A program made the translations under genes and the position numbers. Shown here piece by piece: positions 1-64,000 of a stretch of DNA of 64,000 bases. The first letter of the stretch is position 1. Each line of letters begins with the position of its first letter. Below the pieces are notes generated by a model. The model did not search any database. It was not told the origin of the DNA and saw only the letters and a program-made list of their open reading frames with translations. This DNA is from Dehalococcoidia bacterium (GTDB lineage Bacteria > Chloroflexota > Dehalococcoidia > Plut-88900): NCBI GenBank assembly GCA_965207225.1, contig CBDBLV010000004.1, positions 768,001 to 832,000 of the forward strand. The letters run 5' to 3'.

Positions 1-3000
1 TCCCGGGAATAGGTGGCTCCACGACGAGAGCGACTGCATTGTAAGAGAGTAGCTGAGACTTTCAACAGACACCCAGTTTCCCTCGAGGTTCAGCCAATGG
101 GCAGTTTCACTCCAAATGCGGCCAGGATAAACTGGCATTACACGGCGGATGCGTCTGACTTGAGTAGCACTCAGTTTCCCGTTGGGAGGCAGCCCCTTCA
201 ACCATTCTATCTCCATGTCTGGGGTCGGACGTTCCGGCACTCCTATCTTTCGCCACAACGATAGATCCCGCAATGAAGGATGGATTAGAGCGACTCCTGG
301 CACACCCTCGCCATCAGAACTCAAGAAGACCTCATTCGAAGTCGCCCATTCATCCTGGTCGGTGAGAATCAATGGGTTATTGGCCAATGAGTTCTTGATC
401 TCTTGGACCTCTGAGGTGGAACATCGGTCGAATAGCTGGTCGAGGGAATGGCACCACTTCTGTACTTCAGGAAGTAGAGGGGGATTGACACCAGCTAGTG
501 CACGCAGCCGTTCCAGAATCCGCTCCGGTCCTGTCGGGGTGTCGCGGACCCCCAGCAATTTCAACAAGGGCCTCGTCGCCTCCGTATCCAAGTCTGCTCT
601 AATGAAAGGTTCAATATCTCTAAGAGGTTCCGTCTCAGGAGTGCGCAGGAAAATTTCCGCCGGTTGGCGAGCTTGTCCCCAAATGTCCTCAAGGCAAGGC
701 AGGCCCTGAAACCGAATAATCCACTCGGGTAAGAGTGGCTCCTGGGTCACATGACGAGAGTAGGTATTACCCAATTGAGACACTCGGGCTGAAGTCGCAC
801 CTGACCAGTACGAAGGGGGTTGCTCCAGAATGTGAGTCATCAGCGTGGCCCAGAATCGGTCGTCATCCTTGGCTAAGGAATTCCAATACTTCCAGTGGAT
901 GGCATCGAAATCCCAATCTGTGACCCTAAAGTTGTCGCGCTTGTAGTGAAAGTATGGTTTGCCATCGAATCCACGTCGCCCAAGGTCCTCTGTTAACCCG
1001 GACCGGCTCCAAACATTCCTCATGATTTGGCCTGGTGATACGAAAGTGCGGAGCCCACTGCCGGCTGACCGGACCCACTGTCGCCATTCGGCATCAGTGC
1101 ATGATTCAGAAGGTTGCATGTATGAGTCATGGAGAACGTTTTGCTTGTACCAGCTTTCATCTACAAACTGGTCTAAAGAGCCATCAGTGTCGGCAAATGT
1201 AGGGTTGCTGTCCGTTGAGCGAAGCTTAGCGTCTTGACTCACATACTTGAAGCTGCCGGGGACGTTAGCTTCGAGCTTTGCGGCTATGTGCGCAAGGCGA
1301 GCGCAGTCCTTAATCTTTAGACGACCTTGGGAAAAGAAGGCGTTGGTAACCTGGTTGAATATTTGATGTATGCTTGTAGCCTCGCCTAGTCTGAGCACCC
1401 GGAGCACACTTAAGGCCGAGCGCACCTGGTCCGCCCAAGCTTCGTCGGTGCTTGTGTCACCATTCCGCCATTTCTGTAATGTGCGGACCCAGTCTTCATC
1501 GAGCGCGAGTAGATGAGGAGCGAGAAACTCCCAGTCGGCGGGCTTTAGAGATCGACTCTCACCAAGCCGGACTACTTCACTGGCCGCGTAGAGTGATTCT
1601 TTTCCTTGGACCGGCACAATACGAATATTGCGGCGGTCGGGTCGAAAACTGGTTATTTCCACCGAGACGTAGTCCCACAAACCCAACAATCGCCGCCAGG
1701 ACGTGGGTCGGGGCAGGCGGTTGTTCTGCAGCGTCTCGATTACCTGGGGCTTGTCCAGAGTCTTGACATGATCCCGGTTGACCAATTTTGCCTGGTCTCG
1801 TTGGCTAACGTGCCGAGACAATATCGGCAGGCCGTCCGAACTGAAGCCTGTGGATACTTGGGAAGACGACCAGACGTCCAACAACGCGCCAGGCACTGCT
1901 AGGCAGTTGTTAGAGGGCTCAAGGGTATTGGTTTCGGTTATCAGAAACTCTGTTCCTTCAATCCTCACCTCAAAGCTCTCTTCGACGATGGAACCACAGC
2001 TCCCCTCGATAGTGCTGTCATTACGGTCAACATCTGGGAGCAGTCCGTATCCGGAACACCGTTCTTCTATTGGAAGAGACTTCCTACCTAGCCAGGCGAG
2101 CATTGCATCTGCTGCCAGTTCGCCGGTACGTTGCAACAGCCAACTATTGGTGGGAGACAATGCGGGGTCTTTGATCTTCATCCTAGCCGGGTCCTGGATG
2201 AAGGGAGCGTTGCAGGCAAACGGGAGTTGAGTCACCACCCCCGTGGGAAGGACAACAAAAAGTCGTCCTTCCATGCCCAGAACGATTTCGACTCTGCACG
2301 GAGGAAAAGTCGTGCTATCGTCTGTGGTCATGCGCTCATCTTTGATCTCATTCAGGGCGTCCTCGGGAAATTCTTCCTCAAGCGAGCGAACTAACAGGTA
2401 CTGATTCCCAGGTGTGTTCGACACCGACATCCACTCTGATCCCTCGACGGGGCCGTTCCCTTGCGACTCCCATCGAATTTCCCCCTCATCAAATCGGAGA
2501 CAGCGGATGCTATTGAAGAACAAGAGCGAAGCCGGGCTTTCACTCCATTCCTTGAGGTTCTTGACCAGCTCTTGTTGCACTCGTTGATTCTGGATGACCA
2601 CGCGGACTTCAGTACGGCCGTCGACCGTTCCAGAAGATTCAGTCCACACTGGCTCAGTAAACCTTTGCTTCTCAAAAGCGACTGAGAGTGTGGGAGTAAC
2701 CAGATGTACCTCGTTACCCAAGCTGAATGTGCTCTTGAAACCCACACCTCTGAATCCGATGGTATGCAAGGTACGCTTGTTGGAGAATCCAAATCTGCAC
2801 AGCGAAGCGAACTGCTCTTCGTTGAAGTCTTCCCCGTTGTGGGAAAAGATGAACTCACCATCGCTGATTTCAACGCTTGCGTCCGTTGCTCCGGCATCGT
2901 CCGCGTTCTGCAATAGCTCGGACACTACGTGGCGAGGACTTTGGACTTGGTTGAAGAGTTGCCGCCAAGGGCCGGCGAGTACGGGGTCTCTGTCAAGTTG

Positions 3001-3057
3001 ATCCCACAGCCTGGACGCATCACGCTGTATTCTCTTGAAGTATCCTGGTGGACGCAT
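1..3057 (-). CDS. Large sacsin/NO VEIN-like GHKL ATPase protein (>1000 aa; runs off the left edge; not in the ORF track)
   Basis: The ATG at 3057 overlaps the helicase stop (TGATG). Manual translation gives MRPPGYFKRIQRDASRLWDQL...VSELLQNADDAGA...FSHNGEDF...HTIGFRGVGFKSTFSLG, the GHKL motifs typical of sacsin-like N-terminal ATPases. No ORF in this frame is listed, which is consistent with no stop before the window edge. Confidence 0.82.
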   Translation of the reverse strand, partial: MRPPGYFKRIQRDASRLWDQLDRDPVLAGPWRQLFNQVQSPRHVVSELLQNADDAGATDASVEISDGEFIFSHNGEDFNEEQFASLCRFGFSNKRTLHTIGFRGVGFKSTFSLGNEVHLVTPTLSVAFEKQRFTEPVWTESSGTVDGRTEVRVVIQNQRVQQELVKNLKEWSESPASLLFFNSIRCLRFDEGEIRWESQGNGPVEGSEWMSVSNTPGNQYLLVRSLEEEFPEDALNEIKDERMTTDDSTTFPPCRVEIVLGMEGRLFVVLPTGVVTQLPFACNAPFIQDPARMKIKDPALSPTNSWLLQRTGELAADAMLAWLGRKSLPIEERCSGYGLLPDVDRNDSTIEGSCGSIVEESFEVRIEGTEFLITETNTLEPSNNCLAVPGALLDVWSSSQVSTGFSSDGLPILSRHVSQRDQAKLVNRDHVKTLDKPQVIETLQNNRLPRPTSWRRLLGLWDYVSVEITSFRPDRRNIRIVPVQGKESLYAASEVVRLGESRSLKPADWEFLAPHLLALDEDWVRTLQKWRNGDTSTDEAWADQVRSALSVLRVLRLGEATSIHQIFNQVTNAFFSQGRLKIKDCARLAHIAAKLEANVPGSFKYVSQDAKLRSTDSNPTFADTDGSLDQFVDESWYKQNVLHDSYMQPSESCTDAEWRQWVRSAGSGLRTFVSPGQIMRNVWSRSGLTEDLGRRGFDGKPYFHYKRDNFRVTDWDFDAIHWKYWNSLAKDDDRFWATLMTHILEQPPSYWSGATSARVSQLGNTYSRHVTQEPLLPEWIIRFQGLPCLEDIWGQARQPAEIFLRTPETEPLRDIEPFIRADLDTEATRPLLKLLGVRDTPTGPERILERLRALAGVNPPLLPEVQKWCHSLDQLFDRCSTSEVQEIKNSLANNPLILTDQDEWATSNEVFLSSDGEGVPGVALIHPSLRDLSLWRKIGVPERPTPDMEIEWLKGLPPNGKLSATQVRRIRRVMPVYPGRIWSETAHWLNLEGNWVSVESLSYSLTMQSLSSWSHLFPG

Positions 3058-6000
3058 CACGTCGGTTCCTCAGACCGGGCTAAGAGGCAGGCAAAGTTAT
3101 AGTTGACGCTGGTTACACCGAAGTCCGGCTCGCTGTTGAACGGCTCTCGCAGGTATCGGGTTCGGTGCTGGCCGTCAGGCAGGAATTCCACCATGGCCAG
3201 AATGAAATCTTCAGGCTTGTTCAAAGAGTAGAGAATCTCATTCCGCGTCACGGTAAGTGTATGCGCTCCGGCGGCTCGGCCTTTTACTTCGATGAACCGG
3301 AGCCTGCCTTCCCCTGGGACTCTGCTTTCAATATCGTATCCACGCTTCTCCGTTTCGTAGTCTACCGGCTCGAATCCAAGGCCTCTCTCAACTTCCATCA
3401 CAATCTTTCTGGCCCTAGCTGCTACCGCTTGTCGGTCCATCGCTCCCGTATCCGTGGACGCCGGTTTCCCAGCCATGTTGGAAAGTAAGCCCATCGGTAT
3501 GACTAGGACACTGCCAAGTATCACGGGCGGTAGAGGAGATAGCTGTCTTTCCAGACGCAACTCCTCAATGCGCTTCTGCATACGCTCCTGCAGCTCAAGC
3601 GAGCGTTTGCGGGCTTCGTCCGAGTTTAGCCTGGCATTGACCTCGCCGGCCTGTTCCTGGATCTTCAACTCGTCGGCGCGGTGGCCCCAATAGTTGATTT
3701 CTTTGGTTAGGCGCTCCTTGACGGCTGCCTCGGTCTTGTCGATGTGATCCAGTCTCTGGTCGCGGACTTCCTTCAAGTGTCCCGGCACAACGTAAGCGAT
3801 AGCGTAATTCTTGGCTGTGTCCTCCAAGTCCCCGGTTAGCCAGGCACATTCCGGTCTGGCGAGAATAGCCTCGACTTCAGGCTCATCCTCCGCTAAGGGA
3901 CGGTAATCAAGGTAAGGAGCATAGTGAGGATGTCTGGCACTGCCTTCAGAATCTAGTTCCACGTACAGCATGCGCTTGGAGATTATTCGGCGTTCGCCGG
4001 ACCTGTTCGTGGTAGCGTCCTGGATGGCGTGATCCAAGTAGAAGAGCACTCTTGGTTCCAGTCCCTGGTCGTTTTCGTCCACCAGGACTGCCCCCCGGCG
4101 CAACAAGTCTCGATTCCGTTCCAGTAAGAGGTCTGCTGTTTCATCGAGCAAAGGGTGGCCCGGACAAACGAACGCAGCTAATGGCTGGTCTTGGGGAGCC
4201 TTCAATGCTTTCTCGAAGACAATGCGCTCGTAGCGAGGAAGCACAGTTCTGTTCCGGTTGCGGATGGCTGCTGGCGTCTGGGCGACCCTGTACCGCCGAG
4301 GTTCACGTTCCCTGAGGGTGCCGCCCAGGTGCTGGAATGCCTCCAGGAAGAAGGACTCGATGTAATGGGGCTGTAACCGGCGAGCCTCGGCTCGTTCCAT
4401 TTGCTCGCGTACCCGGTGGACCCGGCTGGTATCCATTGCGTCATGCACCAGCGCCTTCTCTTCCCAAAGGTCCTTCAAGAAATCATGGTCGAACGCATTG
4501 TCGATTACTTGGGTAAGCTGCCCCCGCACTTCCGGCCGCTCCCCATACCTGATAGCCGCTATGAGCAGATCTCTCAGAGGCTTGCCCTCGAAATGGACCT
4601 TGCCAAGAACATCGAATACTTTGCCGCCCAGCGCATTGCGGGCTTCCTCAAGTTTCTCTAGTAGGCGCTGGTATACTGCCCCTTCGCGAGTTTCCTGCGC
4701 AACCAGATTCCAGAGACGGCAAACTTCGGTCTGACCTATACGGTGGATTCGTCCAAATCGCTGTTCGATTCTGTTTGGATTCCATGGCAAGTCATAGTTG
4801 ACCATGAGATGGGCTCGCTGCAGGTTGATTCCTTCCCCGGCGGCATCGGTGGCAAGCAATACCTGGACTTCCGGATCTAGGCTGAATGACTCTTGGGCCT
4901 TGGCGCGGTCTTCCCGTCTCATGCTGCCGTGAATACAAACTATCGCATCGCTTTGTCCTAACAGGTCGGCGATCCGGCCTTCCAGATATCTGAGCGTATC
5001 GCGGTGCTCAGTGAATATCACCAGCTTTTCGTTGGACATGGTGCGGTTGGCAAATAAGTTAGCCAACTCCTGCCATTTCTTGTCTCCTCCGCTTTGACGA
5101 ACCTCTAGTGCCAAAGCCTCCAATCGTCTCAACGTGGTAATCTCCGCCTTGAGTTCGGCGATAGTGCTGGCTGCGGTAGCCCGGTCCAGTAACTCTCCTT
5201 CAATGTCGTCAACTTCATCGTCAGGGGCGTCTTCAAGGTCTTCGATGTCCTCGTCTTCTATGACGGACGCTGATTTGTTGAGCGCACTCTCTACATCGCC
5301 ATCGCGCTGCAAGGCTTCAAGCTCTCGCATTGTGTTCTCTAGCCTCTCACGCCGACGCCGCAAAGACTGATATATGGCCTCCGGCGAAGAGGCTAAACGG
5401 CGTTGGAGGATGGTAAGCGCGAAACCCACGTTTCCGGCGCGTTTGTTATTTTGCAGGGACGCGGCCCGGTTGAACTCTTCACTTACATACTTGGTCACGT
5501 CGTCGTAGAGATTCTTTTCTCCGTCCGACAGCCGGTATGGCACGGTTTCTGCGATACGTTCCGGCAACAACGGAGTGTTGTCGAACTTGACCAGCTCCTC
5601 TTTCGTCGCACGGCGCATGAGGTCCGATACCTCTGTTGTATGGACGCCGTCCCGGAACCGTCCCTCAAAGCGATCGCTATTGAGCAGCGCCATGAATAGC
5701 TGAAAATCCGTCTCCTTTCCATTGTGTGGCGTGGCCGTCATCAGAAGGAAATGGCGTGTCAGGTTGGACAGGAAGCGCCCTAGCCGATAGCGTTTGGTGT
5801 AGCTAATCTCACCTCCGAAAAAGGTGGCTGACATTTTGTGGGCCTCATCACAGACAATCAAGTCCCACTGGCAGTCAGGGGCGCTCAGTTTGCCTTGGAC
5901 GTTGTCATCGCGGGCCAGCTTGTCCAGTCGACCTATCGCAAGATCGGTTTCCAGGAACCAGTTGCCTGTTCGCGCTGCGTCCAGCTTGTCATTGGTAAGG

Positions 6001-6542
6001 ATTTCGAATGGCAGGTTAAATCGCTGATGCAATTCGTCCTGCCATTGCTCGACCAGATTCCCCGGACAAACTACTAGACACCTTTGTAAGTCGCCACGAG
6101 CGATGAGCTCCTTGATTAGTAGCCCCGCCATAATCGTCTTACCCGCACCAGGGTCGTCCGCAAGCAGAAACCTTAGGGGCTGGCGCTCGAGCATTGCCTC
6201 GTAGACTGCTGTAATCTGATGAGGCAATGGCTCGACTTCTGAAGTGTGGACCGCTAGGACCGGGTCGAACAGGTGGGCCAACTTGATTCGATTAGCTTCG
6301 GAAACAAGGCGAAATAGCTTCCCGTCTCCGTCAAAGCTCCAAGGGCGCCCCTGCTTCACCACCTCAATTCGAGATTCTGAGTCTCGGAAGAGAACCTCTT
6401 CACCGAGTTGACCAGTATGAGTTCTGTAGGTAAGTGTAACGACGTCAGGCCCGTTCCACTGTACGCTGACCACTGTGACGAAAGAGTCGGGTCGGATACC
6501 ACGTATGGCAGTATCAGGTTTCAGGTCTTCAAGTTTGCTCAC
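3057..6542 (-). CDS. SNF2-family helicase/translocase with C-terminal DUF3883 (PD-(D/E)xK-like) domain
   Basis: Motifs LADDPGAGKT, CDEAHK, TATP, DAAGEGINLQ and QRFGRIHRIGQ; C-terminal GYDIESR...FIEVKG. Confidence 0.92.
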   Translation of the reverse strand: MSKLEDLKPDTAIRGIRPDSFVTVVSVQWNGPDVVTLTYRTHTGQLGEEVLFRDSESRIEVVKQGRPWSFDGDGKLFRLVSEANRIKLAHLFDPVLAVHTSEVEPLPHQITAVYEAMLERQPLRFLLADDPGAGKTIMAGLLIKELIARGDLQRCLVVCPGNLVEQWQDELHQRFNLPFEILTNDKLDAARTGNWFLETDLAIGRLDKLARDDNVQGKLSAPDCQWDLIVCDEAHKMSATFFGGEISYTKRYRLGRFLSNLTRHFLLMTATPHNGKETDFQLFMALLNSDRFEGRFRDGVHTTEVSDLMRRATKEELVKFDNTPLLPERIAETVPYRLSDGEKNLYDDVTKYVSEEFNRAASLQNNKRAGNVGFALTILQRRLASSPEAIYQSLRRRRERLENTMRELEALQRDGDVESALNKSASVIEDEDIEDLEDAPDDEVDDIEGELLDRATAASTIAELKAEITTLRRLEALALEVRQSGGDKKWQELANLFANRTMSNEKLVIFTEHRDTLRYLEGRIADLLGQSDAIVCIHGSMRREDRAKAQESFSLDPEVQVLLATDAAGEGINLQRAHLMVNYDLPWNPNRIEQRFGRIHRIGQTEVCRLWNLVAQETREGAVYQRLLEKLEEARNALGGKVFDVLGKVHFEGKPLRDLLIAAIRYGERPEVRGQLTQVIDNAFDHDFLKDLWEEKALVHDAMDTSRVHRVREQMERAEARRLQPHYIESFFLEAFQHLGGTLREREPRRYRVAQTPAAIRNRNRTVLPRYERIVFEKALKAPQDQPLAAFVCPGHPLLDETADLLLERNRDLLRRGAVLVDENDQGLEPRVLFYLDHAIQDATTNRSGERRIISKRMLYVELDSEGSARHPHYAPYLDYRPLAEDEPEVEAILARPECAWLTGDLEDTAKNYAIAYVVPGHLKEVRDQRLDHIDKTEAAVKERLTKEINYWGHRADELKIQEQAGEVNARLNSDEARKRSLELQERMQKRIEELRLERQLSPLPPVILGSVLVIPMGLLSNMAGKPASTDTGAMDRQAVAARARKIVMEVERGLGFEPVDYETEKRGYDIESRVPGEGRLRFIEVKGRAAGAHTLTVTRNEILYSLNKPEDFILAMVEFLPDGQHRTRYLREPFNSEPDFGVTSVNYNFACLLARSEEPT

Positions 6543-6979
6543 TTCGCAACTCCTACAAAGTCATAGCTTTTAAGTGGGAATTGTATCACATCCGCCTTTG
6601 CCCGCTCCAGCGTCAGATGTCCCAGATGTTCAGACGCTCGTCTGAGGGCCACGCCTATGGGGTCCCAGAATCCCCCGGGGTCTTCTTCGTACACCTGCCA
6701 GTACCCTACGAAATCGCCGTTCTCGGTGATCAGATCCGGGACGTTGCGCGTTCTGCCAATCTTGAGAGTGTCGGTCTCCGCGTCATAGTCCGACTTGCCC
6801 AGGGGAATGAAGGTGGAGGCGCCCAGAACTTCAAGCGCGGCTATATCGTGTCCGTCCTCGGTGGCGAGACAGATCACGATATAGGGATCATCCCCCTCCG
6901 GCAACGACGCGCAGATAGCCTCCGGGGTATCCGTCATGACGCTCAGAGCGTCAAATTCCCGTTCAAACGCAATCCGCAT
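6539..6979 (-). CDS. Small acidic protein with two DUF2283-like repeats
   Basis: Two halves (FEREFDALSV...IAALEVLGAS; YDAETDTLKI...PIGVALRRAS) resemble DUF2283. The stop overlaps the helicase start by 4 bp. Confidence 0.55.
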   Translation of the reverse strand: MRIAFEREFDALSVMTDTPEAICASLPEGDDPYIVICLATEDGHDIAALEVLGASTFIPLGKSDYDAETDTLKIGRTRNVPDLITENGDFVGYWQVYEEDPGGFWDPIGVALRRASEHLGHLTLERAKADVIQFPLKSYDFVGVAK

Positions 6980-7479
6980 CTCTCACCTGCGCCTTCTGGC
7001 TTTGTGGTTCTTCATGTACCACCAGCCGTCCTTCGGTGGAGAACGTTGCTGCGGACTGACAGGCAAACACCTGTCCGACGATAGGCCAATCTGTTCCCGA
7101 TTATAACAGAGTAGGTATAAGATTAACGTGATTAGATACCCAGATCTTCATTAAATCAGCGTGAATTCTTCGGGAAGGCGTTGGATAGCGGATACAGAAA
7201 GGGAGAGAGGAGGGGAATAGAGGTAAGTGAACGTCTAGCTTCGTCTGGTCGCCAGCGGCAGGTTGGCTAGAAAGAGGTGCGGCTGAGCAAGGTCGCCCTG
7301 GGCCCTCAGGGGGCTGCGGCCATTCCTTGACCAACTCCGACGGCAAGGCGAGGGCATTGGAAGTTGGCCGGTAGGTGGCAATTGCGTCCAAATCTGTTTA
7401 ACCCGCTCTGCTGCAGACGATCCTGAGCCGTCCGGGACAGCGGTTGCTTGGAGGATGTTCATAGCGGATTGCGCCGGCG

Positions 7480-7800
7480 TACATTGGAAACAGTCGGAAG
7501 TCTTGTCATCCGTATGAATTTCGGCGTCGCGGTCCAGCGCAAGCGCAGTCATGTGGGCTTCCGTTACCAGCTTACCGGCCCGTCCCGCAGCCTCGAGACA
7601 TTGCGCCATCATGATCAAAGCGACCGGCGCCGGAATCCAGTTGAATGAAATGCGGGCGCTGAAACCATTCTTGGACAGTAGAGACGGCTTGACCACCTAG
7701 GCTTAGGGAGCGACTGCGGCTGGACTGGTTGCCGACCTGACGAACCCTACGGATACTGCAAACGGGATACCTACGGTCTCCTGGACGGGCGCAAGCTCTC
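7480..7800 (-). pseudogene. vapC: Degenerate VapC/PIN toxin fragment
   Basis: Interrupted fragments ETVGIPFAVSVGFVRSATSP and AGRAGKLVTEAHMTALALDRDAEIHTDD match the mycobacterial-type VapC pattern. Boundaries are approximate. Confidence 0.6.
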
Positions 7801-8266
7801 TCTTTCCCTCGTCTCTCAGCGTCATGCGTCGCAGATCGGGGGCGCTTGGACTACGCTGGGAACGCCCAAAGATTCCTGTCTCAGGCAGCGCGGCGGCATG
7901 GGCGCTGAGGAACGGATCCTGGACGCCGTTGTCCGCGAGTTAGGCCCGCGCCCGGAGCGGGAACTGCGTGGGCCCCACATCGTCGAAGGGGATGAGGATG
8001 ACGGGAGTTGCGCCATAGTCGTCGGAGGGTTGCAGGCGGTTATGCAGTGGAGGTAGGGATTTATCCTAACGGGCGCTTGGCGCAGCGGTCCCACTCCAGA
8101 ACCAAAGGCAGTTGTTACTGTCCCAGCCAGACGACCCTGGCGGCGTCAGGAAGTATCGCTCGCGTCCTGCCTCATATCAGGAAGTATCGGGCCGTTCTGT
8201 GGGGAGACGTCAGTTCGGTGAGCGTCGCGTCGGGAAGTAACTTACAGCGCCTGGGCGCTCGATGGC

Positions 8267-8986
8267 TCAGGCGAACTGCCGGAACTCTGCGCCCCTCACA
8301 CTTGCCTTCCCATCCCACCGACGGACCAATAAGATTGACGAGGCCGCCACGTCACGCCTATCACTATGGGCAAGCGCGCGTATTCCATTGTCTGAGGGAA
8401 CAAACCTGCGGCCCTCGGCGTCCGGCAGATTCAGGGCGACGATCAGTATGGAATCGCTAGCTGTTCCCTGAGCGCGTACATCCGGCTCGTCTCGATTCCG
8501 AGCAGACTCGTGTCGGTTCGCTCCATCGGCCAGTACGCCAGCGCGCCCGGCGGCGCGTGGAACGAGCGCGAGCGGCGACCCGGACTGCGGCTCCGCACTT
8601 GGAACACACTCACGCGCGCTAGACCGGATGCTGACTCGCTTTCCCAAGTGGAAGACCGGCGCCGCCAGGAAGGACAACGAGGGTCCAACCTCCACGGGTG
8701 GGCGAAGATTGGGACGACCCTGTGACCTGACGTGGCTCAGCGTGTCCGGCAGCCTCCGAGATCCGGCGGTTAGCCCGGACGGCAGGAAGCGCTCCCTATC
8801 TCCTCGGAGTCGTACCAGTATGATGAAGGCTCCGGCGCCGGTCAGCGACCGCGCGCTGTCCAAGACCCCTTGCAGAACCGTGTCAAGGTCCAGGCCCTCG
8901 TTGATGCGCGGGCTGGCATCCCTCAGCCGGGACAGCCGGTCTCTGAGGGCTTGTATCTTCACGTCGCGCGCATCGCCTCGATTCAT
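8267..8986 (-). pseudogene. Decayed GAF-type hybrid sensor kinase fragment (paralog of 59673-61910)
   Basis: RBS GGAGG precedes the ATG at 8986. ALRDRLSRL...LQGVLDSARSLTGA...APVFHLGK aligns with ALRARFAKM...LQEIVDSARSLTDA...TPIFHLGK, after which similarity is lost. Confidence 0.75.
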
Positions 8987-9100
8987 CGCTACCCCTCCGG
9001 TTGGTCTGCGGAACACGCGTCTCTCGGGTCAACGGCAAGCGGCCAGACGGAAAGCCCGATTGAGATGCGCAGGGGCAACCATAGCGGTTCCTACCCAAAA

Positions 9101-9167
9101 CTCACGGTAAACTCATGATAAATCGGCGATATTCTCACGGCAATCTTACACATATTCTGTTTAGTCT
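9101..9167 (+). promoter_or_regulatory. Four tandem boxes (CTCAC/CTCAT/CTCAC/CTTAC) plus a possible -10; putative OmpR-type site
   Basis: Boxes start at 9101, 9112, 9134 and 9145 (spacing 11/22/11), with TAGTCT at 9162. The geometry and position relative to a divergent kinase gene match the sites at 56026 and 62032. Confidence 0.5.
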
Positions 9168-9490
9168 GCGGTACACTTGCCTCGTTTTGGGCGGTTGGGG
9201 CGTCGCGGAAGTCGCTTCCCACCCTGGAACCGCGAGGAACGCCCCGGTTCGACCGCTGTGGAGAATACGCCTGTGGAGAAAGTACGTGGGGCGGCCTGGT
9301 CGACTGCAGCTTCGAAAGCGTCTCCGCCAGTTACGCAGCTGGGCGACAGCTTGGTCGGTCGGAAGGACATGAGAACAACGAACGGCGACGAGACGGCTTC
9401 TCGCGAAGCGGGCGGTGCAGTGGGCGACATCCGAGGAAGAACTGAGAGAACCATGTTATCCGCTGGACATTCCCGTAGGCGGTCTTGTGA

Positions 9491-9850
9491 ATGAAACTTG
9501 GAGGGGCCAACCGATTGTCGAATCGCACCATTCGAAACGCCGCGATTGGCGTGCCGACCGCGGTGGTTACATTGACGGCGCTCCTGTCCGGCAGCACTTG
9601 GGCGCAGGACGCGTCCCCCGCCTCTCCATCGGGCAAGCTCGTCGTCGCACCGCTGTCGGTCCAGCGGGAACAGACGGCCTTGGAGATGGGCTTCCACGTC
9701 GAACCCGCCTATCTAGAAGTGAGGATTGAGCATCGCGAGCGCTTCACCCCAGAGGGAGAATGGCGCGACGACGCGGGAACCCCTTGGATGGCGCTAGGAG
9801 CAATCGCGCCGACTTGGGTCGCGCTGAACGCAACGCCCGCTCGGTCATAG
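9491..9850 (+). pseudogene. Short secreted-protein ORF, probably a truncated N-terminus
   Basis: Signal-peptide-like segment (AAIGVPTAVVTLTALLSGSTWA-QD) followed by an early stop. Confidence 0.35.
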
Positions 9851-10012
9851 AGGACACGATTCGACGCGTCGTCGCAGACACCGGGAGCAAAACGCGGTGG
9901 GTGGGACGACATACGACTCTGATGGATTACACGGCGTGTCAGGCTCTACCCATGCCGTTGGATCAACATATGTATCTGTACCCAGATTCTCTGAGAATGT
10001 GACGAGGCGATT

Positions 10013-12368
10013 ATGGAGCGCATGAATCTAACAAACTCAAGACTCCTGCTGTTGGCAGGTTCGTTCGTCCTAGCGCTGGGGATAGCCCTGTTGATCGCGT
10101 TGTCCGGTTCACAACCCGTATCCGGGCAGGTCGAGGGAGAGCATGAGTGCAACGAAAAAGACCCTTCGCAGGACTGCACACATACGCCCACGCCCGTGCC
10201 TCCGCCACCGCCACCGCCTCCGCCTACCAATACGCCTGTGCCTCCGCCACCGCCGCCACCGCCGCCTACCAATACACCCGTGCCACCGCCTCCTCCACCT
10301 CCGCCGCCTACCAATACGCCCGTGCCACCGCCTCCTCCACCTCCGCCGCCTACCAATACGCCCGTGCCGCCCGATCCCCCAAGCGAACCCCAAGGTGAGC
10401 TTCGGTTCTCTAGACTACTCCGTGGGAGAGGGGAGCAACATCGCGGTGATCGTGAATCGGACTCAGAACACGTCCGGCAGTCTGAGCATTACCATCAGAG
10501 TCTCCCACGGATCGGCTGAGGACGGAGACTACACGGTTCCTGGACTGTCCAACGGCAGGCTGTCGCTGTCGTTCAGCGACGGCGACGATTCCGAGTCGTT
10601 CACGATCAGAACACACCATGATTCCGACTGCAACAACGAGACCGTGAACGTCAGGTTCGGAACCCTGCCCTCTGGAGTGGATGAAGGTTCGCATACCAGC
10701 GCGACGGTCACGATCAACGACGATGATGCGTGTCCGACTCCGCCCGGAAAGCCTCAAAACCTCACCTACACTCCCGCAAGGACGGAGGGCAGAGTCGTTC
10801 TCGACTGGGATGCCGCTTCCGGCGCCACTGGATACCAGGTGCGGCAGTGCGTGAGACGCCACAACAATCCCAATCGTTGCGACTACTCCACGGTTCAGAC
10901 TCTGGGAAGCGGGACGACCATAGCCACAGTGAGCGGACTTGCCACTGGCAGGCTTCATGACTTCAGAATTCGAGCCACCAAGGGATCGCTGAGCGCCGAT
11001 ACGGACACGATCACGGTCAATCTGAAGCCGGCGCCTCGGAATCTAACGGGCGCTTACGTGGCGGGGCAGCACCGGAAGCTAACGCTCACGTGGGACCCCG
11101 TGCCTAATCCCGACGTAGGCGACGACTTGGACGGCAACTACCACGTGGAACAACTCTTCCCGAACAATAATCCTCTTGACTCTGGTTGGAAGAGGCTGAC
11201 GGATACTCCCCGCGACGGAGTGACGATAGGCTCGATAGCCAGCGTCGGCGGCAAGCTCATGGTCGTAGTCAGCGGGCTGACTCCCGGAGAGTCGTACCAG
11301 CACAGGATAAAGGCCGAGAGCGTACAGGGAAAGTCGGTCGAGTCCAACGTCGTCACGACGACCGTTACGGACGAGTCTCCCACCGTTGCGCCGCCCACGC
11401 CGACGCTCAGCCTTCTGATAGGCAACAGGGGCATCCAACTCGATTGGACGGAGAATGTTCCAGGAGCGGATTCCTACCAGGTCAGCGCAACGCCGGACAG
11501 TCCTTCGCTGGCATTCACGCCTCTTCCATCCCACGCGGTTGTTGAGATACCCGGTAGCTTCTGGGTAGATGTCGGCAAGGGGAGCGGCGCTGTCCAGATA
11601 TTCGGATTGACGCCCGGAACACGGTATACGTTCTCCGTCAGGGGACACAACGGTTCGGGTGGCGGCCCCGCCGCAAGCGCGGAGCATGTGGCGCTTGAAC
11701 CAACTCACTGGTGGGGACACCAAGCCGATCATACCGTCGGTTACATCATCGGAAATATCACCGAGCCGCTTCTACAGGCCGCGATTCCTGATGCGGTCGC
11801 CGATTGGAACGGCAGGCTGAACTTCGGTCTGGAGATATGCGATGACTCGGACAGGGACTGTAACAGGCGGAATTCCGATAGGTTCATAGCCACTATCAAG
11901 ACGGTGGCTCCAAGTTCGCCCAGCGACAATATCACTGGGTGTGGACGGAGCGTGGCCTGCGTGAGTCCTACAGGCTCAACTATAGAATCGCCCGGCGGCG
12001 TCGGCAGGCATATGACGGACATGGATGTGATCTTCGAGGACCCGCCCTATGGGTGTACCAATGGCAATAATCGCTGTCGGGCTGCCGATCAAGTGACGTA
12101 TGAATGGACCAATGACCCGAACAAGAGCCACGTTGTCGTAGATCCGACAATTAGCTGGAGACATCTATACCTTCATGCTGGGCATTTGGCGCTCCACGAA
12201 TTGGGACACACGCTGGGGGCGCCGGACTTCTACAGCGATGTGATGACGGGACTCGATGGCGAGACTGCCATAATGAACCTTCAGTGGGATGCCAAGACGA
12301 TACAGGACGAGGACATCGCGCAGTTGGACGCGATCTACAGAACTCATTCGAGCCACTCTGCAAGGTAG
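10013..12368 (+). CDS. Secreted modular zinc metallopeptidase: signal peptide, polyproline repeats, Calx-beta, about 3 FN3 domains, metzincin domain; one-base frameshift near 10376-10382
   Basis: ORF 10013 supplies the signal and (TNTPVP9)n. ORF 10143 supplies PKVSF...VTINDDD (Calx-beta), FN3 units, and HELGHTLGAPD with Met-turn AIM. The frames join at GATCCCCCAAGCG if one base is removed. Confidence 0.8.
10190..10372 (+). repeat. 42-bp tandem repeat (about 4.3 units) encoding TNTPVPPPPPPPPP
   Basis: ACCAAT recurs at 10226, 10268, 10310 and 10352. Confidence 0.95.
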
Positions 12369-12404
12369 CGTCCTGTGAGATGCCTGAAAGTGAGAATAGG
12401 GAAT

Positions 12405-14245
12405 ATGAGGTCACTAACGATTTTCGCCATGCTGTTGGCCTGCGCGCTGCTGTCCTGCTCCCCAACTACGCAACGGTCCGAGCCGAACGAGGGCCTAGTG
12501 GGCGCGCCACAGCGCACTGGCAACCCTCCAAGTCTGTCGGCACAGACCGGCAACCCCCCAGCCACTGGGACCACGGCATTTGCGTACTTCGGCGAAGAAT
12601 CCATCGAAGAGCGGATTGCAGGGAGAGACACTATCGTCAGGGCGCGCTTGGATACCACAACGGTTGAGGTTGCCACGTCGACGGTCGAGGGATGGAGTGA
12701 CTATTACTACGTCGCCCTGAGATTTCACCTAACGGTGAGCGAGTATCTAAAGGGAAGCGGCGCGAACAGCATCACCGCGTTCACGATTCAGGGCGATTAT
12801 GACACGCGGAAGGAAGCCGAGGACGCCATGCCGGACATCCTCGCAGGAAGAGTTACCACCTGGGATGATCGAGAAGCGTTCTTCTTCTTGACTGAAGATG
12901 ATCCAGAAGACACTTTCAGTGGATCGGTTCAGGGCGCTAACGACTATTTTCTGTCGGTTGGAGACTCGGAACAGGATATGTACAGCCTTCACAACAGACA
13001 CAGAAAATTGTGGCTTCCGTCTGCTGGAACGGCAGCCACAGGAGATGACCAAGAGTTTCTGCTTGCGGCGCCTCAGCAGGGTATAGACACTCCTACGATA
13101 ACCCTCGGAGAGTTGAAGAGCAGGATCGCCGCTGTCAATGCCGAATTGAACGGAGGCGATGGCTCGGAGGCTTATAAGAACTGCATCAGAACAAAGTATG
13201 CGCTTGAGCGTAATGATAGCTTCCGCGAATTAACGCAATCTAGGACGAACTACGAGCCGGTATGGGGAGGCGATGGCTTTGCATCCGGCCAGCCCGCCGG
13301 GACTGAGGTGTACAGGTACTTCCGTGAAGGTTTCGCCCAGCCTGCCGAAGACAAGTCAAAGTTATGGCTTGACGGTCGGGACGCGGACTTGTTTGCCGTC
13401 AAACTCAGCGATCTTCGGCCCGGCCCGGACTTTGACAGGGACGGTCAGTTTGACCTTTTTGAGTTCGACCAGAGCATCGTGTCTGTCCGTCCCATACCGG
13501 CGGGAACATATGAGTTCAATCATAACTACATGCCTTACGGGTTCCTTGCTTGTGATCACTCTTACTCGTTTGAGATGACGGCAAATGTCCTCACCCCCGA
13601 CGGCTCGTTGCACGAGTTCTTCTTCGATCCAGTCACGGACGGCGCGGCGGTTGCCGCCGACGCCACGAACGGCGTTCTGAAGCCCGCCGCGTTCACCGAC
13701 GCCAACGACTCGGCGGCGACCGTCAGCCGCATCGAGTGGGAGTCCGGCATGGTGAAGATGACGGTCAGCCCGCATACCGGACTCACAGGCCACTTCGTGG
13801 ACTTCATCGAACTGGACGGAACGGTGTCGCTGTCGCTGGCCGTATCCGCCGCGACGGTGGACGGCGCGAACGATACGCTGAGCTGGTCGGTGACAACCCA
13901 GCCTTGGGAGGACGGAGACCTGCTGATGGTTCGGATACGCGAGCCTTACGCTCCCGCGCCCACGGGTCTGCGTTCGTCGAGGGCGGGCAACGGGTACTTG
14001 ATCGCGTGGAACGCGGTGTCCGGCGCGAGCCAGTACGCGCTCCAGACACGCATTCCCGGCGTGCAGGACTGGACCGACACCACGCCGTTCGCCGAGGAGA
14101 ACAGGCAATGGTGTACGTACCCTCCCAGGATCTGTGGTGCGCGTTGTCATACGAGTTCAGGGTACGCTCGTACGGAGACGGGATTCGCTACGCGACCCAA
14201 TGGGGCGAGCCGTCGTCCGAGGTGGTCAGGGAGCGACAATGCTGA
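12405..14245 (+). CDS. Lipoprotein partner of the peptidase: TIMP/NTR-like N-domain, conserved LHEFFFDP domain, C-terminal FN3 (frameshift near 14103)
   Basis: Lipobox ALLSC; paralogous to 15561-17237. The FN3 domain begins in the main frame (APAPTGL...IAWNAVSGASQY) and finishes in the 13736 frame (YEFRVRSYGDG...WGEPS, stop at 14245). Confidence 0.75.
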
Positions 14246-14341
14246 CGCGGGTGGACACAGGCGTCAGCGAGAAGACAATACCGAGTCACTGTATTCAGAG
14301 GCATTCAGACACACACAGCATCATTTCTTGGAGGCGAATCA

Positions 14342-14752
14342 ATGAGCGACGCAACCATCTGGGACAGATACGACATTGGCCGAAAAGTAGAAAGTCTATT
14401 GGCCGAGGTCGAATACTACAACCCGGACCATCACTTTGGCAGGCCCTCCGTAACGCCCTACCAACTCGCGATAATGTTCAAGGAGCGATTCCCGGCGGAC
14501 TTCAAGAGCATTGGCCTCCCGGTCGGAGGAGCGGGAACCGGCGAGAGAAGAAGTCTGGCTCAGTACCTCGCGGGTCAGATGGCTCGTAAGATGGCCAATG
14601 GAGAGTTGCCCAACATTGAAGGAGGATTCCTATCGAACACTCAACTTCGTAACTTATCTTTCGACGACAGCGACGGTACGGTCATCACGTCGTCGTCGAC
14701 AAATTCCCAATACGACGTATCGCTCTTTCGTTTGAGGTCAACCGACCATTGA
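14342..14752 (+). CDS. Hypothetical cytoplasmic protein (136 aa)
   Basis: RBS GGAGG, ATG start and natural globular composition; no motif recognised. Confidence 0.7.
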   Translation: MSDATIWDRYDIGRKVESLLAEVEYYNPDHHFGRPSVTPYQLAIMFKERFPADFKSIGLPVGGAGTGERRSLAQYLAGQMARKMANGELPNIEGGFLSNTQLRNLSFDDSDGTVITSSSTNSQYDVSLFRLRSTDH

Positions 14753-14791
14753 TCGAAAGTCTGTCGTTCACTTTGACTCAGAACGCAGTAG

Positions 14792-15538
14792 GGAGGCTAC
14801 AGCGCGCCGACGCCCGCCAACATCGGACACCAAGAAGACCACACCGCGGAGTACGAGGTGGTCTTCATGCCTGCTACGCCGCCGAATTTGCCCTCAGGCA
14901 TTCCGGATCCCGCCGTGGTCATTCCGGCGGCGATCGGACCTGTTGCGGAGGCTTGGAACACGGCGGCGGCGATAGTGGGCAAGAACCTGCAGATATGCGA
15001 GGTCCGCGCCTGCGGCGTCAGCAACCACGACATTGGAACCGTGACGGTCAAGACCGTCCCAGTGAACACAATGGCCGTACCCACCGACACCGATCACAAC
15101 CACGGCTGCGGCTCGATCGTGGCTTGCGTCAAACTAGGTGTTCCGACTTCTTCAGCGTTCTCCTCGGACGGTCCCGGCAACCATCTGAGGGACCTATGGC
15201 TGGTTATCGAGGAGCCAGCATGGGAGTGCCGGGGGGATACCGATCGGGCGACCGGCGATTGCATACCTGTAGAACACGCCAGGATCTACTGGACCGGCAA
15301 CTCAGGGTTGGATAGGAATGATGTTCCTGGAGTCCCTAATTCTTACCATCACTACATCGGCTCCATACTCATCCACGAGTTCGGACACACACTGGGCCTG
15401 CCCGACTTCAGCGCCGACCATACGCTTATGAACTTGCTTGCAGTAATGGATAACCCCCACAAAAACAAGACGATAACCGATGAGGACGTAGCGCAGCTGC
15501 GCGCGATCTATGCCGTCCACGACTCGTCCGGCCACTAA
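14792..15538 (+). pseudogene. N-terminally truncated metzincin domain, paralog of the C-terminus of 10013-12368
   Basis: The frame is open from the TAG at 14789: IGHQEDHT...AWN...GCGSIVACV...HEFGHTLGLPDF...AVM...KTITDEDVAQLRAIY. It has no signal peptide or RBS. Confidence 0.75.
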
Positions 15539-15560
15539 CCACAGTGGGGAGGTCTGAACC

Positions 15561-17237
15561 ATGATGAGCGCAAGAAGCGCCGCAGCGCGAATATCCGCCG
15601 TAATCCTATTGATCGCGGTGGCGGCAATGCTGCCGGGCTGCGGCCTCTTCGACGACGGGCAGAATCCCGAAGCAGCGACGTTGGTGGAGCCGACGCCGTC
15701 AGCGACAACTCCCGCCTCAGCGGAGCCGCAGCCACCCGCCGCCGGTCCCAGCTCGATCGAAGAGCGGAAGCCCAAAGTAGAGGCATCGGTAAAACCGCCG
15801 CCGACCACAACGTCCGCCTCGGTAGCGACAGCGTCACTCGCCTACGACGGCCCAAGTTCGCTGGAAGAGAGGATTCTCGCATCCCCGGTGATCGCCAAGG
15901 TGCGGCTTGACTCGGTTTCCTCGACCACGGAATCCGGTCCAACCGTCCAGGGCACGAAGTACATTTTGCTATTGGAGTTCAGTTTCAGCGTTCTCGAGTA
16001 TCTGAAAGGCAGCGGCAACAACGATATTGTGGCCGTCTGGAACTCAGATCAACTATTCGGCACACGCCAAGAGGCCGAGGCCGCGCTGCCCGCTATCGCC
16101 GCGGCGCGGGACGCCCAGTGGGACGACCACGAAGCTATCGTCTTCCTGAAACATTCCCAGACGTATCTTGCTAGCACGCAGCGGGCGGAACGATATTATC
16201 TGTCTGGGGTGGTGCTCGGCTCATTCGGCCTTGACGATAACTACAGCCTGGCCAGCCGATACAACAATCTGTGGCTGCCCGCCGAGGCGTCCGCTGACGC
16301 TACGTCCCAGCCGAGTGGAGACCAGCAGCGCTTTCTGATGTACACGCCGGTGGCCACGGGGACGGCTCGCACAATAACGCTCAGCGAGCTGAAGACGCGG
16401 ACCGCGGCGGTCGCCGCCAAGATCGACGCCAGCGACGGCTCCGAAGAGTACATGGAATGCGTCTCCCGCACATATTATTACGAGGGAATCAACAGCTACC
16501 GTATGGCGACGGAAGGCCGCGGCTATTACTATAGTACCCCCGACCACGAACTGGGATCGGGGCTAGCCGCCTCTGCCGCGGTATATGAGCAGAATCCAGT
16601 TTTCGGGGGCCTTCCCGACAAGCGAGGACTGATCTGGCTTGACGGAGGAGACGCAGACCTGTTCAGCGTAGAGTACGACGATGCGGTTCCCTACGACTTC
16701 TCTGGCGACGGCGTGAACGACACCATTCGATATGCCTATCGCGTGGTTGCGTCGCGACCGCTCCCAGCAGGGGTGTACAGATTCCACTTCAACAACCGGG
16801 AAGTTCACTTCGTTCCCTGCGACGGTTACACGATCCGCTACGAGTGGACGGTCACCGTCAACGCCCCCGTCGGCTCGCTGCACGAGTTCTTCTTCGACCC
16901 GGTCACCGACGGCGTGGCGGTCGCGGCCGACTCGACGCATGGAGTACTCTATCCCGCCGGGTTCACCGACGCCAACGGCGCCTTGGCGTCCATCAGCCGC
17001 ATAGAGTGGGAGTCCGGCACGGTGGCGATGTTCGTCGCTCCACACACCGGTCTCGCGGACCACTTCGTGGACTTCATCGAGCCGGACGGCTCGGTGTCGC
17101 TGTCGCTGTCCTTTTCCGCCGCGACGGTTGACGTCGCGACCGGCGCCCTGAGATGGGCGGTGGCGTCCCGGCCGTGGGAGGACGGCGATCTGCTGATGGC
17201 GCGCATCCGAGTCGCCCAGACGCGCCAGAATCATTGA
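15561..17237 (+). CDS. Lipoprotein partner (TIMP/NTR-like N-domain plus LHEFFFDP C-domain)
   Basis: RBS GGAGG, lipobox LPGC, Pro/Thr/Ser linker; collinear similarity to 12405-13940. Confidence 0.85.
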   Translation: MMSARSAAARISAVILLIAVAAMLPGCGLFDDGQNPEAATLVEPTPSATTPASAEPQPPAAGPSSIEERKPKVEASVKPPPTTTSASVATASLAYDGPSSLEERILASPVIAKVRLDSVSSTTESGPTVQGTKYILLLEFSFSVLEYLKGSGNNDIVAVWNSDQLFGTRQEAEAALPAIAAARDAQWDDHEAIVFLKHSQTYLASTQRAERYYLSGVVLGSFGLDDNYSLASRYNNLWLPAEASADATSQPSGDQQRFLMYTPVATGTARTITLSELKTRTAAVAAKIDASDGSEEYMECVSRTYYYEGINSYRMATEGRGYYYSTPDHELGSGLAASAAVYEQNPVFGGLPDKRGLIWLDGGDADLFSVEYDDAVPYDFSGDGVNDTIRYAYRVVASRPLPAGVYRFHFNNREVHFVPCDGYTIRYEWTVTVNAPVGSLHEFFFDPVTDGVAVAADSTHGVLYPAGFTDANGALASISRIEWESGTVAMFVAPHTGLADHFVDFIEPDGSVSLSLSFSAATVDVATGALRWAVASRPWEDGDLLMARIRVAQTRQNH

Positions 17238-17329
17238 GTCCAGGGCGAGGGCCGCCGGAGACTGGATTGTCTACGCCACCCGGTGGGGGGCGCCGTCGGA
17301 CGCGGCGGTCAGGGAAAGTGGATGCGACA

Positions 17330-17632
17330 GGGGCCCGGAGTTCCCAGAGTCCGCGCACCTGTTCATCGTTACAGAGTCCGCGTCGGCGGGGGCCGATGCG
17401 GGAACCGTCTCCGCCGCCGACCCGGACGCGACCGACTCGGTGGCATACTCGATCGCGGTTGGGAATGAGGGCAGCAAGTTCGCCATCCGCGAGAGCTCCG
17501 GCGGTCATCAGCGTCGCGGGCGAGCTGGACCAAGAGACCGCTTCCTCGTACACGCTGAGCGTGAAGGCGAGCGAGGGTCGTGGCGGCTCCGATACCGTCG
17601 CGGTGAACATCGCCGCGACGCGCGGACCGTGA
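17330..17632 (+). pseudogene. Cadherin-like domain remnant
   Basis: PEF...F.VTESA.AG...GTVSAADPD.TDSVAYSI..GNEG.KFAI, then a frameshift, then VISVAGELDQET..SYTLSVKA. Confidence 0.7.
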
Positions 17633-18425
17633 GACCGGAACGAATCTGGATGGCCGTCTCGCAGGACCGCCGCGTCCGGAGCGGCCAGGCGCCAGGAGCC
17701 GCATCGAGAGGTCGGAGACGAATGGTCCGATGCGCCCATAGACGCAGCCCAAGCGAGGCGCGCCCAGGAAGCGGACCGGGATCGAACCTGGCCGGGTTCG
17801 GTATCGCGTCAACCGAGGAGGACAGCGCGACGCTCGTTTTGGACGTTGTGTAGGGAGCGGTAGTAGATTATCAGGTCGAACACAGGAAGGCTGGCACAGT
17901 CCGACCGACCGGTGGACCGCGTCGCCAGGCAAGGAGGGCGTTTCATTCGCACTCTGGAGCAGAACCGCTTCGATGAGATGGATGGGCCGGGATGCATAGA
18001 CCGGTTCGCCTGTAGGAGCCGGATAGCGAGGGTGAATCTGAAACGGACGCTCAGTTTGCTCGGCAAGCCCCGGCTCCGCCATCGATCGGAGACTCCAAAA
18101 GTATGTCGAAGCTGCTGGTCGGCAAAGACCCCGGGATGGACGGTATCGGGCGGTGCTTACAGACGCGTTGACGGTGAACATACCCACGCTCAGATGCCTC
18201 GAAGGGCTCAGGCATGCTGAGGACGCGCCAATCACCGAAGGTTAAACGCAAAAAGGGTCCGCATACACTCCCAGGCGACAGGGAGCGGCCTCGCCAGAAA
18301 CGCAAAAAGGGCGACATACATGAATAGCCAAGGGGACGACATCGCTCCGTCAGCGATGTCATCCCCTTTTGTCAGGCTCTTGGGTTCCGCGCAAGCGGAA
18401 GTCTGAACGACGTATGCGAAGAGCG

Positions 18426-19304
18426 CTACGCGATAGCCGCCTCCGGCCGCTTCAGCATGGCGGAGCAGCCGCGCTCGACGACATGCTCCACCGACACCCG
18501 TCCCCGGCTGTCGTACCCCGTTCGGAAGGCGTACTCCACCGTCGCCCCCTCAGGCGCCCGGCCACCGGTTCGCACGGCGCCTCCGCCGTCGCCGCGTCCG
18601 GGCCCGCCCGCGCCGCGCACGACCATGCCTCGGCGCTCGCCCATGCGCCAACCCATCACCTTCAACTCGACGGGAATGACTCGTTCCTCAGCCTGAGTCG
18701 GTTGGAAGAGCGCCGCGTGCAGCCTCTTCAATACACCCGGAGACGGACTGCGCCTGCCGGTCATGATCTGGGAGAGGTGGCCTGAGCTGACGCCGGCCCG
18801 CCGGGCGACCTCGTTCTGGCTGATCCCGAGAGCGTTCATCCGATCCCACACGGCGCGCCGATCCACGTCGGCGCATCGCGCGGGCGCGACCTTCGCCGGG
18901 GCCTCCAGCGCCGATTCGACCCGCGCCTGTACCTTCACGCCCATGCTCCTGTGACCGCGGGACACCTGGATCATGTAGCCGTAGGACACTCCCGCCCGCT
19001 CGGCCAGGTCCTGCATGCTCATGCCCATCTCCCGGGCCCGCTCCCTGATGTAGCTGCTCTCCGCGCCGACCACATCCCCCTGCCGGTAGACGACGCCCTG
19101 CGCAGGGACCTCTCCCAGCGCCTCCGTCGCCTTCTCCCGCATCGCCGGAGTCCAGGGCCTGCGCCCGGTGGCGATGCTCGACAGGTGACTGGGGTTCACG
19201 CCCATCCTGTCCGCCAGCTCTCCCATGGTCAGTCCCCGCCGCCTGGCTGCGGCCCTGAGCGCCGTCTCAGATCTCCTGGTGGTTGCAGTGTTGGTAGCCG
19301 TCAT
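18426..19304 (-). CDS. Protein with three tandem XRE HTH domains and a Gly/Arg-rich C-terminal domain
   Basis: RBS AAGGAGG before the ATG at 19304. Three HTH units: GLTMGELADRMGVNPSHLS, GMSMQDLAERAGVSYGYM and GISQNEVARRAGVSSGHLS. Confidence 0.85.
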   Translation of the reverse strand: MTATNTATTRRSETALRAAARRRGLTMGELADRMGVNPSHLSSIATGRRPWTPAMREKATEALGEVPAQGVVYRQGDVVGAESSYIRERAREMGMSMQDLAERAGVSYGYMIQVSRGHRSMGVKVQARVESALEAPAKVAPARCADVDRRAVWDRMNALGISQNEVARRAGVSSGHLSQIMTGRRSPSPGVLKRLHAALFQPTQAEERVIPVELKVMGWRMGERRGMVVRGAGGPGRGDGGGAVRTGGRAPEGATVEYAFRTGYDSRGRVSVEHVVERGCSAMLKRPEAAIA

Positions 19305-20406
19305 GTCGCTTCCTCCTTTAACGAAGAAGCGGGACGGCCCCCGTGTCGGAGACAGTCCCGCGTGGTTCCACGTCCCGGTGGCCGGGACTGTCTGTTTGGG
19401 TGTTGTTGTTGCCGTTGAGGCGAGTGGCCGGTCCGGCGTCCGTGCATGGGGAGGCCGTGTGCGGAGTGAACCTATGTATCGAGTCGCGGCTGGATGAGCC
19501 ACCGCTCCTCATGTACGCTCCGCGCCAAGCCAGGCGTCGCAATGGGAGCGGCCGTCTGGGACTCCTCGCTGAGCGGCGCGGCCATCAGACTATCCACCGG
19601 ATCTTCGGGTCTGCGTCGTAGCCAACCCATGTCCGTCGCCAGATCGCCTATTACTGCTGTTGCCGTGGTTGTAGCGCTCCTCCTTCCTGAAGCTCATAGC
19701 GTTGCCGTTGTCGATGATTTCGTCGCCGTTATCGTTGACTTCCGCGAGTCCCAGACCGTTCCGAAGACGCCCATCGCTCGAAGCCGGGAACGGACATCGG
19801 GGTGAAGGAAGACGCGGTTCGGCCCAGGTCACGCCGTGGGGAGGGGACCTACCGTGAAGCCGCTGAGTGGGGTGTGCGACCGGCCTCCCTGCGGATCGAA
19901 CACAGGACGGCGCGGTGTGAGAAGACGCAGTTCGCCCGGGGTGACAGACTTCCGGGGAAAGCCGCGAAGACGTGAGGTGGCCGGCCTGCGATTGGCAGAC
20001 CTTCGCGTGTGGGAGCCGCGGTCCGACCGACTCTCAGCCATACCGCAGGCGGGTGAAACCGGTAGAAGCGTTACCTGCGCTTCAACCAGCGTGTCCCGGA
20101 TTTCGATGCGGCGCCGGGGGAGCGGAGCTTGACCCCTAGACCGCGTCACGCAGCGGGAAGCGTTCGTCCCTTATGGAACTCCGTCGGGAGAGCGGGGCTC
20201 GATCCGTCAGGTCGCTCCGGGTCAGGGACTGACCCTCCAGTTTTCTCGGCGTGAAACACTGGAAAAAGCCAGAAACTGACTCGATTATCACCCGAACGGA
20301 TGCGCGATGGAAGCCCTGAATCGCCCCAATTCCCCTTTCGATCCCAGATCGCTTGCTGAGACGTGACAGCTTTGTGGCAACCATGTGGCAGGCGCTGGAA
20401 CCGCCC

Positions 20407-21282
20407 CTATTTCCTCCACAGTCCGAAGGTGAGAACGCGCCGTAGCCACCGCCTCAGCAGCGCCCATCTCCGGTCCACCCGCGCGTTCTCCAGCGACCGC
20501 CGCCTGCGCCGGAGCTGCTCGCGCCGGTCGGACCGGTCCCAGGGGTACGTGTCGGGCGGCAGCGTCAACTCGCGCGTGTCGATCAGCTGTATCTCCAGCT
20601 CCAGCGCGCGCATCCTGGCCTCGGCCCTCTCCAGCGCCGTACCAGTCTCCGCGCTCCGCTTGCGTTCGGCCGTCGCCCTGCGCCACTCGACGATCAGCGG
20701 CGTGGCTTCGCCGTACACTCGCTCCTCGCCCGGTTCTGCCTCCTCGGTCACCAGTTCGCGGTACTCCCTCCACGGCGGGGCGGGCGCGGGTCTGTCGTCC
20801 GGAGCGGCATCTGCCGGCGTTCCCTGAGTGTCCTTCGCGGACTCCAGCCGCTCCAGCCGGCGCTCCAGTTGTCGGATGGCCTTCGCTTGCTCCTCCCCCG
20901 TCGTCTCGCATCTACCCTCGATCGCTTCGAGGCGACTCCGGAACTCCTCCTCCAACAACGCCACGCGCTTGGTCAGGGCCTCTGCCCTCTCAGACTGCCG
21001 CGCGGCGGCCGAGCCACCCCCAAGCAGCAGGTGTCGCTCCAGCGCGGCGCTCATCCGCGCCGTCAGCCTGCCAGACTCGATGGCCCTGGACACGGTCCGG
21101 TAGCTGACGCCCAGACGCGCCGCCGCCTTCGCCCTGTCCCCGGCCTCGATCATATCCCGCAGCAGCGCCATGAGCCGCATGTCACCAAGGCTGTCCAGGC
21201 TCCGGCTGGAATCCGGGTACCACTCATCCCCGTCCGGTCCCGGAGCGTCCCTCGGCGCTTTGTCCACTTTCCTAGCTGGCAC
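20407..21282 (-). CDS. HTH plus coiled-coil hypothetical protein (island-associated; start uncertain)
   Basis: AKAAARLGVSYRTVSRAI HTH, a coiled coil and a basic amphipathic C-terminus; GTG at 21282 follows GGGGAG. A paralog lies at 36780-37298. Confidence 0.65.
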   Translation of the reverse strand: MPARKVDKAPRDAPGPDGDEWYPDSSRSLDSLGDMRLMALLRDMIEAGDRAKAAARLGVSYRTVSRAIESGRLTARMSAALERHLLLGGGSAAARQSERAEALTKRVALLEEEFRSRLEAIEGRCETTGEEQAKAIRQLERRLERLESAKDTQGTPADAAPDDRPAPAPPWREYRELVTEEAEPGEERVYGEATPLIVEWRRATAERKRSAETGTALERAEARMRALELEIQLIDTRELTLPPDTYPWDRSDRREQLRRRRRSLENARVDRRWALLRRWLRRVLTFGLWRK

Positions 21283-21605
21283 TGTCCACTCCCCATCGAA
21301 TCGCCCACCGGCGCTTTGTCCACTTTCGTAGCTGCGGCTGTCCTGTAGGGATGGAACGAGCCCCGGAATCGAATCGCTTGCTCTGATGTGGCAGGTTGCC
21401 CTATTCACCCCGGTTTCAGCTACGAAATCGCTCTCCCCGCAAGTTGTCGTTCCAATCGATCCCCTGTACACGGGTAGTACACCACAACGGGCGTTCCAAA
21501 TATCAGGCCTCGCGAGGGGGGCCTCTACGCGATCCCGGGCGCGTCCGCGATCCCCTCGCACGCGCCATGCCTGAGTCGAGAGACAGGTCCGCCGTGCCCG
21601 GCACA
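20840..21605. repeat. Long direct repeat A, copy 1 (about 760 bp)
   Basis: Near-identical by eye to 36858-37615. The upstream part recurs at about 38290-38600 and in degenerate form at about 22070-22190. Confidence 0.9.
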
Positions 21606-22344
21606 GCCCCATCCAGCGCGACGCTCGGCAGACCCGATTCGTTCTTGGTCGCGAATGCTGTGCGGGGCGAGGGTCCTATCGTGTTCCCTGGGAGTTGGAG
21701 CCAGAACAACCATCTCGCTGATACACCGGAGGGCAGACGCCGAGACGCGACGACTCAGACGACCAGTGGTCGGCGTTGAGAGCCCTGTCGAGGAATGGGA
21801 TGAGAAGAGACAGGGATAGGAACATATGAACGAACCAACGGGCAACGGCCTGAATCGCTGGAGCTTGGCCCTAGGCCATCCGTAGAGGCTGACGATTGGG
21901 ACTAAGCGACTGATGGCCCGGATTCAGGGTCTCATCCAACGCCATTTCCATACCGAAGTCCGAGATTCATAAAGTGCAATTCCCAAAGCTGGCTCTGCAC
22001 ACTTCACGCCTGTTTCTCTGATTGCACGTTGTCAGTTTCCAAATCTGAGACTGTCTAGCAGGGGTGCAAGGATCCCCGGAATCGAAATGCTTGCTCCAGT
22101 GTAGGAGGATATCCCGTTCACTCCGACTTCGGCATGTATCCAACCTGCCGTCCCAGAAGATCGTCTGTACACAGGTGATACACCGCCGACGGCTCACCGG
22201 AAGACTGGTACAATGAGAGGAGTCTGCACTGGCCCGGGTACGCACAGTGTGCCCCTCACGCACCTTGCGCTTTTGCTGGACAGCACGACGACCAAGGCGC
22301 ATCCGGGCGGACTGGCGTGCTGACAGAAAGGTCAATAATCCATA

Positions 22345-22760
22345 GGCAGGTCTCGTGGCGGGTTGACAACAAAGACCCGCATGGCGTCCTCATGTGAGCG
22401 TACACCGGTGATCTTTCCGTTGTATGGCGAACAGACTCACAACGCTCCCACAGGATTCAAGCTATTGGAACGGTGGGGACGATAGTGTGGGAGTCCGCAC
22501 ATAGCGAAGGACCGAGCCGTGCGACACATCAGTTGGCCTTGGGTCCGGGGCATTCAGTTGTTGTTCCCCCTCGCAGGAGTCGCCCGAAGTCGTGGGAGTA
22601 TGACTGGGAGTTGTACAGGAGGCCCAATGAGGTGGAGAGTCTGTTCGCAGAATGAAAGGCCTTCGTGGGATCTTCACTCGTTATGACAAGCATGAAGAGC
22701 TCTACATCGGATTCACCATCTTTGGACCCATCTGCGATGCGCTACGTAGTGTGAACCAAG
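22345..22760 (+). mobile_element. IS5-family (IS427-like) transposase remnant
   Basis: GRSRGGLTTK...VVPPRRSR...YDWELYRRPNEVESLF/RMKGLRGIFTRYDK, spread over broken frames. Confidence 0.75.
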
Positions 22761-22797
22761 CCTTAGTTCCAAGAGGCCTGATTGTCATCTCCTTCCC

Positions 22798-24234
22798 CTA
22801 CATAAAGAACCGGAACTGGTAGGGCGTGCGCCTTAGATTGGGCATCCGCTTGACCACGCGAGCGAGTACCTTGGCGTAGGACAGTGTAACGGGAAGGTCA
22901 TCGTATAGAGAGTCGTTGTTCCAATTCATTTTGGATAGTCCGAGTATAGCGAGGGCCGTCTCGTCCCATGAACCGTGTCCTGCGTGGCGGACCAAACGAA
23001 GTGGTCGAGGCGTACTCCTAGATCCTTTGAAGAAAGACCGTCCGTTGTTGCTGATACCATGCACATCGCCGTGAGTCCACAGCAACGCATCACGCGGCCC
23101 AAGGCCGACTAGAGTACCTCGTGTGACAGGGAACGGAGTGGGGCCCTCCTTGCGAGACATGCGTTGCCGATCGAAATTTACGCCGCGCCAGCCGACATCT
23201 TCGACGACCTGCACCAAGTCAACTGATTCGCAGAGATGGAACGCATCCATGCAGCCTTCTACTTCTTGCCACTTGAACTCGGTCGTCTTGTGGACTATTA
23301 CTCGACGGGGTGACCTTCCTGCATGGCGACGGCGGTACAGGTCCATCGACCGGGTCATCACCCGAAACATCTCGGTTTTTGATAGGAATGGGTTGCGCTG
23401 ACGGACCTCAAAGTCGTGCGTGTCGTAGGCGACGAACTCGATCCCAGCGCCCTCTGCGTCGAAAACCTGGCTACAGCACGTCACAAACCGGGAATTGCTC
23501 GAACTTTGCGGACGGATAGCATATGAAATCCCGATGTGAGCGGTCTCTGAATCTGTATCTGCCAATTTCCATGGTACTCCACCAGCCTTAGCGTAGAGCG
23601 CCAATCCAATACGCCACGCAACACTCGCTCTGCAGTTATAGGCCAGCGCCTTGTCTTCACGTATAATTTGAATCGGCATCCCTAGCGATGCCGTGGTAGC
23701 TTTCAGATGGTCATGAAGATCGAAGTCTTCGTCTGACTTTCCCTTGAAACCTATTTCACAACGTTTCGGGAGGTAGGCGAGGACGACGTCGAAGTCATTT
23801 CTTACAGCGTGTAGGCGCTGTATAGCCCGGACCAGACTTTCCGCTAGAACGACATGCGGTGTACTTGAACGACGCAGATCAGTGTCCAAGCCGTGATCGA
23901 GTTTGACATCGCAGTTACCACCCGCCAAGCTCAGCCGAAGTCTGAAGGCATTGCTAAATCCCGGCCAAGCCGGCAAGTAATCCCTCCGTTCAAGAGGATT
24001 GTGAGTGGAGTCTAATTCACTAATGAGGGCTTGTAGTCGCCCATGCTCTCCGCTCGGCACGATCGTTGCGATCCTAATAGGGTCAGGCACAAATCCGCTT
24101 GAAAATGGCCCGTGCCTCAACAGTCCTCTCAGGGGATGAGCTTCAGTGACCGAGGTTCCGTTCGGACGAAACAGCAGATTGGGCTCGGGTAGCCAGATGT
24201 GCGGAGCGATTTCCGGGGCTCTATTGCTCCTCAT
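22798..24234 (-). CDS. ago: Short prokaryotic Argonaute (MID-PIWI, catalytically inactive)
   Basis: DLHDHLKA...PIQII (MID), ALYAKAGGVPW, HIGISY (no catalytic Asp), IVHK, PRPL, LSKMNWN, LPVTL. Confidence 0.93.
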   Translation of the reverse strand: MRSNRAPEIAPHIWLPEPNLLFRPNGTSVTEAHPLRGLLRHGPFSSGFVPDPIRIATIVPSGEHGRLQALISELDSTHNPLERRDYLPAWPGFSNAFRLRLSLAGGNCDVKLDHGLDTDLRRSSTPHVVLAESLVRAIQRLHAVRNDFDVVLAYLPKRCEIGFKGKSDEDFDLHDHLKATTASLGMPIQIIREDKALAYNCRASVAWRIGLALYAKAGGVPWKLADTDSETAHIGISYAIRPQSSSNSRFVTCCSQVFDAEGAGIEFVAYDTHDFEVRQRNPFLSKTEMFRVMTRSMDLYRRRHAGRSPRRVIVHKTTEFKWQEVEGCMDAFHLCESVDLVQVVEDVGWRGVNFDRQRMSRKEGPTPFPVTRGTLVGLGPRDALLWTHGDVHGISNNGRSFFKGSRSTPRPLRLVRHAGHGSWDETALAILGLSKMNWNNDSLYDDLPVTLSYAKVLARVVKRMPNLRRTPYQFRFFM

Positions 24235-25973
24235 GCTCCCACTCTCCTTGAACCGGCGGTTCGTGAGGACAATCGGAACGCCGCGTCAATACCATCAGAT
24301 GTTCCAATCGCACGAAGTTCGTCGCCATTTTGAGAGAGATGCTTGGACCAGAAATCAATTATGTCGTTGAGTTTTATGTTGTATCTAGTGGCGGTTCGCT
24401 CGCGGGCGAAGTCAGATGCCGCAAACCGATTGGCGTCATCGATACCGTCGAAAACAATACGAGGCTCGAACAGCGTCCAGAGACGATCATTCGCCCAATC
24501 TAAACGGACACCAACGCCTTCACGCCAACGGAGTTGCGGAAGTCTTGGTACCGTTCCAGCAAGTGGCCCTACTATCTCTCTAAGGCGAGACCATTCCGCA
24601 TTCATCGGGTCACGTGGAGCAAGCAGGTCCGAGTGTCTCCGTCTGATCGCAGCCAAGCCACATTCCCTCTCCAGTGCACTTGTCTGGGCTTCACGTAATA
24701 GCCCTCGCTCTGTCGAATCATAGCGCTGCCGACGCTGGTCGAGGGCATAGATGTCGAAGCTCTCTACTCCAAACCGGTCGAAGGCAGTTTGGATGTCTGC
24801 GTCTGCTCCAAAGGCTAGTACACCATGCTGCGAGCGGACTGCAATTACGTTTACCCCAGCGTGCCTTACGGCCTCACGGACTTCAGCGGTACCGCCGATG
24901 TCGCAGGCTACGAGTCTGCAAACGCTGGGGGTCTTCTTCAATTCCAATGCGTTCAGACGGATTATTGGATGACCCATTCGCCCCCGTGGAATTGGTGCTG
25001 GACTCCAGACTTTCCGTGCTTGGGCAAACGTGTCCAACGCGGTTGTGTCCAGCCCACCAATCAAGCGAGTTAAATCCCGCATCACCTCATCGAAGTTATC
25101 GACTGACACGAGAGCCGCTTCTACCCCTGCATTCGGGGCGCGGTTCATAAGATGCGCAACGCGTGTCAACGGCGAATCGTCACCTCGATGTAACCAGAAT
25201 AGCCCCGCAGGGAATGTATTGGGTTCAGAAATAGCCAGTTCGATGGAGTCCATCACAGAATCATCACGACCGCTGTAACCAACTACCACGAGCCCATTCT
25301 GACGACAGGAATCCACCAACGCCTGCCTCATAGCCGAGTCCTGCTTTCTGAGTTCATCAGGTGTGTTCTTCAGCCTCCGAGAGCGGAAGTCACCGTGTAG
25401 CTTTACCTCCACAGGCCATCGCCCTTCCTGAATCGCCTCCAATGCACGACTGGAGGAATCCAGGTCGGCCGTCGTCAGATTGCCTGTACTGCCGAAGACC
25501 GTAGCGGAAGCGTCCGCCACCAACGCATCAAAATTGGTCGTCCACACGATTCGAGTCCGGTTCGCCTCCATAAGCGTCGCCAGCGCGATGTGGCCGTAGG
25601 AAGGTCTCGCGTCTGTTAACTTACCGTCCAGATAGGCCCTCCTGTCGGCCTCGGCAGGATAAACTTCCTCGAACAGCGCCGCATACTCGTCAGGGTCTCC
25701 CGGAGAAGGAAGCGTTCCCAGCGAATCAACATGGCTCTGGAGCCTATTGCGCACAATTGGATTGGACAGGTCGGCAACCTCATGGGGCGACACTCTACGC
25801 TGACTAACAAACAGTTGCTGTTTGAAATCCCAGATCATGTCTGCCGCAGTGGGTACGCCCGCCGCAGCCGACGCACCAGCGCCAAGGAGCCACATCAGAT
25901 TCTGAGCGCGCATGGAGAAGCGGCGCGCAAAGTCGTCGGCATCGATGTACGGCAGATTTGGTTGATGAATCAA
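24231..25973 (-). CDS. SIR2-APAZ NADase effector (SPARSA partner)
   Basis: LLGAGAS, TTNFD, KLHGDF, VVGYSGRDDS; C-terminal APAZ-like region ending RYN...IIDFW. Overlaps the Argonaute start by 4 bp. Confidence 0.9.
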   Translation of the reverse strand: MIHQPNLPYIDADDFARRFSMRAQNLMWLLGAGASAAAGVPTAADMIWDFKQQLFVSQRRVSPHEVADLSNPIVRNRLQSHVDSLGTLPSPGDPDEYAALFEEVYPAEADRRAYLDGKLTDARPSYGHIALATLMEANRTRIVWTTNFDALVADASATVFGSTGNLTTADLDSSSRALEAIQEGRWPVEVKLHGDFRSRRLKNTPDELRKQDSAMRQALVDSCRQNGLVVVGYSGRDDSVMDSIELAISEPNTFPAGLFWLHRGDDSPLTRVAHLMNRAPNAGVEAALVSVDNFDEVMRDLTRLIGGLDTTALDTFAQARKVWSPAPIPRGRMGHPIIRLNALELKKTPSVCRLVACDIGGTAEVREAVRHAGVNVIAVRSQHGVLAFGADADIQTAFDRFGVESFDIYALDQRRQRYDSTERGLLREAQTSALERECGLAAIRRRHSDLLAPRDPMNAEWSRLREIVGPLAGTVPRLPQLRWREGVGVRLDWANDRLWTLFEPRIVFDGIDDANRFAASDFARERTATRYNIKLNDIIDFWSKHLSQNGDELRAIGTSDGIDAAFRLSSRTAGSRRVGA

Positions 25974-26062
25974 ATCACTATTCTTCTTTCAGGTACTGTG
26001 GTAACCTGCGCTCTTCGTCAGCGCTGGCGGCTCCATCCTAAGACTTATACAGGAGGATAACT

Positions 26063-29000
26063 TCAGCTCTCCTTCTCGTCAGCGTTGCGATGGGCGCTGA
26101 GGTACTGGTCGAAGAGATGATTCTTGATCACTTCGCCAAAGGGCGGGTCGTTTGTGATCCGCTTGTATAGGTCGAAATTCAAATCGACGATCTCTTGGAT
26201 GATCTCCTCGACCTTGTGGTCGAAGGCGATGCGTATGTTCTCCAACGTGTTGACCTTAGCGGCCGCGTCCAGCGCGACGTCTTCTTCAAGCCGTTTCATC
26301 ATCCGACCAAGCGTAACGCGGTGTTCGGGCCCGAGTTCGATGCCGAAGCGCTCGTTGAGGTCGGCTATGATGCGAGAAAGAGCTTCCAAATCTTCCGGAC
26401 TGCTTTCGCGTAGGTCCTTCGTCCCCACGGGATCGAGTGCGCCAGCCTTGCCTTTCCGATCCAGTACGACCTTCCCGCTTCCGGTCCGCTGGATACGATA
26501 GGACTCCATATCGATGTTGTGCTGAATCTCCCGGGGCAACTCCTCCCCGTCGTGGGGCAGCAGCCGACGTAGATGACGGGCAAAGGCGTAGAGTTTCTCT
26601 AGTCCGACATCCGAGAATGGGAGGACCTGAGCTAGGAAGGAGTACAGCCGCACGTAGTCGGAGAGTTCGCCCCGGAATTCATGACGCTCGTCCTCATGCA
26701 TCTCCTTGAAGCGTTGGACCACAGGGGCGAGGGCGGAATAGAGGCGGTCCTGGGCGGAGTTGGCTCCGAAATAGATCGCTGCGAAGTCTTTCACATCCGT
26801 CTCAGTGAAGACAGGGAACTCTGCCATGCGGCCCTGTTTCTCGTATAGTAGGTTGGGATCGGTCGCTTCCGACAGAATGGTCGTCTCGTAGTAAGGCTCA
26901 AAGGACGCCCTGATGTCGTCGGACTCGTTGGCGAAGTCGAGCACCATCGTGCTCTGCTTCTCAGGGTGCGTGCGGTTCAGCCGCGAAAGGGTCTGCACCG
27001 CATTCACTCCGCCGAGCTTCTTGTCGAGGTACATCGTGTGCAGTAACGGCTGATTGAAGCCGGTCTGGAACTTGTTGGCTACGATCAAGAACCGGTACTC
27101 GGGGAGTTCGAAGGTATTGGCGGTCTGCGCCTCTGAGATAGCATTCATCCCAGACTCAGTGTAGGACTGACCGCCGTCTTGAACCATCCCTGAGAAAGCG
27201 ACTAGCGCCTTGAAGGGGTTCCCCAACTCCGCCAGATACCTGTCCAGAGCCAGCTTGTAACGTACAGCGTGTAGGCGGGAACGGGTGACTATCATGGCTT
27301 TCGCCCTACCGCCAATCTCACTTTGGGCGTTGCCGACAAAGTGATCGACCATGACCCGCACCTTCTGGTCGATGGCGTGCGGATGGAGGTCCACGAAAGA
27401 TCTGAGCAGGTAGTCCGCCTTGTTCCTATCGTATCGCGGATCTTCTTCGATTTTCTTGATGAGCCGCCAATAGACCTTGTACGTAGTGTAGCTCTCCAGT
27501 ACGTCGCGGATGAATCCTTCCTCGATTGCCTGTCTCATACTGTAAAGATGGAAGGGCGCGAACGACCCGTCAGGCTGCTTGTTCCCGAAGAGCTCAAGTG
27601 TCTTGGACTTGGGCGTGGCGGTAAATGCAAAGGTCGATACGTTGGGGAGGTGCTTTCGCTTTTCCATCTCCGCCAGAACCAAGTTGTCGAGTTCTTCCTC
27701 CGGGGTCTGGGCTTCCGTCTCCTCCGACTCGGCCTCGTCGAGGGACGGGGCGGCGAGCACGGACTTTAGACCCTTCGTACTCTCGCCTGATTGGGAAGAG
27801 TGCGCTTCGTCGACGATCAGGGCAAAACGCCTGCCCGGAAGTTCCCCGATTTCTTCAGCGATCACGGGGAACTTCTGAAGTGTGGTGACAATTATGGTCT
27901 TGCCACCTTCCAGTGCCTGCTTCAACTGCCGAGAGGTCCTGTCTATGTTCTCCACGACGCCCAGAGTCTGCTCGAACTGGCGCATCGCGCTCTGAAGCTG
28001 GCGGTCGAGTACGCGCCGGTCAGTAATCACGACAATCGAGTCGAAGACGCGCCGGTCGCTGGCGTCGTGAAGGGTCGAAAGCTGATGGGCGAGCCACGCG
28101 ATGGTGAAGGTCTTGCCACTGCCCGCAGAGTGCTGTATCAGGTAACGCTGCCCCGCGCCCTGAAACCGCGCATCAGCCACCAACCTCCGAACGCAATCAA
28201 GCTGCTGGTAGCGCGGGAAGATGAGGAAGCGCCTACCATTCCTCCTTCCTTGATCGCCTTCCTCATGTACCTCATGGATGAACCGGCGTACCAGCTCAAG
28301 CACGCTTTCAGGCGCCCAAGTTTCCTCCCAGAGGTAGGATGTTGGGTAGCCGTTCTGGGTCGGCGAGACAGGCGGATTGCCGGCCCCTCCGAACTTGCCT
28401 CGGTTGAAGGGAAGGAAGCGCGTTTCAGGCCCAGCCAGTCTGGTAGTCACGTAGATGAGATCTGGGTCCACGGCGAAGTGGGCGAGGCAACGCCCAGGTG
28501 CAAGCAACGGTTCCCTCGGGTCGCGGTCGATCCTGTATTGGCGGATAGCGTCCACGACGGTCTGGCCCGTCAGTGGGTTCTTGAGCTCAGCGGTGAAGAT
28601 AGGGATGCCGTTTAGAAATAGCGCGAGGTCAAGGCTCCTGTTGCTCTTCTCGCTGTAGTGAAGCTGCCGGACAACCGAAAAGAGGTTCGCGGCGTGCAGA
28701 CGTTTGGTCTCCTCGTTCAACCCGCTGGCTGGCCGGAAAAATGCGAGTTGAAACTTGCATCCCATGTCCCGGATTCCTGTACGGAGCACATCGAGCGCGC
28801 CCCTGCGCCCGATCTCGGACGCTAGACGCTTTAGAAACCGCTCCTCGACCGCCGTTCCGTGATGCTCGGCAAGTCTCTTCCACTCACGCGGCTGGGTTGC
28901 TAGAACGAAGTCCAGCGCGTCACGTTGGATGAGGCAGAGGGTCTTGTCGTAATTCTCGGTGCTGCGTTTCGAGTATCCACCAGACGGCACATCTACGTAG

Positions 29001-29092
29001 GAATGTCGCTCCTCAGCGACCATGCCGTCACGCTGGAGCAAGGCCGCCACTATGGCGTCCTCAAACGCCCGCTCTGAAACGTCTGCGCTCAC
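26063..29092 (-). CDS. hsdR: Type I restriction endonuclease subunit R
   Basis: D...NGIPIFTAELKN nuclease motif, QHSAGSGKT, DEAHSSQ, FTATP, QTLSRLNR. Confidence 0.96.
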   Translation of the reverse strand: MSADVSERAFEDAIVAALLQRDGMVAEERHSYVDVPSGGYSKRSTENYDKTLCLIQRDALDFVLATQPREWKRLAEHHGTAVEERFLKRLASEIGRRGALDVLRTGIRDMGCKFQLAFFRPASGLNEETKRLHAANLFSVVRQLHYSEKSNRSLDLALFLNGIPIFTAELKNPLTGQTVVDAIRQYRIDRDPREPLLAPGRCLAHFAVDPDLIYVTTRLAGPETRFLPFNRGKFGGAGNPPVSPTQNGYPTSYLWEETWAPESVLELVRRFIHEVHEEGDQGRRNGRRFLIFPRYQQLDCVRRLVADARFQGAGQRYLIQHSAGSGKTFTIAWLAHQLSTLHDASDRRVFDSIVVITDRRVLDRQLQSAMRQFEQTLGVVENIDRTSRQLKQALEGGKTIIVTTLQKFPVIAEEIGELPGRRFALIVDEAHSSQSGESTKGLKSVLAAPSLDEAESEETEAQTPEEELDNLVLAEMEKRKHLPNVSTFAFTATPKSKTLELFGNKQPDGSFAPFHLYSMRQAIEEGFIRDVLESYTTYKVYWRLIKKIEEDPRYDRNKADYLLRSFVDLHPHAIDQKVRVMVDHFVGNAQSEIGGRAKAMIVTRSRLHAVRYKLALDRYLAELGNPFKALVAFSGMVQDGGQSYTESGMNAISEAQTANTFELPEYRFLIVANKFQTGFNQPLLHTMYLDKKLGGVNAVQTLSRLNRTHPEKQSTMVLDFANESDDIRASFEPYYETTILSEATDPNLLYEKQGRMAEFPVFTETDVKDFAAIYFGANSAQDRLYSALAPVVQRFKEMHEDERHEFRGELSDYVRLYSFLAQVLPFSDVGLEKLYAFARHLRRLLPHDGEELPREIQHNIDMESYRIQRTGSGKVVLDRKGKAGALDPVGTKDLRESSPEDLEALSRIIADLNERFGIELGPEHRVTLGRMMKRLEEDVALDAAAKVNTLENIRIAFDHKVEEIIQEIVDLNFDLYKRITNDPPFGEVIKNHLFDQYLSAHRNADEKES

Positions 29093-30450
29093 GCTGTCTC
29101 CTCTCGAACGTCGATCCTACCAGTGACCACCGCCTCAATGAGGGCGGTACGAAGTTCCTCCAGATATTTGATCGCGTCTCTGACTCTCGCTATGGGCGCG
29201 TCGAGCTTTGCCGCCCCTCTGTCGAGATGGCAAACAATTGCTCGCTGTTCCAGCATTGGAGGCCTTGCCAAAACCAGATCTCCGATCTGCTCGAAGTTGA
29301 GAGCGTCTCGAGAGACACCATTCTCGTTGTTGAATATCTGGTCTTGCATTGAATATGATTCTATGGAGTAGGCCAAGAACGAGGGAGAATCTCGTCGCTG
29401 GTCTAGTCGAACGATGCACACGTGTTGGTTCACATTGGCAGTCGATGCATCTAGGTGGGCTGCACAGCATCGGCCTAGTGATGCACCTGTGATATTCAAA
29501 AGCACATCGTCTTCTTTAACTCGACTACGAGCCATCTCAGTGTCTGTCGCAGCATCAATGTAGACGACATCGTTGAGGCGCAGTCCTCCAAAATGCACAT
29601 TCTGGCTGCGAATCAACATAATCCCCTCATCTACATAGACTTCTGCACCGCCCTTAGGCGTCTTGCCGCTTCCTATCTTCTCAGCCAGATGCTTCATGCG
29701 CTTCACCTCCCAGTGCACAGGTATCTCACCCAGCCACTCAACGCCAGAGTCTTTCATAGGCACGTCGAGGTCGAGGCCCTTGGTGACGGCGCGGCTAATG
29801 AGGGCGGTGCGCTTCTCCTGAAGCAGCTCAATCAACCGCTGTTTCTTCACTATTAAGGAGTCGATCTTCGCCGTCTCCCTGTCGAGGAAGGCGACGATGG
29901 CGCGTTGCTCTGCTACAGGTGGGATAGGGTGTCTTAGATCCTCAATAAACGACTCCGGTACACGCTTTTGCCCTCCAGCACCGTACATTTCGGCTTCGCC
30001 GAGCTTGCGGAAGGATTTACTAAAGGTCAGGTAGAAGGCGAACCTATTGTCAAGCCCCGATCTACATCTCATCACGTGGAGTTCGGTCGTGCCAAAGGCG
30101 ATCCCATTTAGAAGTCCTTCCGCTAGGGAGCCCTTCCCATTTTCAAAACATGGAGTGATCTTCGCAACTAGGACGTCACCATCACTGAAGTAGGTATAGC
30201 CTTTAGTTACGTCGGCGAGTTCTCGTGACAGCGATAGATCCAAGCCGCCATATTCACCAATTGCCTTCATTGGAACAAAGGAAACTTCCATATCTGGGGC
30301 CAGTCTCCGTACCTCCGACACACTTGGATTTAGGTCGGCAGCATACTTCAACCTCAACACCTTCCAGTGTGTCGGAATCTCTCCCAGCCATCCGACGCCG
30401 GAGTCCCTGTAGGCCGGATAAGGTTTGTGTTCTGCAGTTAGAGTCGCCAT
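29089..30450 (-). CDS. hsdS: Type I R-M specificity subunit S
   Basis: Two DSGVxWLGEIPxHW repeats, two target recognition domains and PP..EQRAIV spacers. Confidence 0.96.
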   Translation of the reverse strand: MATLTAEHKPYPAYRDSGVGWLGEIPTHWKVLRLKYAADLNPSVSEVRRLAPDMEVSFVPMKAIGEYGGLDLSLSRELADVTKGYTYFSDGDVLVAKITPCFENGKGSLAEGLLNGIAFGTTELHVMRCRSGLDNRFAFYLTFSKSFRKLGEAEMYGAGGQKRVPESFIEDLRHPIPPVAEQRAIVAFLDRETAKIDSLIVKKQRLIELLQEKRTALISRAVTKGLDLDVPMKDSGVEWLGEIPVHWEVKRMKHLAEKIGSGKTPKGGAEVYVDEGIMLIRSQNVHFGGLRLNDVVYIDAATDTEMARSRVKEDDVLLNITGASLGRCCAAHLDASTANVNQHVCIVRLDQRRDSPSFLAYSIESYSMQDQIFNNENGVSRDALNFEQIGDLVLARPPMLEQRAIVCHLDRGAAKLDAPIARVRDAIKYLEELRTALIEAVVTGRIDVREETA

Positions 30451-30480
30451 CGCGCAATCAATTCCTGGAGGGGTGATGAA

Positions 30481-31059
30481 TCACAACAGAGATGTGAGTG
30501 CTGGGAGCACAGGTACAAGAATGGATATGTGATCCGCTGCGGCAGCTACGAAATCTCTGTAGGCTCTTGTGAAGTCGCCTGTGGCTCGACTACGTTCCAT
30601 ATCGTCTACTAATTCGAGCAGAACTTCAAGATCAGGTGAATCAGCTGCAAACTCACGTAGTAGGTCGCGAAGTTGTGAGAACAACTGCTCTGGCTGGCTA
30701 CTGATGGTGTTCTGCGATCGATCGCTCGAGTAGAGGTTCACTCTTGCCTGAGGGCTATGTGAAACTTGCAGGTTGACACTGCTCGGTTGAAGTTGGTGCT
30801 GTTGGACTCCTTCGCGCCGATAGTCAATCTCATAAAAGTCTCGAATTCCGCCGTTACCTTTCCACACTTGAAAGTCCGTGACCAGTAAGACTTCTCTCTG
30901 ACCGCTAGGCAACTCGCGCTCGATTCTATCGCCTATGGACAGAGGGATCGTGACGTCATTTATGAAGATTTGCCCTTTCTGGACGGATGCACGAACGTTC
31001 TCGTGCTTGCTTCCGTCCTCGTGCAGCACCGTGACGATGTCTTTCATCAGACTTCTCAT
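30481..31059 (-). CDS. Hypothetical protein: beta-rich N-domain, low-complexity linker, helical C-domain
   Basis: RBS GAGG before the ATG at 31059; co-oriented inside the R-M locus. Confidence 0.7.
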   Translation of the reverse strand: MRSLMKDIVTVLHEDGSKHENVRASVQKGQIFINDVTIPLSIGDRIERELPSGQREVLLVTDFQVWKGNGGIRDFYEIDYRREGVQQHQLQPSSVNLQVSHSPQARVNLYSSDRSQNTISSQPEQLFSQLRDLLREFAADSPDLEVLLELVDDMERSRATGDFTRAYRDFVAAAADHISILVPVLPALTSLL

Positions 31060-31084
31060 CTCAGTTCCTCCCGGGGATGGTGCG

Positions 31085-31654
31085 TTAGTCTGTCCAGCCT
31101 TCAGAGCATTTGCGCCGAGTCCAATTCCGGCCAAATGACCTTCTCGCATTATCCGGTGGAGCTCCCTGTCTACGGATGAATGCTCGATGGATCCACTCAG
31201 CAATCTGAGCCGGCGTCCATGGCTGTGGCCATCTATGAATTAGTGCATATGGATCGCTGCCCCGGCAGTTGTCTGCCAGCCTGGGAGGCATCAGTCGTGA
31301 GTTGTAGGTCCGTTTGCGGAAATCTGGATGGTTAGGGAGCAAGATACCGATGAGGCCGCATCTGGAGTTCTTCTTCGTCTTCCGTATGCTGGCGCCTATC
31401 TCCCAGTCCACATGCTTCCTCTGCCATGTGCAGGGACCGATTAGCACAATCGTGACTGACGCATCTCTGATGTACCCGTCGCGTATCTTCTGACGAATTG
31501 TGGTTGTCTTGAGTCCAGTGTCGTCGATGTTTCCTGTGTCAACTGATCTGTCAACTATGCGTTTTCCCATCATACGGACGAAGCACTCCTTGTATTCAAT
31601 GTCCTTCTCGTGAAAGCTAATGAACACCTTATGTATAGGCGTTTTGGCTGCCAT
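31085..31654 (-). CDS. ThsB-like TIR domain protein (DUF1863/MTH538-like)
   Basis: HKVFISFH...IRQKIRDGYIRDASVTIVLIG..TWQRKHVDWEI (catalytic Glu present)...PPRL. Confidence 0.88.
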   Translation of the reverse strand: MAAKTPIHKVFISFHEKDIEYKECFVRMMGKRIVDRSVDTGNIDDTGLKTTTIRQKIRDGYIRDASVTIVLIGPCTWQRKHVDWEIGASIRKTKKNSRCGLIGILLPNHPDFRKRTYNSRLMPPRLADNCRGSDPYALIHRWPQPWTPAQIAEWIHRAFIRRQGAPPDNARRSFGRNWTRRKCSEGWTD

Positions 31655-31668
31655 GATTCTGCTCCCGA

Positions 31669-32109
31669 TTAAAAGACGAAGTGCCATGCCAGCAGGACGG
31701 TGACGGTGACCACGAGGTAAAAGGGCAGTACGGAAAAGGATCCAAATAGCACCTCGAATACTCCCTTGGTAATCGACCCTCTGGGGCTTATCTTAAAGAG
31801 ATCTGATGCGGATGCCCTCCCCCGGTGGACTTTGTCGACGAAATTGTCGTAGGACTCACGAAAGCCTCCCTCTAGTGCGAGGTGGTAAGCGTCGAGCACG
31901 AACAGCAGGAAGATGGGCGCCAGGGCTATTGTAGCGTGCTCCGCGTTTCCGGTCCTGGCTACTAGCACGAGAATGGCAGAGACCAAGGTTACACACCACA
32001 CCTTGCACGAGCGGCTATTCTCCGCCATCCGTTGGATGACTCCTTGCATGATCTCAAGGTGAGTCCGGACAGAAGAGGACTCGTGCGTTATACGCTGGTT
32101 ATCAGACAA
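31669..32109 (-). CDS. Small membrane protein (about 3 TM helices), putative TIR-linked effector
   Basis: TTG start after AGGAGAGG; HLEIMQGVIQRMAENS...KVWCVTLVSAIL...LDAYHLALE..FR..YD; three hydrophobic segments. Confidence 0.75.
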   Translation of the reverse strand: MSDNQRITHESSSVRTHLEIMQGVIQRMAENSRSCKVWCVTLVSAILVLVARTGNAEHATIALAPIFLLFVLDAYHLALEGGFRESYDNFVDKVHRGRASASDLFKISPRGSITKGVFEVLFGSFSVLPFYLVVTVTVLLAWHFVF

Positions 32110-32119
32110 GTACCTCTCC

Positions 32120-33064
32120 TTATTCCTCACGTCTACCCATAGACGTAGCGGGGGACCGCCAAGGTCCTCCTGCGGGCCAGTGCATCTCGAAAGGCGATCC
32201 TGCCACGATGCTTTCGCGCACAGGCTCCATGAATAGTCGTAATCGACTGCCGATTTCCTCGAACGCATTCGGTGGAGAACTCAATAGTTGCCCGTCCTGC
32301 CCATAGGATTGCCAGCGAGACTGAATGTCCGCGTTTGAGTAGAAGGCTGATGTGAGGGCGTCGGGTATAGTGTGAGTCCAAGGGGTGCCGCGCCGCTCAA
32401 AGCAGCGTTCTACCGCTTCTCGGAGCTCGGTCCCGTCAAATGAGAAAGTCTCCGACAGGGCCCATACATCGTAGAAGTCCTTCATACGACTGTTGCGAGT
32501 ACCCAACTGCACCATGGTTTCAAACTTCTCGGCGATGGTGGCAACTCGCGGGTATGTGCGCACCAACGGTGCGGGAACGCCATCGATGAGAGTAGGAAGA
32601 CATGCCTCGTCGACCACTGAGGTAACAGCATTGCCAAAGCCGAAGTCTACCTGTACTGGAATTCGTGCCGTGCCAAGCCGGGCGCGCAAGTTGGCTCGTT
32701 GTCCTTGATACCTCTGATTGTCTCGAATCGACGAGATCCGCAATGTCTCAAGGTCAAACATGATCCCGTCCTCTTTGCATGGGACAGAGCAGACAGTCGT
32801 GACGATCTCGCGAACGGCCTCATCATCACTTTCGCCAAACGCCAACAGATCGATATCGCGTGTGGCGCGATAAGGCTCCTTCATCCATAGCGCTAGGAGG
32901 GTCGCACCCTTCAGAATACACCTTTCCTGGACCGCAGACTCACCTAGCCGGTAGAGGAATCGCTCGCAGGCGTAGCGGACGAGGGAAAGCTCAAACTCCG
33001 TCCCACCCCTTCTAGCCTCGTTGAGAAGACGCGCCCTGATTGAATCAGCGATGTTGGAACTCAT
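32120..33064 (-). CDS. abiEii: AbiEii/AbiGii nucleotidyltransferase toxin (type IV TA)
   Basis: ILKGATLL...RATRDIDLL, QVDFGFG, AEK, NSRMKDFYD. Confidence 0.92.
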   Translation of the reverse strand: MSSNIADSIRARLLNEARRGGTEFELSLVRYACERFLYRLGESAVQERCILKGATLLALWMKEPYRATRDIDLLAFGESDDEAVREIVTTVCSVPCKEDGIMFDLETLRISSIRDNQRYQGQRANLRARLGTARIPVQVDFGFGNAVTSVVDEACLPTLIDGVPAPLVRTYPRVATIAEKFETMVQLGTRNSRMKDFYDVWALSETFSFDGTELREAVERCFERRGTPWTHTIPDALTSAFYSNADIQSRWQSYGQDGQLLSSPPNAFEEIGSRLRLFMEPVRESIVAGSPFEMHWPAGGPWRSPATSMGRREE

Positions 33065-33663
33065 AGCACTCCGGTCTCCAGGATTGCGCTGAGGCGGCGT
33101 GAAGGCAGAGCGTCGAGCACCCGATGCAGTTCGTCAGTGGTCGCCTTGTTATCTCGAAGGGAATCTTGCAGGGCCTCAAGCGCGGTCTCTCGTCCAATTA
33201 GGCGCTCAAACCGGAAACAGTCGACTACTGTACGAGCTGGGGAAGTGATACGAGCAGGCACACCTTCGAACTTCGTTTCCTGTACACCATAGCTCAAGGC
33301 TGCGCCACTAAAGCGGACCAGCCGAATCCTAGTTCCCCCAAGTCGGGGAGGTCTCGCCTTATGCTGGATGGCGATCCATACTTGACGTGGGAGTTGCGTG
33401 CCGATCTCGTGCACCTGTAGCGCCGAGAGTAGACAGACGATGGCATTGGGGACCCTAGCGCAGACGGAAGCTATCGAGTAGCGTTCAGTCGGCTCGGCAT
33501 CGGCAAGCCGGTAGAGCCCACGGTCCACACGCTCAACAACCTCCTTGGCCTCAAGTTGCCGAAGCTTGTGGTAGGGGATACCCAGTTGCTCCAGTTGGCT
33601 CGGGCGAAAGAAGTTGCCAATGCCTGCCTCGCGGAGGGCGTCTCTATCTAGGTTCACAGTCAT
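33061..33663 (-). CDS. abiEi: AbiEi antitoxin / transcriptional regulator
   Basis: VERVDRGLYRL, CLLSALQVHEIGTQLP, ITSPARTVVDCFRF; 4-bp overlap with abiEii. Confidence 0.92.
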   Translation of the reverse strand: MTVNLDRDALREAGIGNFFRPSQLEQLGIPYHKLRQLEAKEVVERVDRGLYRLADAEPTERYSIASVCARVPNAIVCLLSALQVHEIGTQLPRQVWIAIQHKARPPRLGGTRIRLVRFSGAALSYGVQETKFEGVPARITSPARTVVDCFRFERLIGRETALEALQDSLRDNKATTDELHRVLDALPSRRLSAILETGVL

Positions 33664-33789
33664 TGTATTGAAAATGTAGGCGTTCCCAACAAGTATGCCG
33701 ACATTTTACTATTCGCAGGCCAAGCTGTCAATATCAGTAAACCAGCCAAGGGCCTGACGTTTCCTATTGCGCTGAAGTGGATGCAGGAA

Positions 33790-35913
33790 CTACCTGACCA
33801 CCCCCGTCACCTCGCTCAGTAAACGCATGATGTCCGATTCGATGGTTTGAATGTCACGCTCTATTTCTTCGAGCGGGCGTGGCGGTGAGTACCGGTAGAA
33901 GTGGCGGTTGAAGTTAATCTCGTAGCCAACGACGCCCACCTTCCCGTCCTTGAGGTCACGCTTGGACTTGTCGATCCAGGCGTCTTGTACATGGGGAATG
34001 ACTTCGCGCTCGAAGAAGCGCTCGACGCTCTCCGACAGAGGTACGCGCTCAATGTCTCGAAGTTGGGGGTCTGGCTCTAGCTCACCGTTGCGGCGGCGAC
34101 AGACGGCGGCGGTCTCGTCGCGCTCTGAGAGGGCGTTGAGGATCGCTCTCTTGGCCGGAGCACGTAGCTTCATTTCAGATTCCTTTAGAGCGCCATCTAG
34201 AATCTCTTGGAAGGCTCTCCTGTCGGTCACTGTCGTCTCAGGCAGGTTGCGCAACATGTCGCGGAGAGCACTCTGCAGCTTGAGACCTTGAGATTCCTCC
34301 CGAGACGCCGCAGCTCCGCGCTTCTTCGATTTAGCCAGGGATTGAAAGCCCCTTTCCTCCTCAAGCCGAGATATGCGATCTGCGCTTGCCAGGAAGTTGA
34401 GCCTGAGTGGACGCTCGATGGTGATCTTGCGATAGCCGAAATGAGATGTGGAGAAGACACGACTCACGACGGCCTCCTCCAGCTCGCCTTCCTTCGTGAC
34501 AATGCGAGTGTCGCCATCGCGATAATCGACGAGCAGCTTCAGGATGTCATCCGCTTTATCTGGCGTTATCTGACGGCGCTTGTCGCCAAGACTCCTTCTC
34601 ATCGGCCCCCAAAACGACGATGCGTCGATGAGTTGGACCTTGCCCTGGCGCTGCGGGGTCTTGCGATTCGTCAGGAGCCAAATATAGGTGGCGATACCGG
34701 TGTTGTAGAAGAGCTGCTCAGGCAAGGCTATCAGAGCCTCCAGCAGGTCGTTCTCGAAGATGTAACGTCGGATCTCGCTCTCGCCACTGCCGGCGTCACC
34801 GGTGAAGAGAGGCGAGCCGTTCATGATGATGGCGATGCGCGATCCTCCTTCCTTTGGGTCTTTGGCGTGGGAGAGCATGTGTAGCAGGAATAGTAGTTGG
34901 CCGTCGCTGATTTTGGGCAGCCCGGGCTCAAACCGACCTAGACCGCCGAGGTCGTGCTCAGCTCGGACCGACCTCTCGTCCCGCTTCCAGTCTTTCCCAT
35001 ACGGAGGATTGGCAATGAGGTAGTCAAAGCTACGCGCGGCGTGGACATCGTTCGACAGCGTGGTACCGAAGGCAATGTTGTCGGCATCCCGGCCCGTTGG
35101 TTCCTTGATGAACAGGTCCGACTTTGAGACAGCCCAAGTCTCAGGGTTGACCTCCTGGCCAAAAAGGTGAATCTCGGCATCTGGATTCACAGGATCGCGC
35201 AGCAGGTTGCCGTTCTCCCAGCGGCCCAGATTGACGTGCTCCTTGGCAATCATTAGCATCCCACCCGATCCGCAGCACGGGTCATACACGGTACGGACGA
35301 CACCCCTGCCTCCGATACTGGCCTCGTCCCCCGCTAGCATCAGGTCGACCATCAGGTGAACGACATCTCGTGGCGTGAAGTGCTCACCGGGGTTTTCGTT
35401 CAGCGCCTCGTTGAACCTGCGGATAAGTTCCTCGAAGATTGTGCCCATCGCAGCGTTGTCGACCTGGTCCGGATGCAGGTCTACGCCGCCGAATCGCTCC
35501 AGCACCTGGAAGAGAAGGCCTGATTCGTCGAGCCTGCTGATGGTGTTGTCAAAGTCGAAGCGTTCCAACACCTCCCGCATGTTCTGGCTGAATCCGGCGA
35601 TGTAGTTCCGCAGGTTGGGAGCAACGTTGGGAGCGTCCGCCAGCAGCCTCTCGAAATCGTACCGAGAGGTGTTGTAGAATGCGAACCCGGATGCCCGGCA
35701 TAGCTGCATGTGGAGATCTTCGAGTCCCCGGCCTGATAATTCCGCCTGGCGTTGAAGAACGTCCTCCCTTGTGGAGGCCAGGACACAATCAAGTCGGCGC
35801 AGCACCGTCAAAGGCAGAATGACGTCCTGATACTTGCCTCTCTTGAAGGTGTCTCGGATCAGATCCGCGACGCCCCAAATGAAGCTAACGATCTCGCTGT
35901 GATTCATTGCCAT
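33790..35913 (-). CDS. hsdM: Type I R-M N6-adenine methyltransferase subunit M
   Basis: IWGVADL, GEHFTPRD, YDPCCGSGGML, ANPPYG, LFYNTGI. Confidence 0.96.
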   Translation of the reverse strand: MAMNHSEIVSFIWGVADLIRDTFKRGKYQDVILPLTVLRRLDCVLASTREDVLQRQAELSGRGLEDLHMQLCRASGFAFYNTSRYDFERLLADAPNVAPNLRNYIAGFSQNMREVLERFDFDNTISRLDESGLLFQVLERFGGVDLHPDQVDNAAMGTIFEELIRRFNEALNENPGEHFTPRDVVHLMVDLMLAGDEASIGGRGVVRTVYDPCCGSGGMLMIAKEHVNLGRWENGNLLRDPVNPDAEIHLFGQEVNPETWAVSKSDLFIKEPTGRDADNIAFGTTLSNDVHAARSFDYLIANPPYGKDWKRDERSVRAEHDLGGLGRFEPGLPKISDGQLLFLLHMLSHAKDPKEGGSRIAIIMNGSPLFTGDAGSGESEIRRYIFENDLLEALIALPEQLFYNTGIATYIWLLTNRKTPQRQGKVQLIDASSFWGPMRRSLGDKRRQITPDKADDILKLLVDYRDGDTRIVTKEGELEEAVVSRVFSTSHFGYRKITIERPLRLNFLASADRISRLEEERGFQSLAKSKKRGAAASREESQGLKLQSALRDMLRNLPETTVTDRRAFQEILDGALKESEMKLRAPAKRAILNALSERDETAAVCRRRNGELEPDPQLRDIERVPLSESVERFFEREVIPHVQDAWIDKSKRDLKDGKVGVVGYEINFNRHFYRYSPPRPLEEIERDIQTIESDIMRLLSEVTGVVR

Positions 35914-36779
35914 GATTTTCGGTTCTCAAAGTTCCAGATATATAGTTAACCCACTTGGTTTGTGTCGCTAGGGTAGCAATCCGTGTCTATGCGTGTTGGG
36001 GCGGAGCCCAATTGCAGACTGGTTGTCACTGGCAAGCTTGCAACGATGATGTAATGCTACGACTGTATCGAGAGCCATCAACCTTCTTGGGTACCGTAGA
36101 GCAAATGGACAAGCCAGTCAATACGTGATTTCTTCGCCTTGACGCTAGATTGCTTATAGTAGGGCGTGGGAATGGGATGGGCAACCTTGGTCGGCGAACA
36201 AGGGCCGTACGCAAAGGCAGTAAGTTGGTGCGACTGACTATGCACGCGCGCTGCCACCCCTGAGTTCAGAATGATACCTGTCTCACGTGCACCGGTGATC
36301 ATACGAGCGAGGCGCTGATTGCGGATTGCCCTACGTGGAACTTGCGGGAAGCATCTGTGACATCGCCTGAAACTCAAAAGTGACCGCATCCGTGTCCGTG
36401 CAGGAGAAGGCTACCTCGTTTCAGTATCATCCCCATCTGGCGCCACGGCCTAGAGTCCAGCGCCGACCTCCGTTCCTGCTCCAGGTTGAACGCACACTTG
36501 AACAGGGACTTGGCGGCCAGTCTGGGCTTCCGACTACGGTTCGTTGACTTGATGGCTCCTCAGCTATGAGTTGCACCCAAGATAATAGAGACAGCTGCGG
36601 GTCCGCGGCCTCGCAGTGGTAGCCGTTTATCCCGTTTCTGGATGGCATCAACGGCGACGGCTGCACTTAGGCCAGCTTCCATCCGTTGTCCACCAGCGGA
36701 TCCACGACAGTCTTGGCGGCACACGCATGGGCGAAGATTTCCATATCGCCTGTCACAGGACATTCCTTCATCAACCACC

Positions 36780-37298
36780 TCATCCCATCAGTTCCACCAC
36801 AGTCTGAGAGTGAGGTTGCGCCGCCGCCGCCGGTGCGACCTCGGTGTATTTCTCCGGCTCCAGCCGCGCCAGCCGTCGCTCCAACTGCTGGACGGTCTCC
36901 GCTTGCTCCTCTCCGCTCGTCTTGCATCTACCCTCAATCGCTTCGAGGCGACTCCGAAGCTCCTCCTCCAGCGACGACATACGCTCGGTCAGGGCCTCTA
37001 CCCTCTCACGCTGCCGCGCCGCGACCGAGCCGCCCCCCAGCAGCGGGTGTCGCTCCAGCGCGGCGCTCATCCGCGCGGTCAGCCTGCCAGACTCGATGGC
37101 CCTGGACACGGTCCGGTAGCTGACGCCCAGACGCGCCGCCGCCTTCGTCCTGCCCTCGGCCTCGATAATGTCCCGCAGCAGCGCCATGAGCCGCATGTCG
37201 CCAAGGCTGTCCAAGCTCCGGCTGGAATCCGGGCACCACTCCTCTCCATCCGGCTCTGGAGCTTCCACTGGCGCTTTGTCCACTTTCCTAGCCGTCAC
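36780..37298 (-). pseudogene. C-terminally truncated copy of the 20407-21282 HTH/coiled-coil gene
   Basis: Nearly identical through QLERRLARLE, then unrelated sequence and a stop. Confidence 0.75.
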
Positions 37299-37615
37299 TG
37301 TCCACTCCAGCCCGGTCCGCCCACCGGCGCTTTGTCCACTTTCGTAGCTGCGGCTGTCCTGTAGGGGTGGAACGAGCCCCGGATTCGAATCGCTTGCTCC
37401 GATGTGGCGGGACGCCCCATTCACCCCGATTTCAGCTACGAAATCGCTCTCCCCGCAAGTTGTCGTTCCAATCGATCCCCTGTACACGGGTAGTACACCA
37501 CAGCGGGCCCTCCAAATATCAGGCCTCTTGAGGGGGGCCTCTGCGCGTGCCCGGGCGCGTCCGCGATCCTCCTCGCGCGATGCCTGAGTCGAGAGCCCGG
37601 TCAACCGTGCCCGGC
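36858..37615. repeat. Long direct repeat A, copy 2
   Basis: Matches 20840-21605. Confidence 0.9.
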
Positions 37616-37699
37616 GCGTCCCATCCGCTTGGCGTCGAGAGCCGCAGCGAGGAGCGGGATGAGAAGGGGCAGCGGAAGGATTCCATCAATGGGCCGCGC

Positions 37700-37960
37700 G
37701 AGACCCGCCAACGCGGGCTGCGCATCCTCGCCCGGGAGACCGTCCGCGGTCCACTACGCCGGGATACGCTCCGGAAGTCGCGGCGCGCCGCCATTGTGCG
37801 GCGGTTCACCCCCGGGGCCTCTGCCGCGCCGACCCTGCCCCGGTCGTTGACCAGCGCGTCCAGCAGGTCCAGCAGGGAGGCGTCCGACAGGGGGACATTC
37901 GTGCCGTCGCCGGAACGCTTGGGCCCATTCGCGACAGGCTCGTCACGGTCAGCCACCAGG
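37700..37960 (-). pseudogene. Remnant of a more distant paralog of the same HTH family
   Basis: LLDLLDALVNDRGRVGAAEAPGVNRRTM resembles LMALLRDMIEAGDRAKAAARLGVSYRTV. Further remnants lie at about 39560-39860. Confidence 0.55.
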
Positions 37961-39877
37961 CCTCCGAAACTACAATAAGCGCAATACAATGAGTACAATA
38001 AACCTGACACGGACCCGCAGTAAATTCACTTGCAGGATTCCCCTCGGGATTTCCCATATTCCCCTTCAGACAGGTACGATTCTCACCCAGATTGCACTCT
38101 GCAATGTATTCCGGTTCTCCTTACAGCCCAGCCACGGCGAAAAACGGCTCAGGCGATTGTAGTCTGACGCATCAGCCCTGCGGCGTCCCGTGTCGGATCT
38201 TCCCTCTGGTCGCCTGCGTAGGCCGAGCGCGGGGACCGAGCGGCCGGGATCACGGCCTCAAACCCTGTTCTCAACGCATCCCCAGCCCTCACCGGCGCTT
38301 TGTCCACTTTCGTAGCTGAGCCTGTCCACTCACGCATTATCCACCCACCGGCGCTTTGTCCACTTTCGTAGCTGCTACTGTCCGGCCGCCTTGGAACCAG
38401 CCCCGGAATCGAATCGCTTGCTCCAATGTGGCAGATTGGTCGATTCACCCCGTTTTCAGCTACGAATCAGTCCCGGTTACAACTTGCCGTTCCAATCGAT
38501 CGCCTGTACACGGGTATTACACCGCCAGCGGCCCTCATGACAGCTGACCCTGTGAGGGGGGCCTCTGCGCGATCCCGGGCACGCGCGCCATGTCTGAGTC
38601 GAGCGCGCGGATTGCCCAGACCCAGCATCGTCCCATCCAACACCGTCAGCCCTTCGACGATCCCGCCAGCGCGGATTCCCGGTTTCTCCAGGACCCATCC
38701 GCCGCCCTTCGATGTCCATGTTCCACTTTCCCCATCTCATGGCTGGGAGCGTCCCGCAGGGGCGCTGGGAACCCCGGAGTGGATTGCATGGTCCGATGCG
38801 ACAGACCGACCCATGCGCTCCGAATTCGACCTTGGTGCGACTCGCCGTCCTGGGAGATCGCCTGCACACGTCCGGCGCCCCGCCAGAGGCCCGCCGGACG
38901 GCCGATCCCCTGATGGGGCTGCGCGCAGCCCCGGGCGCGTCCACGATCCCACCGCGGGCCGTCGCCCCGGTCGGCGAACCGGTGTCAGACCGCGCCGTCC
39001 ACCATGTCGCGCGCCGCGCATACGCTGGTGGACTCCGCGCCCGCCGGCATGACCCCGCCCCGCCCCGGAATCGCCCTCTCGGACGCAGCTCAGACATGGT
39101 CGCCTTCCGTCCCACAGCCCGGTTTTCCGACTTGCATTTCTGCAACTTTCGCCGGAACCCGCCCATTCACCTGATCGCTTGCCGCGATGTGGCAACCCCC
39201 TTCCGTTGGGGTCCGTTTCAGGTTCAAATCGGCCCCGACTTGCATTTCTGCAACTGTCGCAAATCCCTGTACACGGGTAGTACATCGCATCCGGTCTCTG
39301 GGGCGGTTGCGGCGGCCCCGCGGGACCGCTCGCTCAGACTCCGCGGCGACGCGTGTGGAGCCATCCCCTCGTCGACTCGCATTCTTACGACTCTCACCGG
39401 AATCGGCCCATTCATCGGGTCTGCGCGACCTCCTCGGCCTCTGCGCCGAAATCGATTGCTCCGACGTGGCGACTGCGCGACAGACTCCGCGAACCTGCCG
39501 GGACGCCCCCGTGTCGGGAATTGGAGACAGGATGTGCGCCGGCGCGCAACGAGACGCGATCGCTCCGCCCGCGGCTCGACGGTCACTCTCAGAGCCCGAT
39601 TCGCTTGCTCCAGCGCCGCCGCGCGTCGCTCCAGGCATGCCGCCACCTACGCAAAGTCGCCGGCGTCATCGCCCTGTTCATCAACGTCAGCATCCGCATC
39701 CCAGCGCTCATCCATAGCGCTTCGCATCCGCCGGGACTCGCGGCGCGCCGACCCTGCCCCGGGCCATTGACCGGAGCGTTCAGCGGAGGGCTGTCCGATA
39801 GGGGGGATGTTCCCGCCGTCGCCGGAACTCTTCAACTCACTGGTTAGCGTCAACCACACGGCGCTCCATGTCTCGGA

Positions 39878-40080
39878 ACTGCAATAAACTGCAATGCAAT
39901 AACTACAATCGAGTTGCGATGGAGCGTCAACTTCCCGATTGCCAAATTGCTTGCTCGAACCCCTGCGAATCAACCTGATTTCAGTTGGAAACGGCGTCGA
40001 TTGCATTCTACATTGCGCTCCAATTCTCCTTACAGACCAGCCACGGCGAAACACGGCTCAGGACGATTGTAGTCTGACGC
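39878..40080. repeat. Direct repeat B (about 200 bp), copy to the left of the 40291 lipoprotein gene
   Basis: ACAAT-rich head, GAGTTGCGATGGAGCGTCAACT, TTCTCCTTACAG.CCAGCCACGGCGAAA...CGATTGTAGTCTGACG. A diverged copy lies at about 37968-38170. Confidence 0.85.
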
Positions 40081-40290
40081 GTCAGCCACGGCGGACCAGC
40101 GCGGAGCGTTCCGTTGCAGGAACAGGATTAGGGACTCTTGCAGGCTGCTGCAGGCGTCTGAGAAGCAGAGTCCACCGTGGAGGGGTTCACCCTCTACGGA
40201 TCAGACCCCCGGCGCCGGCCGCAGCGCTAGAGATTCTGGGCAGAGAAACGGAGTGGAAGCAGACGGCGTCTCATGAGGGCCTCACCCGTC

Positions 40291-41391
40291 TCATCGCTCC
40301 TCCAGGAGCACGGCCCCCGTGGGAACTCCGAGCCGCTCCAGGGCGGCCTCGACCTCAGCCTCGACTCTGGGATTTCGACCTGGGTCGATTTCAACTATCA
40401 GCCTGTTCTTCTCCTCCATGAAATCAGGGATGAGGTCCGCGTCGGGAATGTCCAGTCCGTCAGACTGGATGAGCAGGTACCACTCCAGAAGCTGCTCCCA
40501 GGTGTACTTGCCCTGGATTGCATGAACGCGTGAGAGCCGCTCCAGGCTCTCACGGCCCACCACCTTGAGCGCGAGGTCCTCCGCCTCCTGCTGAGACGGC
40601 TCCATCATGTAGACGTTGAGCGTCCAGGAACCAGTTGATCCCTGTTCCCAGAACATACCGCCGAACCCTGGCGTCGACACACCCGTACTCAGATCGACTA
40701 CTTCTCGTGGCGCGCATTCGTATCTGGCCGGACCTCCAACCTGCGCCCTCCCTTGAACCTTTACCCTGACCGCGTCGACCGGTATGTTCTCCTGCGACAG
40801 CAGGTCATGTATCCGCCGTTGCGCTCGGTCCCTGTTGCGCTCGCAATCTATACCATACACGAGCTTGTTTTCCGCCTCTTGGACGTCCGACATGGTCAGC
40901 TCGGGAATGTCCCATATTCCAGAGTTGAAGAGCTGGTGTTGCCACCTCTCGAGCTGTCTGAACGTGTAGTTCGCTTGGAGCGGGCGTACCTCTCTGATCT
41001 TTGTCATCCCCCTGTACACCACGGGCGCGAGGTGGGTGATGGTGACCTCTTCCACAGCCTCAGGTGACGGATTCACCAGATATACGTAGACGACATTGTC
41101 GACCGGGTCGATGAAGTGGCCTCCGTATCCCGGCCCCTCCACCGGAGTCGGTGTTGGAAGCGGAGTGGGTGCGGGTGTGGCTGAGGGAACGGGAATCGGC
41201 GAGGGCGCCGGAGTTGAGCTTGAAGAGACAGGTGCGGATGTCGGAGTGAATATGGTCGACACAGTCGGTGTCTGGGGCGAACTCGTCTCTTGACTTGGTG
41301 TCAGTCCACACGCTGACGCCGCGATCAACAGGGTCAGGGCAATTACATGGGTGAGTGGTCGGTTCACGATTTCTCCCATCTCCGATAACAA
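40291..41391 (-). CDS. Lipoprotein with Pro/Thr/Ser linker and two tandem homologous domains
   Basis: Lipobox ASAC. Repeat pair GYGGHFID..VYVYL..ANYTFRQLERW..ENKL / GFGGMFWE..LNVYM..GKYTWEQLLEW..KNRL. The start may be a few codons downstream. Confidence 0.8.
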   Translation of the reverse strand: MLSEMGEIVNRPLTHVIALTLLIAASACGLTPSQETSSPQTPTVSTIFTPTSAPVSSSSTPAPSPIPVPSATPAPTPLPTPTPVEGPGYGGHFIDPVDNVVYVYLVNPSPEAVEEVTITHLAPVVYRGMTKIREVRPLQANYTFRQLERWQHQLFNSGIWDIPELTMSDVQEAENKLVYGIDCERNRDRAQRRIHDLLSQENIPVDAVRVKVQGRAQVGGPARYECAPREVVDLSTGVSTPGFGGMFWEQGSTGSWTLNVYMMEPSQQEAEDLALKVVGRESLERLSRVHAIQGKYTWEQLLEWYLLIQSDGLDIPDADLIPDFMEEKNRLIVEIDPGRNPRVEAEVEAALERLGVPTGAVLLEER

Positions 41392-41526
41392 TGCTCGCCG
41401 CTCCCGTTCTTCCGAAGGCGGATGAAGCTTTCAGTCCTACCTTCAGACGAACGTCGATCTCTTCGGTTTCATCGTCCCCTGCACGTCTCCTCCGCAGTCC
41501 GAACTAGGCCAGACCCACGCCTGGGG

Positions 41527-41727
41527 ACTACAATAACTGCAATACAATCAGTACAACAGAGTTGCGATGGAGCGTCAACTTCGCACTCGCCAAATTGCTT
41601 GCTCGAACCCCTGCAGATCAACCTGATTCCCGTTGGGAACGGCGCCGATTGCATTCTGCAATATACTCCACTTCTCCTTACAGCCCAGCCACGGCGAAAA
41701 ACGTCTCAGAGCGATTGTAGTCTGACG
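41527..41727. repeat. Direct repeat B, copy to the right of the lipoprotein gene
   Basis: Matches 39878-40080. Confidence 0.85.
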
Positions 41728-42032
41728 TGTCGGCCCCCGGCAGCCCGACGGCGACCGACATATCCGGCTGATCCCCAGGAGCCTTCTGAAACAGGCTCAC
41801 TTGGGAACTCACCCCGGAACCGGCCCACTCACCGGATACCCGGCGCCCGTCCCGAAATTGCTTGCTCCGATGTGGCAGCTATGTGGCAGGGCGCGGCTAT
41901 TGAGGGGCTGATCTGGACTAGAATGGTCGCGCCGGGGCGGATTGTCGTTGGGTCCTCCTTGACCATGGAAGCTCATATTGGAGATGATAAGAGTAAGACA
42001 GCGCGCTACCACTATAGGGAAAAAGAGAGACC

Positions 42033-42239
42033 ATGCCCACCAAACCAAGGAACACCGCCACCATCACTTTCTCCCTGTCGCACGAGATGGCGCAAGAGCT
42101 TCGGGAAGTGGTCAAGGATGAGGATCGCACCGTCAGCGAGCTTCTGCGGGAGGCCATTCGCCTCTACATGGAGGAACGAGAGTGGCGCATACAGGAACGG
42201 ACGCTGAGGCGACAGTCACGCCGGACGGAGCAAGGATGA
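42033..42239 (+). CDS. Ribbon-helix-helix (CopG-like) DNA-binding protein
   Basis: TITFSLSHEMAQEL...EDRTVSELLREAIRLY. Confidence 0.85.
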   Translation: MPTKPRNTATITFSLSHEMAQELREVVKDEDRTVSELLREAIRLYMEEREWRIQERTLRRQSRRTEQG

Positions 42240-42508
42240 ACACGGAGAAGATGAGCATGAACGATATGAGCGACTACACACCGGTGGCCCTGTACGCCAG
42301 GGTCTCCAGCGACAGACAGGACGTTGACCTGTCGGTGGCTGCGCAGCTGCGCGCGCTCAGGGACTACGCCGAGAAGAACGGCTACATAGTCGCCCGCGAG
42401 TACGTGGACGAGGCCGAGAGCGGACGCATCGCCGATAGACCGCAGTTCCGTAAGATGCTGGACGAGGCCAGCAAGTCGGAGGCTCCCTTCAAGGAGATAC
42501 TCATATGA
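42236..42508 (+). pseudogene. Truncated serine recombinase (N-terminal catalytic part only)
   Basis: ALYARVSSDRQ...AQLRALRDYA...YVDEAESG...DRPQF..ML; the stop falls before the second conserved (SR/DR) motif. Confidence 0.88.
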
Positions 42509-42824
42509 AAGACACAATAGCAACGGAAAATTCAGGTACTCATGGACGGTGGGGCTGGGGAGCTTCAAACCTTATGGTAGGTGATGAATCGCCGATCGAG
42601 CAGGAGCAGGACGGTAGATGGCATTGTCTGCAAGATGTGGCTGGGGATCGTTGGACTGTCTGCCTCGTCCTGCAAACGACTGCGCCCGGTCCTTTCCGCG
42701 CGCTGGACAGGTGTAGTAGAATGTGGCGCGTAACAGAATACCTTGTTGGAGGGGCCGAGGAGTGGATGCGCCGGTCCGGTTGGCCGGAGTCGGCGCAGGC
42801 TCCGGGCCAATTGTCGGGTGAGAT

Positions 42825-43535
42825 ATGACGACGCCAGACACGACATTTGCCAGGAAGCCGGGTGTTCGGGGAACCTTCGTGTTTCCGGACCCGCCGGAAG
42901 ACCCGGACGACAAGATGACCAGCTTTGACCATCTGACGATTACGGGCACGGCCCATTCCCTGGCGGTACACTTGGGCAACCGTGAGACGACGCTGGTGGC
43001 CGGGGAGCACTACCTGGCGCTGGCTCCCACTCGAAGCCTGGCCGGGGTGCGCTATCCCGACCTGCTGGTGGCCTTCGGGGTGGACCCGGAAGCCTACCGC
43101 AGGAGCAACGCCTACGTGATCTCGGAGCAGGGGAAGCCGCCGGACTTCGTGCTGGAGATAGTCTCGCCAAGCAGCGGACGGACGGACCGAGTGGAGAAGC
43201 GTGTTGACTACGCGGCTCTGGGCATCCCCGAATACTGGCGGTTCGACGAGAGAGGGCGAGTTTCCGAGGAGCGATTGGCCGGAGACCGGCTGGTTGAGGG
43301 CGCGTACGTTGCGGTGGAGATAGAGGAGCTGCCCAACGGAAGCCTCCAGGGATACAGTGCCGTGTTGGGCCTGAATCTGCGATGGTCGGATGGTGAGCTG
43401 CTGTTCTACGACCCCGCCACCGGGGAGCCCATCGCCACGTTTGAGAGTGAACGAGTCCGTGCCGACACAGAGCAAGCCCGCGCCGAGGCTGCCGAGGCCC
43501 GAGTCAGGGAGTTGGAGGAGCGGCTGCGTCGCTAG
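42825..43535 (+). CDS. Uma2/DUF820 family putative endonuclease
   Basis: PDLLVAFGV, PPDFVLEIVSPS, KRVDYAALGIPEYWRFD, C-terminal coiled coil. Confidence 0.92.
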   Translation: MTTPDTTFARKPGVRGTFVFPDPPEDPDDKMTSFDHLTITGTAHSLAVHLGNRETTLVAGEHYLALAPTRSLAGVRYPDLLVAFGVDPEAYRRSNAYVISEQGKPPDFVLEIVSPSSGRTDRVEKRVDYAALGIPEYWRFDERGRVSEERLAGDRLVEGAYVAVEIEELPNGSLQGYSAVLGLNLRWSDGELLFYDPATGEPIATFESERVRADTEQARAEAAEARVRELEERLRR

Positions 43536-43611
43536 GGAGCGTAGCCTCGCCGGCAGACCGGTAGGGCAAGGAATACCAGGCAAAAGTTCGCCCACCGCAG
43601 CGGTGCCGCTA

Positions 43612-44832
43612 CAGGGCAATCGCATCTTATTGAGCAAGGACCTTGAGTAGGTAGTCATTGTCCCAGGCGGCGTCTTTTCGCTTACCGGCGAGGCTGCGCT
43701 TGGTGGACTTTTCGGCCTTGAGCAGATTCAGAGCCATGCGGCGCAGCACGGAGAAGTTCTCGGCCCCGTCCGCTACGCACCCGGCTCCCGTCCTCATTGA
43801 ACGTCACGTCCAGCGACCAGTGCAACTGGTTTTCTATACTCCAGTGACTGCGCACCGCGCTGAGTAAGGCACTCGCATCGTTGGGCAGGCTCGATATGTA
43901 GTAGCGCGACTCCATCGTCGTCTTGTCTCCTATGCGTCGCTCACCTTCCACCATCGCCAGCGTAGTCAGCCCCGGCCATCGCCTGTACTCATCGACGTAT
44001 CTGACGTTGCCGAGGTCAGACACCGTCCAGCAGCGGCGCGTCTCGACTCGTCCATGACCAGCATCCACCGTCTCGTGGTAGTCGTGGTCTATGTCGTCGA
44101 AGCAGGAGTTGCGGATGAGGTCGAAGACATCGACCACTCCCTCGTGCAGGAGTACCTGGTTTCTCTTGACCGCCAGCACGTAGTCGGCTTCCTCCTCCAG
44201 TATCTTCGATGCAATCTCCCTCTGGCAGCCCATGGCATCTATCGTCACGATGCATCCCTCGACCGCGAGCATCTCAAGCAACCGGGGTATCGCCGTGATC
44301 TCGTTGGAGCGTCGGTCCACACTGGTCTGCCCGAGCGTCACGCCGCTCGCACAGGCCCAAGCACTGACCATGTGGATAGCGCCCTTCCCTACGTATCGAT
44401 CGTGCGAGCGTCGCACCGCCTTGCCGTCTATGGCCACCACATCACCTTGCAGAACCTCACTGACTGCCAGCACCCACTCGGTGAAACAGCGCTCGAACTG
44501 CTCAGCGTCCAGCTTGGCGAACACCCTGCCGAAGGTGTCGTGCGAGGGAATGCCGTTGGGCAGTTCCAGCATACTGCGCAACCATCCTTCCTTGCGCCTG
44601 CCGAACGCTTCCACGTCTACCCAACTGTCCGCTTCCGCTATGGCGCCGCAGAGCGCAATAGTAAGAATGTCGATCAACTCGTGGCGTTTGGTTCGGTCTA
44701 TACGCGGGTCATCGAGGCTGCTAAAATGCTCCGTAAGCGAAGCAGGGCTACTATTGTCCATCGGCCAATCTCCTTATGAGACTGACCCCAATTTTATACT
44801 CTGCCTAAACTAATTTAGATGCGATTGCCCTG
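43612..44832 (-). mobile_element. ISAs1-family insertion sequence (1221 bp); transposase 44761-43627 with a frameshift near 43767
   Basis: Perfect 16-bp terminal inverted repeats CAGGGCAATCGCATCT (43612-43627; 44817-44832). Motifs PSHDTF, AIDGK, TIDAMG, HGRVETR, HWSIEN. The natural C-terminus (AENFSVLRRMALNLL...) is in another frame. Confidence 0.95.
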
Positions 44833-44978
44833 GGCGTTGATCTTGACAACGAACCCCAGATTGGCGGATGATATACACTGGCCGCTTGCGACATATATTG
44901 ACATGAGCTAGAAATACTACTGATCCAGCGCCCGCAGGCGTCGCGGCATAAGTCGGGCGACACAGGAGGTTCGACGAC

Positions 44979-47900
44979 ATGACCAACGCGCTGCGGAGCT
45001 TCACCCCCCCCCCCCCCCGCATTTCGTGGGGGTTCTCTCTCATGAGGCGCCCTGGGATTGCGCTTCTCGCCCTCGCGCTGCTGGCGGTGGTGTTCGCGGC
45101 GACGCCGGCGGAGCAGGCTAACGCGCAGACCGCGCAGACCTTCGTCAGCAACACCGGCCAGGCAGACGGGGCTGCTACATCTCTGTCCAATGACTACGCC
45201 CACGCCTTCACCACCGGCAGCAACCCGGGTGGGTACTCCCTGACCAGCGTCGCCGTGGAATTCGCCTCTATCCACAGCGGCTTCAGCTCTTCATCCCTCA
45301 CCGCCAGCATCCACACCGACTCCAGCGGGTCTCCGGGCAGCTCCCTCGGGACCCTGACCAAGCCCGCCAGCTTTCCCGTCTCCAGCTCGGACCAGACGCT
45401 GGCCTTCACCAGCGCGGGCATCGACCTTGCGGCGAGTACCACCTACTTCCTAGTGATTGACATTAGCAGTGGTGAGCCCTTTTCGAATCTGCGCTTGACG
45501 ACTTCGGACGCCGAGGACAGCGGAGCCCTGGCCGGTTGGAGCATCAGCGACGGCACTTTGTTTAGAGCATTTTCCTCAACAGCCGCATGGACCACCAGCA
45601 CGTCATCACCGAAACTCAGCCTCGGCGGCGTCAGCAAGCCTTTCCTGGTTTCGAACTTCGGGCAGGCGGACGGCGGCACCGGCAATTTCGTCCAGCACGA
45701 CCACGCCCAGGCGTTCACGACGGGCGCCAACGCCGGCGGGTACACCCTGACGGGCGTCGACTTCTCGTTTCCGCAAATCAACGACGGCGGGCTGGCGGGG
45801 AAGCTGGCTGCCGAGATCAGAAGCGACAGCAGCGGAGCGCCGGGCGCGGTGGTCGCCACCCTGACCAAGCCCGGCACGATTGCCGCCGGCACGAACAGCT
45901 TCACGCACTCGGGCGTGGCGCTCGCGGCGAACACCACGTACTGGGCGGTGCTGGACGTCACCCTGGTCCTGTTGCCCGGCGCCAACACCATCCAGAACAC
46001 CGGGTCGGACGCCGAGGACGCCGGCGGCGCGGACGGCTGGACCATCGCCGACGACGGCCACTACCGGACCTGGAACACCTCGGGCGCCTGGACCTCGTTC
46101 AGCCAGTCCCGCAAGATGACCATCCACGGCACGGCCGTCGAGACGGTCGAGACGGAGACCTTCGTCGCCAACACCGGCCAGGCGGACGGAGGCACCTCGT
46201 TTCTGGGCAATGACTTCCACCAGGCCTTCACCACCGGCTCCAACGGCTTCGGCTACAGCCTGCACAGCGTCGACGTGGAGTTCTCCACCATCGACAGCGC
46301 CTTCAGTTCCTCGGCGCTGACCGCCAGCATCCACGCCGCCTCCGGCGGGTCTCCGGGCAGCTCGCTGGGGACCCTGACCAACCCCGCCAGCTTCCCCGCC
46401 TCCACCTCGGACCAGACGCTGACCTTCACCAGCAGCGCGGGCATCGACCTTGAGGGGAGCGCCACCTACTTCCTGGTGATCGACATGGACGCTGGCCAGG
46501 GTTCTTCGAGGGTACGCCTGACGGGTTCGGACGCCGAGGACGGCGGGGGCCTGGCCGGCTGGAGCATCGCCGACGGCGCCGGGACGAGAACGGCTTCCTC
46601 GACGGGCGCGTGGACCCCCAACGTATCATCACTGAAGATCAGCCTCGACGGCGTCAGCAAGCCGGAGCCGCCGCGGGTGAGCATCCTTGGCGACGGCGCC
46701 GTCACCGAGGGCGTCAGCGCCAGCTTCACGCTGAGGGCGGTCCCGGCGCCCACGGCAGACCTGCCGGTGAGCGTCACGGTGACCACGACCGGCGACTTCG
46801 GGTACGGGACCCTGCCCACCAGCGTCACCATCCCGGCCACCGGGTCGGCGACGCTGGAGATCCCCACCACCGGCGACGACGTGGACGAAGCCCACGGCTC
46901 GGTCACGGTGACCCTGGTGGACGGGTCGGACTACGACCTGGCCACGTCGCTGGGGACGGCGACGGTCCGGGTGCGGGACGACGACCCGCCGCTGGTGAAG
47001 AACATCGGCCAGTCGAGCGGCCTGGTGCAGGGCATGCACGTGGACCTGGCGCAGGGTTTCGACACCGGCGGCAACCCCTCGGGGTACACCCTGACCAGCG
47101 TGGACGTGGCCTTCAACCGGTCCACCGAGGACTTCGGCTCCAAGCTGACGGTCACCGTCCACAAGGGTGCCAACGGGGCTCCCGGCACGGTCGTCGGGAC
47201 CCTGGCCAATCCCGCCTTCGTGAACCGGCAGGCCGGCACGTACAGCTTCACGCACCCGGGCGTCGCGCTCGAGGCGGACACCCGCTACTGGGTCGTGCTG
47301 GATGCAACCGGACTCACGGAAGGCAACAGCCAGGTAAAGTTCACGCAGAGCAACTCCGAGGACGCGGGCGCGGCGCCCGGCTGGAGCATCAACAACGACG
47401 CTCGCATCCGCGCGCAGGGGGGCGGCAACTGGATCACCCTGGTCGGCGGCTCCACTCTGTCCATGGGAGTCAACGGCCGGCTGCTGCCCCACGCGGACGG
47501 TTCCTACACCGTGCCCCTGGACTGGCCGCTGAAGCCGCTCGGTCTGGGCGCGGGCGAGACGTTCCGGCTGCTGTTCATCACCGACGACTGGCGCGACGCC
47601 TCCGCCACCGACATCGCCGACTACGACGCCCACGTGCGGGACGCCGCCTTAGGGGGGCACGCCGACATCCGGCGCTACGGCGACCAGTTCCGGGTGGTAG
47701 GCTCCACCGCCGCGGTGGACGCCCGCGACCACACCCGGACCAATCCCAACGAAGCCGGGCACCCGGACGTACCCATCTACTGGCTGAACGGCGAGCTCGT
47801 CGCGGCGAACAACGCCGGCTTCTGGTCCGACACCTGGGAGAACTGGGCGCAGGCGGACCGCCGCTTTGAGAGCGGCAGGCGGGACACCGACGCGGACTGG

Positions 47901-50900
47901 CCGTGGACCGGCACCCGCACCGACGGTGCGAAGGAGGCGAACCCTCTGGGCGCCAGCAACGCCCGGCGCGGACGGTTCTCGACCACCGACGCGGACACCG
48001 GCCCCATCAGCTACAACACCGTCGCCAGCACCCAAGACCACGCGTTCTACGGCATCTCGCCCCTGTTCCGGGTGGAGCCCACGCCGGTGAACGCGCCGCC
48101 CGGTGAGCCGGCGGTGATGAGCAACCTGGGCCAGGCGGACGGCGCGGCGTTGACCGTGACGACTGCCGGTACCGTACGTGACCGCGCGCAGTCGTTCACG
48201 ACGGGCAGGAACGGCGGCCACTACCGCCTCAACAGCGTCGACGTCGAGTTTGCCGAGATCGGCGACTCCGACGCCGCCCGTGATCTGAGGGTACAGATCT
48301 GGGCCGGCTCCGGCGGCTCGCCGGGCAGTACCGCCGCCGACGTCCTGGCCGATCTGGCGCGCCCCTCCATGCCGGTGGGCAGCGCCGACCGGACCTTCAC
48401 CTTCACCTACCAGGGCGACGACGGTTCGGGGCTGCGGCTGGAGCCGAACACCACCTACTGGGTGTACGTATACGACGCGTCCGCGCAGCCCAACAGCAGG
48501 TACACCCTTCGCGCCACCGCGTCGAACTCCGAGCGCCTGCAGGGCCTGCGCCTGCCCGAGGGCTGGAGCATCGGCGACGGCCACAGTTCCTGGTCGCTCT
48601 ACCCCAACCCCGCCGTCTCCTGGAGCACCCACTCCGAGGCGCTCAAGATCGGCCTGAACCTGGGGGCCGCCGACGCCTTCGTGCAGTTCCGCACCTGCGC
48701 GGGCACGGTCTCGGGCAACGACTGCGACACGGGCTGGGTGATCGCCAACTACAACAGGCACGACCCGCCGCCGACGATCACGCTGACCGAGGGCGGCCCG
48801 GCGGTGACCTACCAGTGGCAGGCGGTGGACCCCCACGAGCGCCGGCACTTCTACGTCGCCAGCCAGGTGGCTGAGCCGCTCAGCCACTTCGGCGGCTACA
48901 TCGGGCCGGGCAAACCGGACCGGGACCGGCTGATGTGCCACACCGGGAGCCGCAGCCCCTACAACCTGGGCGACCCCATCGTCGAAGGGCTTGGCCGGGA
49001 TGGGATACATTTCGGCTACGGCAGCACCGCCGGCCCGCTGCTGGACCGGCACGACGGCTGCCCCTTCTCGTCGCAGTCCGTCTACGAGAGCGACGCCAAC
49101 AAGTGGCGTCCGGTGAGCCTCGCCGCCGGCCAGGACAGCGACGCCTTCGACCACGGGACGTTCCTGATCCACCGGCCCCACGCCGTCGGCCACAACTTCT
49201 ATGAAAATGGCGTGCTGTACCAGGTGGAAGGCTTCGACTACCCCGAGGTGCGGGTGCCGCTCATCATCAGGGACGACGACCAGTGGGAGCAGACCCTGGA
49301 GTTCTCCATCGACGACGGGACCACCTGGACCTCCATCGAGGACGGCGGGCTCAATCTGGCCTTCCCGGCCTCGCTGAACACCGGGCGCAAGGCGCACTAC
49401 TTCTGGGTGCGGACGAAGAACGACCCGCCGGCGGACCAGGACAAGCGCTTCTCCATCAGCGCCGACTTCGCCAAGCCGCTGTTGCGCAGCGGCACGTCGG
49501 AGTACTTCCGGTCCCACCGGGTCTGGTTCACCAGCCCCGCCGCATCGCACCTGCACACCTTCAGAACTGACTCTGCCGTCAGCGCCGGCTCGGTCACGGT
49601 CAGCCGCACGCCGGTCCAGGTCGACATCCACGTCGGCGCCAACGTGGTCGGCAACGTGACCTTCCAGGTCGAGGGCTACAAGCTGTACGAGCGCAGCGAC
49701 AACCAGGTCTCGACGGAGACGCCGCCGAAGACGGTGCGCACCGACAGCTTCAGCTTCCACCGCACGCTGGGCTCCTGCGTGGGCTGCCAGCGGCTGCTGG
49801 GCGACCTGCCGGACCCGGTGGTGGAGCGCGTGGGCGACCTGAGCTACGCCAACCTGTCCGACACGGGCATCGACCTGAGCTGGCCGCAGGTGGTCGGCGC
49901 CGAGGGATACGAGGTGCGCTACTGGTCCACCACGTCGCCCTTCCCCGGCGTCCCGGCCGACGAGGCCTGGTTCGGGGCCGAGCCCAACGACCCGGCCTGG
50001 AACATCCGCCACCTGGAGCCGGACACCGAGTACCGGGCGGTGGTCTACTACGCCGACCACGGCGCGACGCAGCTGAGCACCGCCAGCCCGGTGATCCGCT
50101 TCACCACGCTTGCGGCGGGCTCGCCGGTGGAGGCGGAGCCCACGTCGGTGATCGTGGAGCGGGTGCCCGAGGTGTCGATCAGCGCCGCCGGCGGGACGAT
50201 CACCGAGGGCGAGGACGCGGTCTACACGGTCACCGTGAACCCCGCGCCCGACGCGCCGCTGGACGTCAGGGTGGGCGTGGCCGGCCCCGGCTCCGTGGTC
50301 GCCGCCCAGCACCTGGGCGAGCGCACGGTCAACGTGCCCACCGGCGGCAGCGTCTCGTTCACCATCCCCACCGTCGACGACACCGGTTGGGGCTCCAACG
50401 GGATGCTCGGCGCGACGGTGCAGTTCGGCGAGGGCTACCGGCTGAACAGGTTCAGGAGCTACGCCTCGGTCTACGTCGCCAACAACGACCTCCCGCCGCC
50501 GCCGCCGGTGCAGCTCAAGCGCGTCTCCGACACCACGGCGACCGTCGCCTGGAAGCCGCAGGGGGACGGCGCGTCCTACCTGGTCGTCTGGCACGAGAGC
50601 TTCACGGGCGTCCCGGTCCTGACGGAAGTCACGACCACCGCGACCGAGCACCAGCTCACCGGCCTTAATCCGCAGTCGCATTACGTGGTCTCCGTCCTTC
50701 ACGGGACGACCCAGCTGGACAAGATCACCGTGCGGACCCTGGCCGCCGGCGCGACGCCGAAGACCTTCACGGTGGACTTCGAGACGCCCGCGCCCAACAC
50801 GTCCGTGCCGGTGATCAGCGTGACCGCCGACGGCAACGTGACCGAGGGCGGGGACGCGACCTTCACGGTCAGCGCCAACCCGGCGCCGGCTGCGGACCTG

Positions 50901-53654
50901 GACGTGAGCGTCACGGTGTCGCAGAGCGACGACTCCGGGATATCCATAGAACATCAGACGGTGACCATCCCGACGGCGGGCTACGCCACGCTGACGGTGG
51001 CCACCACCAACGACGAGGTGGACGAGCCCGACGGATCGGTCACGGTCACCGTCGACGCCAGCGCCAACCTCGACTACCGGGTGTCCTCGTCCCAGGGGAC
51101 GGCCGTCGTGGTCGTGTCCGACGACGACGGCGGCTACACGGTCAACCAGGGAACGATCGCCAGGGTCAAGGAGCTGGCGTCGCAGACCCAGCACGGCGCG
51201 GCCCACGTGAACCGCTGGAACCGGGTGCTGCTGGCCTTCGGCGAGCACGACGGCACCGGCGTCACCGGCGGCCCGATGACGGCGGCCGAGGCCCAGGACA
51301 TGGCCGACAATCACAGCAGCCCCGTCTGGGACCTGGTGGTTGTCGAGCTGACCGCCCTGGAAGCGGCCGCGGCACAGACGCCGCCGCCGCCGCCCACGCC
51401 CGAGGTGAGTATCACCGCTGGCAGCGGGGTGACCGAGGGCGGCGACGCCACCTTCACGGTGACGGCCAGCCCGGCCCCGGCGTCCAACCTGGACGTCAGC
51501 GTCACGGTGTCCCAGAGCGGCGACTACGGCGCCACCACGGGCCAGCGCACGGTGACGATACCCACCTCGGGCAGCGTCACCCTGACTGTCGCTACCACCG
51601 ACGATACTACCGACGAAACCGACGGGTCGGTGACGGCGACGGTGAACGCGGGCAGCGGCTACACGGTGTCCTCGTCCCAGGGCGCGGCCACGGTGGCCGT
51701 GTCCGACAACGACGACGCCTCCACGCCGGTGGTGAGCGTCAGCGCTGGCAGCGGGGTGACCGAGGGCGGCGACGTCACCTTCACGGTGACGGCCAGCCCG
51801 GCCCCGGCTGCGGACCTGGCGGTGAGCGTGACGGTCTCCCAGAGCGGCGACTACGGCGCGACCACGGGCCAGCGCACGGTGACCATCCCGACTTCGGGCA
51901 GCGCCACGGTGACCATAACCACCACGGACGACGACGTGGACGAGACCGACGGCTCGGTGACGGCCACGGTGAACGCGGGCAGCGGCTACACGGTGTCCTC
52001 GTCCCAGGGCGCGGCCACGGTCGGCGTCGCAGACAACGACGACCCGGTCGTCGAGGAGCAGACGGGCTACACGGTTGACCCGGACGTGATCGCGAAGGTC
52101 AGGGAGCTGGCGTCGCAGACGCAGCACGGCGCGGCCCACGTGAACCGCTGGAACCGGGTGCTGCTGGCCTTCGGCGAGCACGACGGCGCCGGCGTCACGG
52201 GCGGTCCGATGACGGCGGCCGAGGCCCAGGACATGGCGGACAAACACAGCAGCCCGGTGTGGGACGAGGTGGTGACCGAGCTGACCGCCCTGGAAGCGGC
52301 GGCAGCGCAGACGCCACCGCCGCCCACGCCTGAGGTGAGCGTCACCGCGGGCAGCGGGGTGACCGAGGGCGGCGACGCCACCTTCACGGTGACGGCCAGC
52401 CCGGCCCCGGCGGCCAACCTGGCGGTGAGCGTGACGGTGTCCCAGAGCGGCGACTACGGCGCGGCCACTGGCCAGCGGACGGTGACCATACCCACGTCGG
52501 GCAGCGTCACCCTCACCGTCGGCACCACGGACGACAGCGCGGACGAGACCGACGGGTCGGTGACGGCGACGGTGAACGCGGGCAGCGGCTACACGGTGTC
52601 CTCATCCCAGGGCGCGGCCACGGTCGGCGTTGCCGACAACGACGACGCACCCACGCCGGTGGTGAGCGTCAGCGCAGGCAGCGGGGTGACCGAGGGGGGG
52701 GGCGCCACCTTCACGGTGACCGCCAGCCCGGCCCCGGCGGCGGACCTGGCGGTGAGCGTGACGGTGTCCCAGAGCGGCGACTACGGCGCGGCCACTGGCC
52801 AGCGCACGGTGACGATACCCACCACGGGCAGCGTCACCCTCACCGTGGGCACCACGGACGACAGCGCGGACGAGACCGACGGGTCGGTGACGGCGACGGT
52901 GAACGCGGGCAGCGGCTACACGGTGTCCTCATCCCAGGGCGCGGCCACGGTCGGCGTTGCCGACAACGACGACGCCCCCACGCCGGTGGTGAGCGTCAGC
53001 GCAGGCAGCGGGGTGACCGAGGGCGGGGACGCCACCTTCACGGTGACCGCCAGCCCGGCCCCGGCGGCGGACCTGGCGGTGAGCGTGACGGTGTCCCAGA
53101 GCGGCGACTACGGCGCCACCACGGGCCAGCGCACGGTGACCGTCCCCACCACGGGCAGCGTCACCCTCACCGTGGGCACCACCGACGACGACGCCGACGA
53201 GACCGACGGCTCGGTCACGGCGACGGTGAACGCGGGCAGCGGCTACACGGTGTCCTCGTCCCAGGGCGCGGCCACGGTGGCGGTGTCCGACAACGACGAT
53301 GCCGCGCCGGAGGTGGAGATTACCGTCACCGTCGAGGCCGCGTCGGCGGTTGAGGGCGACGTGCTGGAGTTCCGGGTGGTGCTGTCGGCGGCGTCCACCG
53401 AGGAGATCAGGATCAGATGGAACACCGCGCCTGCGTACCACCTGCTGGACGACCGGGCGCACCGGTCCGACTATCAGTACGCCGAGGGTGAGCTGGTGTT
53501 CGCGCCGGGGGTGACGGAGCTGACGGGGGAGGTGTGGCTGGAGTACGACGACGATGAGGAGCCGGACGAGTACTTCGTGGTGGAGGCGTACCTGCCCGGG
53601 ACCCTCTACCCGCCCGACGCCGTGGGAACCATGACGATCATAGACGACGACTAG
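44979..53654 (+). CDS. Giant secreted adhesin-like protein (2891 aa): five VSNxGQ/AQxFTTG beta-domains, a lectin/endostatin-like domain, FN3 domains, many Calx-beta-like repeats
   Basis: RBS GGAGG; signal peptide ending ANA-Q; repeats visible in the translation; VTEG...V.DND Calx-beta pattern; FRLLFIT...ATDIADYD domain. Confidence 0.9.
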   Translation: MTNALRSFTPPPPRISWGFSLMRRPGIALLALALLAVVFAATPAEQANAQTAQTFVSNTGQADGAATSLSNDYAHAFTTGSNPGGYSLTSVAVEFASIHSGFSSSSLTASIHTDSSGSPGSSLGTLTKPASFPVSSSDQTLAFTSAGIDLAASTTYFLVIDISSGEPFSNLRLTTSDAEDSGALAGWSISDGTLFRAFSSTAAWTTSTSSPKLSLGGVSKPFLVSNFGQADGGTGNFVQHDHAQAFTTGANAGGYTLTGVDFSFPQINDGGLAGKLAAEIRSDSSGAPGAVVATLTKPGTIAAGTNSFTHSGVALAANTTYWAVLDVTLVLLPGANTIQNTGSDAEDAGGADGWTIADDGHYRTWNTSGAWTSFSQSRKMTIHGTAVETVETETFVANTGQADGGTSFLGNDFHQAFTTGSNGFGYSLHSVDVEFSTIDSAFSSSALTASIHAASGGSPGSSLGTLTNPASFPASTSDQTLTFTSSAGIDLEGSATYFLVIDMDAGQGSSRVRLTGSDAEDGGGLAGWSIADGAGTRTASSTGAWTPNVSSLKISLDGVSKPEPPRVSILGDGAVTEGVSASFTLRAVPAPTADLPVSVTVTTTGDFGYGTLPTSVTIPATGSATLEIPTTGDDVDEAHGSVTVTLVDGSDYDLATSLGTATVRVRDDDPPLVKNIGQSSGLVQGMHVDLAQGFDTGGNPSGYTLTSVDVAFNRSTEDFGSKLTVTVHKGANGAPGTVVGTLANPAFVNRQAGTYSFTHPGVALEADTRYWVVLDATGLTEGNSQVKFTQSNSEDAGAAPGWSINNDARIRAQGGGNWITLVGGSTLSMGVNGRLLPHADGSYTVPLDWPLKPLGLGAGETFRLLFITDDWRDASATDIADYDAHVRDAALGGHADIRRYGDQFRVVGSTAAVDARDHTRTNPNEAGHPDVPIYWLNGELVAANNAGFWSDTWENWAQADRRFESGRRDTDADWPWTGTRTDGAKEANPLGASNARRGRFSTTDADTGPISYNTVASTQDHAFYGISPLFRVEPTPVNAPPGEPAVMSNLGQADGAALTVTTAGTVRDRAQSFTTGRNGGHYRLNSVDVEFAEIGDSDAARDLRVQIWAGSGGSPGSTAADVLADLARPSMPVGSADRTFTFTYQGDDGSGLRLEPNTTYWVYVYDASAQPNSRYTLRATASNSERLQGLRLPEGWSIGDGHSSWSLYPNPAVSWSTHSEALKIGLNLGAADAFVQFRTCAGTVSGNDCDTGWVIANYNRHDPPPTITLTEGGPAVTYQWQAVDPHERRHFYVASQVAEPLSHFGGYIGPGKPDRDRLMCHTGSRSPYNLGDPIVEGLGRDGIHFGYGSTAGPLLDRHDGCPFSSQSVYESDANKWRPVSLAAGQDSDAFDHGTFLIHRPHAVGHNFYENGVLYQVEGFDYPEVRVPLIIRDDDQWEQTLEFSIDDGTTWTSIEDGGLNLAFPASLNTGRKAHYFWVRTKNDPPADQDKRFSISADFAKPLLRSGTSEYFRSHRVWFTSPAASHLHTFRTDSAVSAGSVTVSRTPVQVDIHVGANVVGNVTFQVEGYKLYERSDNQVSTETPPKTVRTDSFSFHRTLGSCVGCQRLLGDLPDPVVERVGDLSYANLSDTGIDLSWPQVVGAEGYEVRYWSTTSPFPGVPADEAWFGAEPNDPAWNIRHLEPDTEYRAVVYYADHGATQLSTASPVIRFTTLAAGSPVEAEPTSVIVERVPEVSISAAGGTITEGEDAVYTVTVNPAPDAPLDVRVGVAGPGSVVAAQHLGERTVNVPTGGSVSFTIPTVDDTGWGSNGMLGATVQFGEGYRLNRFRSYASVYVANNDLPPPPPVQLKRVSDTTATVAWKPQGDGASYLVVWHESFTGVPVLTEVTTTATEHQLTGLNPQSHYVVSVLHGTTQLDKITVRTLAAGATPKTFTVDFETPAPNTSVPVISVTADGNVTEGGDATFTVSANPAPAADLDVSVTVSQSDDSGISIEHQTVTIPTAGYATLTVATTNDEVDEPDGSVTVTVDASANLDYRVSSSQGTAVVVVSDDDGGYTVNQGTIARVKELASQTQHGAAHVNRWNRVLLAFGEHDGTGVTGGPMTAAEAQDMADNHSSPVWDLVVVELTALEAAAAQTPPPPPTPEVSITAGSGVTEGGDATFTVTASPAPASNLDVSVTVSQSGDYGATTGQRTVTIPTSGSVTLTVATTDDTTDETDGSVTATVNAGSGYTVSSSQGAATVAVSDNDDASTPVVSVSAGSGVTEGGDVTFTVTASPAPAADLAVSVTVSQSGDYGATTGQRTVTIPTSGSATVTITTTDDDVDETDGSVTATVNAGSGYTVSSSQGAATVGVADNDDPVVEEQTGYTVDPDVIAKVRELASQTQHGAAHVNRWNRVLLAFGEHDGAGVTGGPMTAAEAQDMADKHSSPVWDEVVTELTALEAAAAQTPPPPTPEVSVTAGSGVTEGGDATFTVTASPAPAANLAVSVTVSQSGDYGAATGQRTVTIPTSGSVTLTVGTTDDSADETDGSVTATVNAGSGYTVSSSQGAATVGVADNDDAPTPVVSVSAGSGVTEGGGATFTVTASPAPAADLAVSVTVSQSGDYGAATGQRTVTIPTTGSVTLTVGTTDDSADETDGSVTATVNAGSGYTVSSSQGAATVGVADNDDAPTPVVSVSAGSGVTEGGDATFTVTASPAPAADLAVSVTVSQSGDYGATTGQRTVTVPTTGSVTLTVGTTDDDADETDGSVTATVNAGSGYTVSSSQGAATVAVSDNDDAAPEVEITVTVEAASAVEGDVLEFRVVLSAASTEEIRIRWNTAPAYHLLDDRAHRSDYQYAEGELVFAPGVTELTGEVWLEYDDDEEPDEYFVVEAYLPGTLYPPDAVGTMTIIDDD
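45004..45018 (+). repeat. C15 homopolymer in codons 9-14 of the adhesin (candidate phase-variation switch)
   Basis: TTCA-C15-GC; the tract is currently in frame (TPPPPR). Confidence 0.8.
51395..53300 (+). repeat. Five near-identical 327-bp Calx-beta-like units
   Basis: For example, CCACGCCGGTGGTGAGC recurs at 52651 and 52978. The array is interrupted by the second copy of a helical module. Confidence 0.9.
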
Positions 53655-53682
53655 TCCGGCCCAGCCGGACCGGCAAGAGGAT

Positions 53683-53721
53683 GCAAGGGGGGCCTGCGGC
53701 AATGTCGCAGGCCCCCCTTGC
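53683..53721 (+). terminator. Strong 16-bp hairpin after the adhesin gene
   Basis: GCAAGGGGGGCCTGCG-7 nt-CGCAGGCCCCCCTTGC; no U-tract. Confidence 0.65.
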
Positions 53722-54125
53722 GCTGGCCGTGGGGCGGCTAGGTAATATACTAACGTGGGTGTCAGGATCGCCGGAGTGAAGTTGGATCACCCATCCACAA
53801 TTCGAAAATGGTTCTGCCTATCGTCAACTCAGGCCCACCAGACTTGATAAAATCAAGAACCTTCGAGTTGCGGATAGTCTTAGAACTATAGCGGGTAGGC
53901 GTTTACCTTGCGCCGCTAGCCGCGTCGGTGGGTTGCCTGACGGGAGCGGCGCATTCATCGGCGACCTTAGGAATCCTGTCCAGCCAGGGACCAGTTCATT
54001 CGGCGAGGCCACGAATGCTCAACCGTGGCGGCAAACCCGAAAAAACGTCCGTCGATAACGCGCGGTGGCCAGACGCAATGTGGTATGGCTCATAAACGTC
54101 CGATTCCAGAAACTGGAGCATCGCC

Positions 54126-54851
54126 ATGGTCGGTTCTCGACGTCTTCCGGGATTCCAAATCGAGAGGGTCTGGGCCAAGAATTTTCGCAGCATCGCTGAT
54201 GCAACCCTGGACCTAGGTCCAATGACCATGCTCGTCGGACCCAATGCATCGGGCAAAAGCAACGTGCTCGACGTTCTCAGGTTCTTGAAAGACTCGCTGA
54301 GGTTCTATCTGGAAGCGGCGGTTTCGCTGCGCCGCGGGTTCGACGCGATCCTGCGCCGAACCGAAGGGCCGCGTCCCGAATCAATGGAAATCGGGATTAC
54401 CGCTACCATAGGCGGTACTCCGCGCCAGCCAGACCGGTTTCGAATTGAATACAGCTATGCGCTGGGCGCCGAACCCGACGGTGGTTACGTCGTGGCATGG
54501 GAACTCGCGACCGTGGACTCGGACCCTGCTGGTCAACGAGAACCTCTGGCGCTCAGGGTGGAAAACGGACGCATCTCTTCCCCAAGCCAATGGGCAGAAC
54601 ACATCGTGCCGGATGCACGTTCCCGACCGGACGACTCCGAGAGGGCTGGGTTTGACGCCACGGATTTATATATGCGACGCTTAGTGAGGGCGTGGGCAAT
54701 TGGCAGAGCCCCTGGCGCCAGGGAAGTTGAGGAACCGGCCGCGTTCATGGCACAGGCCCTGGAGGTCATGCTAAACCGTATCGCCCTGACTAGGTACTAT
54801 CACATCTTCCCGAATACGCTCCGGGAGCCTCAAAGCCAGGTTCGAGCATAA
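54126..54851 (+). pseudogene. Truncated AAA_21/RecF-like ABC ATPase
   Basis: IERVWAKNFRSI...LVGPNASGKSNVLD (Walker A); the ORF ends without the ABC signature or Walker B. Confidence 0.8.
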
Positions 54852-55060
54852 GGTGAGTGACCACCTTCCCCTGTGGATCCGACTGCCGCTTCCGGTAGAC
54901 TGAGTTCCCGCGCTACTCATCCACTAAGGCGGCTGCACCAAGCGGGTCAGAACGTATCGAGTGAACGGAGGCACCAAAACTGTTTGGCTGGATTACAGGC
55001 GGCGATAATCGCAAGGAGCCGGAAGACGCGAACGCGCAGCGACGCAAAATCGTCAGGTCG

Positions 55061-55333
55061 ATGTTCTACTGGTTACTGATCGGAGTAATCGCATCTTCAA
55101 TCGGGCTGGTTCTCACAGGCGGTATGTTCATGGGCATCTTGTTCGGGAGCAGTGATGGCTCGGCAAAGGCATCAACCAACCAGTTCGTTCAGGGGGTTGT
55201 CTTGACCTCAATAACCGGAACGATAGCTGCCCTGCTTACCTACATGGGCATGATAGTCAAGGGAATTGTGGACAACTTGACATCAGGCAATAGCGAAGAT
55301 AACAGAGAACAGGACAACAACAATGAGAACTAG
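55061..55333 (+). CDS. Small two-TM membrane protein
   Basis: Two hydrophobic helices and a polar tail; convergent with the kinase remnant. Confidence 0.5.
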   Translation: MFYWLLIGVIASSIGLVLTGGMFMGILFGSSDGSAKASTNQFVQGVVLTSITGTIAALLTYMGMIVKGIVDNLTSGNSEDNREQDNNNEN

Positions 55334-55912
55334 CCCACCGGCGAAGACTCCACCAGCGCGGCCAACCGTCGCCTCTCCGCCTCCGCTTGGTCTCTGACCC
55401 TACGCTCTTCGTCATGCCTGAGCGCGTTGGCGATGGCGACCGACGCCTGGGAAGCGAACATGACCAGTATCTCTTCGTCTTCTACCGAGAACCCCGTACT
55501 CCCTTCATTCTTGGCAAGGCAGATGCTGCCCAAAGACCGGCCGCGATGGTTGATAGGGGCGCCGAGAAAGGACTTCATCGGCGGGTGGTTCTCAGAGAAG
55601 CCGACCGAGAAGGGATGCATGGCAATATCCGCGATTCTCAGCGGCTCTTGAATCTCGTTCAGATAGCCGAGCAGCCCCGGCGCTCGCCGTTCAGAGGTAA
55701 AGTCCGAAGTGGCGAACTCTCCGATCCGCCCTGAATCGTCGAAGACGCCGACCGCTCCATATCGAGCGCCGGTCAGATCGCGCGCGCCGTCAACGATTTC
55801 CTAAAGCGTGGCGTCAAGTTCCCATATCTCGGCTACACGACCGCTGATCTCGCTCATCTTGGCGAAGCGATCCCGCAGGGCGCTGATCTCTCCGCCTATG
55901 GGCGTCTTCCAT
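55330..55912 (-). pseudogene. GAF-domain remnant of a hybrid kinase (paralog of 59673-61910)
   Basis: RBS GGAGGAGG, an early frameshift, an in-frame TAG at 55801-55803, then EIVDGARDLTGARYGAVG...LVESSPVG and truncation. Confidence 0.85.
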
Positions 55913-56025
55913 CTCCGAACCTCCTCCAGCGTCGCGTCTCCATCCTACAGACCATCTAATCCAGCGACGGGATTGAAACGCATCATATCACAGCCTCTGT
56001 CGCCAGGGTCGGCCATCCCGGAATC

Positions 56026-56090
56026 TTTGATGGTTTTTTGATGGAAACGGGGTTGTTTTTGATGTCCATTTGATATCCGACCACTATCAT
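56026..56090 (+). promoter_or_regulatory. Four TTTGAT(G/A) boxes plus -10 TATCAT; putative OmpR/PhoB-type activated promoter
   Basis: Boxes at 56026, 56037, 56058 and 56069; -10 at 56085; conserved with 62032-62096. Confidence 0.7.
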
Positions 56091-56204
56091 CGACAGTATC
56101 ATACGTCAGAGGAGGCGCTACATGGTCCTTCATACGGGTATTCGTCGCTAGGTTCTGCACAACGTACATGGTAAGGCGCATAAGTGCATTAAGGAGATTT
56201 GGAA

Positions 56205-56747
56205 ATGAGACCGATAACGCGAATCATGCTGATGCTGGCGACCCTAGCGGTAGTGGTCGCCCTCGCCACCACGCAATTTCTGAATGAGCGAGTTGAGGCA
56301 GGTCACAATTGCAGTTGGCCCTATTCCGGAAACAGCGTTCCTGTGAAATACCGATGGGGTTCCATCAATACCGCATGGAAGGCGGCGTTTACCACAAGTA
56401 TCAGCGACTGGAATGGGCTCGGGACCGACGTCACATTGAGCTATGATGCCTACGGTAAGCTGTGGATGGGCCAATACAATCAAAACGACGGCCAGTATGG
56501 TCTGAATCAGAACTGGTGCAGTGGAAACGACATAGTCAATTCTAACAACTGGGGCAATCTGCATTACGAACCTCACACGTTGAACGAACGGAGAAGCATA
56601 ACAGGCCACGAGCTCGGACACGGCCTTGGTCTGCATCACACAGGATCCGGGCAATTGATGTACACATACTGCTGCCCGTCAAGCAGTCTCTACAAGCCGA
56701 ACAATGACGATAAGAACGACCTGAACGCCTTGTACAACGGACCTTAA
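56205..56747 (+). CDS. Secreted matrixin-like (M10-type) zinc metallopeptidase
   Basis: RBS AAGGAG, signal peptide, SISDWN, HELGHGLGLHH, Met-turn QLMY, DD...LNALY. Confidence 0.9.
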   Translation: MRPITRIMLMLATLAVVVALATTQFLNERVEAGHNCSWPYSGNSVPVKYRWGSINTAWKAAFTTSISDWNGLGTDVTLSYDAYGKLWMGQYNQNDGQYGLNQNWCSGNDIVNSNNWGNLHYEPHTLNERRSITGHELGHGLGLHHTGSGQLMYTYCCPSSSLYKPNNDDKNDLNALYNGP

Positions 56748-56813
56748 AGGGTAATCACTGCATATGAAGCTTTGGATGGTGGCAATTCCATTTCACAAAG
56801 GAGTACAGGAACA

Positions 56814-57413
56814 ATGAGACAGATACTTAGATCGATCGCCGTCGCGATTGCTGTAGGATTGATTTCTCTTGCAATAGCATGTGGCGATACGACGACCACA
56901 GTAAGCAGTGCGTACGTGACAGCTAGTTCGGTTGAAGAACTTGTAGGTCGGTCGTCCTTGGTAGTCATTGGCACGGTCGCGTCCACCGGACCCGAGCGCC
57001 GTGAGATACCTGGTAGGTTGCCCAGTGATCCTACGCAAATCGATCCCAACTACACTGGCGTAGGACAAATCTACGAAATTGAGGTCGAAAGGTATCTGAA
57101 GGGTACGGGGGGCACAACAATACGAGTGGTGCAATTCGAAGGCAGCATCGTATCGCTCGGAGGTCAAGTCAGAGAGATTCAGTCGGAGAGCGCCGGCCAT
57201 CCCTTGACAAGTGCCACACGTTATCTTCTCTTCCTAATCCCTCAGGGCCAAGTTGATGATCTATGGCTCGGGACCGCGCAACCATTCCGATTTGCTCTAT
57301 CGAGTGGTCTCGCTAAGGCTGAGAGTCCGGAAGGAGGAATACCGGATCTATTCCCTAACCGCTCAGAGTCAACCTTGATTAGTGAGGTTGAAACGATCCT
57401 CACGCGAGGTTAA
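56814..57413 (+). CDS. Single-domain lipoprotein with TIMP/NTR-like pattern
   Basis: Lipobox AIAC; SVEELVGRSSLVVIGTV...YEIEVERYLKG...IRV...RYLLFL. Confidence 0.8.
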   Translation: MRQILRSIAVAIAVGLISLAIACGDTTTTVSSAYVTASSVEELVGRSSLVVIGTVASTGPERREIPGRLPSDPTQIDPNYTGVGQIYEIEVERYLKGTGGTTIRVVQFEGSIVSLGGQVREIQSESAGHPLTSATRYLLFLIPQGQVDDLWLGTAQPFRFALSSGLAKAESPEGGIPDLFPNRSESTLISEVETILTRG

Positions 57414-57503
57414 TACAAAGAATAGCGGAAGTGGTTGCATTACCCCGGATGTGCTCATCTTGCTCCACTTCCACTATTCTACCAATATGGATGGAGGCAT
57501 ATT

Positions 57504-58211
57504 ATGCGTAGGCTAATCATATCATTCATATTGGGCATTCTCACCCTTTGCTGTAACGTGTCAAATCCAGTTCCGCCATCATCTATCGCCATAGAGAAAC
57601 AAGAACAAGACGGTTTCACTCCAAGCGCCTCGACACAGACAACTCCTGAGACATTCTCCACGCCCGCTACGCCTACGGTAGTTCCCCTTCATGAACAGAA
57701 ACAGCCTCCCGCTCCATCCCTAACGGCGACATCGAGCCTGCCAATCAGTCGCTCGGAGTCGCAGCCGGTCGCCCCAGTGCCGACGACTACACCGAGCCTG
57801 CCAATTCCCCCAGTTCCTCAGACCTATATCGAGTACCGTGGAGGTCTCTATCCGGGACGGCTAAGCAGCTACTGCTGGCCGATGAGTGCGAATAGCTCTG
57901 TCTGTACAGGCGGTGTAGCGTGGCAAGAGTTGGACAAGGCTCCCGCGGTCCGTATGAATCAAGGGGACGACTTCAAGATTGTCATTACAGGCGCCGATCA
58001 CAGTCCGGATCCAGAACTAACGCGATTTGCAGTGTTCACCGTAGTGGAAACAGAACCATTGCTGCGACTGGGAGAGCAAATCTATTCGATTGACGTGGAT
58101 GGGAACGTACATGTACCTGACCTTCCCGAGGGAATTTACTTCGCAGCCATTTCCCTGAAGTATCACGTCGGTGACGTTTCCCACGGTTTCAAGGTAGAGA
58201 TAGTTCATTAA
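57504..58211 (+). CDS. Putative lipoprotein: Pro/Thr/Ser linker plus SSYCW-motif beta domain
   Basis: RBS GGAGG; MRRLIISFILGILTLCC signal; GRLSSYCW...LPEGIY...GDVSHGFKVEI. Confidence 0.75.
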   Translation: MRRLIISFILGILTLCCNVSNPVPPSSIAIEKQEQDGFTPSASTQTTPETFSTPATPTVVPLHEQKQPPAPSLTATSSLPISRSESQPVAPVPTTTPSLPIPPVPQTYIEYRGGLYPGRLSSYCWPMSANSSVCTGGVAWQELDKAPAVRMNQGDDFKIVITGADHSPDPELTRFAVFTVVETEPLLRLGEQIYSIDVDGNVHVPDLPEGIYFAAISLKYHVGDVSHGFKVEIVH

Positions 58212-59552
58212 CAGATCGCTGAAAAAGACGCGTTGAAGTCGCGTTCTCCAAGTTGGTGAGATACAATGCCCCACCAGTCCAACCGCACAGGAGAACGTGT
58301 CATGAGACGCCGGCGCAACCCCCAGTCCACCATGCTCGCCTTCGTCAACCTTGACGAGCGAGTCCCACCTGACCATTGCCTCAGGATCATCAAGTGAGTC
58401 TCTGGCGATGCGCTCGATCGCGTGTCAGACGACTTCGACGCGATGTACTCGAGGGTCGGTCGGGCCTCGGTTCCGCCCGGGCGTCTGCTGAAGTCTCTGC
58501 CGCTGATCTCTCTGTACTCGATACGCAGCGAGAGAGCGTTCTGTCAGGAGCTCGACTACAATCTGCTCTACGCTGGTTCTGGGAATGGACCCTATGGAGC
58601 CGAGCTTCGACGCGACGGCGTTTACCAAGAACAGGAGAAGGCTGCTACGCCACAAGTTGCGAAGGAATCTGTTCGAGGAGGTGGCGTATGAGGCGGACAG
58701 GCGCGGGCTGATGTCCGATGAGCATTTCAGCGTGGACGGAACGCTCATCGAGGCGGCGGCATCCATAAAAGCTTCAGAAGACGCAACGACGACGATGATA
58801 CAGGCGACTCTGGCTATGGGGAGGGCGCGAGTGGAGACTTTCGAGGGGAGAATCTGAGCAACTCCACCCAGCGTAGCGCGACCGACCCTGATGCGAGACT
58901 GATGAGGAAGGGCAAAGGCAAGGAGTCGAAGCTGGTTTTCATGGCTCACGCGCTGATGGACAACAGGCATGGACTGGCGAGCGATTTTCGGCTGACCGAG
59001 GCGAACGGAACAGCCGGGAGGAATTCCGCGCTGGACATGCTGATGCGGATACTGGCAGTCGGCGACTGAGCGTGGGAGCCGATAGGGGATACGACACGAG
59101 GGACTTCGTAGCCGAGTGCAGAGAGCTGAAAATCACCCCGCGCGTGGCTCAGAAGAAGAGGTGGTCGGCGATAGACGGACGAACCACGCGCCATAAGGCA
59201 TACAGGTCGAGTCAGAAGATCCGAAAGAGTGTGGAGTCGATCTTCGGGTGGATGAAGACCGTTGGAGGGTTCCGTCGGAGCCGGTATCGTGGAGTCGAGA
59301 GAACCGGACTATGTGGAGAGCTGGTGGCGACGGCGTACAACCTGGTGAGGATGTCGAGGTTGATAGCTGATCGGGAGGCTGAAGCGCCCATCTTCGGCTA
59401 GCGCTCCGCTGCCGACGTGCGCCACTCAGACCCTGGTTGGGCTCTGAGGGCGGCAAATCAGACCGTCTCAGACCGAAAATCGCCGGAATGGGCCCTTCTG
59501 TGCGACCGATGCGCTCGCTACGCCGTCTTGATCCCCCTTCTTCCGCAATCTG
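58212..59552 (+). mobile_element. Degenerate IS5-family element (DUF772 plus DDE transposase, multiply frameshifted)
   Basis: Fragments ERVPPDH.LR, GRASVPP, FTKNRRRL, FSVDGTLIEA, TDPDARL, GADRGYD, ESIFGWMK. Imperfect inverted ends CAGATCGCTGAAAAAG / CTTCTTCCGCAATCTG. Confidence 0.88.
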
Positions 59553-59672
59553 ATAGAGAAGTGGGGAAGAGAGGCTAGACTTCTTCGCCAAAGAGGGAGG
59601 AGCTTCGCGCCAGTGGGCGCCGGAATAGTAGGGGAGGGCAACGAACAACGACTTAAGCTGGTGGCCTAAAGT

Positions 59673-61910
59673 CTATCCCTTCGCCATCCGGTAGCCGACG
59701 CGGGGCTCGGTGAAGATGTACTTTGGATTTGTGGCGTTGTCTCCCAGCTTGCGCCGAAGGTTTCTGAGTGTGGCGCGAAGCAATTGAACGTCGCCTGCGA
59801 ACTCCAACCCCCAGACCCGTTCGAGGATCTGGTCGTGAGTCATCACCCGTCCGCCGTTGACGGAAAGTTCGAACAGCAGCTTGTACTCGGTAGCGGACAA
59901 CGACGCCTCATGACCGGATATGGCGACCGCGCGGTCTGTATAGTTGATGCTCAACTCTCCCAGATGAAAGGGTTGACGCCGGGTAGCCGCGCCTGCCGCC
60001 TGCCGCTTTCGCAGTGACGCTTCGACCCTAGCGATCAGTTCAGTCGAAGAGAAGGGCTTGACGATATAGTCGTCGGCGCCCATATCGAGAGCCTTCACCA
60101 CGTTATCTTCCTGATCATTGGCGGACAGGAATATGATCGGCGTGTCGGACACCTCGCGGACGCGGTTCATCAACTCGAACCCGTTCGCGCCGGGCAGCGT
60201 CAGGTCCATCAAGACAAGCTGGGGGCGCTCCGTATCCAGGAAACGCATCATCTCGCCCGAGTTGACGGCGCCGAAAGTCGCGTACCCGCGGTCGTCGAGT
60301 ATGGTTCGGAGCAGCCGCAGGATTTGACGATCGTCATCCACCGCGAGAATCTTCGTCATGTCGCCGGATCTGAGCGCCGGAGCGCCGATGGTGGGCGGCT
60401 GAACGGCGTCGGCTAATGCGGGAATCGTGAATACTATCCGAGTGCCCTGTCCTTCGCCGCCGCTCTCAGCGCGGATTCTGCCCCCGTGCGCTTCCACTAT
60501 GCCCTTGCAGATAGCAAGCCCAAGACCTTCGCCAGCGACGCTTCGCTCGCTGCCGGCGGTCTCTATCCTCGAGAACTTCTTGAACAGGTTGGATAGCTGG
60601 TCGGCGGGTATTCCCCTGCCTTCGTCCGATACTGAGAAAGCGACGTAGATGTCGTCCTTAGACGCGGTTAGCTTGATGGTCGCGGTCTCGCCGGAGTACT
60701 TGGATGCGTTGGATAGTAGGTTGTTCAGCACCTGAACGATTCGCTTCCCGTCCGCCGAGACCTTCGGCAGGTTCGGCGAGATTTCCACCACTACCGGGTT
60801 TCGTCGCCCTTGGCGTATGAACGCCATCCTTGCTTCGTCAACAATCGTCCCCACTTCCGCAGGCTCGATATCCACCGATATAGACCCCGATTCTATCTGC
60901 GTCATGTCGAGTAGATTGTTCACGAGGTCGCGCAGGTGATCCGCCTGCTGATCTATCATGCGAAAGTACTGCATCATCTCGGAACCTGTCGGGGAAGTGG
61001 AACTGCCCAGCACAATGCCGGCGCAGCCCTTAATGGTAGTCAATGGCGTTCGCAGCTCGTGGCTCACCATGGCGAGGAATTCGCGGCGTAGCCGCTCCAC
61101 TTCCTCCAAGGGAGTCATATCCTGTATCACGGCGACGGCGGACACTATCTCGCCGTCTTCGGAATAGATGGGCGTGGCGTTGACGAGGGTAGGCACCTTG
61201 CGCCCGTTGGGGAGATCGAACAGTATCTCTTCCGCCCGCGTGACGTCGCCGCGGTCCAGCGCCCTTGCCAACGGGCGCTCGTTGCTTTCGTACTTCTCCC
61301 CGTCCATGCGTCGGTAGAGCGCAACCTCGTGGTAGCGCACGAGGGTAGAGCCTGGCTCCGGGGAGACTCCCAAGATGCGCTCCGCTTCCTGATTGACCGA
61401 CGCGAACGTTCGGGTTTTGGCGTCAACCACCAGAACGCCCACCGGCGAGGTCTCCACCAGCGCAACCAATCTGCGCCGCTCGGTCTCTGCCTGCTCTCTG
61501 CTTCGCCGCTCTTCCTGATGTCTGATGGCGTTGACTATGGCGACGGCGGCTTGCGACGCGAACAGCGCCAGTATCTCTTCGTCTTCTTCCGAGAACTCAT
61601 CGCCGCCTTCCTTCCCGGCAAGGTATATGTTGCCCAGCGACTTGCCGAGATGGAAGATAGGCGTTTCGAACGACGGCCGCCGTTCTGGAGTAACGCCGGA
61701 AGTGATGAATTCCCCAATCCGCCCGGATTCGTCGAACAGCCCGACCGCGCCGTACCGAGCGTCGGTCAGCGAGCGAGCGCTGTCAACGATTTCCTGAAGC
61801 GCGGCGTCCGGTTCCCAAATCTCGGAGACACGGCAGCTGACCTCGATCATCTTGGCGAAGCGAGCGCGCAGGGCATCGGTCTCTCGCCTAGCGGCGTCGG
61901 CCTTCTTCAT
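59673..61910 (-). CDS. Cytoplasmic one-polypeptide two-component protein: GAF-PAS-HisKA-HATPase-REC-OmpR-type winged helix
   Basis: RBS GGAGG, ATG at 61910. Motifs VSHELRTPL, NLLSNASKY, DEGRG, GEGLGL, LAVDDD...LMDL...KPF, and SATEYKLL...LRRKLGD...TEPRVGY. No TM segment. Confidence 0.93.
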   Translation of the reverse strand: MKKADAARRETDALRARFAKMIEVSCRVSEIWEPDAALQEIVDSARSLTDARYGAVGLFDESGRIGEFITSGVTPERRPSFETPIFHLGKSLGNIYLAGKEGGDEFSEEDEEILALFASQAAVAIVNAIRHQEERRSREQAETERRRLVALVETSPVGVLVVDAKTRTFASVNQEAERILGVSPEPGSTLVRYHEVALYRRMDGEKYESNERPLARALDRGDVTRAEEILFDLPNGRKVPTLVNATPIYSEDGEIVSAVAVIQDMTPLEEVERLRREFLAMVSHELRTPLTTIKGCAGIVLGSSTSPTGSEMMQYFRMIDQQADHLRDLVNNLLDMTQIESGSISVDIEPAEVGTIVDEARMAFIRQGRRNPVVVEISPNLPKVSADGKRIVQVLNNLLSNASKYSGETATIKLTASKDDIYVAFSVSDEGRGIPADQLSNLFKKFSRIETAGSERSVAGEGLGLAICKGIVEAHGGRIRAESGGEGQGTRIVFTIPALADAVQPPTIGAPALRSGDMTKILAVDDDRQILRLLRTILDDRGYATFGAVNSGEMMRFLDTERPQLVLMDLTLPGANGFELMNRVREVSDTPIIFLSANDQEDNVVKALDMGADDYIVKPFSSTELIARVEASLRKRQAAGAATRRQPFHLGELSINYTDRAVAISGHEASLSATEYKLLFELSVNGGRVMTHDQILERVWGLEFAGDVQLLRATLRNLRRKLGDNATNPKYIFTEPRVGYRMAKG

Positions 61911-62031
61911 ATCGCCTCCCGAATCGTGCTGGCATCCCATTGGACCATCTCGTCCGGCGACGGGATGGGAGCGCATCATATCACAGTCCCTGCCGCGTGG
62001 GAGTGTGCTGGGGGAAAGCCATCCTGGATTC

Positions 62032-62096
62032 TTTGATGGTTTTTTGATGGAAATGGCGTTGTTTTTGATATCCGTTTGATGTTGGGCGTCTATGAT
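62032..62096 (+). promoter_or_regulatory. Four TTTGAT(G/A) boxes plus -10 TATGAT
   Basis: Boxes at 62032, 62043, 62064 and 62075; -10 at 62091; identical geometry to 56026-56090. Confidence 0.7.
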
Positions 62097-62187
62097 GGGC
62101 AGTGTATGGGTTAGAGAGGGGCGACGGATGGACAGGCTGAAGGCCTGCTTGTAGTGTCAAAATCCAGAATACACGATCTAGAGGAGA

Positions 62188-63888
62188 ATGATCATGACAC
62201 GGGTATTGTTTCTAAAATTTCTGCTACGGTGGATGGTACTGCCAATAGTAGCAGTTACGGTTTTCGGTGTCTCGGTACTTGCTGGGGCGAGTACCGCTTA
62301 CGCTTACAACGATAGCGGTTCTACACCGTGCGTGTGGCAATACGAAGCAAACACGACACTCCAGCTACCATATGTTGCTGACCCAGATCACCCGCCCAGC
62401 GGCGCGTACGCAACTGCCTACTCTCGAGCGCGATCGTCATGGAATGGTTCAGACACGCCAGTTTCCTTTCAGCATGACGGTTCACAGTCCAACCATAAGA
62501 TAGGAGTTCGAGACCTTGGACAGTCGGGTAGCGTTTCCTTTTAGGTGGTAGAAGACAGCAGTCCACGTCGCTGAAGCAGGATCATCAGGTTGTGTGGATT
62601 CCACCAGGTTCCCATCCGCTCCCGCCGTCTAAGCTCACGATTCAACCGTTCAAGCAGAGAGGTGGTCTTGTAACGTGACTGTCCACTCACAAGGTGCGCC
62701 AAGCCCTTGCTCAACGCCTTCTCGCACCAGTACTCGGCTTCGCCGCCACTCAGGTACATTGCGTGTTCAGCGTGAGTCCGAGCCTCAGCCGGACTCTCAG
62801 ACCTCAGTAGTTTCAGAGCTTCGGAGAACCCCGCCTCGCCTATGTTCCTGAGGTATTCTCTCAGCAGATGGAACTGACACAGCTGGTGGTTGGCCTCTCT
62901 GCCATAGGTCATCTCTATCGCCGACGCTATCGCAAGGTCCCCGTCGCTCACTATATGTACAGGAGACTCCGCGCCACGCATATACGCCTCGGCAACAGTC
63001 TCCTCCCAACTGTCGAACGTCGCCATCACGTTGCCCCTGTCGTCACGGACCACCTTCATCTCCACAGCGCCCTGTGCGGTTCGTGTCCACAACCCGTCCA
63101 TCTCCAGGACATCCCCACCCATGCTGGTCGCTCGCAGCTTCTCCTTCCTTATCCACTTGCACAGCGTACTCTTTGCGAATCCAAACAACTTCCCGACCTG
63201 AGCGTAGCTCAGACCCAGCGCCGCCAACTCTATCGCCTTCTCTCTGGTTTTTTTGAGTACCGGTTCCTCTTTTCGTCTCCCAGAAGCTCCATTCCACTAC
63301 TCATGAGTCCACACTCAGAGCAGCGGAACTTCGGGACCGATAGCCTGAGTTCACCGTCCTTTGTGATTATCGAGCGCGGGTAGCTTTGGTGTCTGCTCAT
63401 CGCAAGGTCGCACTCAACGCACATCGGCCTGTAAGCGTCCAGGGCGGACTGGAGTCTGTCCTGCATATACTGGGCCATCGTACGATCTCTCTGTTCTTCC
63501 AATTGATATAGCAGACCCGACATCGCTTGCCCCTCCTCAATGGTGTGCCTGAGCTCATCCTATAACCTGACCACCTAAAAGGAAACGCTACCGACAGTCG
63601 GGACCTCTGGGAAGAACGTCTTGGTCATGCTTTTCTTGGTTCCACAAGCGATCTGCAACGACCACACTGTTGAACTCGGCTATCTTAGACAGCAAGAGCG
63701 CGAATTACAAGAGATCAGTCGCTACTCACGAACTGGGACACTACATCGGTGTTCGACATAGTAGCGAGTCGCCCGCTGTCATGAAGACCAGTAGAAACCG
63801 CAATACGATCTATCTGGTGTACGAAGACGACGAGTGTGCGGTGAATGACAGGTACTCGCATACGAGCTACCCAGTGACCTGTGATTAG
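62188..63888 (+). pseudogene. Secreted matrixin-like metallopeptidase split by an IS
   Basis: Removing 62527-63600 restores one frame: ...ARSSWN...VRDLGQS|GPLGRTSWSC...ATHELGHYIGVRHSSESPAVM...stop at 63888. Confidence 0.9.
62527..63592 (-). mobile_element. Compact 1066-bp IS with IS256/Mutator-type (CxxH) DDE transposase in two frames
   Basis: Perfect 23-bp inverted repeats GGTAGCGTTTCCTTTTAGGTGGT; 8-bp target duplication GACAGTCG (62519-62526, 63593-63600). ORFs 63523-63230 (CxxC...CxxC) and 63227-62541 (EMDG, VSDG, QLCQFH, TTSLLERLN) join at an A7 run. Confidence 0.93.
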
Positions 63889-63916
63889 AAACAAGTAACG
63901 AAAAGGAGGTTAAACT

Positions 63917-64000
63917 ATGAAATTCAGAATGTTCGCATTCTTTGGCACCATAGTAGTTGCAGGGCTTATCTTTGGGATCCTAGTGGCTCCAAATTTGATA
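63917..64000 (+). CDS. Start of an exported or membrane-anchored protein (runs off the right edge); positional partner of the split peptidase
   Basis: RBS AAGGAGGT; MKFRMFAFFGTIVVAGLIFGILVAPNLI. Confidence 0.7.
   Translation, partial: MKFRMFAFFGTIVVAGLIFGILVAPNLI

Follow-up and report, generated by a model that had tools for sequence, protein, structure and literature searches.

The loci in the window, the whole stretch of 64,000 nucleotides analysed here, consist of two separable modules, a regulatory switch and an exported cargo, rather than of a single duplicated cassette. The switch would be portable and, by analogy with the DosS/DosT sensors, probably responsive to hypoxia, NO or CO, and would have been reused for a protease with a self-limiting partner. 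Taken as a whole, a portable heme switch combined with independently captured cargo of the Listeria Mtz-Tim kind is, on balance, the explanation we favour. The features of the loci are:

8267..8986, minus strand: kinase A remnant, the decayed N-terminal part (GAF), of a clade other than that of C and D (best tblastn match L133, residues 1-185, 48%); no Pfam match
9098..9150, plus strand: promoter A, four-box array AACTCAC, AACTCAT, TTCTCAC, ATCTTAC, score 32/42; the hexamer 9 nt downstream of the array lacks the -10 consensus A
9491..9850, plus strand: small ORF lying between promoter A and peptidase A, its N-terminus signal-like; no family match among Pfam and NCBIfam models
10013..12368, plus strand: peptidase A, with signal peptide, 42-nt Pro-rich repeats, FN3 domains and C-terminal metzincin domain (HExxHxxGxxD); frameshift near 10390-10400 as read in the assembled sequence
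12405..14345, plus strand: partner A, long-type lipoprotein with an N-terminal TIMP-like domain (profile match); apparent frameshift near 14120 in the C-terminal part
14792..15538, plus strand: peptidase B, catalytic domain only, a tandem-duplication remnant 34% identical to A; N-terminus and signal peptide missing
15561..17237, plus strand: partner B, long-type lipoprotein, N-terminal domain with predicted TIMP/NTR fold (AlphaFold2 pLDDT 80.6)
55330..55912, minus strand: kinase C remnant, DosS/DosT-type GAF only, with an in-frame stop; GAF heme His retained, PAS to wHTH lost
56026..56090, plus strand: promoter C, TTTGAT(G/A) boxes at 56026, 56037, 56058 and 56069, near-perfect (39/42), with a -10-like TATCAT 9 nt past the last box
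56205..56747, plus strand: peptidase C, intact minimal matrixin-like metzincin with signal peptide and without pro-domain (PF00413)
56814..57413, plus strand: partner C, intact lipoprotein, predicted TIMP/NTR OB-fold (AlphaFold2 pLDDT 94.4)
57504..58211, plus strand: third exported protein of the C operon, Pro/Thr-rich, with one paralog on C2
59673..61910, minus strand: kinase D, GAF-PAS-HisKA-HATPase-REC-wHTH, uninterrupted reading frame with the catalytic residues retained; 45 residues of the GAF core deleted in frame near 61676, the heme-histidine segment gone
62032..62096, plus strand: promoter D, TTTGAT(G/A) boxes at 62032, 62043, 62064 and 62075, with a -10-like TATGAT 9 nt past the last box
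62188..63888, plus strand: peptidase D, a minimal metzincin interrupted by an insertion sequence, its two pieces covering profile positions 11-102 and 105-194
62527..63592, minus strand: IS256-like insertion sequence within peptidase D, with perfect 23-nt inverted repeats and an 8-nt target duplication
63917..64000, plus strand: start of partner D (212 aa, running past the window, the full protein being taken from the genome sequence beyond it), membrane-anchored or secreted, TIMP-like, without lipobox

Rfam gave no match within the window, and the available part of PMC6306507 makes no mention of these genes. Transposases and defence genes are found in the surroundings.

The four pairs of a peptidase gene followed by a gene for an exported protein that had been reported for this DNA are present (10013/12405, 14792/15561, 56205/56814 and 62188/63917), and each peptidase carries a metzincin motif (A, HELGHTLGAPD; B, HEFGHTLGLPD; C, HELGHGLGLHH; D, HELGHYIGVRH), with a Met downstream of it in all four, as in the Met-turn. 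PF00413 is matched by peptidases B, C and D, and inspection gave a signal peptide for A, C and D and none for B. Only pair C, of minimal size (148 and 177 residues), is intact in the window; damage is seen in every one of the three kinases and in three of the four peptidases. A profile built from relatives of partner C, searched against 43,728 six-frame ORFs, found C (E 6e-60), D (6e-4), A (2e-3) and B (0.015), with no match in the reversed-ORF control, so the gene starting at 63917 does belong with the lipoprotein family as expected. Partners C and D are barely alike in direct comparison (E 0.05).

Fold prediction places partner C among the TIMP/NTR/NtA domains, which make up all of the best 12 of 48,161 chains (Z 10.7, rmsd 2.6, 106 residues aligned). 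Against N-TIMP-3 the Z-score is 9.8, and the partner B domain model (VIA) gave Z 9.2 with NtA and 7.2 with N-TIMP-3; for A and D the TIMP fold is assigned from the profile and Atlas leads. Foldseek returned no match for the partner under E 0.001 (best 1.7e-3), and sequence searches with the partner of Pfam, NCBIfam, PDB sequences, phages and plasmids gave nothing useful. The partner thus has the predicted N-TIMP/NTR OB-fold of the animal TIMPs (MEROPS I35) and, as in their complexes with MMPs (M10A), an N-terminal segment modelled in a matrixin-like cleft. It differs from them in having neither a free Cys1 nor the TIMP disulfides, in sharing only 8-18% identity, and in carrying a membrane anchor and a linker ahead of its wedge. 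The counterpart of TIMP residue 1 is residue 10 of the model, Ser10 of mature lipoprotein C, and the partner domain holds no conserved Cys. The partner is therefore TIMP-like in action at best, and not a member of the TIMP family.

In the complex modelled for the intact pair C (score 0.89; best control 0.02), the pass mark was one reached by 116 of 157 solved pairs and by 2 of 215 mismatched pairs. The runs share at least 94% of contacts, with a partner pLDDT of at least 90. Partner residues 3-14 lie in the interface with His103, Glu104, His107 and His113, the N-terminal linker being placed in the active site. The model predicts that partner C binds its own peptidase, although the score may reflect likeness to solved MMP-TIMP structures. 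Together with the fold and with the metzincin gene found directly upstream at 23 of 52 partner-centred loci (13 of these 23 stemming from one family; the other 29 without it), this upholds the idea that peptidase and partner are a dedicated couple. Seen from the enzyme, 18 of 28 peptidase-profile loci have no partner downstream; nine of the 28 lack the zinc motif, and two loci are common to the peptidase and partner sets. The full-length partner profile was found in 13 of 301 genomes of the phylum and 36 of 401 of the class, which are lower bounds because only 7-9 candidates per genome were scored and signal and linker columns were included. L088 (no core match) and three more loci (short flanks) were left out. 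A metagenome scan gave four partner loci; in the recovered DNA, no peptidase gene precedes any of them.

The peptidase/TIMP-like pair itself is not new, although the original prediction recognised no described system in it. It has been published for Listeria monocytogenes as Mtz-Tim, LMRG_00713/00714 (Boichis et al. 2021, PMC8235301), where the sections available to us show cleavage and not inhibition. Both systems have a secreted minimal metzincin followed by a TIMP-like lipoprotein or secreted protein, a mobile-element context and an adjacent regulatory switch, but the Listeria regulators are, in the same sections, XRE cI/cro or Agr, in contrast to the all-in-one kinase found here. In addition, a long multi-domain type (FN3 peptidase, partner of 550-650 aa) occurs here, and the host is a sponge-associated member of Dehalococcoidia. 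In an unannotated Listeria phage record, recognised by the motifs AIMLD and LTAC given in the part of PMC8235301 at hand, the peptidase matches our profile over the full domain (E 1.4e-22) and the partner matches weakly (12 bits, E 7e-4 at Z=100), with 0 of 80 shuffles matching. Secreted peptidases encoded alongside a cognate inhibitor that is anchored or exported are also known from Tannerella forsythia, in the form of the KLIKK peptidases and potempins; PotA, a potempin with an OB-fold, inhibits an MMP-like enzyme; in the sections of PMC9890683 available, potempins act by loop blockade, are encoded upstream of the peptidase and are described as unrelated to TIMPs. None of them was among the fold matches listed for the partner. 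Pseudomonas AprA-AprI, as cited in the available part of PMC8235301, is likewise a secreted peptidase with a co-encoded exported inhibitor.

Sequence of the kinase family lies head-to-head with A, C and D, as had been claimed, but an intact all-in-one kinase is present at none of the window loci. Members of the family have the domain order GAF-PAS-HisKA-HATPase-REC-Trans_reg_C in a single chain, divergent from their own four-box promoter, and occur in 73 of 401 genomes of the class, mostly adjoining diverse secreted genes. No description of the family was found in the part of the literature searched, and among the 25 NCBIfam matches listed no model reached its cut-off. The phospho-His (88/89), receiver Asp (86/89) and receiver Lys (88/89) are conserved. 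An intact paralog on contig C3, with recognition helix and boxes matching the clade of C and D, has a GAF domain close to DevS/DosS GAF-A (E 1.7e-39) and DosT (7e-38), and it and its clade keep the equivalents of the proximal His149 and the distal Tyr171 and the DosT-like Gly, whose roles in heme-GAF domains are covered in the available part of PMC4082495. This likeness suggests that the GAF in the clade of loci C and D is a DosS/DosT-like heme domain. In kinase D this part is deleted, and an independent sponge metagenome as well as short-read contigs show the same deletion; judged from its sequence, the protein 59673-61910 is a sensor-deleted allele. The canonical DosS-type GAF motif is seen in only 14 of 88 members (His at that column in 58 of 89; the L226 GAF is diverged), so gas sensing cannot be extended to the whole family or to locus A.

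The mycobacterial DosS and DosT kinases carry tandem GAF-A/GAF-B domains and signal to a separate NarL-type regulator, DosR. The kinases described here instead combine a single GAF and a PAS with a HisKA kinase to which an OmpR-type regulator is fused, and they possess a private promoter and exist in many mobile copies. The hybrid two-component systems of Bacteroides likewise unite a sensor, a kinase, a receiver and a DNA-binding domain in a single polypeptide encoded beside the regulated genes. They are membrane proteins that sense sugars in the periplasm and act through an AraC output, whereas our family is cytoplasmic, with input through GAF-PAS and output through a winged helix.

The four-box promoters that had been reported exist, but promoter A differs from those of C and D in its boxes (CTCAC/CTTAC type, resembling L133, L135 and L167) and its kinase clade, and lies about 0.9 kb from peptidase A. 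Upstream regions scoring at least 26/42 were found at 50 of 89 kinase loci and in 1 of 89 shuffles. The exact TTTGAT array with offsets 0/11/32/43 occurs three times in the 4.0-Mb genome, each time adjoining a kinase of one clade, and all seven TTTGATG loci have these offsets and a -10-like hexamer 9 nt past the last box. TTTGATG boxes accompany all six full kinases of the VQ[LV]LRATxRN clade, and TTTCA(C/T)G boxes seven of eight, with one weak, in the sister [DE]LLR[AS]TxKN clade. Box similarity tracks kinase lineage (rho 0.50, 44 loci). A helix-to-box code independent of descent was not supported (partial rho 0.055, permutation p 0.18) in the 44 of 89 loci retained by box score and position; since the recognition helix is no better than kinship in accounting for the boxes, binding of the wHTH to its four-box array is argued from linkage and analogy. 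PhoB/OmpR-type promoters have direct repeats of 11-nt period in place of a -35 element, where PhoB stands in for it, and the arrays resemble them in sequence layout, both in the period and in the fixed spacing to the -10 hexamer. A plain sigma-70 scan found no promoter at C, as expected from the absence of a -35 element.

The switch would thus be one cytoplasmic polypeptide encoded back-to-back with its target promoter of four 7-nt direct repeats, at which the regulator would replace the -35 element. By analogy, the kinase would be off with oxygen bound and on in hypoxia or with NO/CO, phosphorylating its own receiver and so activating the secreted gene behind the boxes. Regulation of the pair by this divergent kinase type is plausible. 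Together, kinase and promoter would form a mobile, duplicating unit of about 2.6 kb that captures unrelated cargo, and the promoter of a remnant may remain under the trans control of an intact paralog whose helix is the same, in this case the C3 copy. Compared with a second sample, pair C and its promoter show only four synonymous changes and one Glu-to-Asp change (all three differences in peptidase C being synonymous), while the differences are non-synonymous in 3 of 3 cases in the kinase C remnant and in 5 of 7 in the third exported protein, tiny counts from one other sample of depth about 3 and without cover over 62055-64000. Trans control of promoter C is suggested because promoter and peptidase are conserved while the adjoining kinase drifts.

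The original prediction saw in the kinase, promoter, peptidase and lipoprotein a single dedicated system, duplicated and then rapidly diversified. The triple does recur at A, C, D and E in this genome and, in other genomes, at L120 (peptidase motif HEPGH) and L226; it is found with 3 of 16 full kinases of the DosS-type clade versus 1 of 83 others (about 5 kb away), and A and E are duplicates at DNA level (77-89%). However, tree testing rejects the grouping of peptidases C, D, L120 and L226 into a single clade (p-AU 0.0046), so the cargo behind related kinases was captured independently, and the weak resemblance of partners C and D stands against 75-83% identity of their kinase and promoter DNA. 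The pair lies behind only 4 of 14 kinase loci in this genome and 2 of 80 foreign ones, counts in which a C-terminal peptidase could be missed at the 15 of 89 loci where the first cargo ORF leaves the fetched DNA. Largely, then, the kinases have arbitrary secreted neighbours. The near-identical kinases L119 and L120 illustrate a swap of cargo, the former heading an S1 protease and the latter a metzincin pair. With other cargo at most loci and with A on a different kinase clade and box, A/B and C/D did not arise by copying of a single cassette; the single-cassette model, already disfavoured, is very improbable. A signal peptide was seen in 36 of 89 cargo ORFs by a crude hydrophobicity rule on automatically picked ORFs, a figure not relied on. 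It is somewhat less improbable, though still unlikely, that the window contains for the most part the decaying debris of a mobile island and that the association is a by-product of insertion hotspots, with silent cassettes and a DosS-like GAF relic without gas sensing. The damage noted above, the transposases and defence genes all around and the diverged GAF of most family members are in line with such debris, whereas the intact pair C and promoter with their conservative changes, the intact paralog of like helix and boxes, and the heme residues retained across its clade argue against it.

A more serious competitor, though one we hold to be clearly the less probable, concerns the cargo: following the model of the Listeria authors, the partner would be the product, and the peptidase a dedicated sheddase that releases a TIMP-like effector from its membrane anchor to act on the cell envelope, neighbours or host proteases. 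According to sections 4.3 and 5 of PMC8235301, Tim is cut in an Mtz-dependent manner and phenotypes require both genes; the modelled linker crosses the cleft in the manner of a substrate, and many partner genes have no peptidase beside them; some lie in tandem, and one follows an S1 protease operon. On the other hand, the peptidase has no pro-domain, hence restraint would be needed, the large modelled interface (115-121 contacts) takes in the barrel as well as the cut site, and the Tannerella precedent (PMC9890683, in the part available) establishes co-encoded lipoprotein inhibitors. We therefore prefer a cargo of the Mtz-Tim kind in which the membrane-anchored TIMP-fold partner binds its cognate secreted peptidase with the linker spanning the active site, and most likely, as judged from the model, restrains it at the cell surface. 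The published Tim cut region (about residues 49-55, in the sections available) maps onto this linker when counted by hand, and the partner is probably cut there, freeing a soluble TIMP-like piece with a new N-terminus.

It is tempting to go further, and to see in the switch a plug-in, single-gene DosS/DosT-type device with private box codes and trans-wired orphan promoters, and in the cargo an MMP-like protease with a self-cut TIMP-fold pro-inhibitor. Any newly gained secreted gene would come under oxygen/NO/CO control through the kinase and promoter; cutting of the linker would create a zinc-binding N-terminus that shuts the enzyme off, so that proteolysis of the surface or host matrix would come as a self-limiting burst linked to low oxygen. 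This fuller picture is speculative and rather doubtful.

Both modules are testable with small soluble proteins. Pair C, a bacterial MMP/TIMP-like couple that is both minimal and intact and whose complex is confidently modelled, could decide if the TIMP-fold proteins of bacteria act as inhibitors, are released by shedding, or do both, a question left open in the available sections of the Listeria work and bearing on the origin of TIMPs. The switch, if the reading is true, would join a heme gas sensor and its own transcription activator in one compact protein whose gene travels with its promoter. It would offer a candidate one-gene inducible part, and would reveal by what means uncultured sponge symbionts bring new secreted proteins under the control of oxygen.

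All four metzincin-motif genes in the window (C4:768001-832000, on the fourth contig of a 4.03-Mb genome in five contigs) are followed on their 3' side by a gene for an exported protein, and these pairs, referred to as loci A to D, are of two types:

Loci A and B: peptidases with HExxHxxGxxD, multi-domain or derived from multi-domain; partners of 550-650 residues
Loci C and D: minimal peptidases with HExxHxxGxxH; partners of about 200 residues

The four metzincin/exported-partner pairs of the original prediction are thus real, while its picture of one intact recurrent cassette was overstated, since pair C is the only complete one. In peptidase A a frameshift lies just past the Pro-rich repeats, and peptidase B has lost its N-terminus. 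An IS256-like element, showing perfect inverted repeats and an 8-nt target duplication, interrupts peptidase D, and the two pieces of the peptidase cover profile positions 11-102 and 105-194. Of the divergent kinases, those of loci A and C survive as N-terminal remnants, and that of D has a 45-residue deletion within its GAF domain. Short-read contigs at loci C and D are identical to the assembly, and the sample of a second study carries the same truncation of kinase C and the same deletion in kinase D, so the damage at these two loci is not an assembly error. In an independent sponge metagenome, 81% of the words sampled from the locus-C region are present.

The proposal that the partners belong to one family held, as a single profile built from relatives of partner C recovers all four of them; among 43,728 ORFs of the genome it matched these and one more gene, and it matched none of the reversed ORFs used as control. 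Modelled with AlphaFold2 (pLDDT 94.4), partner C resembles TIMP/NTR structures: the top 12 of 48,161 chains in VIA-align are NtA, TIMP and NTR (Z 10.7, rmsd 2.6, 106 aligned; Z 9.8 against N-TIMP-3), and the best 20 rows in Foldseek are NtA/TIMP/NTR chains, none under E 0.001. The long-type partner is predicted to have the TIMP/NTR fold too (model pLDDT 80.6, Z 9.2, top 10 all in the superfamily). TIMP residue 1 is aligned to Ser10 of the mature partner C lipoprotein, which indicates that a linker and an anchor precede the TIMP wedge; unlike animal TIMPs, partner C has no Cys1.

An adjacent partner is found for six of the nine genuine metzincin-motif ORFs in the genome. Elsewhere, partner-centred loci have a metzincin directly upstream in 23/52, and peptidase-profile loci have a partner directly downstream in 10/28, a set that includes 9 loci without the zinc motif; the counts span several Chloroflexota families, with 13 of the 23 positives coming from one family and kin being non-independent. 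Further long-type pairs lie at C2:84396-88101, with cadherin-like repeats and without a kinase, and at C4:751517-758350 (locus E, which duplicates locus A and has a kinase remnant of its own). Modelled as a complex with zinc, peptidase C and partner C scored 0.89 versus 0.02 for the best control, on a scale where the mark applied is reached by 116/157 solved pairs and 2/215 mismatched pairs; this score may reflect likeness, since solved MMP-TIMP complexes exist, and a partner that is a close cousin might reach the mark in silico as well. The runs share at least 94% of contacts with a partner pLDDT of at least 90, and the interface places partner residues 3-14 against the three zinc histidines, the catalytic Glu and the edge strand. 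Peptidase C starts right behind its signal peptide, without a pro-domain.

A metzincin/TIMP-like pair is already known: for Listeria and other Firmicutes, Boichis et al. 2021 (PMC8235301) describe Mtz, a secreted metzincin, together with the TIMP-like lipoprotein Tim, their genes being carried on mobile elements and Tim being cleaved around residues 49-55 in an Mtz-dependent manner. One Listeria phage record, unannotated but bearing the motifs given in that paper, gave a match at E 1e-22 with our peptidase profile and a weak one with our partner profile. Counted from the first helix, the Tim cut region reported there falls on the linker that is placed in the cleft by the complex model. The cargo in the window is a new occurrence of the published Mtz-Tim pair.

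The kinases have the domain order GAF-PAS-HisKA-HATPase-REC-Trans_reg_C, with 14 loci of the family in the genome, remnants included, and matches in 73 of 401 genomes of the class when two candidates were scored per genome. Catalytic residues are conserved across 89 kinase loci, and an upstream four-box array on the divergent strand (score at least 26) is present at 50/89 versus 1/89 shuffles. Box sequence tracks kinase lineage (rho 0.50), the recognition helix making no measurable contribution to it beyond lineage. The exact TTTGAT array is found in the genome only at C, D and an intact paralog at about 68089-70470 on contig C3, and together with the same helix at four further loci in three other genomes; in TTTGAT arrays a -10-like hexamer always lies 9 nt past the last box. 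The GAF domain of the C/D clade is a close homolog of GAF-A of DosS/DevS and DosT (E 1.7e-39) and keeps the proximal His, distal Tyr and DosT-like Gly, for which PMC4082495 gives the roles in DosS/DosT. The canonical DosS-type motif is seen in 14/88 family members, near the midpoint root of the tree, the others having a diverged GAF, and the deletion in kinase D takes out the proximal His.

Besides the pairs, the window, an island of transposases and defence genes, contains the following features:

3057-6542 (-): SNF2 helicase, full-length match to PADLOC HmaA; a similar helicase adjoins the kinase at C5:2.05 Mb
14342-14752 (+): 136-aa ORF, an insertion separating partner A from the truncated peptidase B, no known family matched
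18426-19502 and 20407-21612 (-): two long proteins, each with several HTH domains
22798-25973 (-): SIR2-domain protein with a short prokaryotic Argonaute behind it, matching PADLOC class I Aga_SIR2/pAgo (E 1e-186 and 1e-193), inserted directly after the type I restriction-modification operon
26063-35913 (-): M, S and R genes of a type I restriction-modification system; between M and S sit an AbiEi/AbiEii pair, a TIR protein (ThsB-like, PDC-M50B), a PDC-M50A-like protein and a 240-aa ORF without assigned family
44979-53654 (+): secreted 2891-residue protein, five choice-of-anchor R domains and FN3, 70% GC
54126-54851 (+): truncated AAA/ABC ATPase with HEC-01A-like N-terminus, abutting the deletion that took most of kinase C

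We take the SIR2 and Argonaute genes to be SPARSA-like. The 2891-residue protein is of the giant-cargo kind often found behind the kinase family, and here a transposase precedes it. An element dispersed in the genome carries TTGATTGAA repeats with an 11-nt period; an exact pattern for it has 33 copies genome-wide, none of them in the window.

Sponge tissue goes hypoxic once pumping stops. By analogy with DosS/DosT, low oxygen (or NO/CO) at the heme would switch the kinase on, phosphate would move to the fused receiver, and winged-helix dimers may then sit on two box pairs and recruit polymerase instead of a -35 element. Peptidase and partner would be exported, and the anchored partner would bind the pro-domain-less peptidase via its linker and restrain it, the partner probably being cut and released. 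At cassette C the local kinase has been lost and a near-perfect promoter retained, and relative to the second sample the differences in peptidase C are synonymous (3/3) and those in the kinase C remnant non-synonymous (3/3). Since promoter and cargo are conserved while kinase C is lost, the sequences fit a promoter C under trans control from either the C3 paralog or the sensor-deleted D protein.

That the kinase is dedicated to peptidase-lipoprotein pairs, as originally predicted, is not borne out, because its cargo is diverse family-wide, 29/89 loci opening with an ORF of at least 700 residues and the metzincin/partner pair occurring at only 2/80 foreign loci (at 15 of the 89 loci the first cargo ORF extends past the DNA covered). 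Within the DosS-type clade the pair is found at 3/16 full kinases (D, L120 and L226, the last two being whole triple cassettes in other genomes), plus remnant C; the other cargo there consists of S1 proteases, lipoproteins and secreted proteins without assigned function. This mild enrichment suggests that Mtz-Tim-like cargo is favoured. An S1 serine protease operon is the cargo driven by sister-clade kinases at both C5:405500-410900 and foreign locus L119; the C5 operon includes a TIMP-like gene without a metzincin, and at L119 the gene of a serpin-like lipoprotein follows after about 2.5 kb.

Loci C and D share 75-83% identity in their kinase and promoter DNA, yet partners C and D barely align. 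A single clade for the peptidases of C, D, L120 and L226 was rejected (p-AU 0.0046) in a quick tree with long branches, the group having been fixed before the tree was built, and locus A and its duplicate E (C4:757 kb) have a different kinase clade and box. These three observations speak against one cassette that was duplicated and then diversified. No account of an Mtz-Tim-like pair coupled to a mobile, all-in-one kinase of heme type that brings a private promoter came up in the literature searched, which lacks most subscription papers. Because the peptidases are not one clade, the partners are dissimilar and A and E belong to another kinase clade, our data indicate that a portable switch captured Mtz-Tim-like pairs several times.
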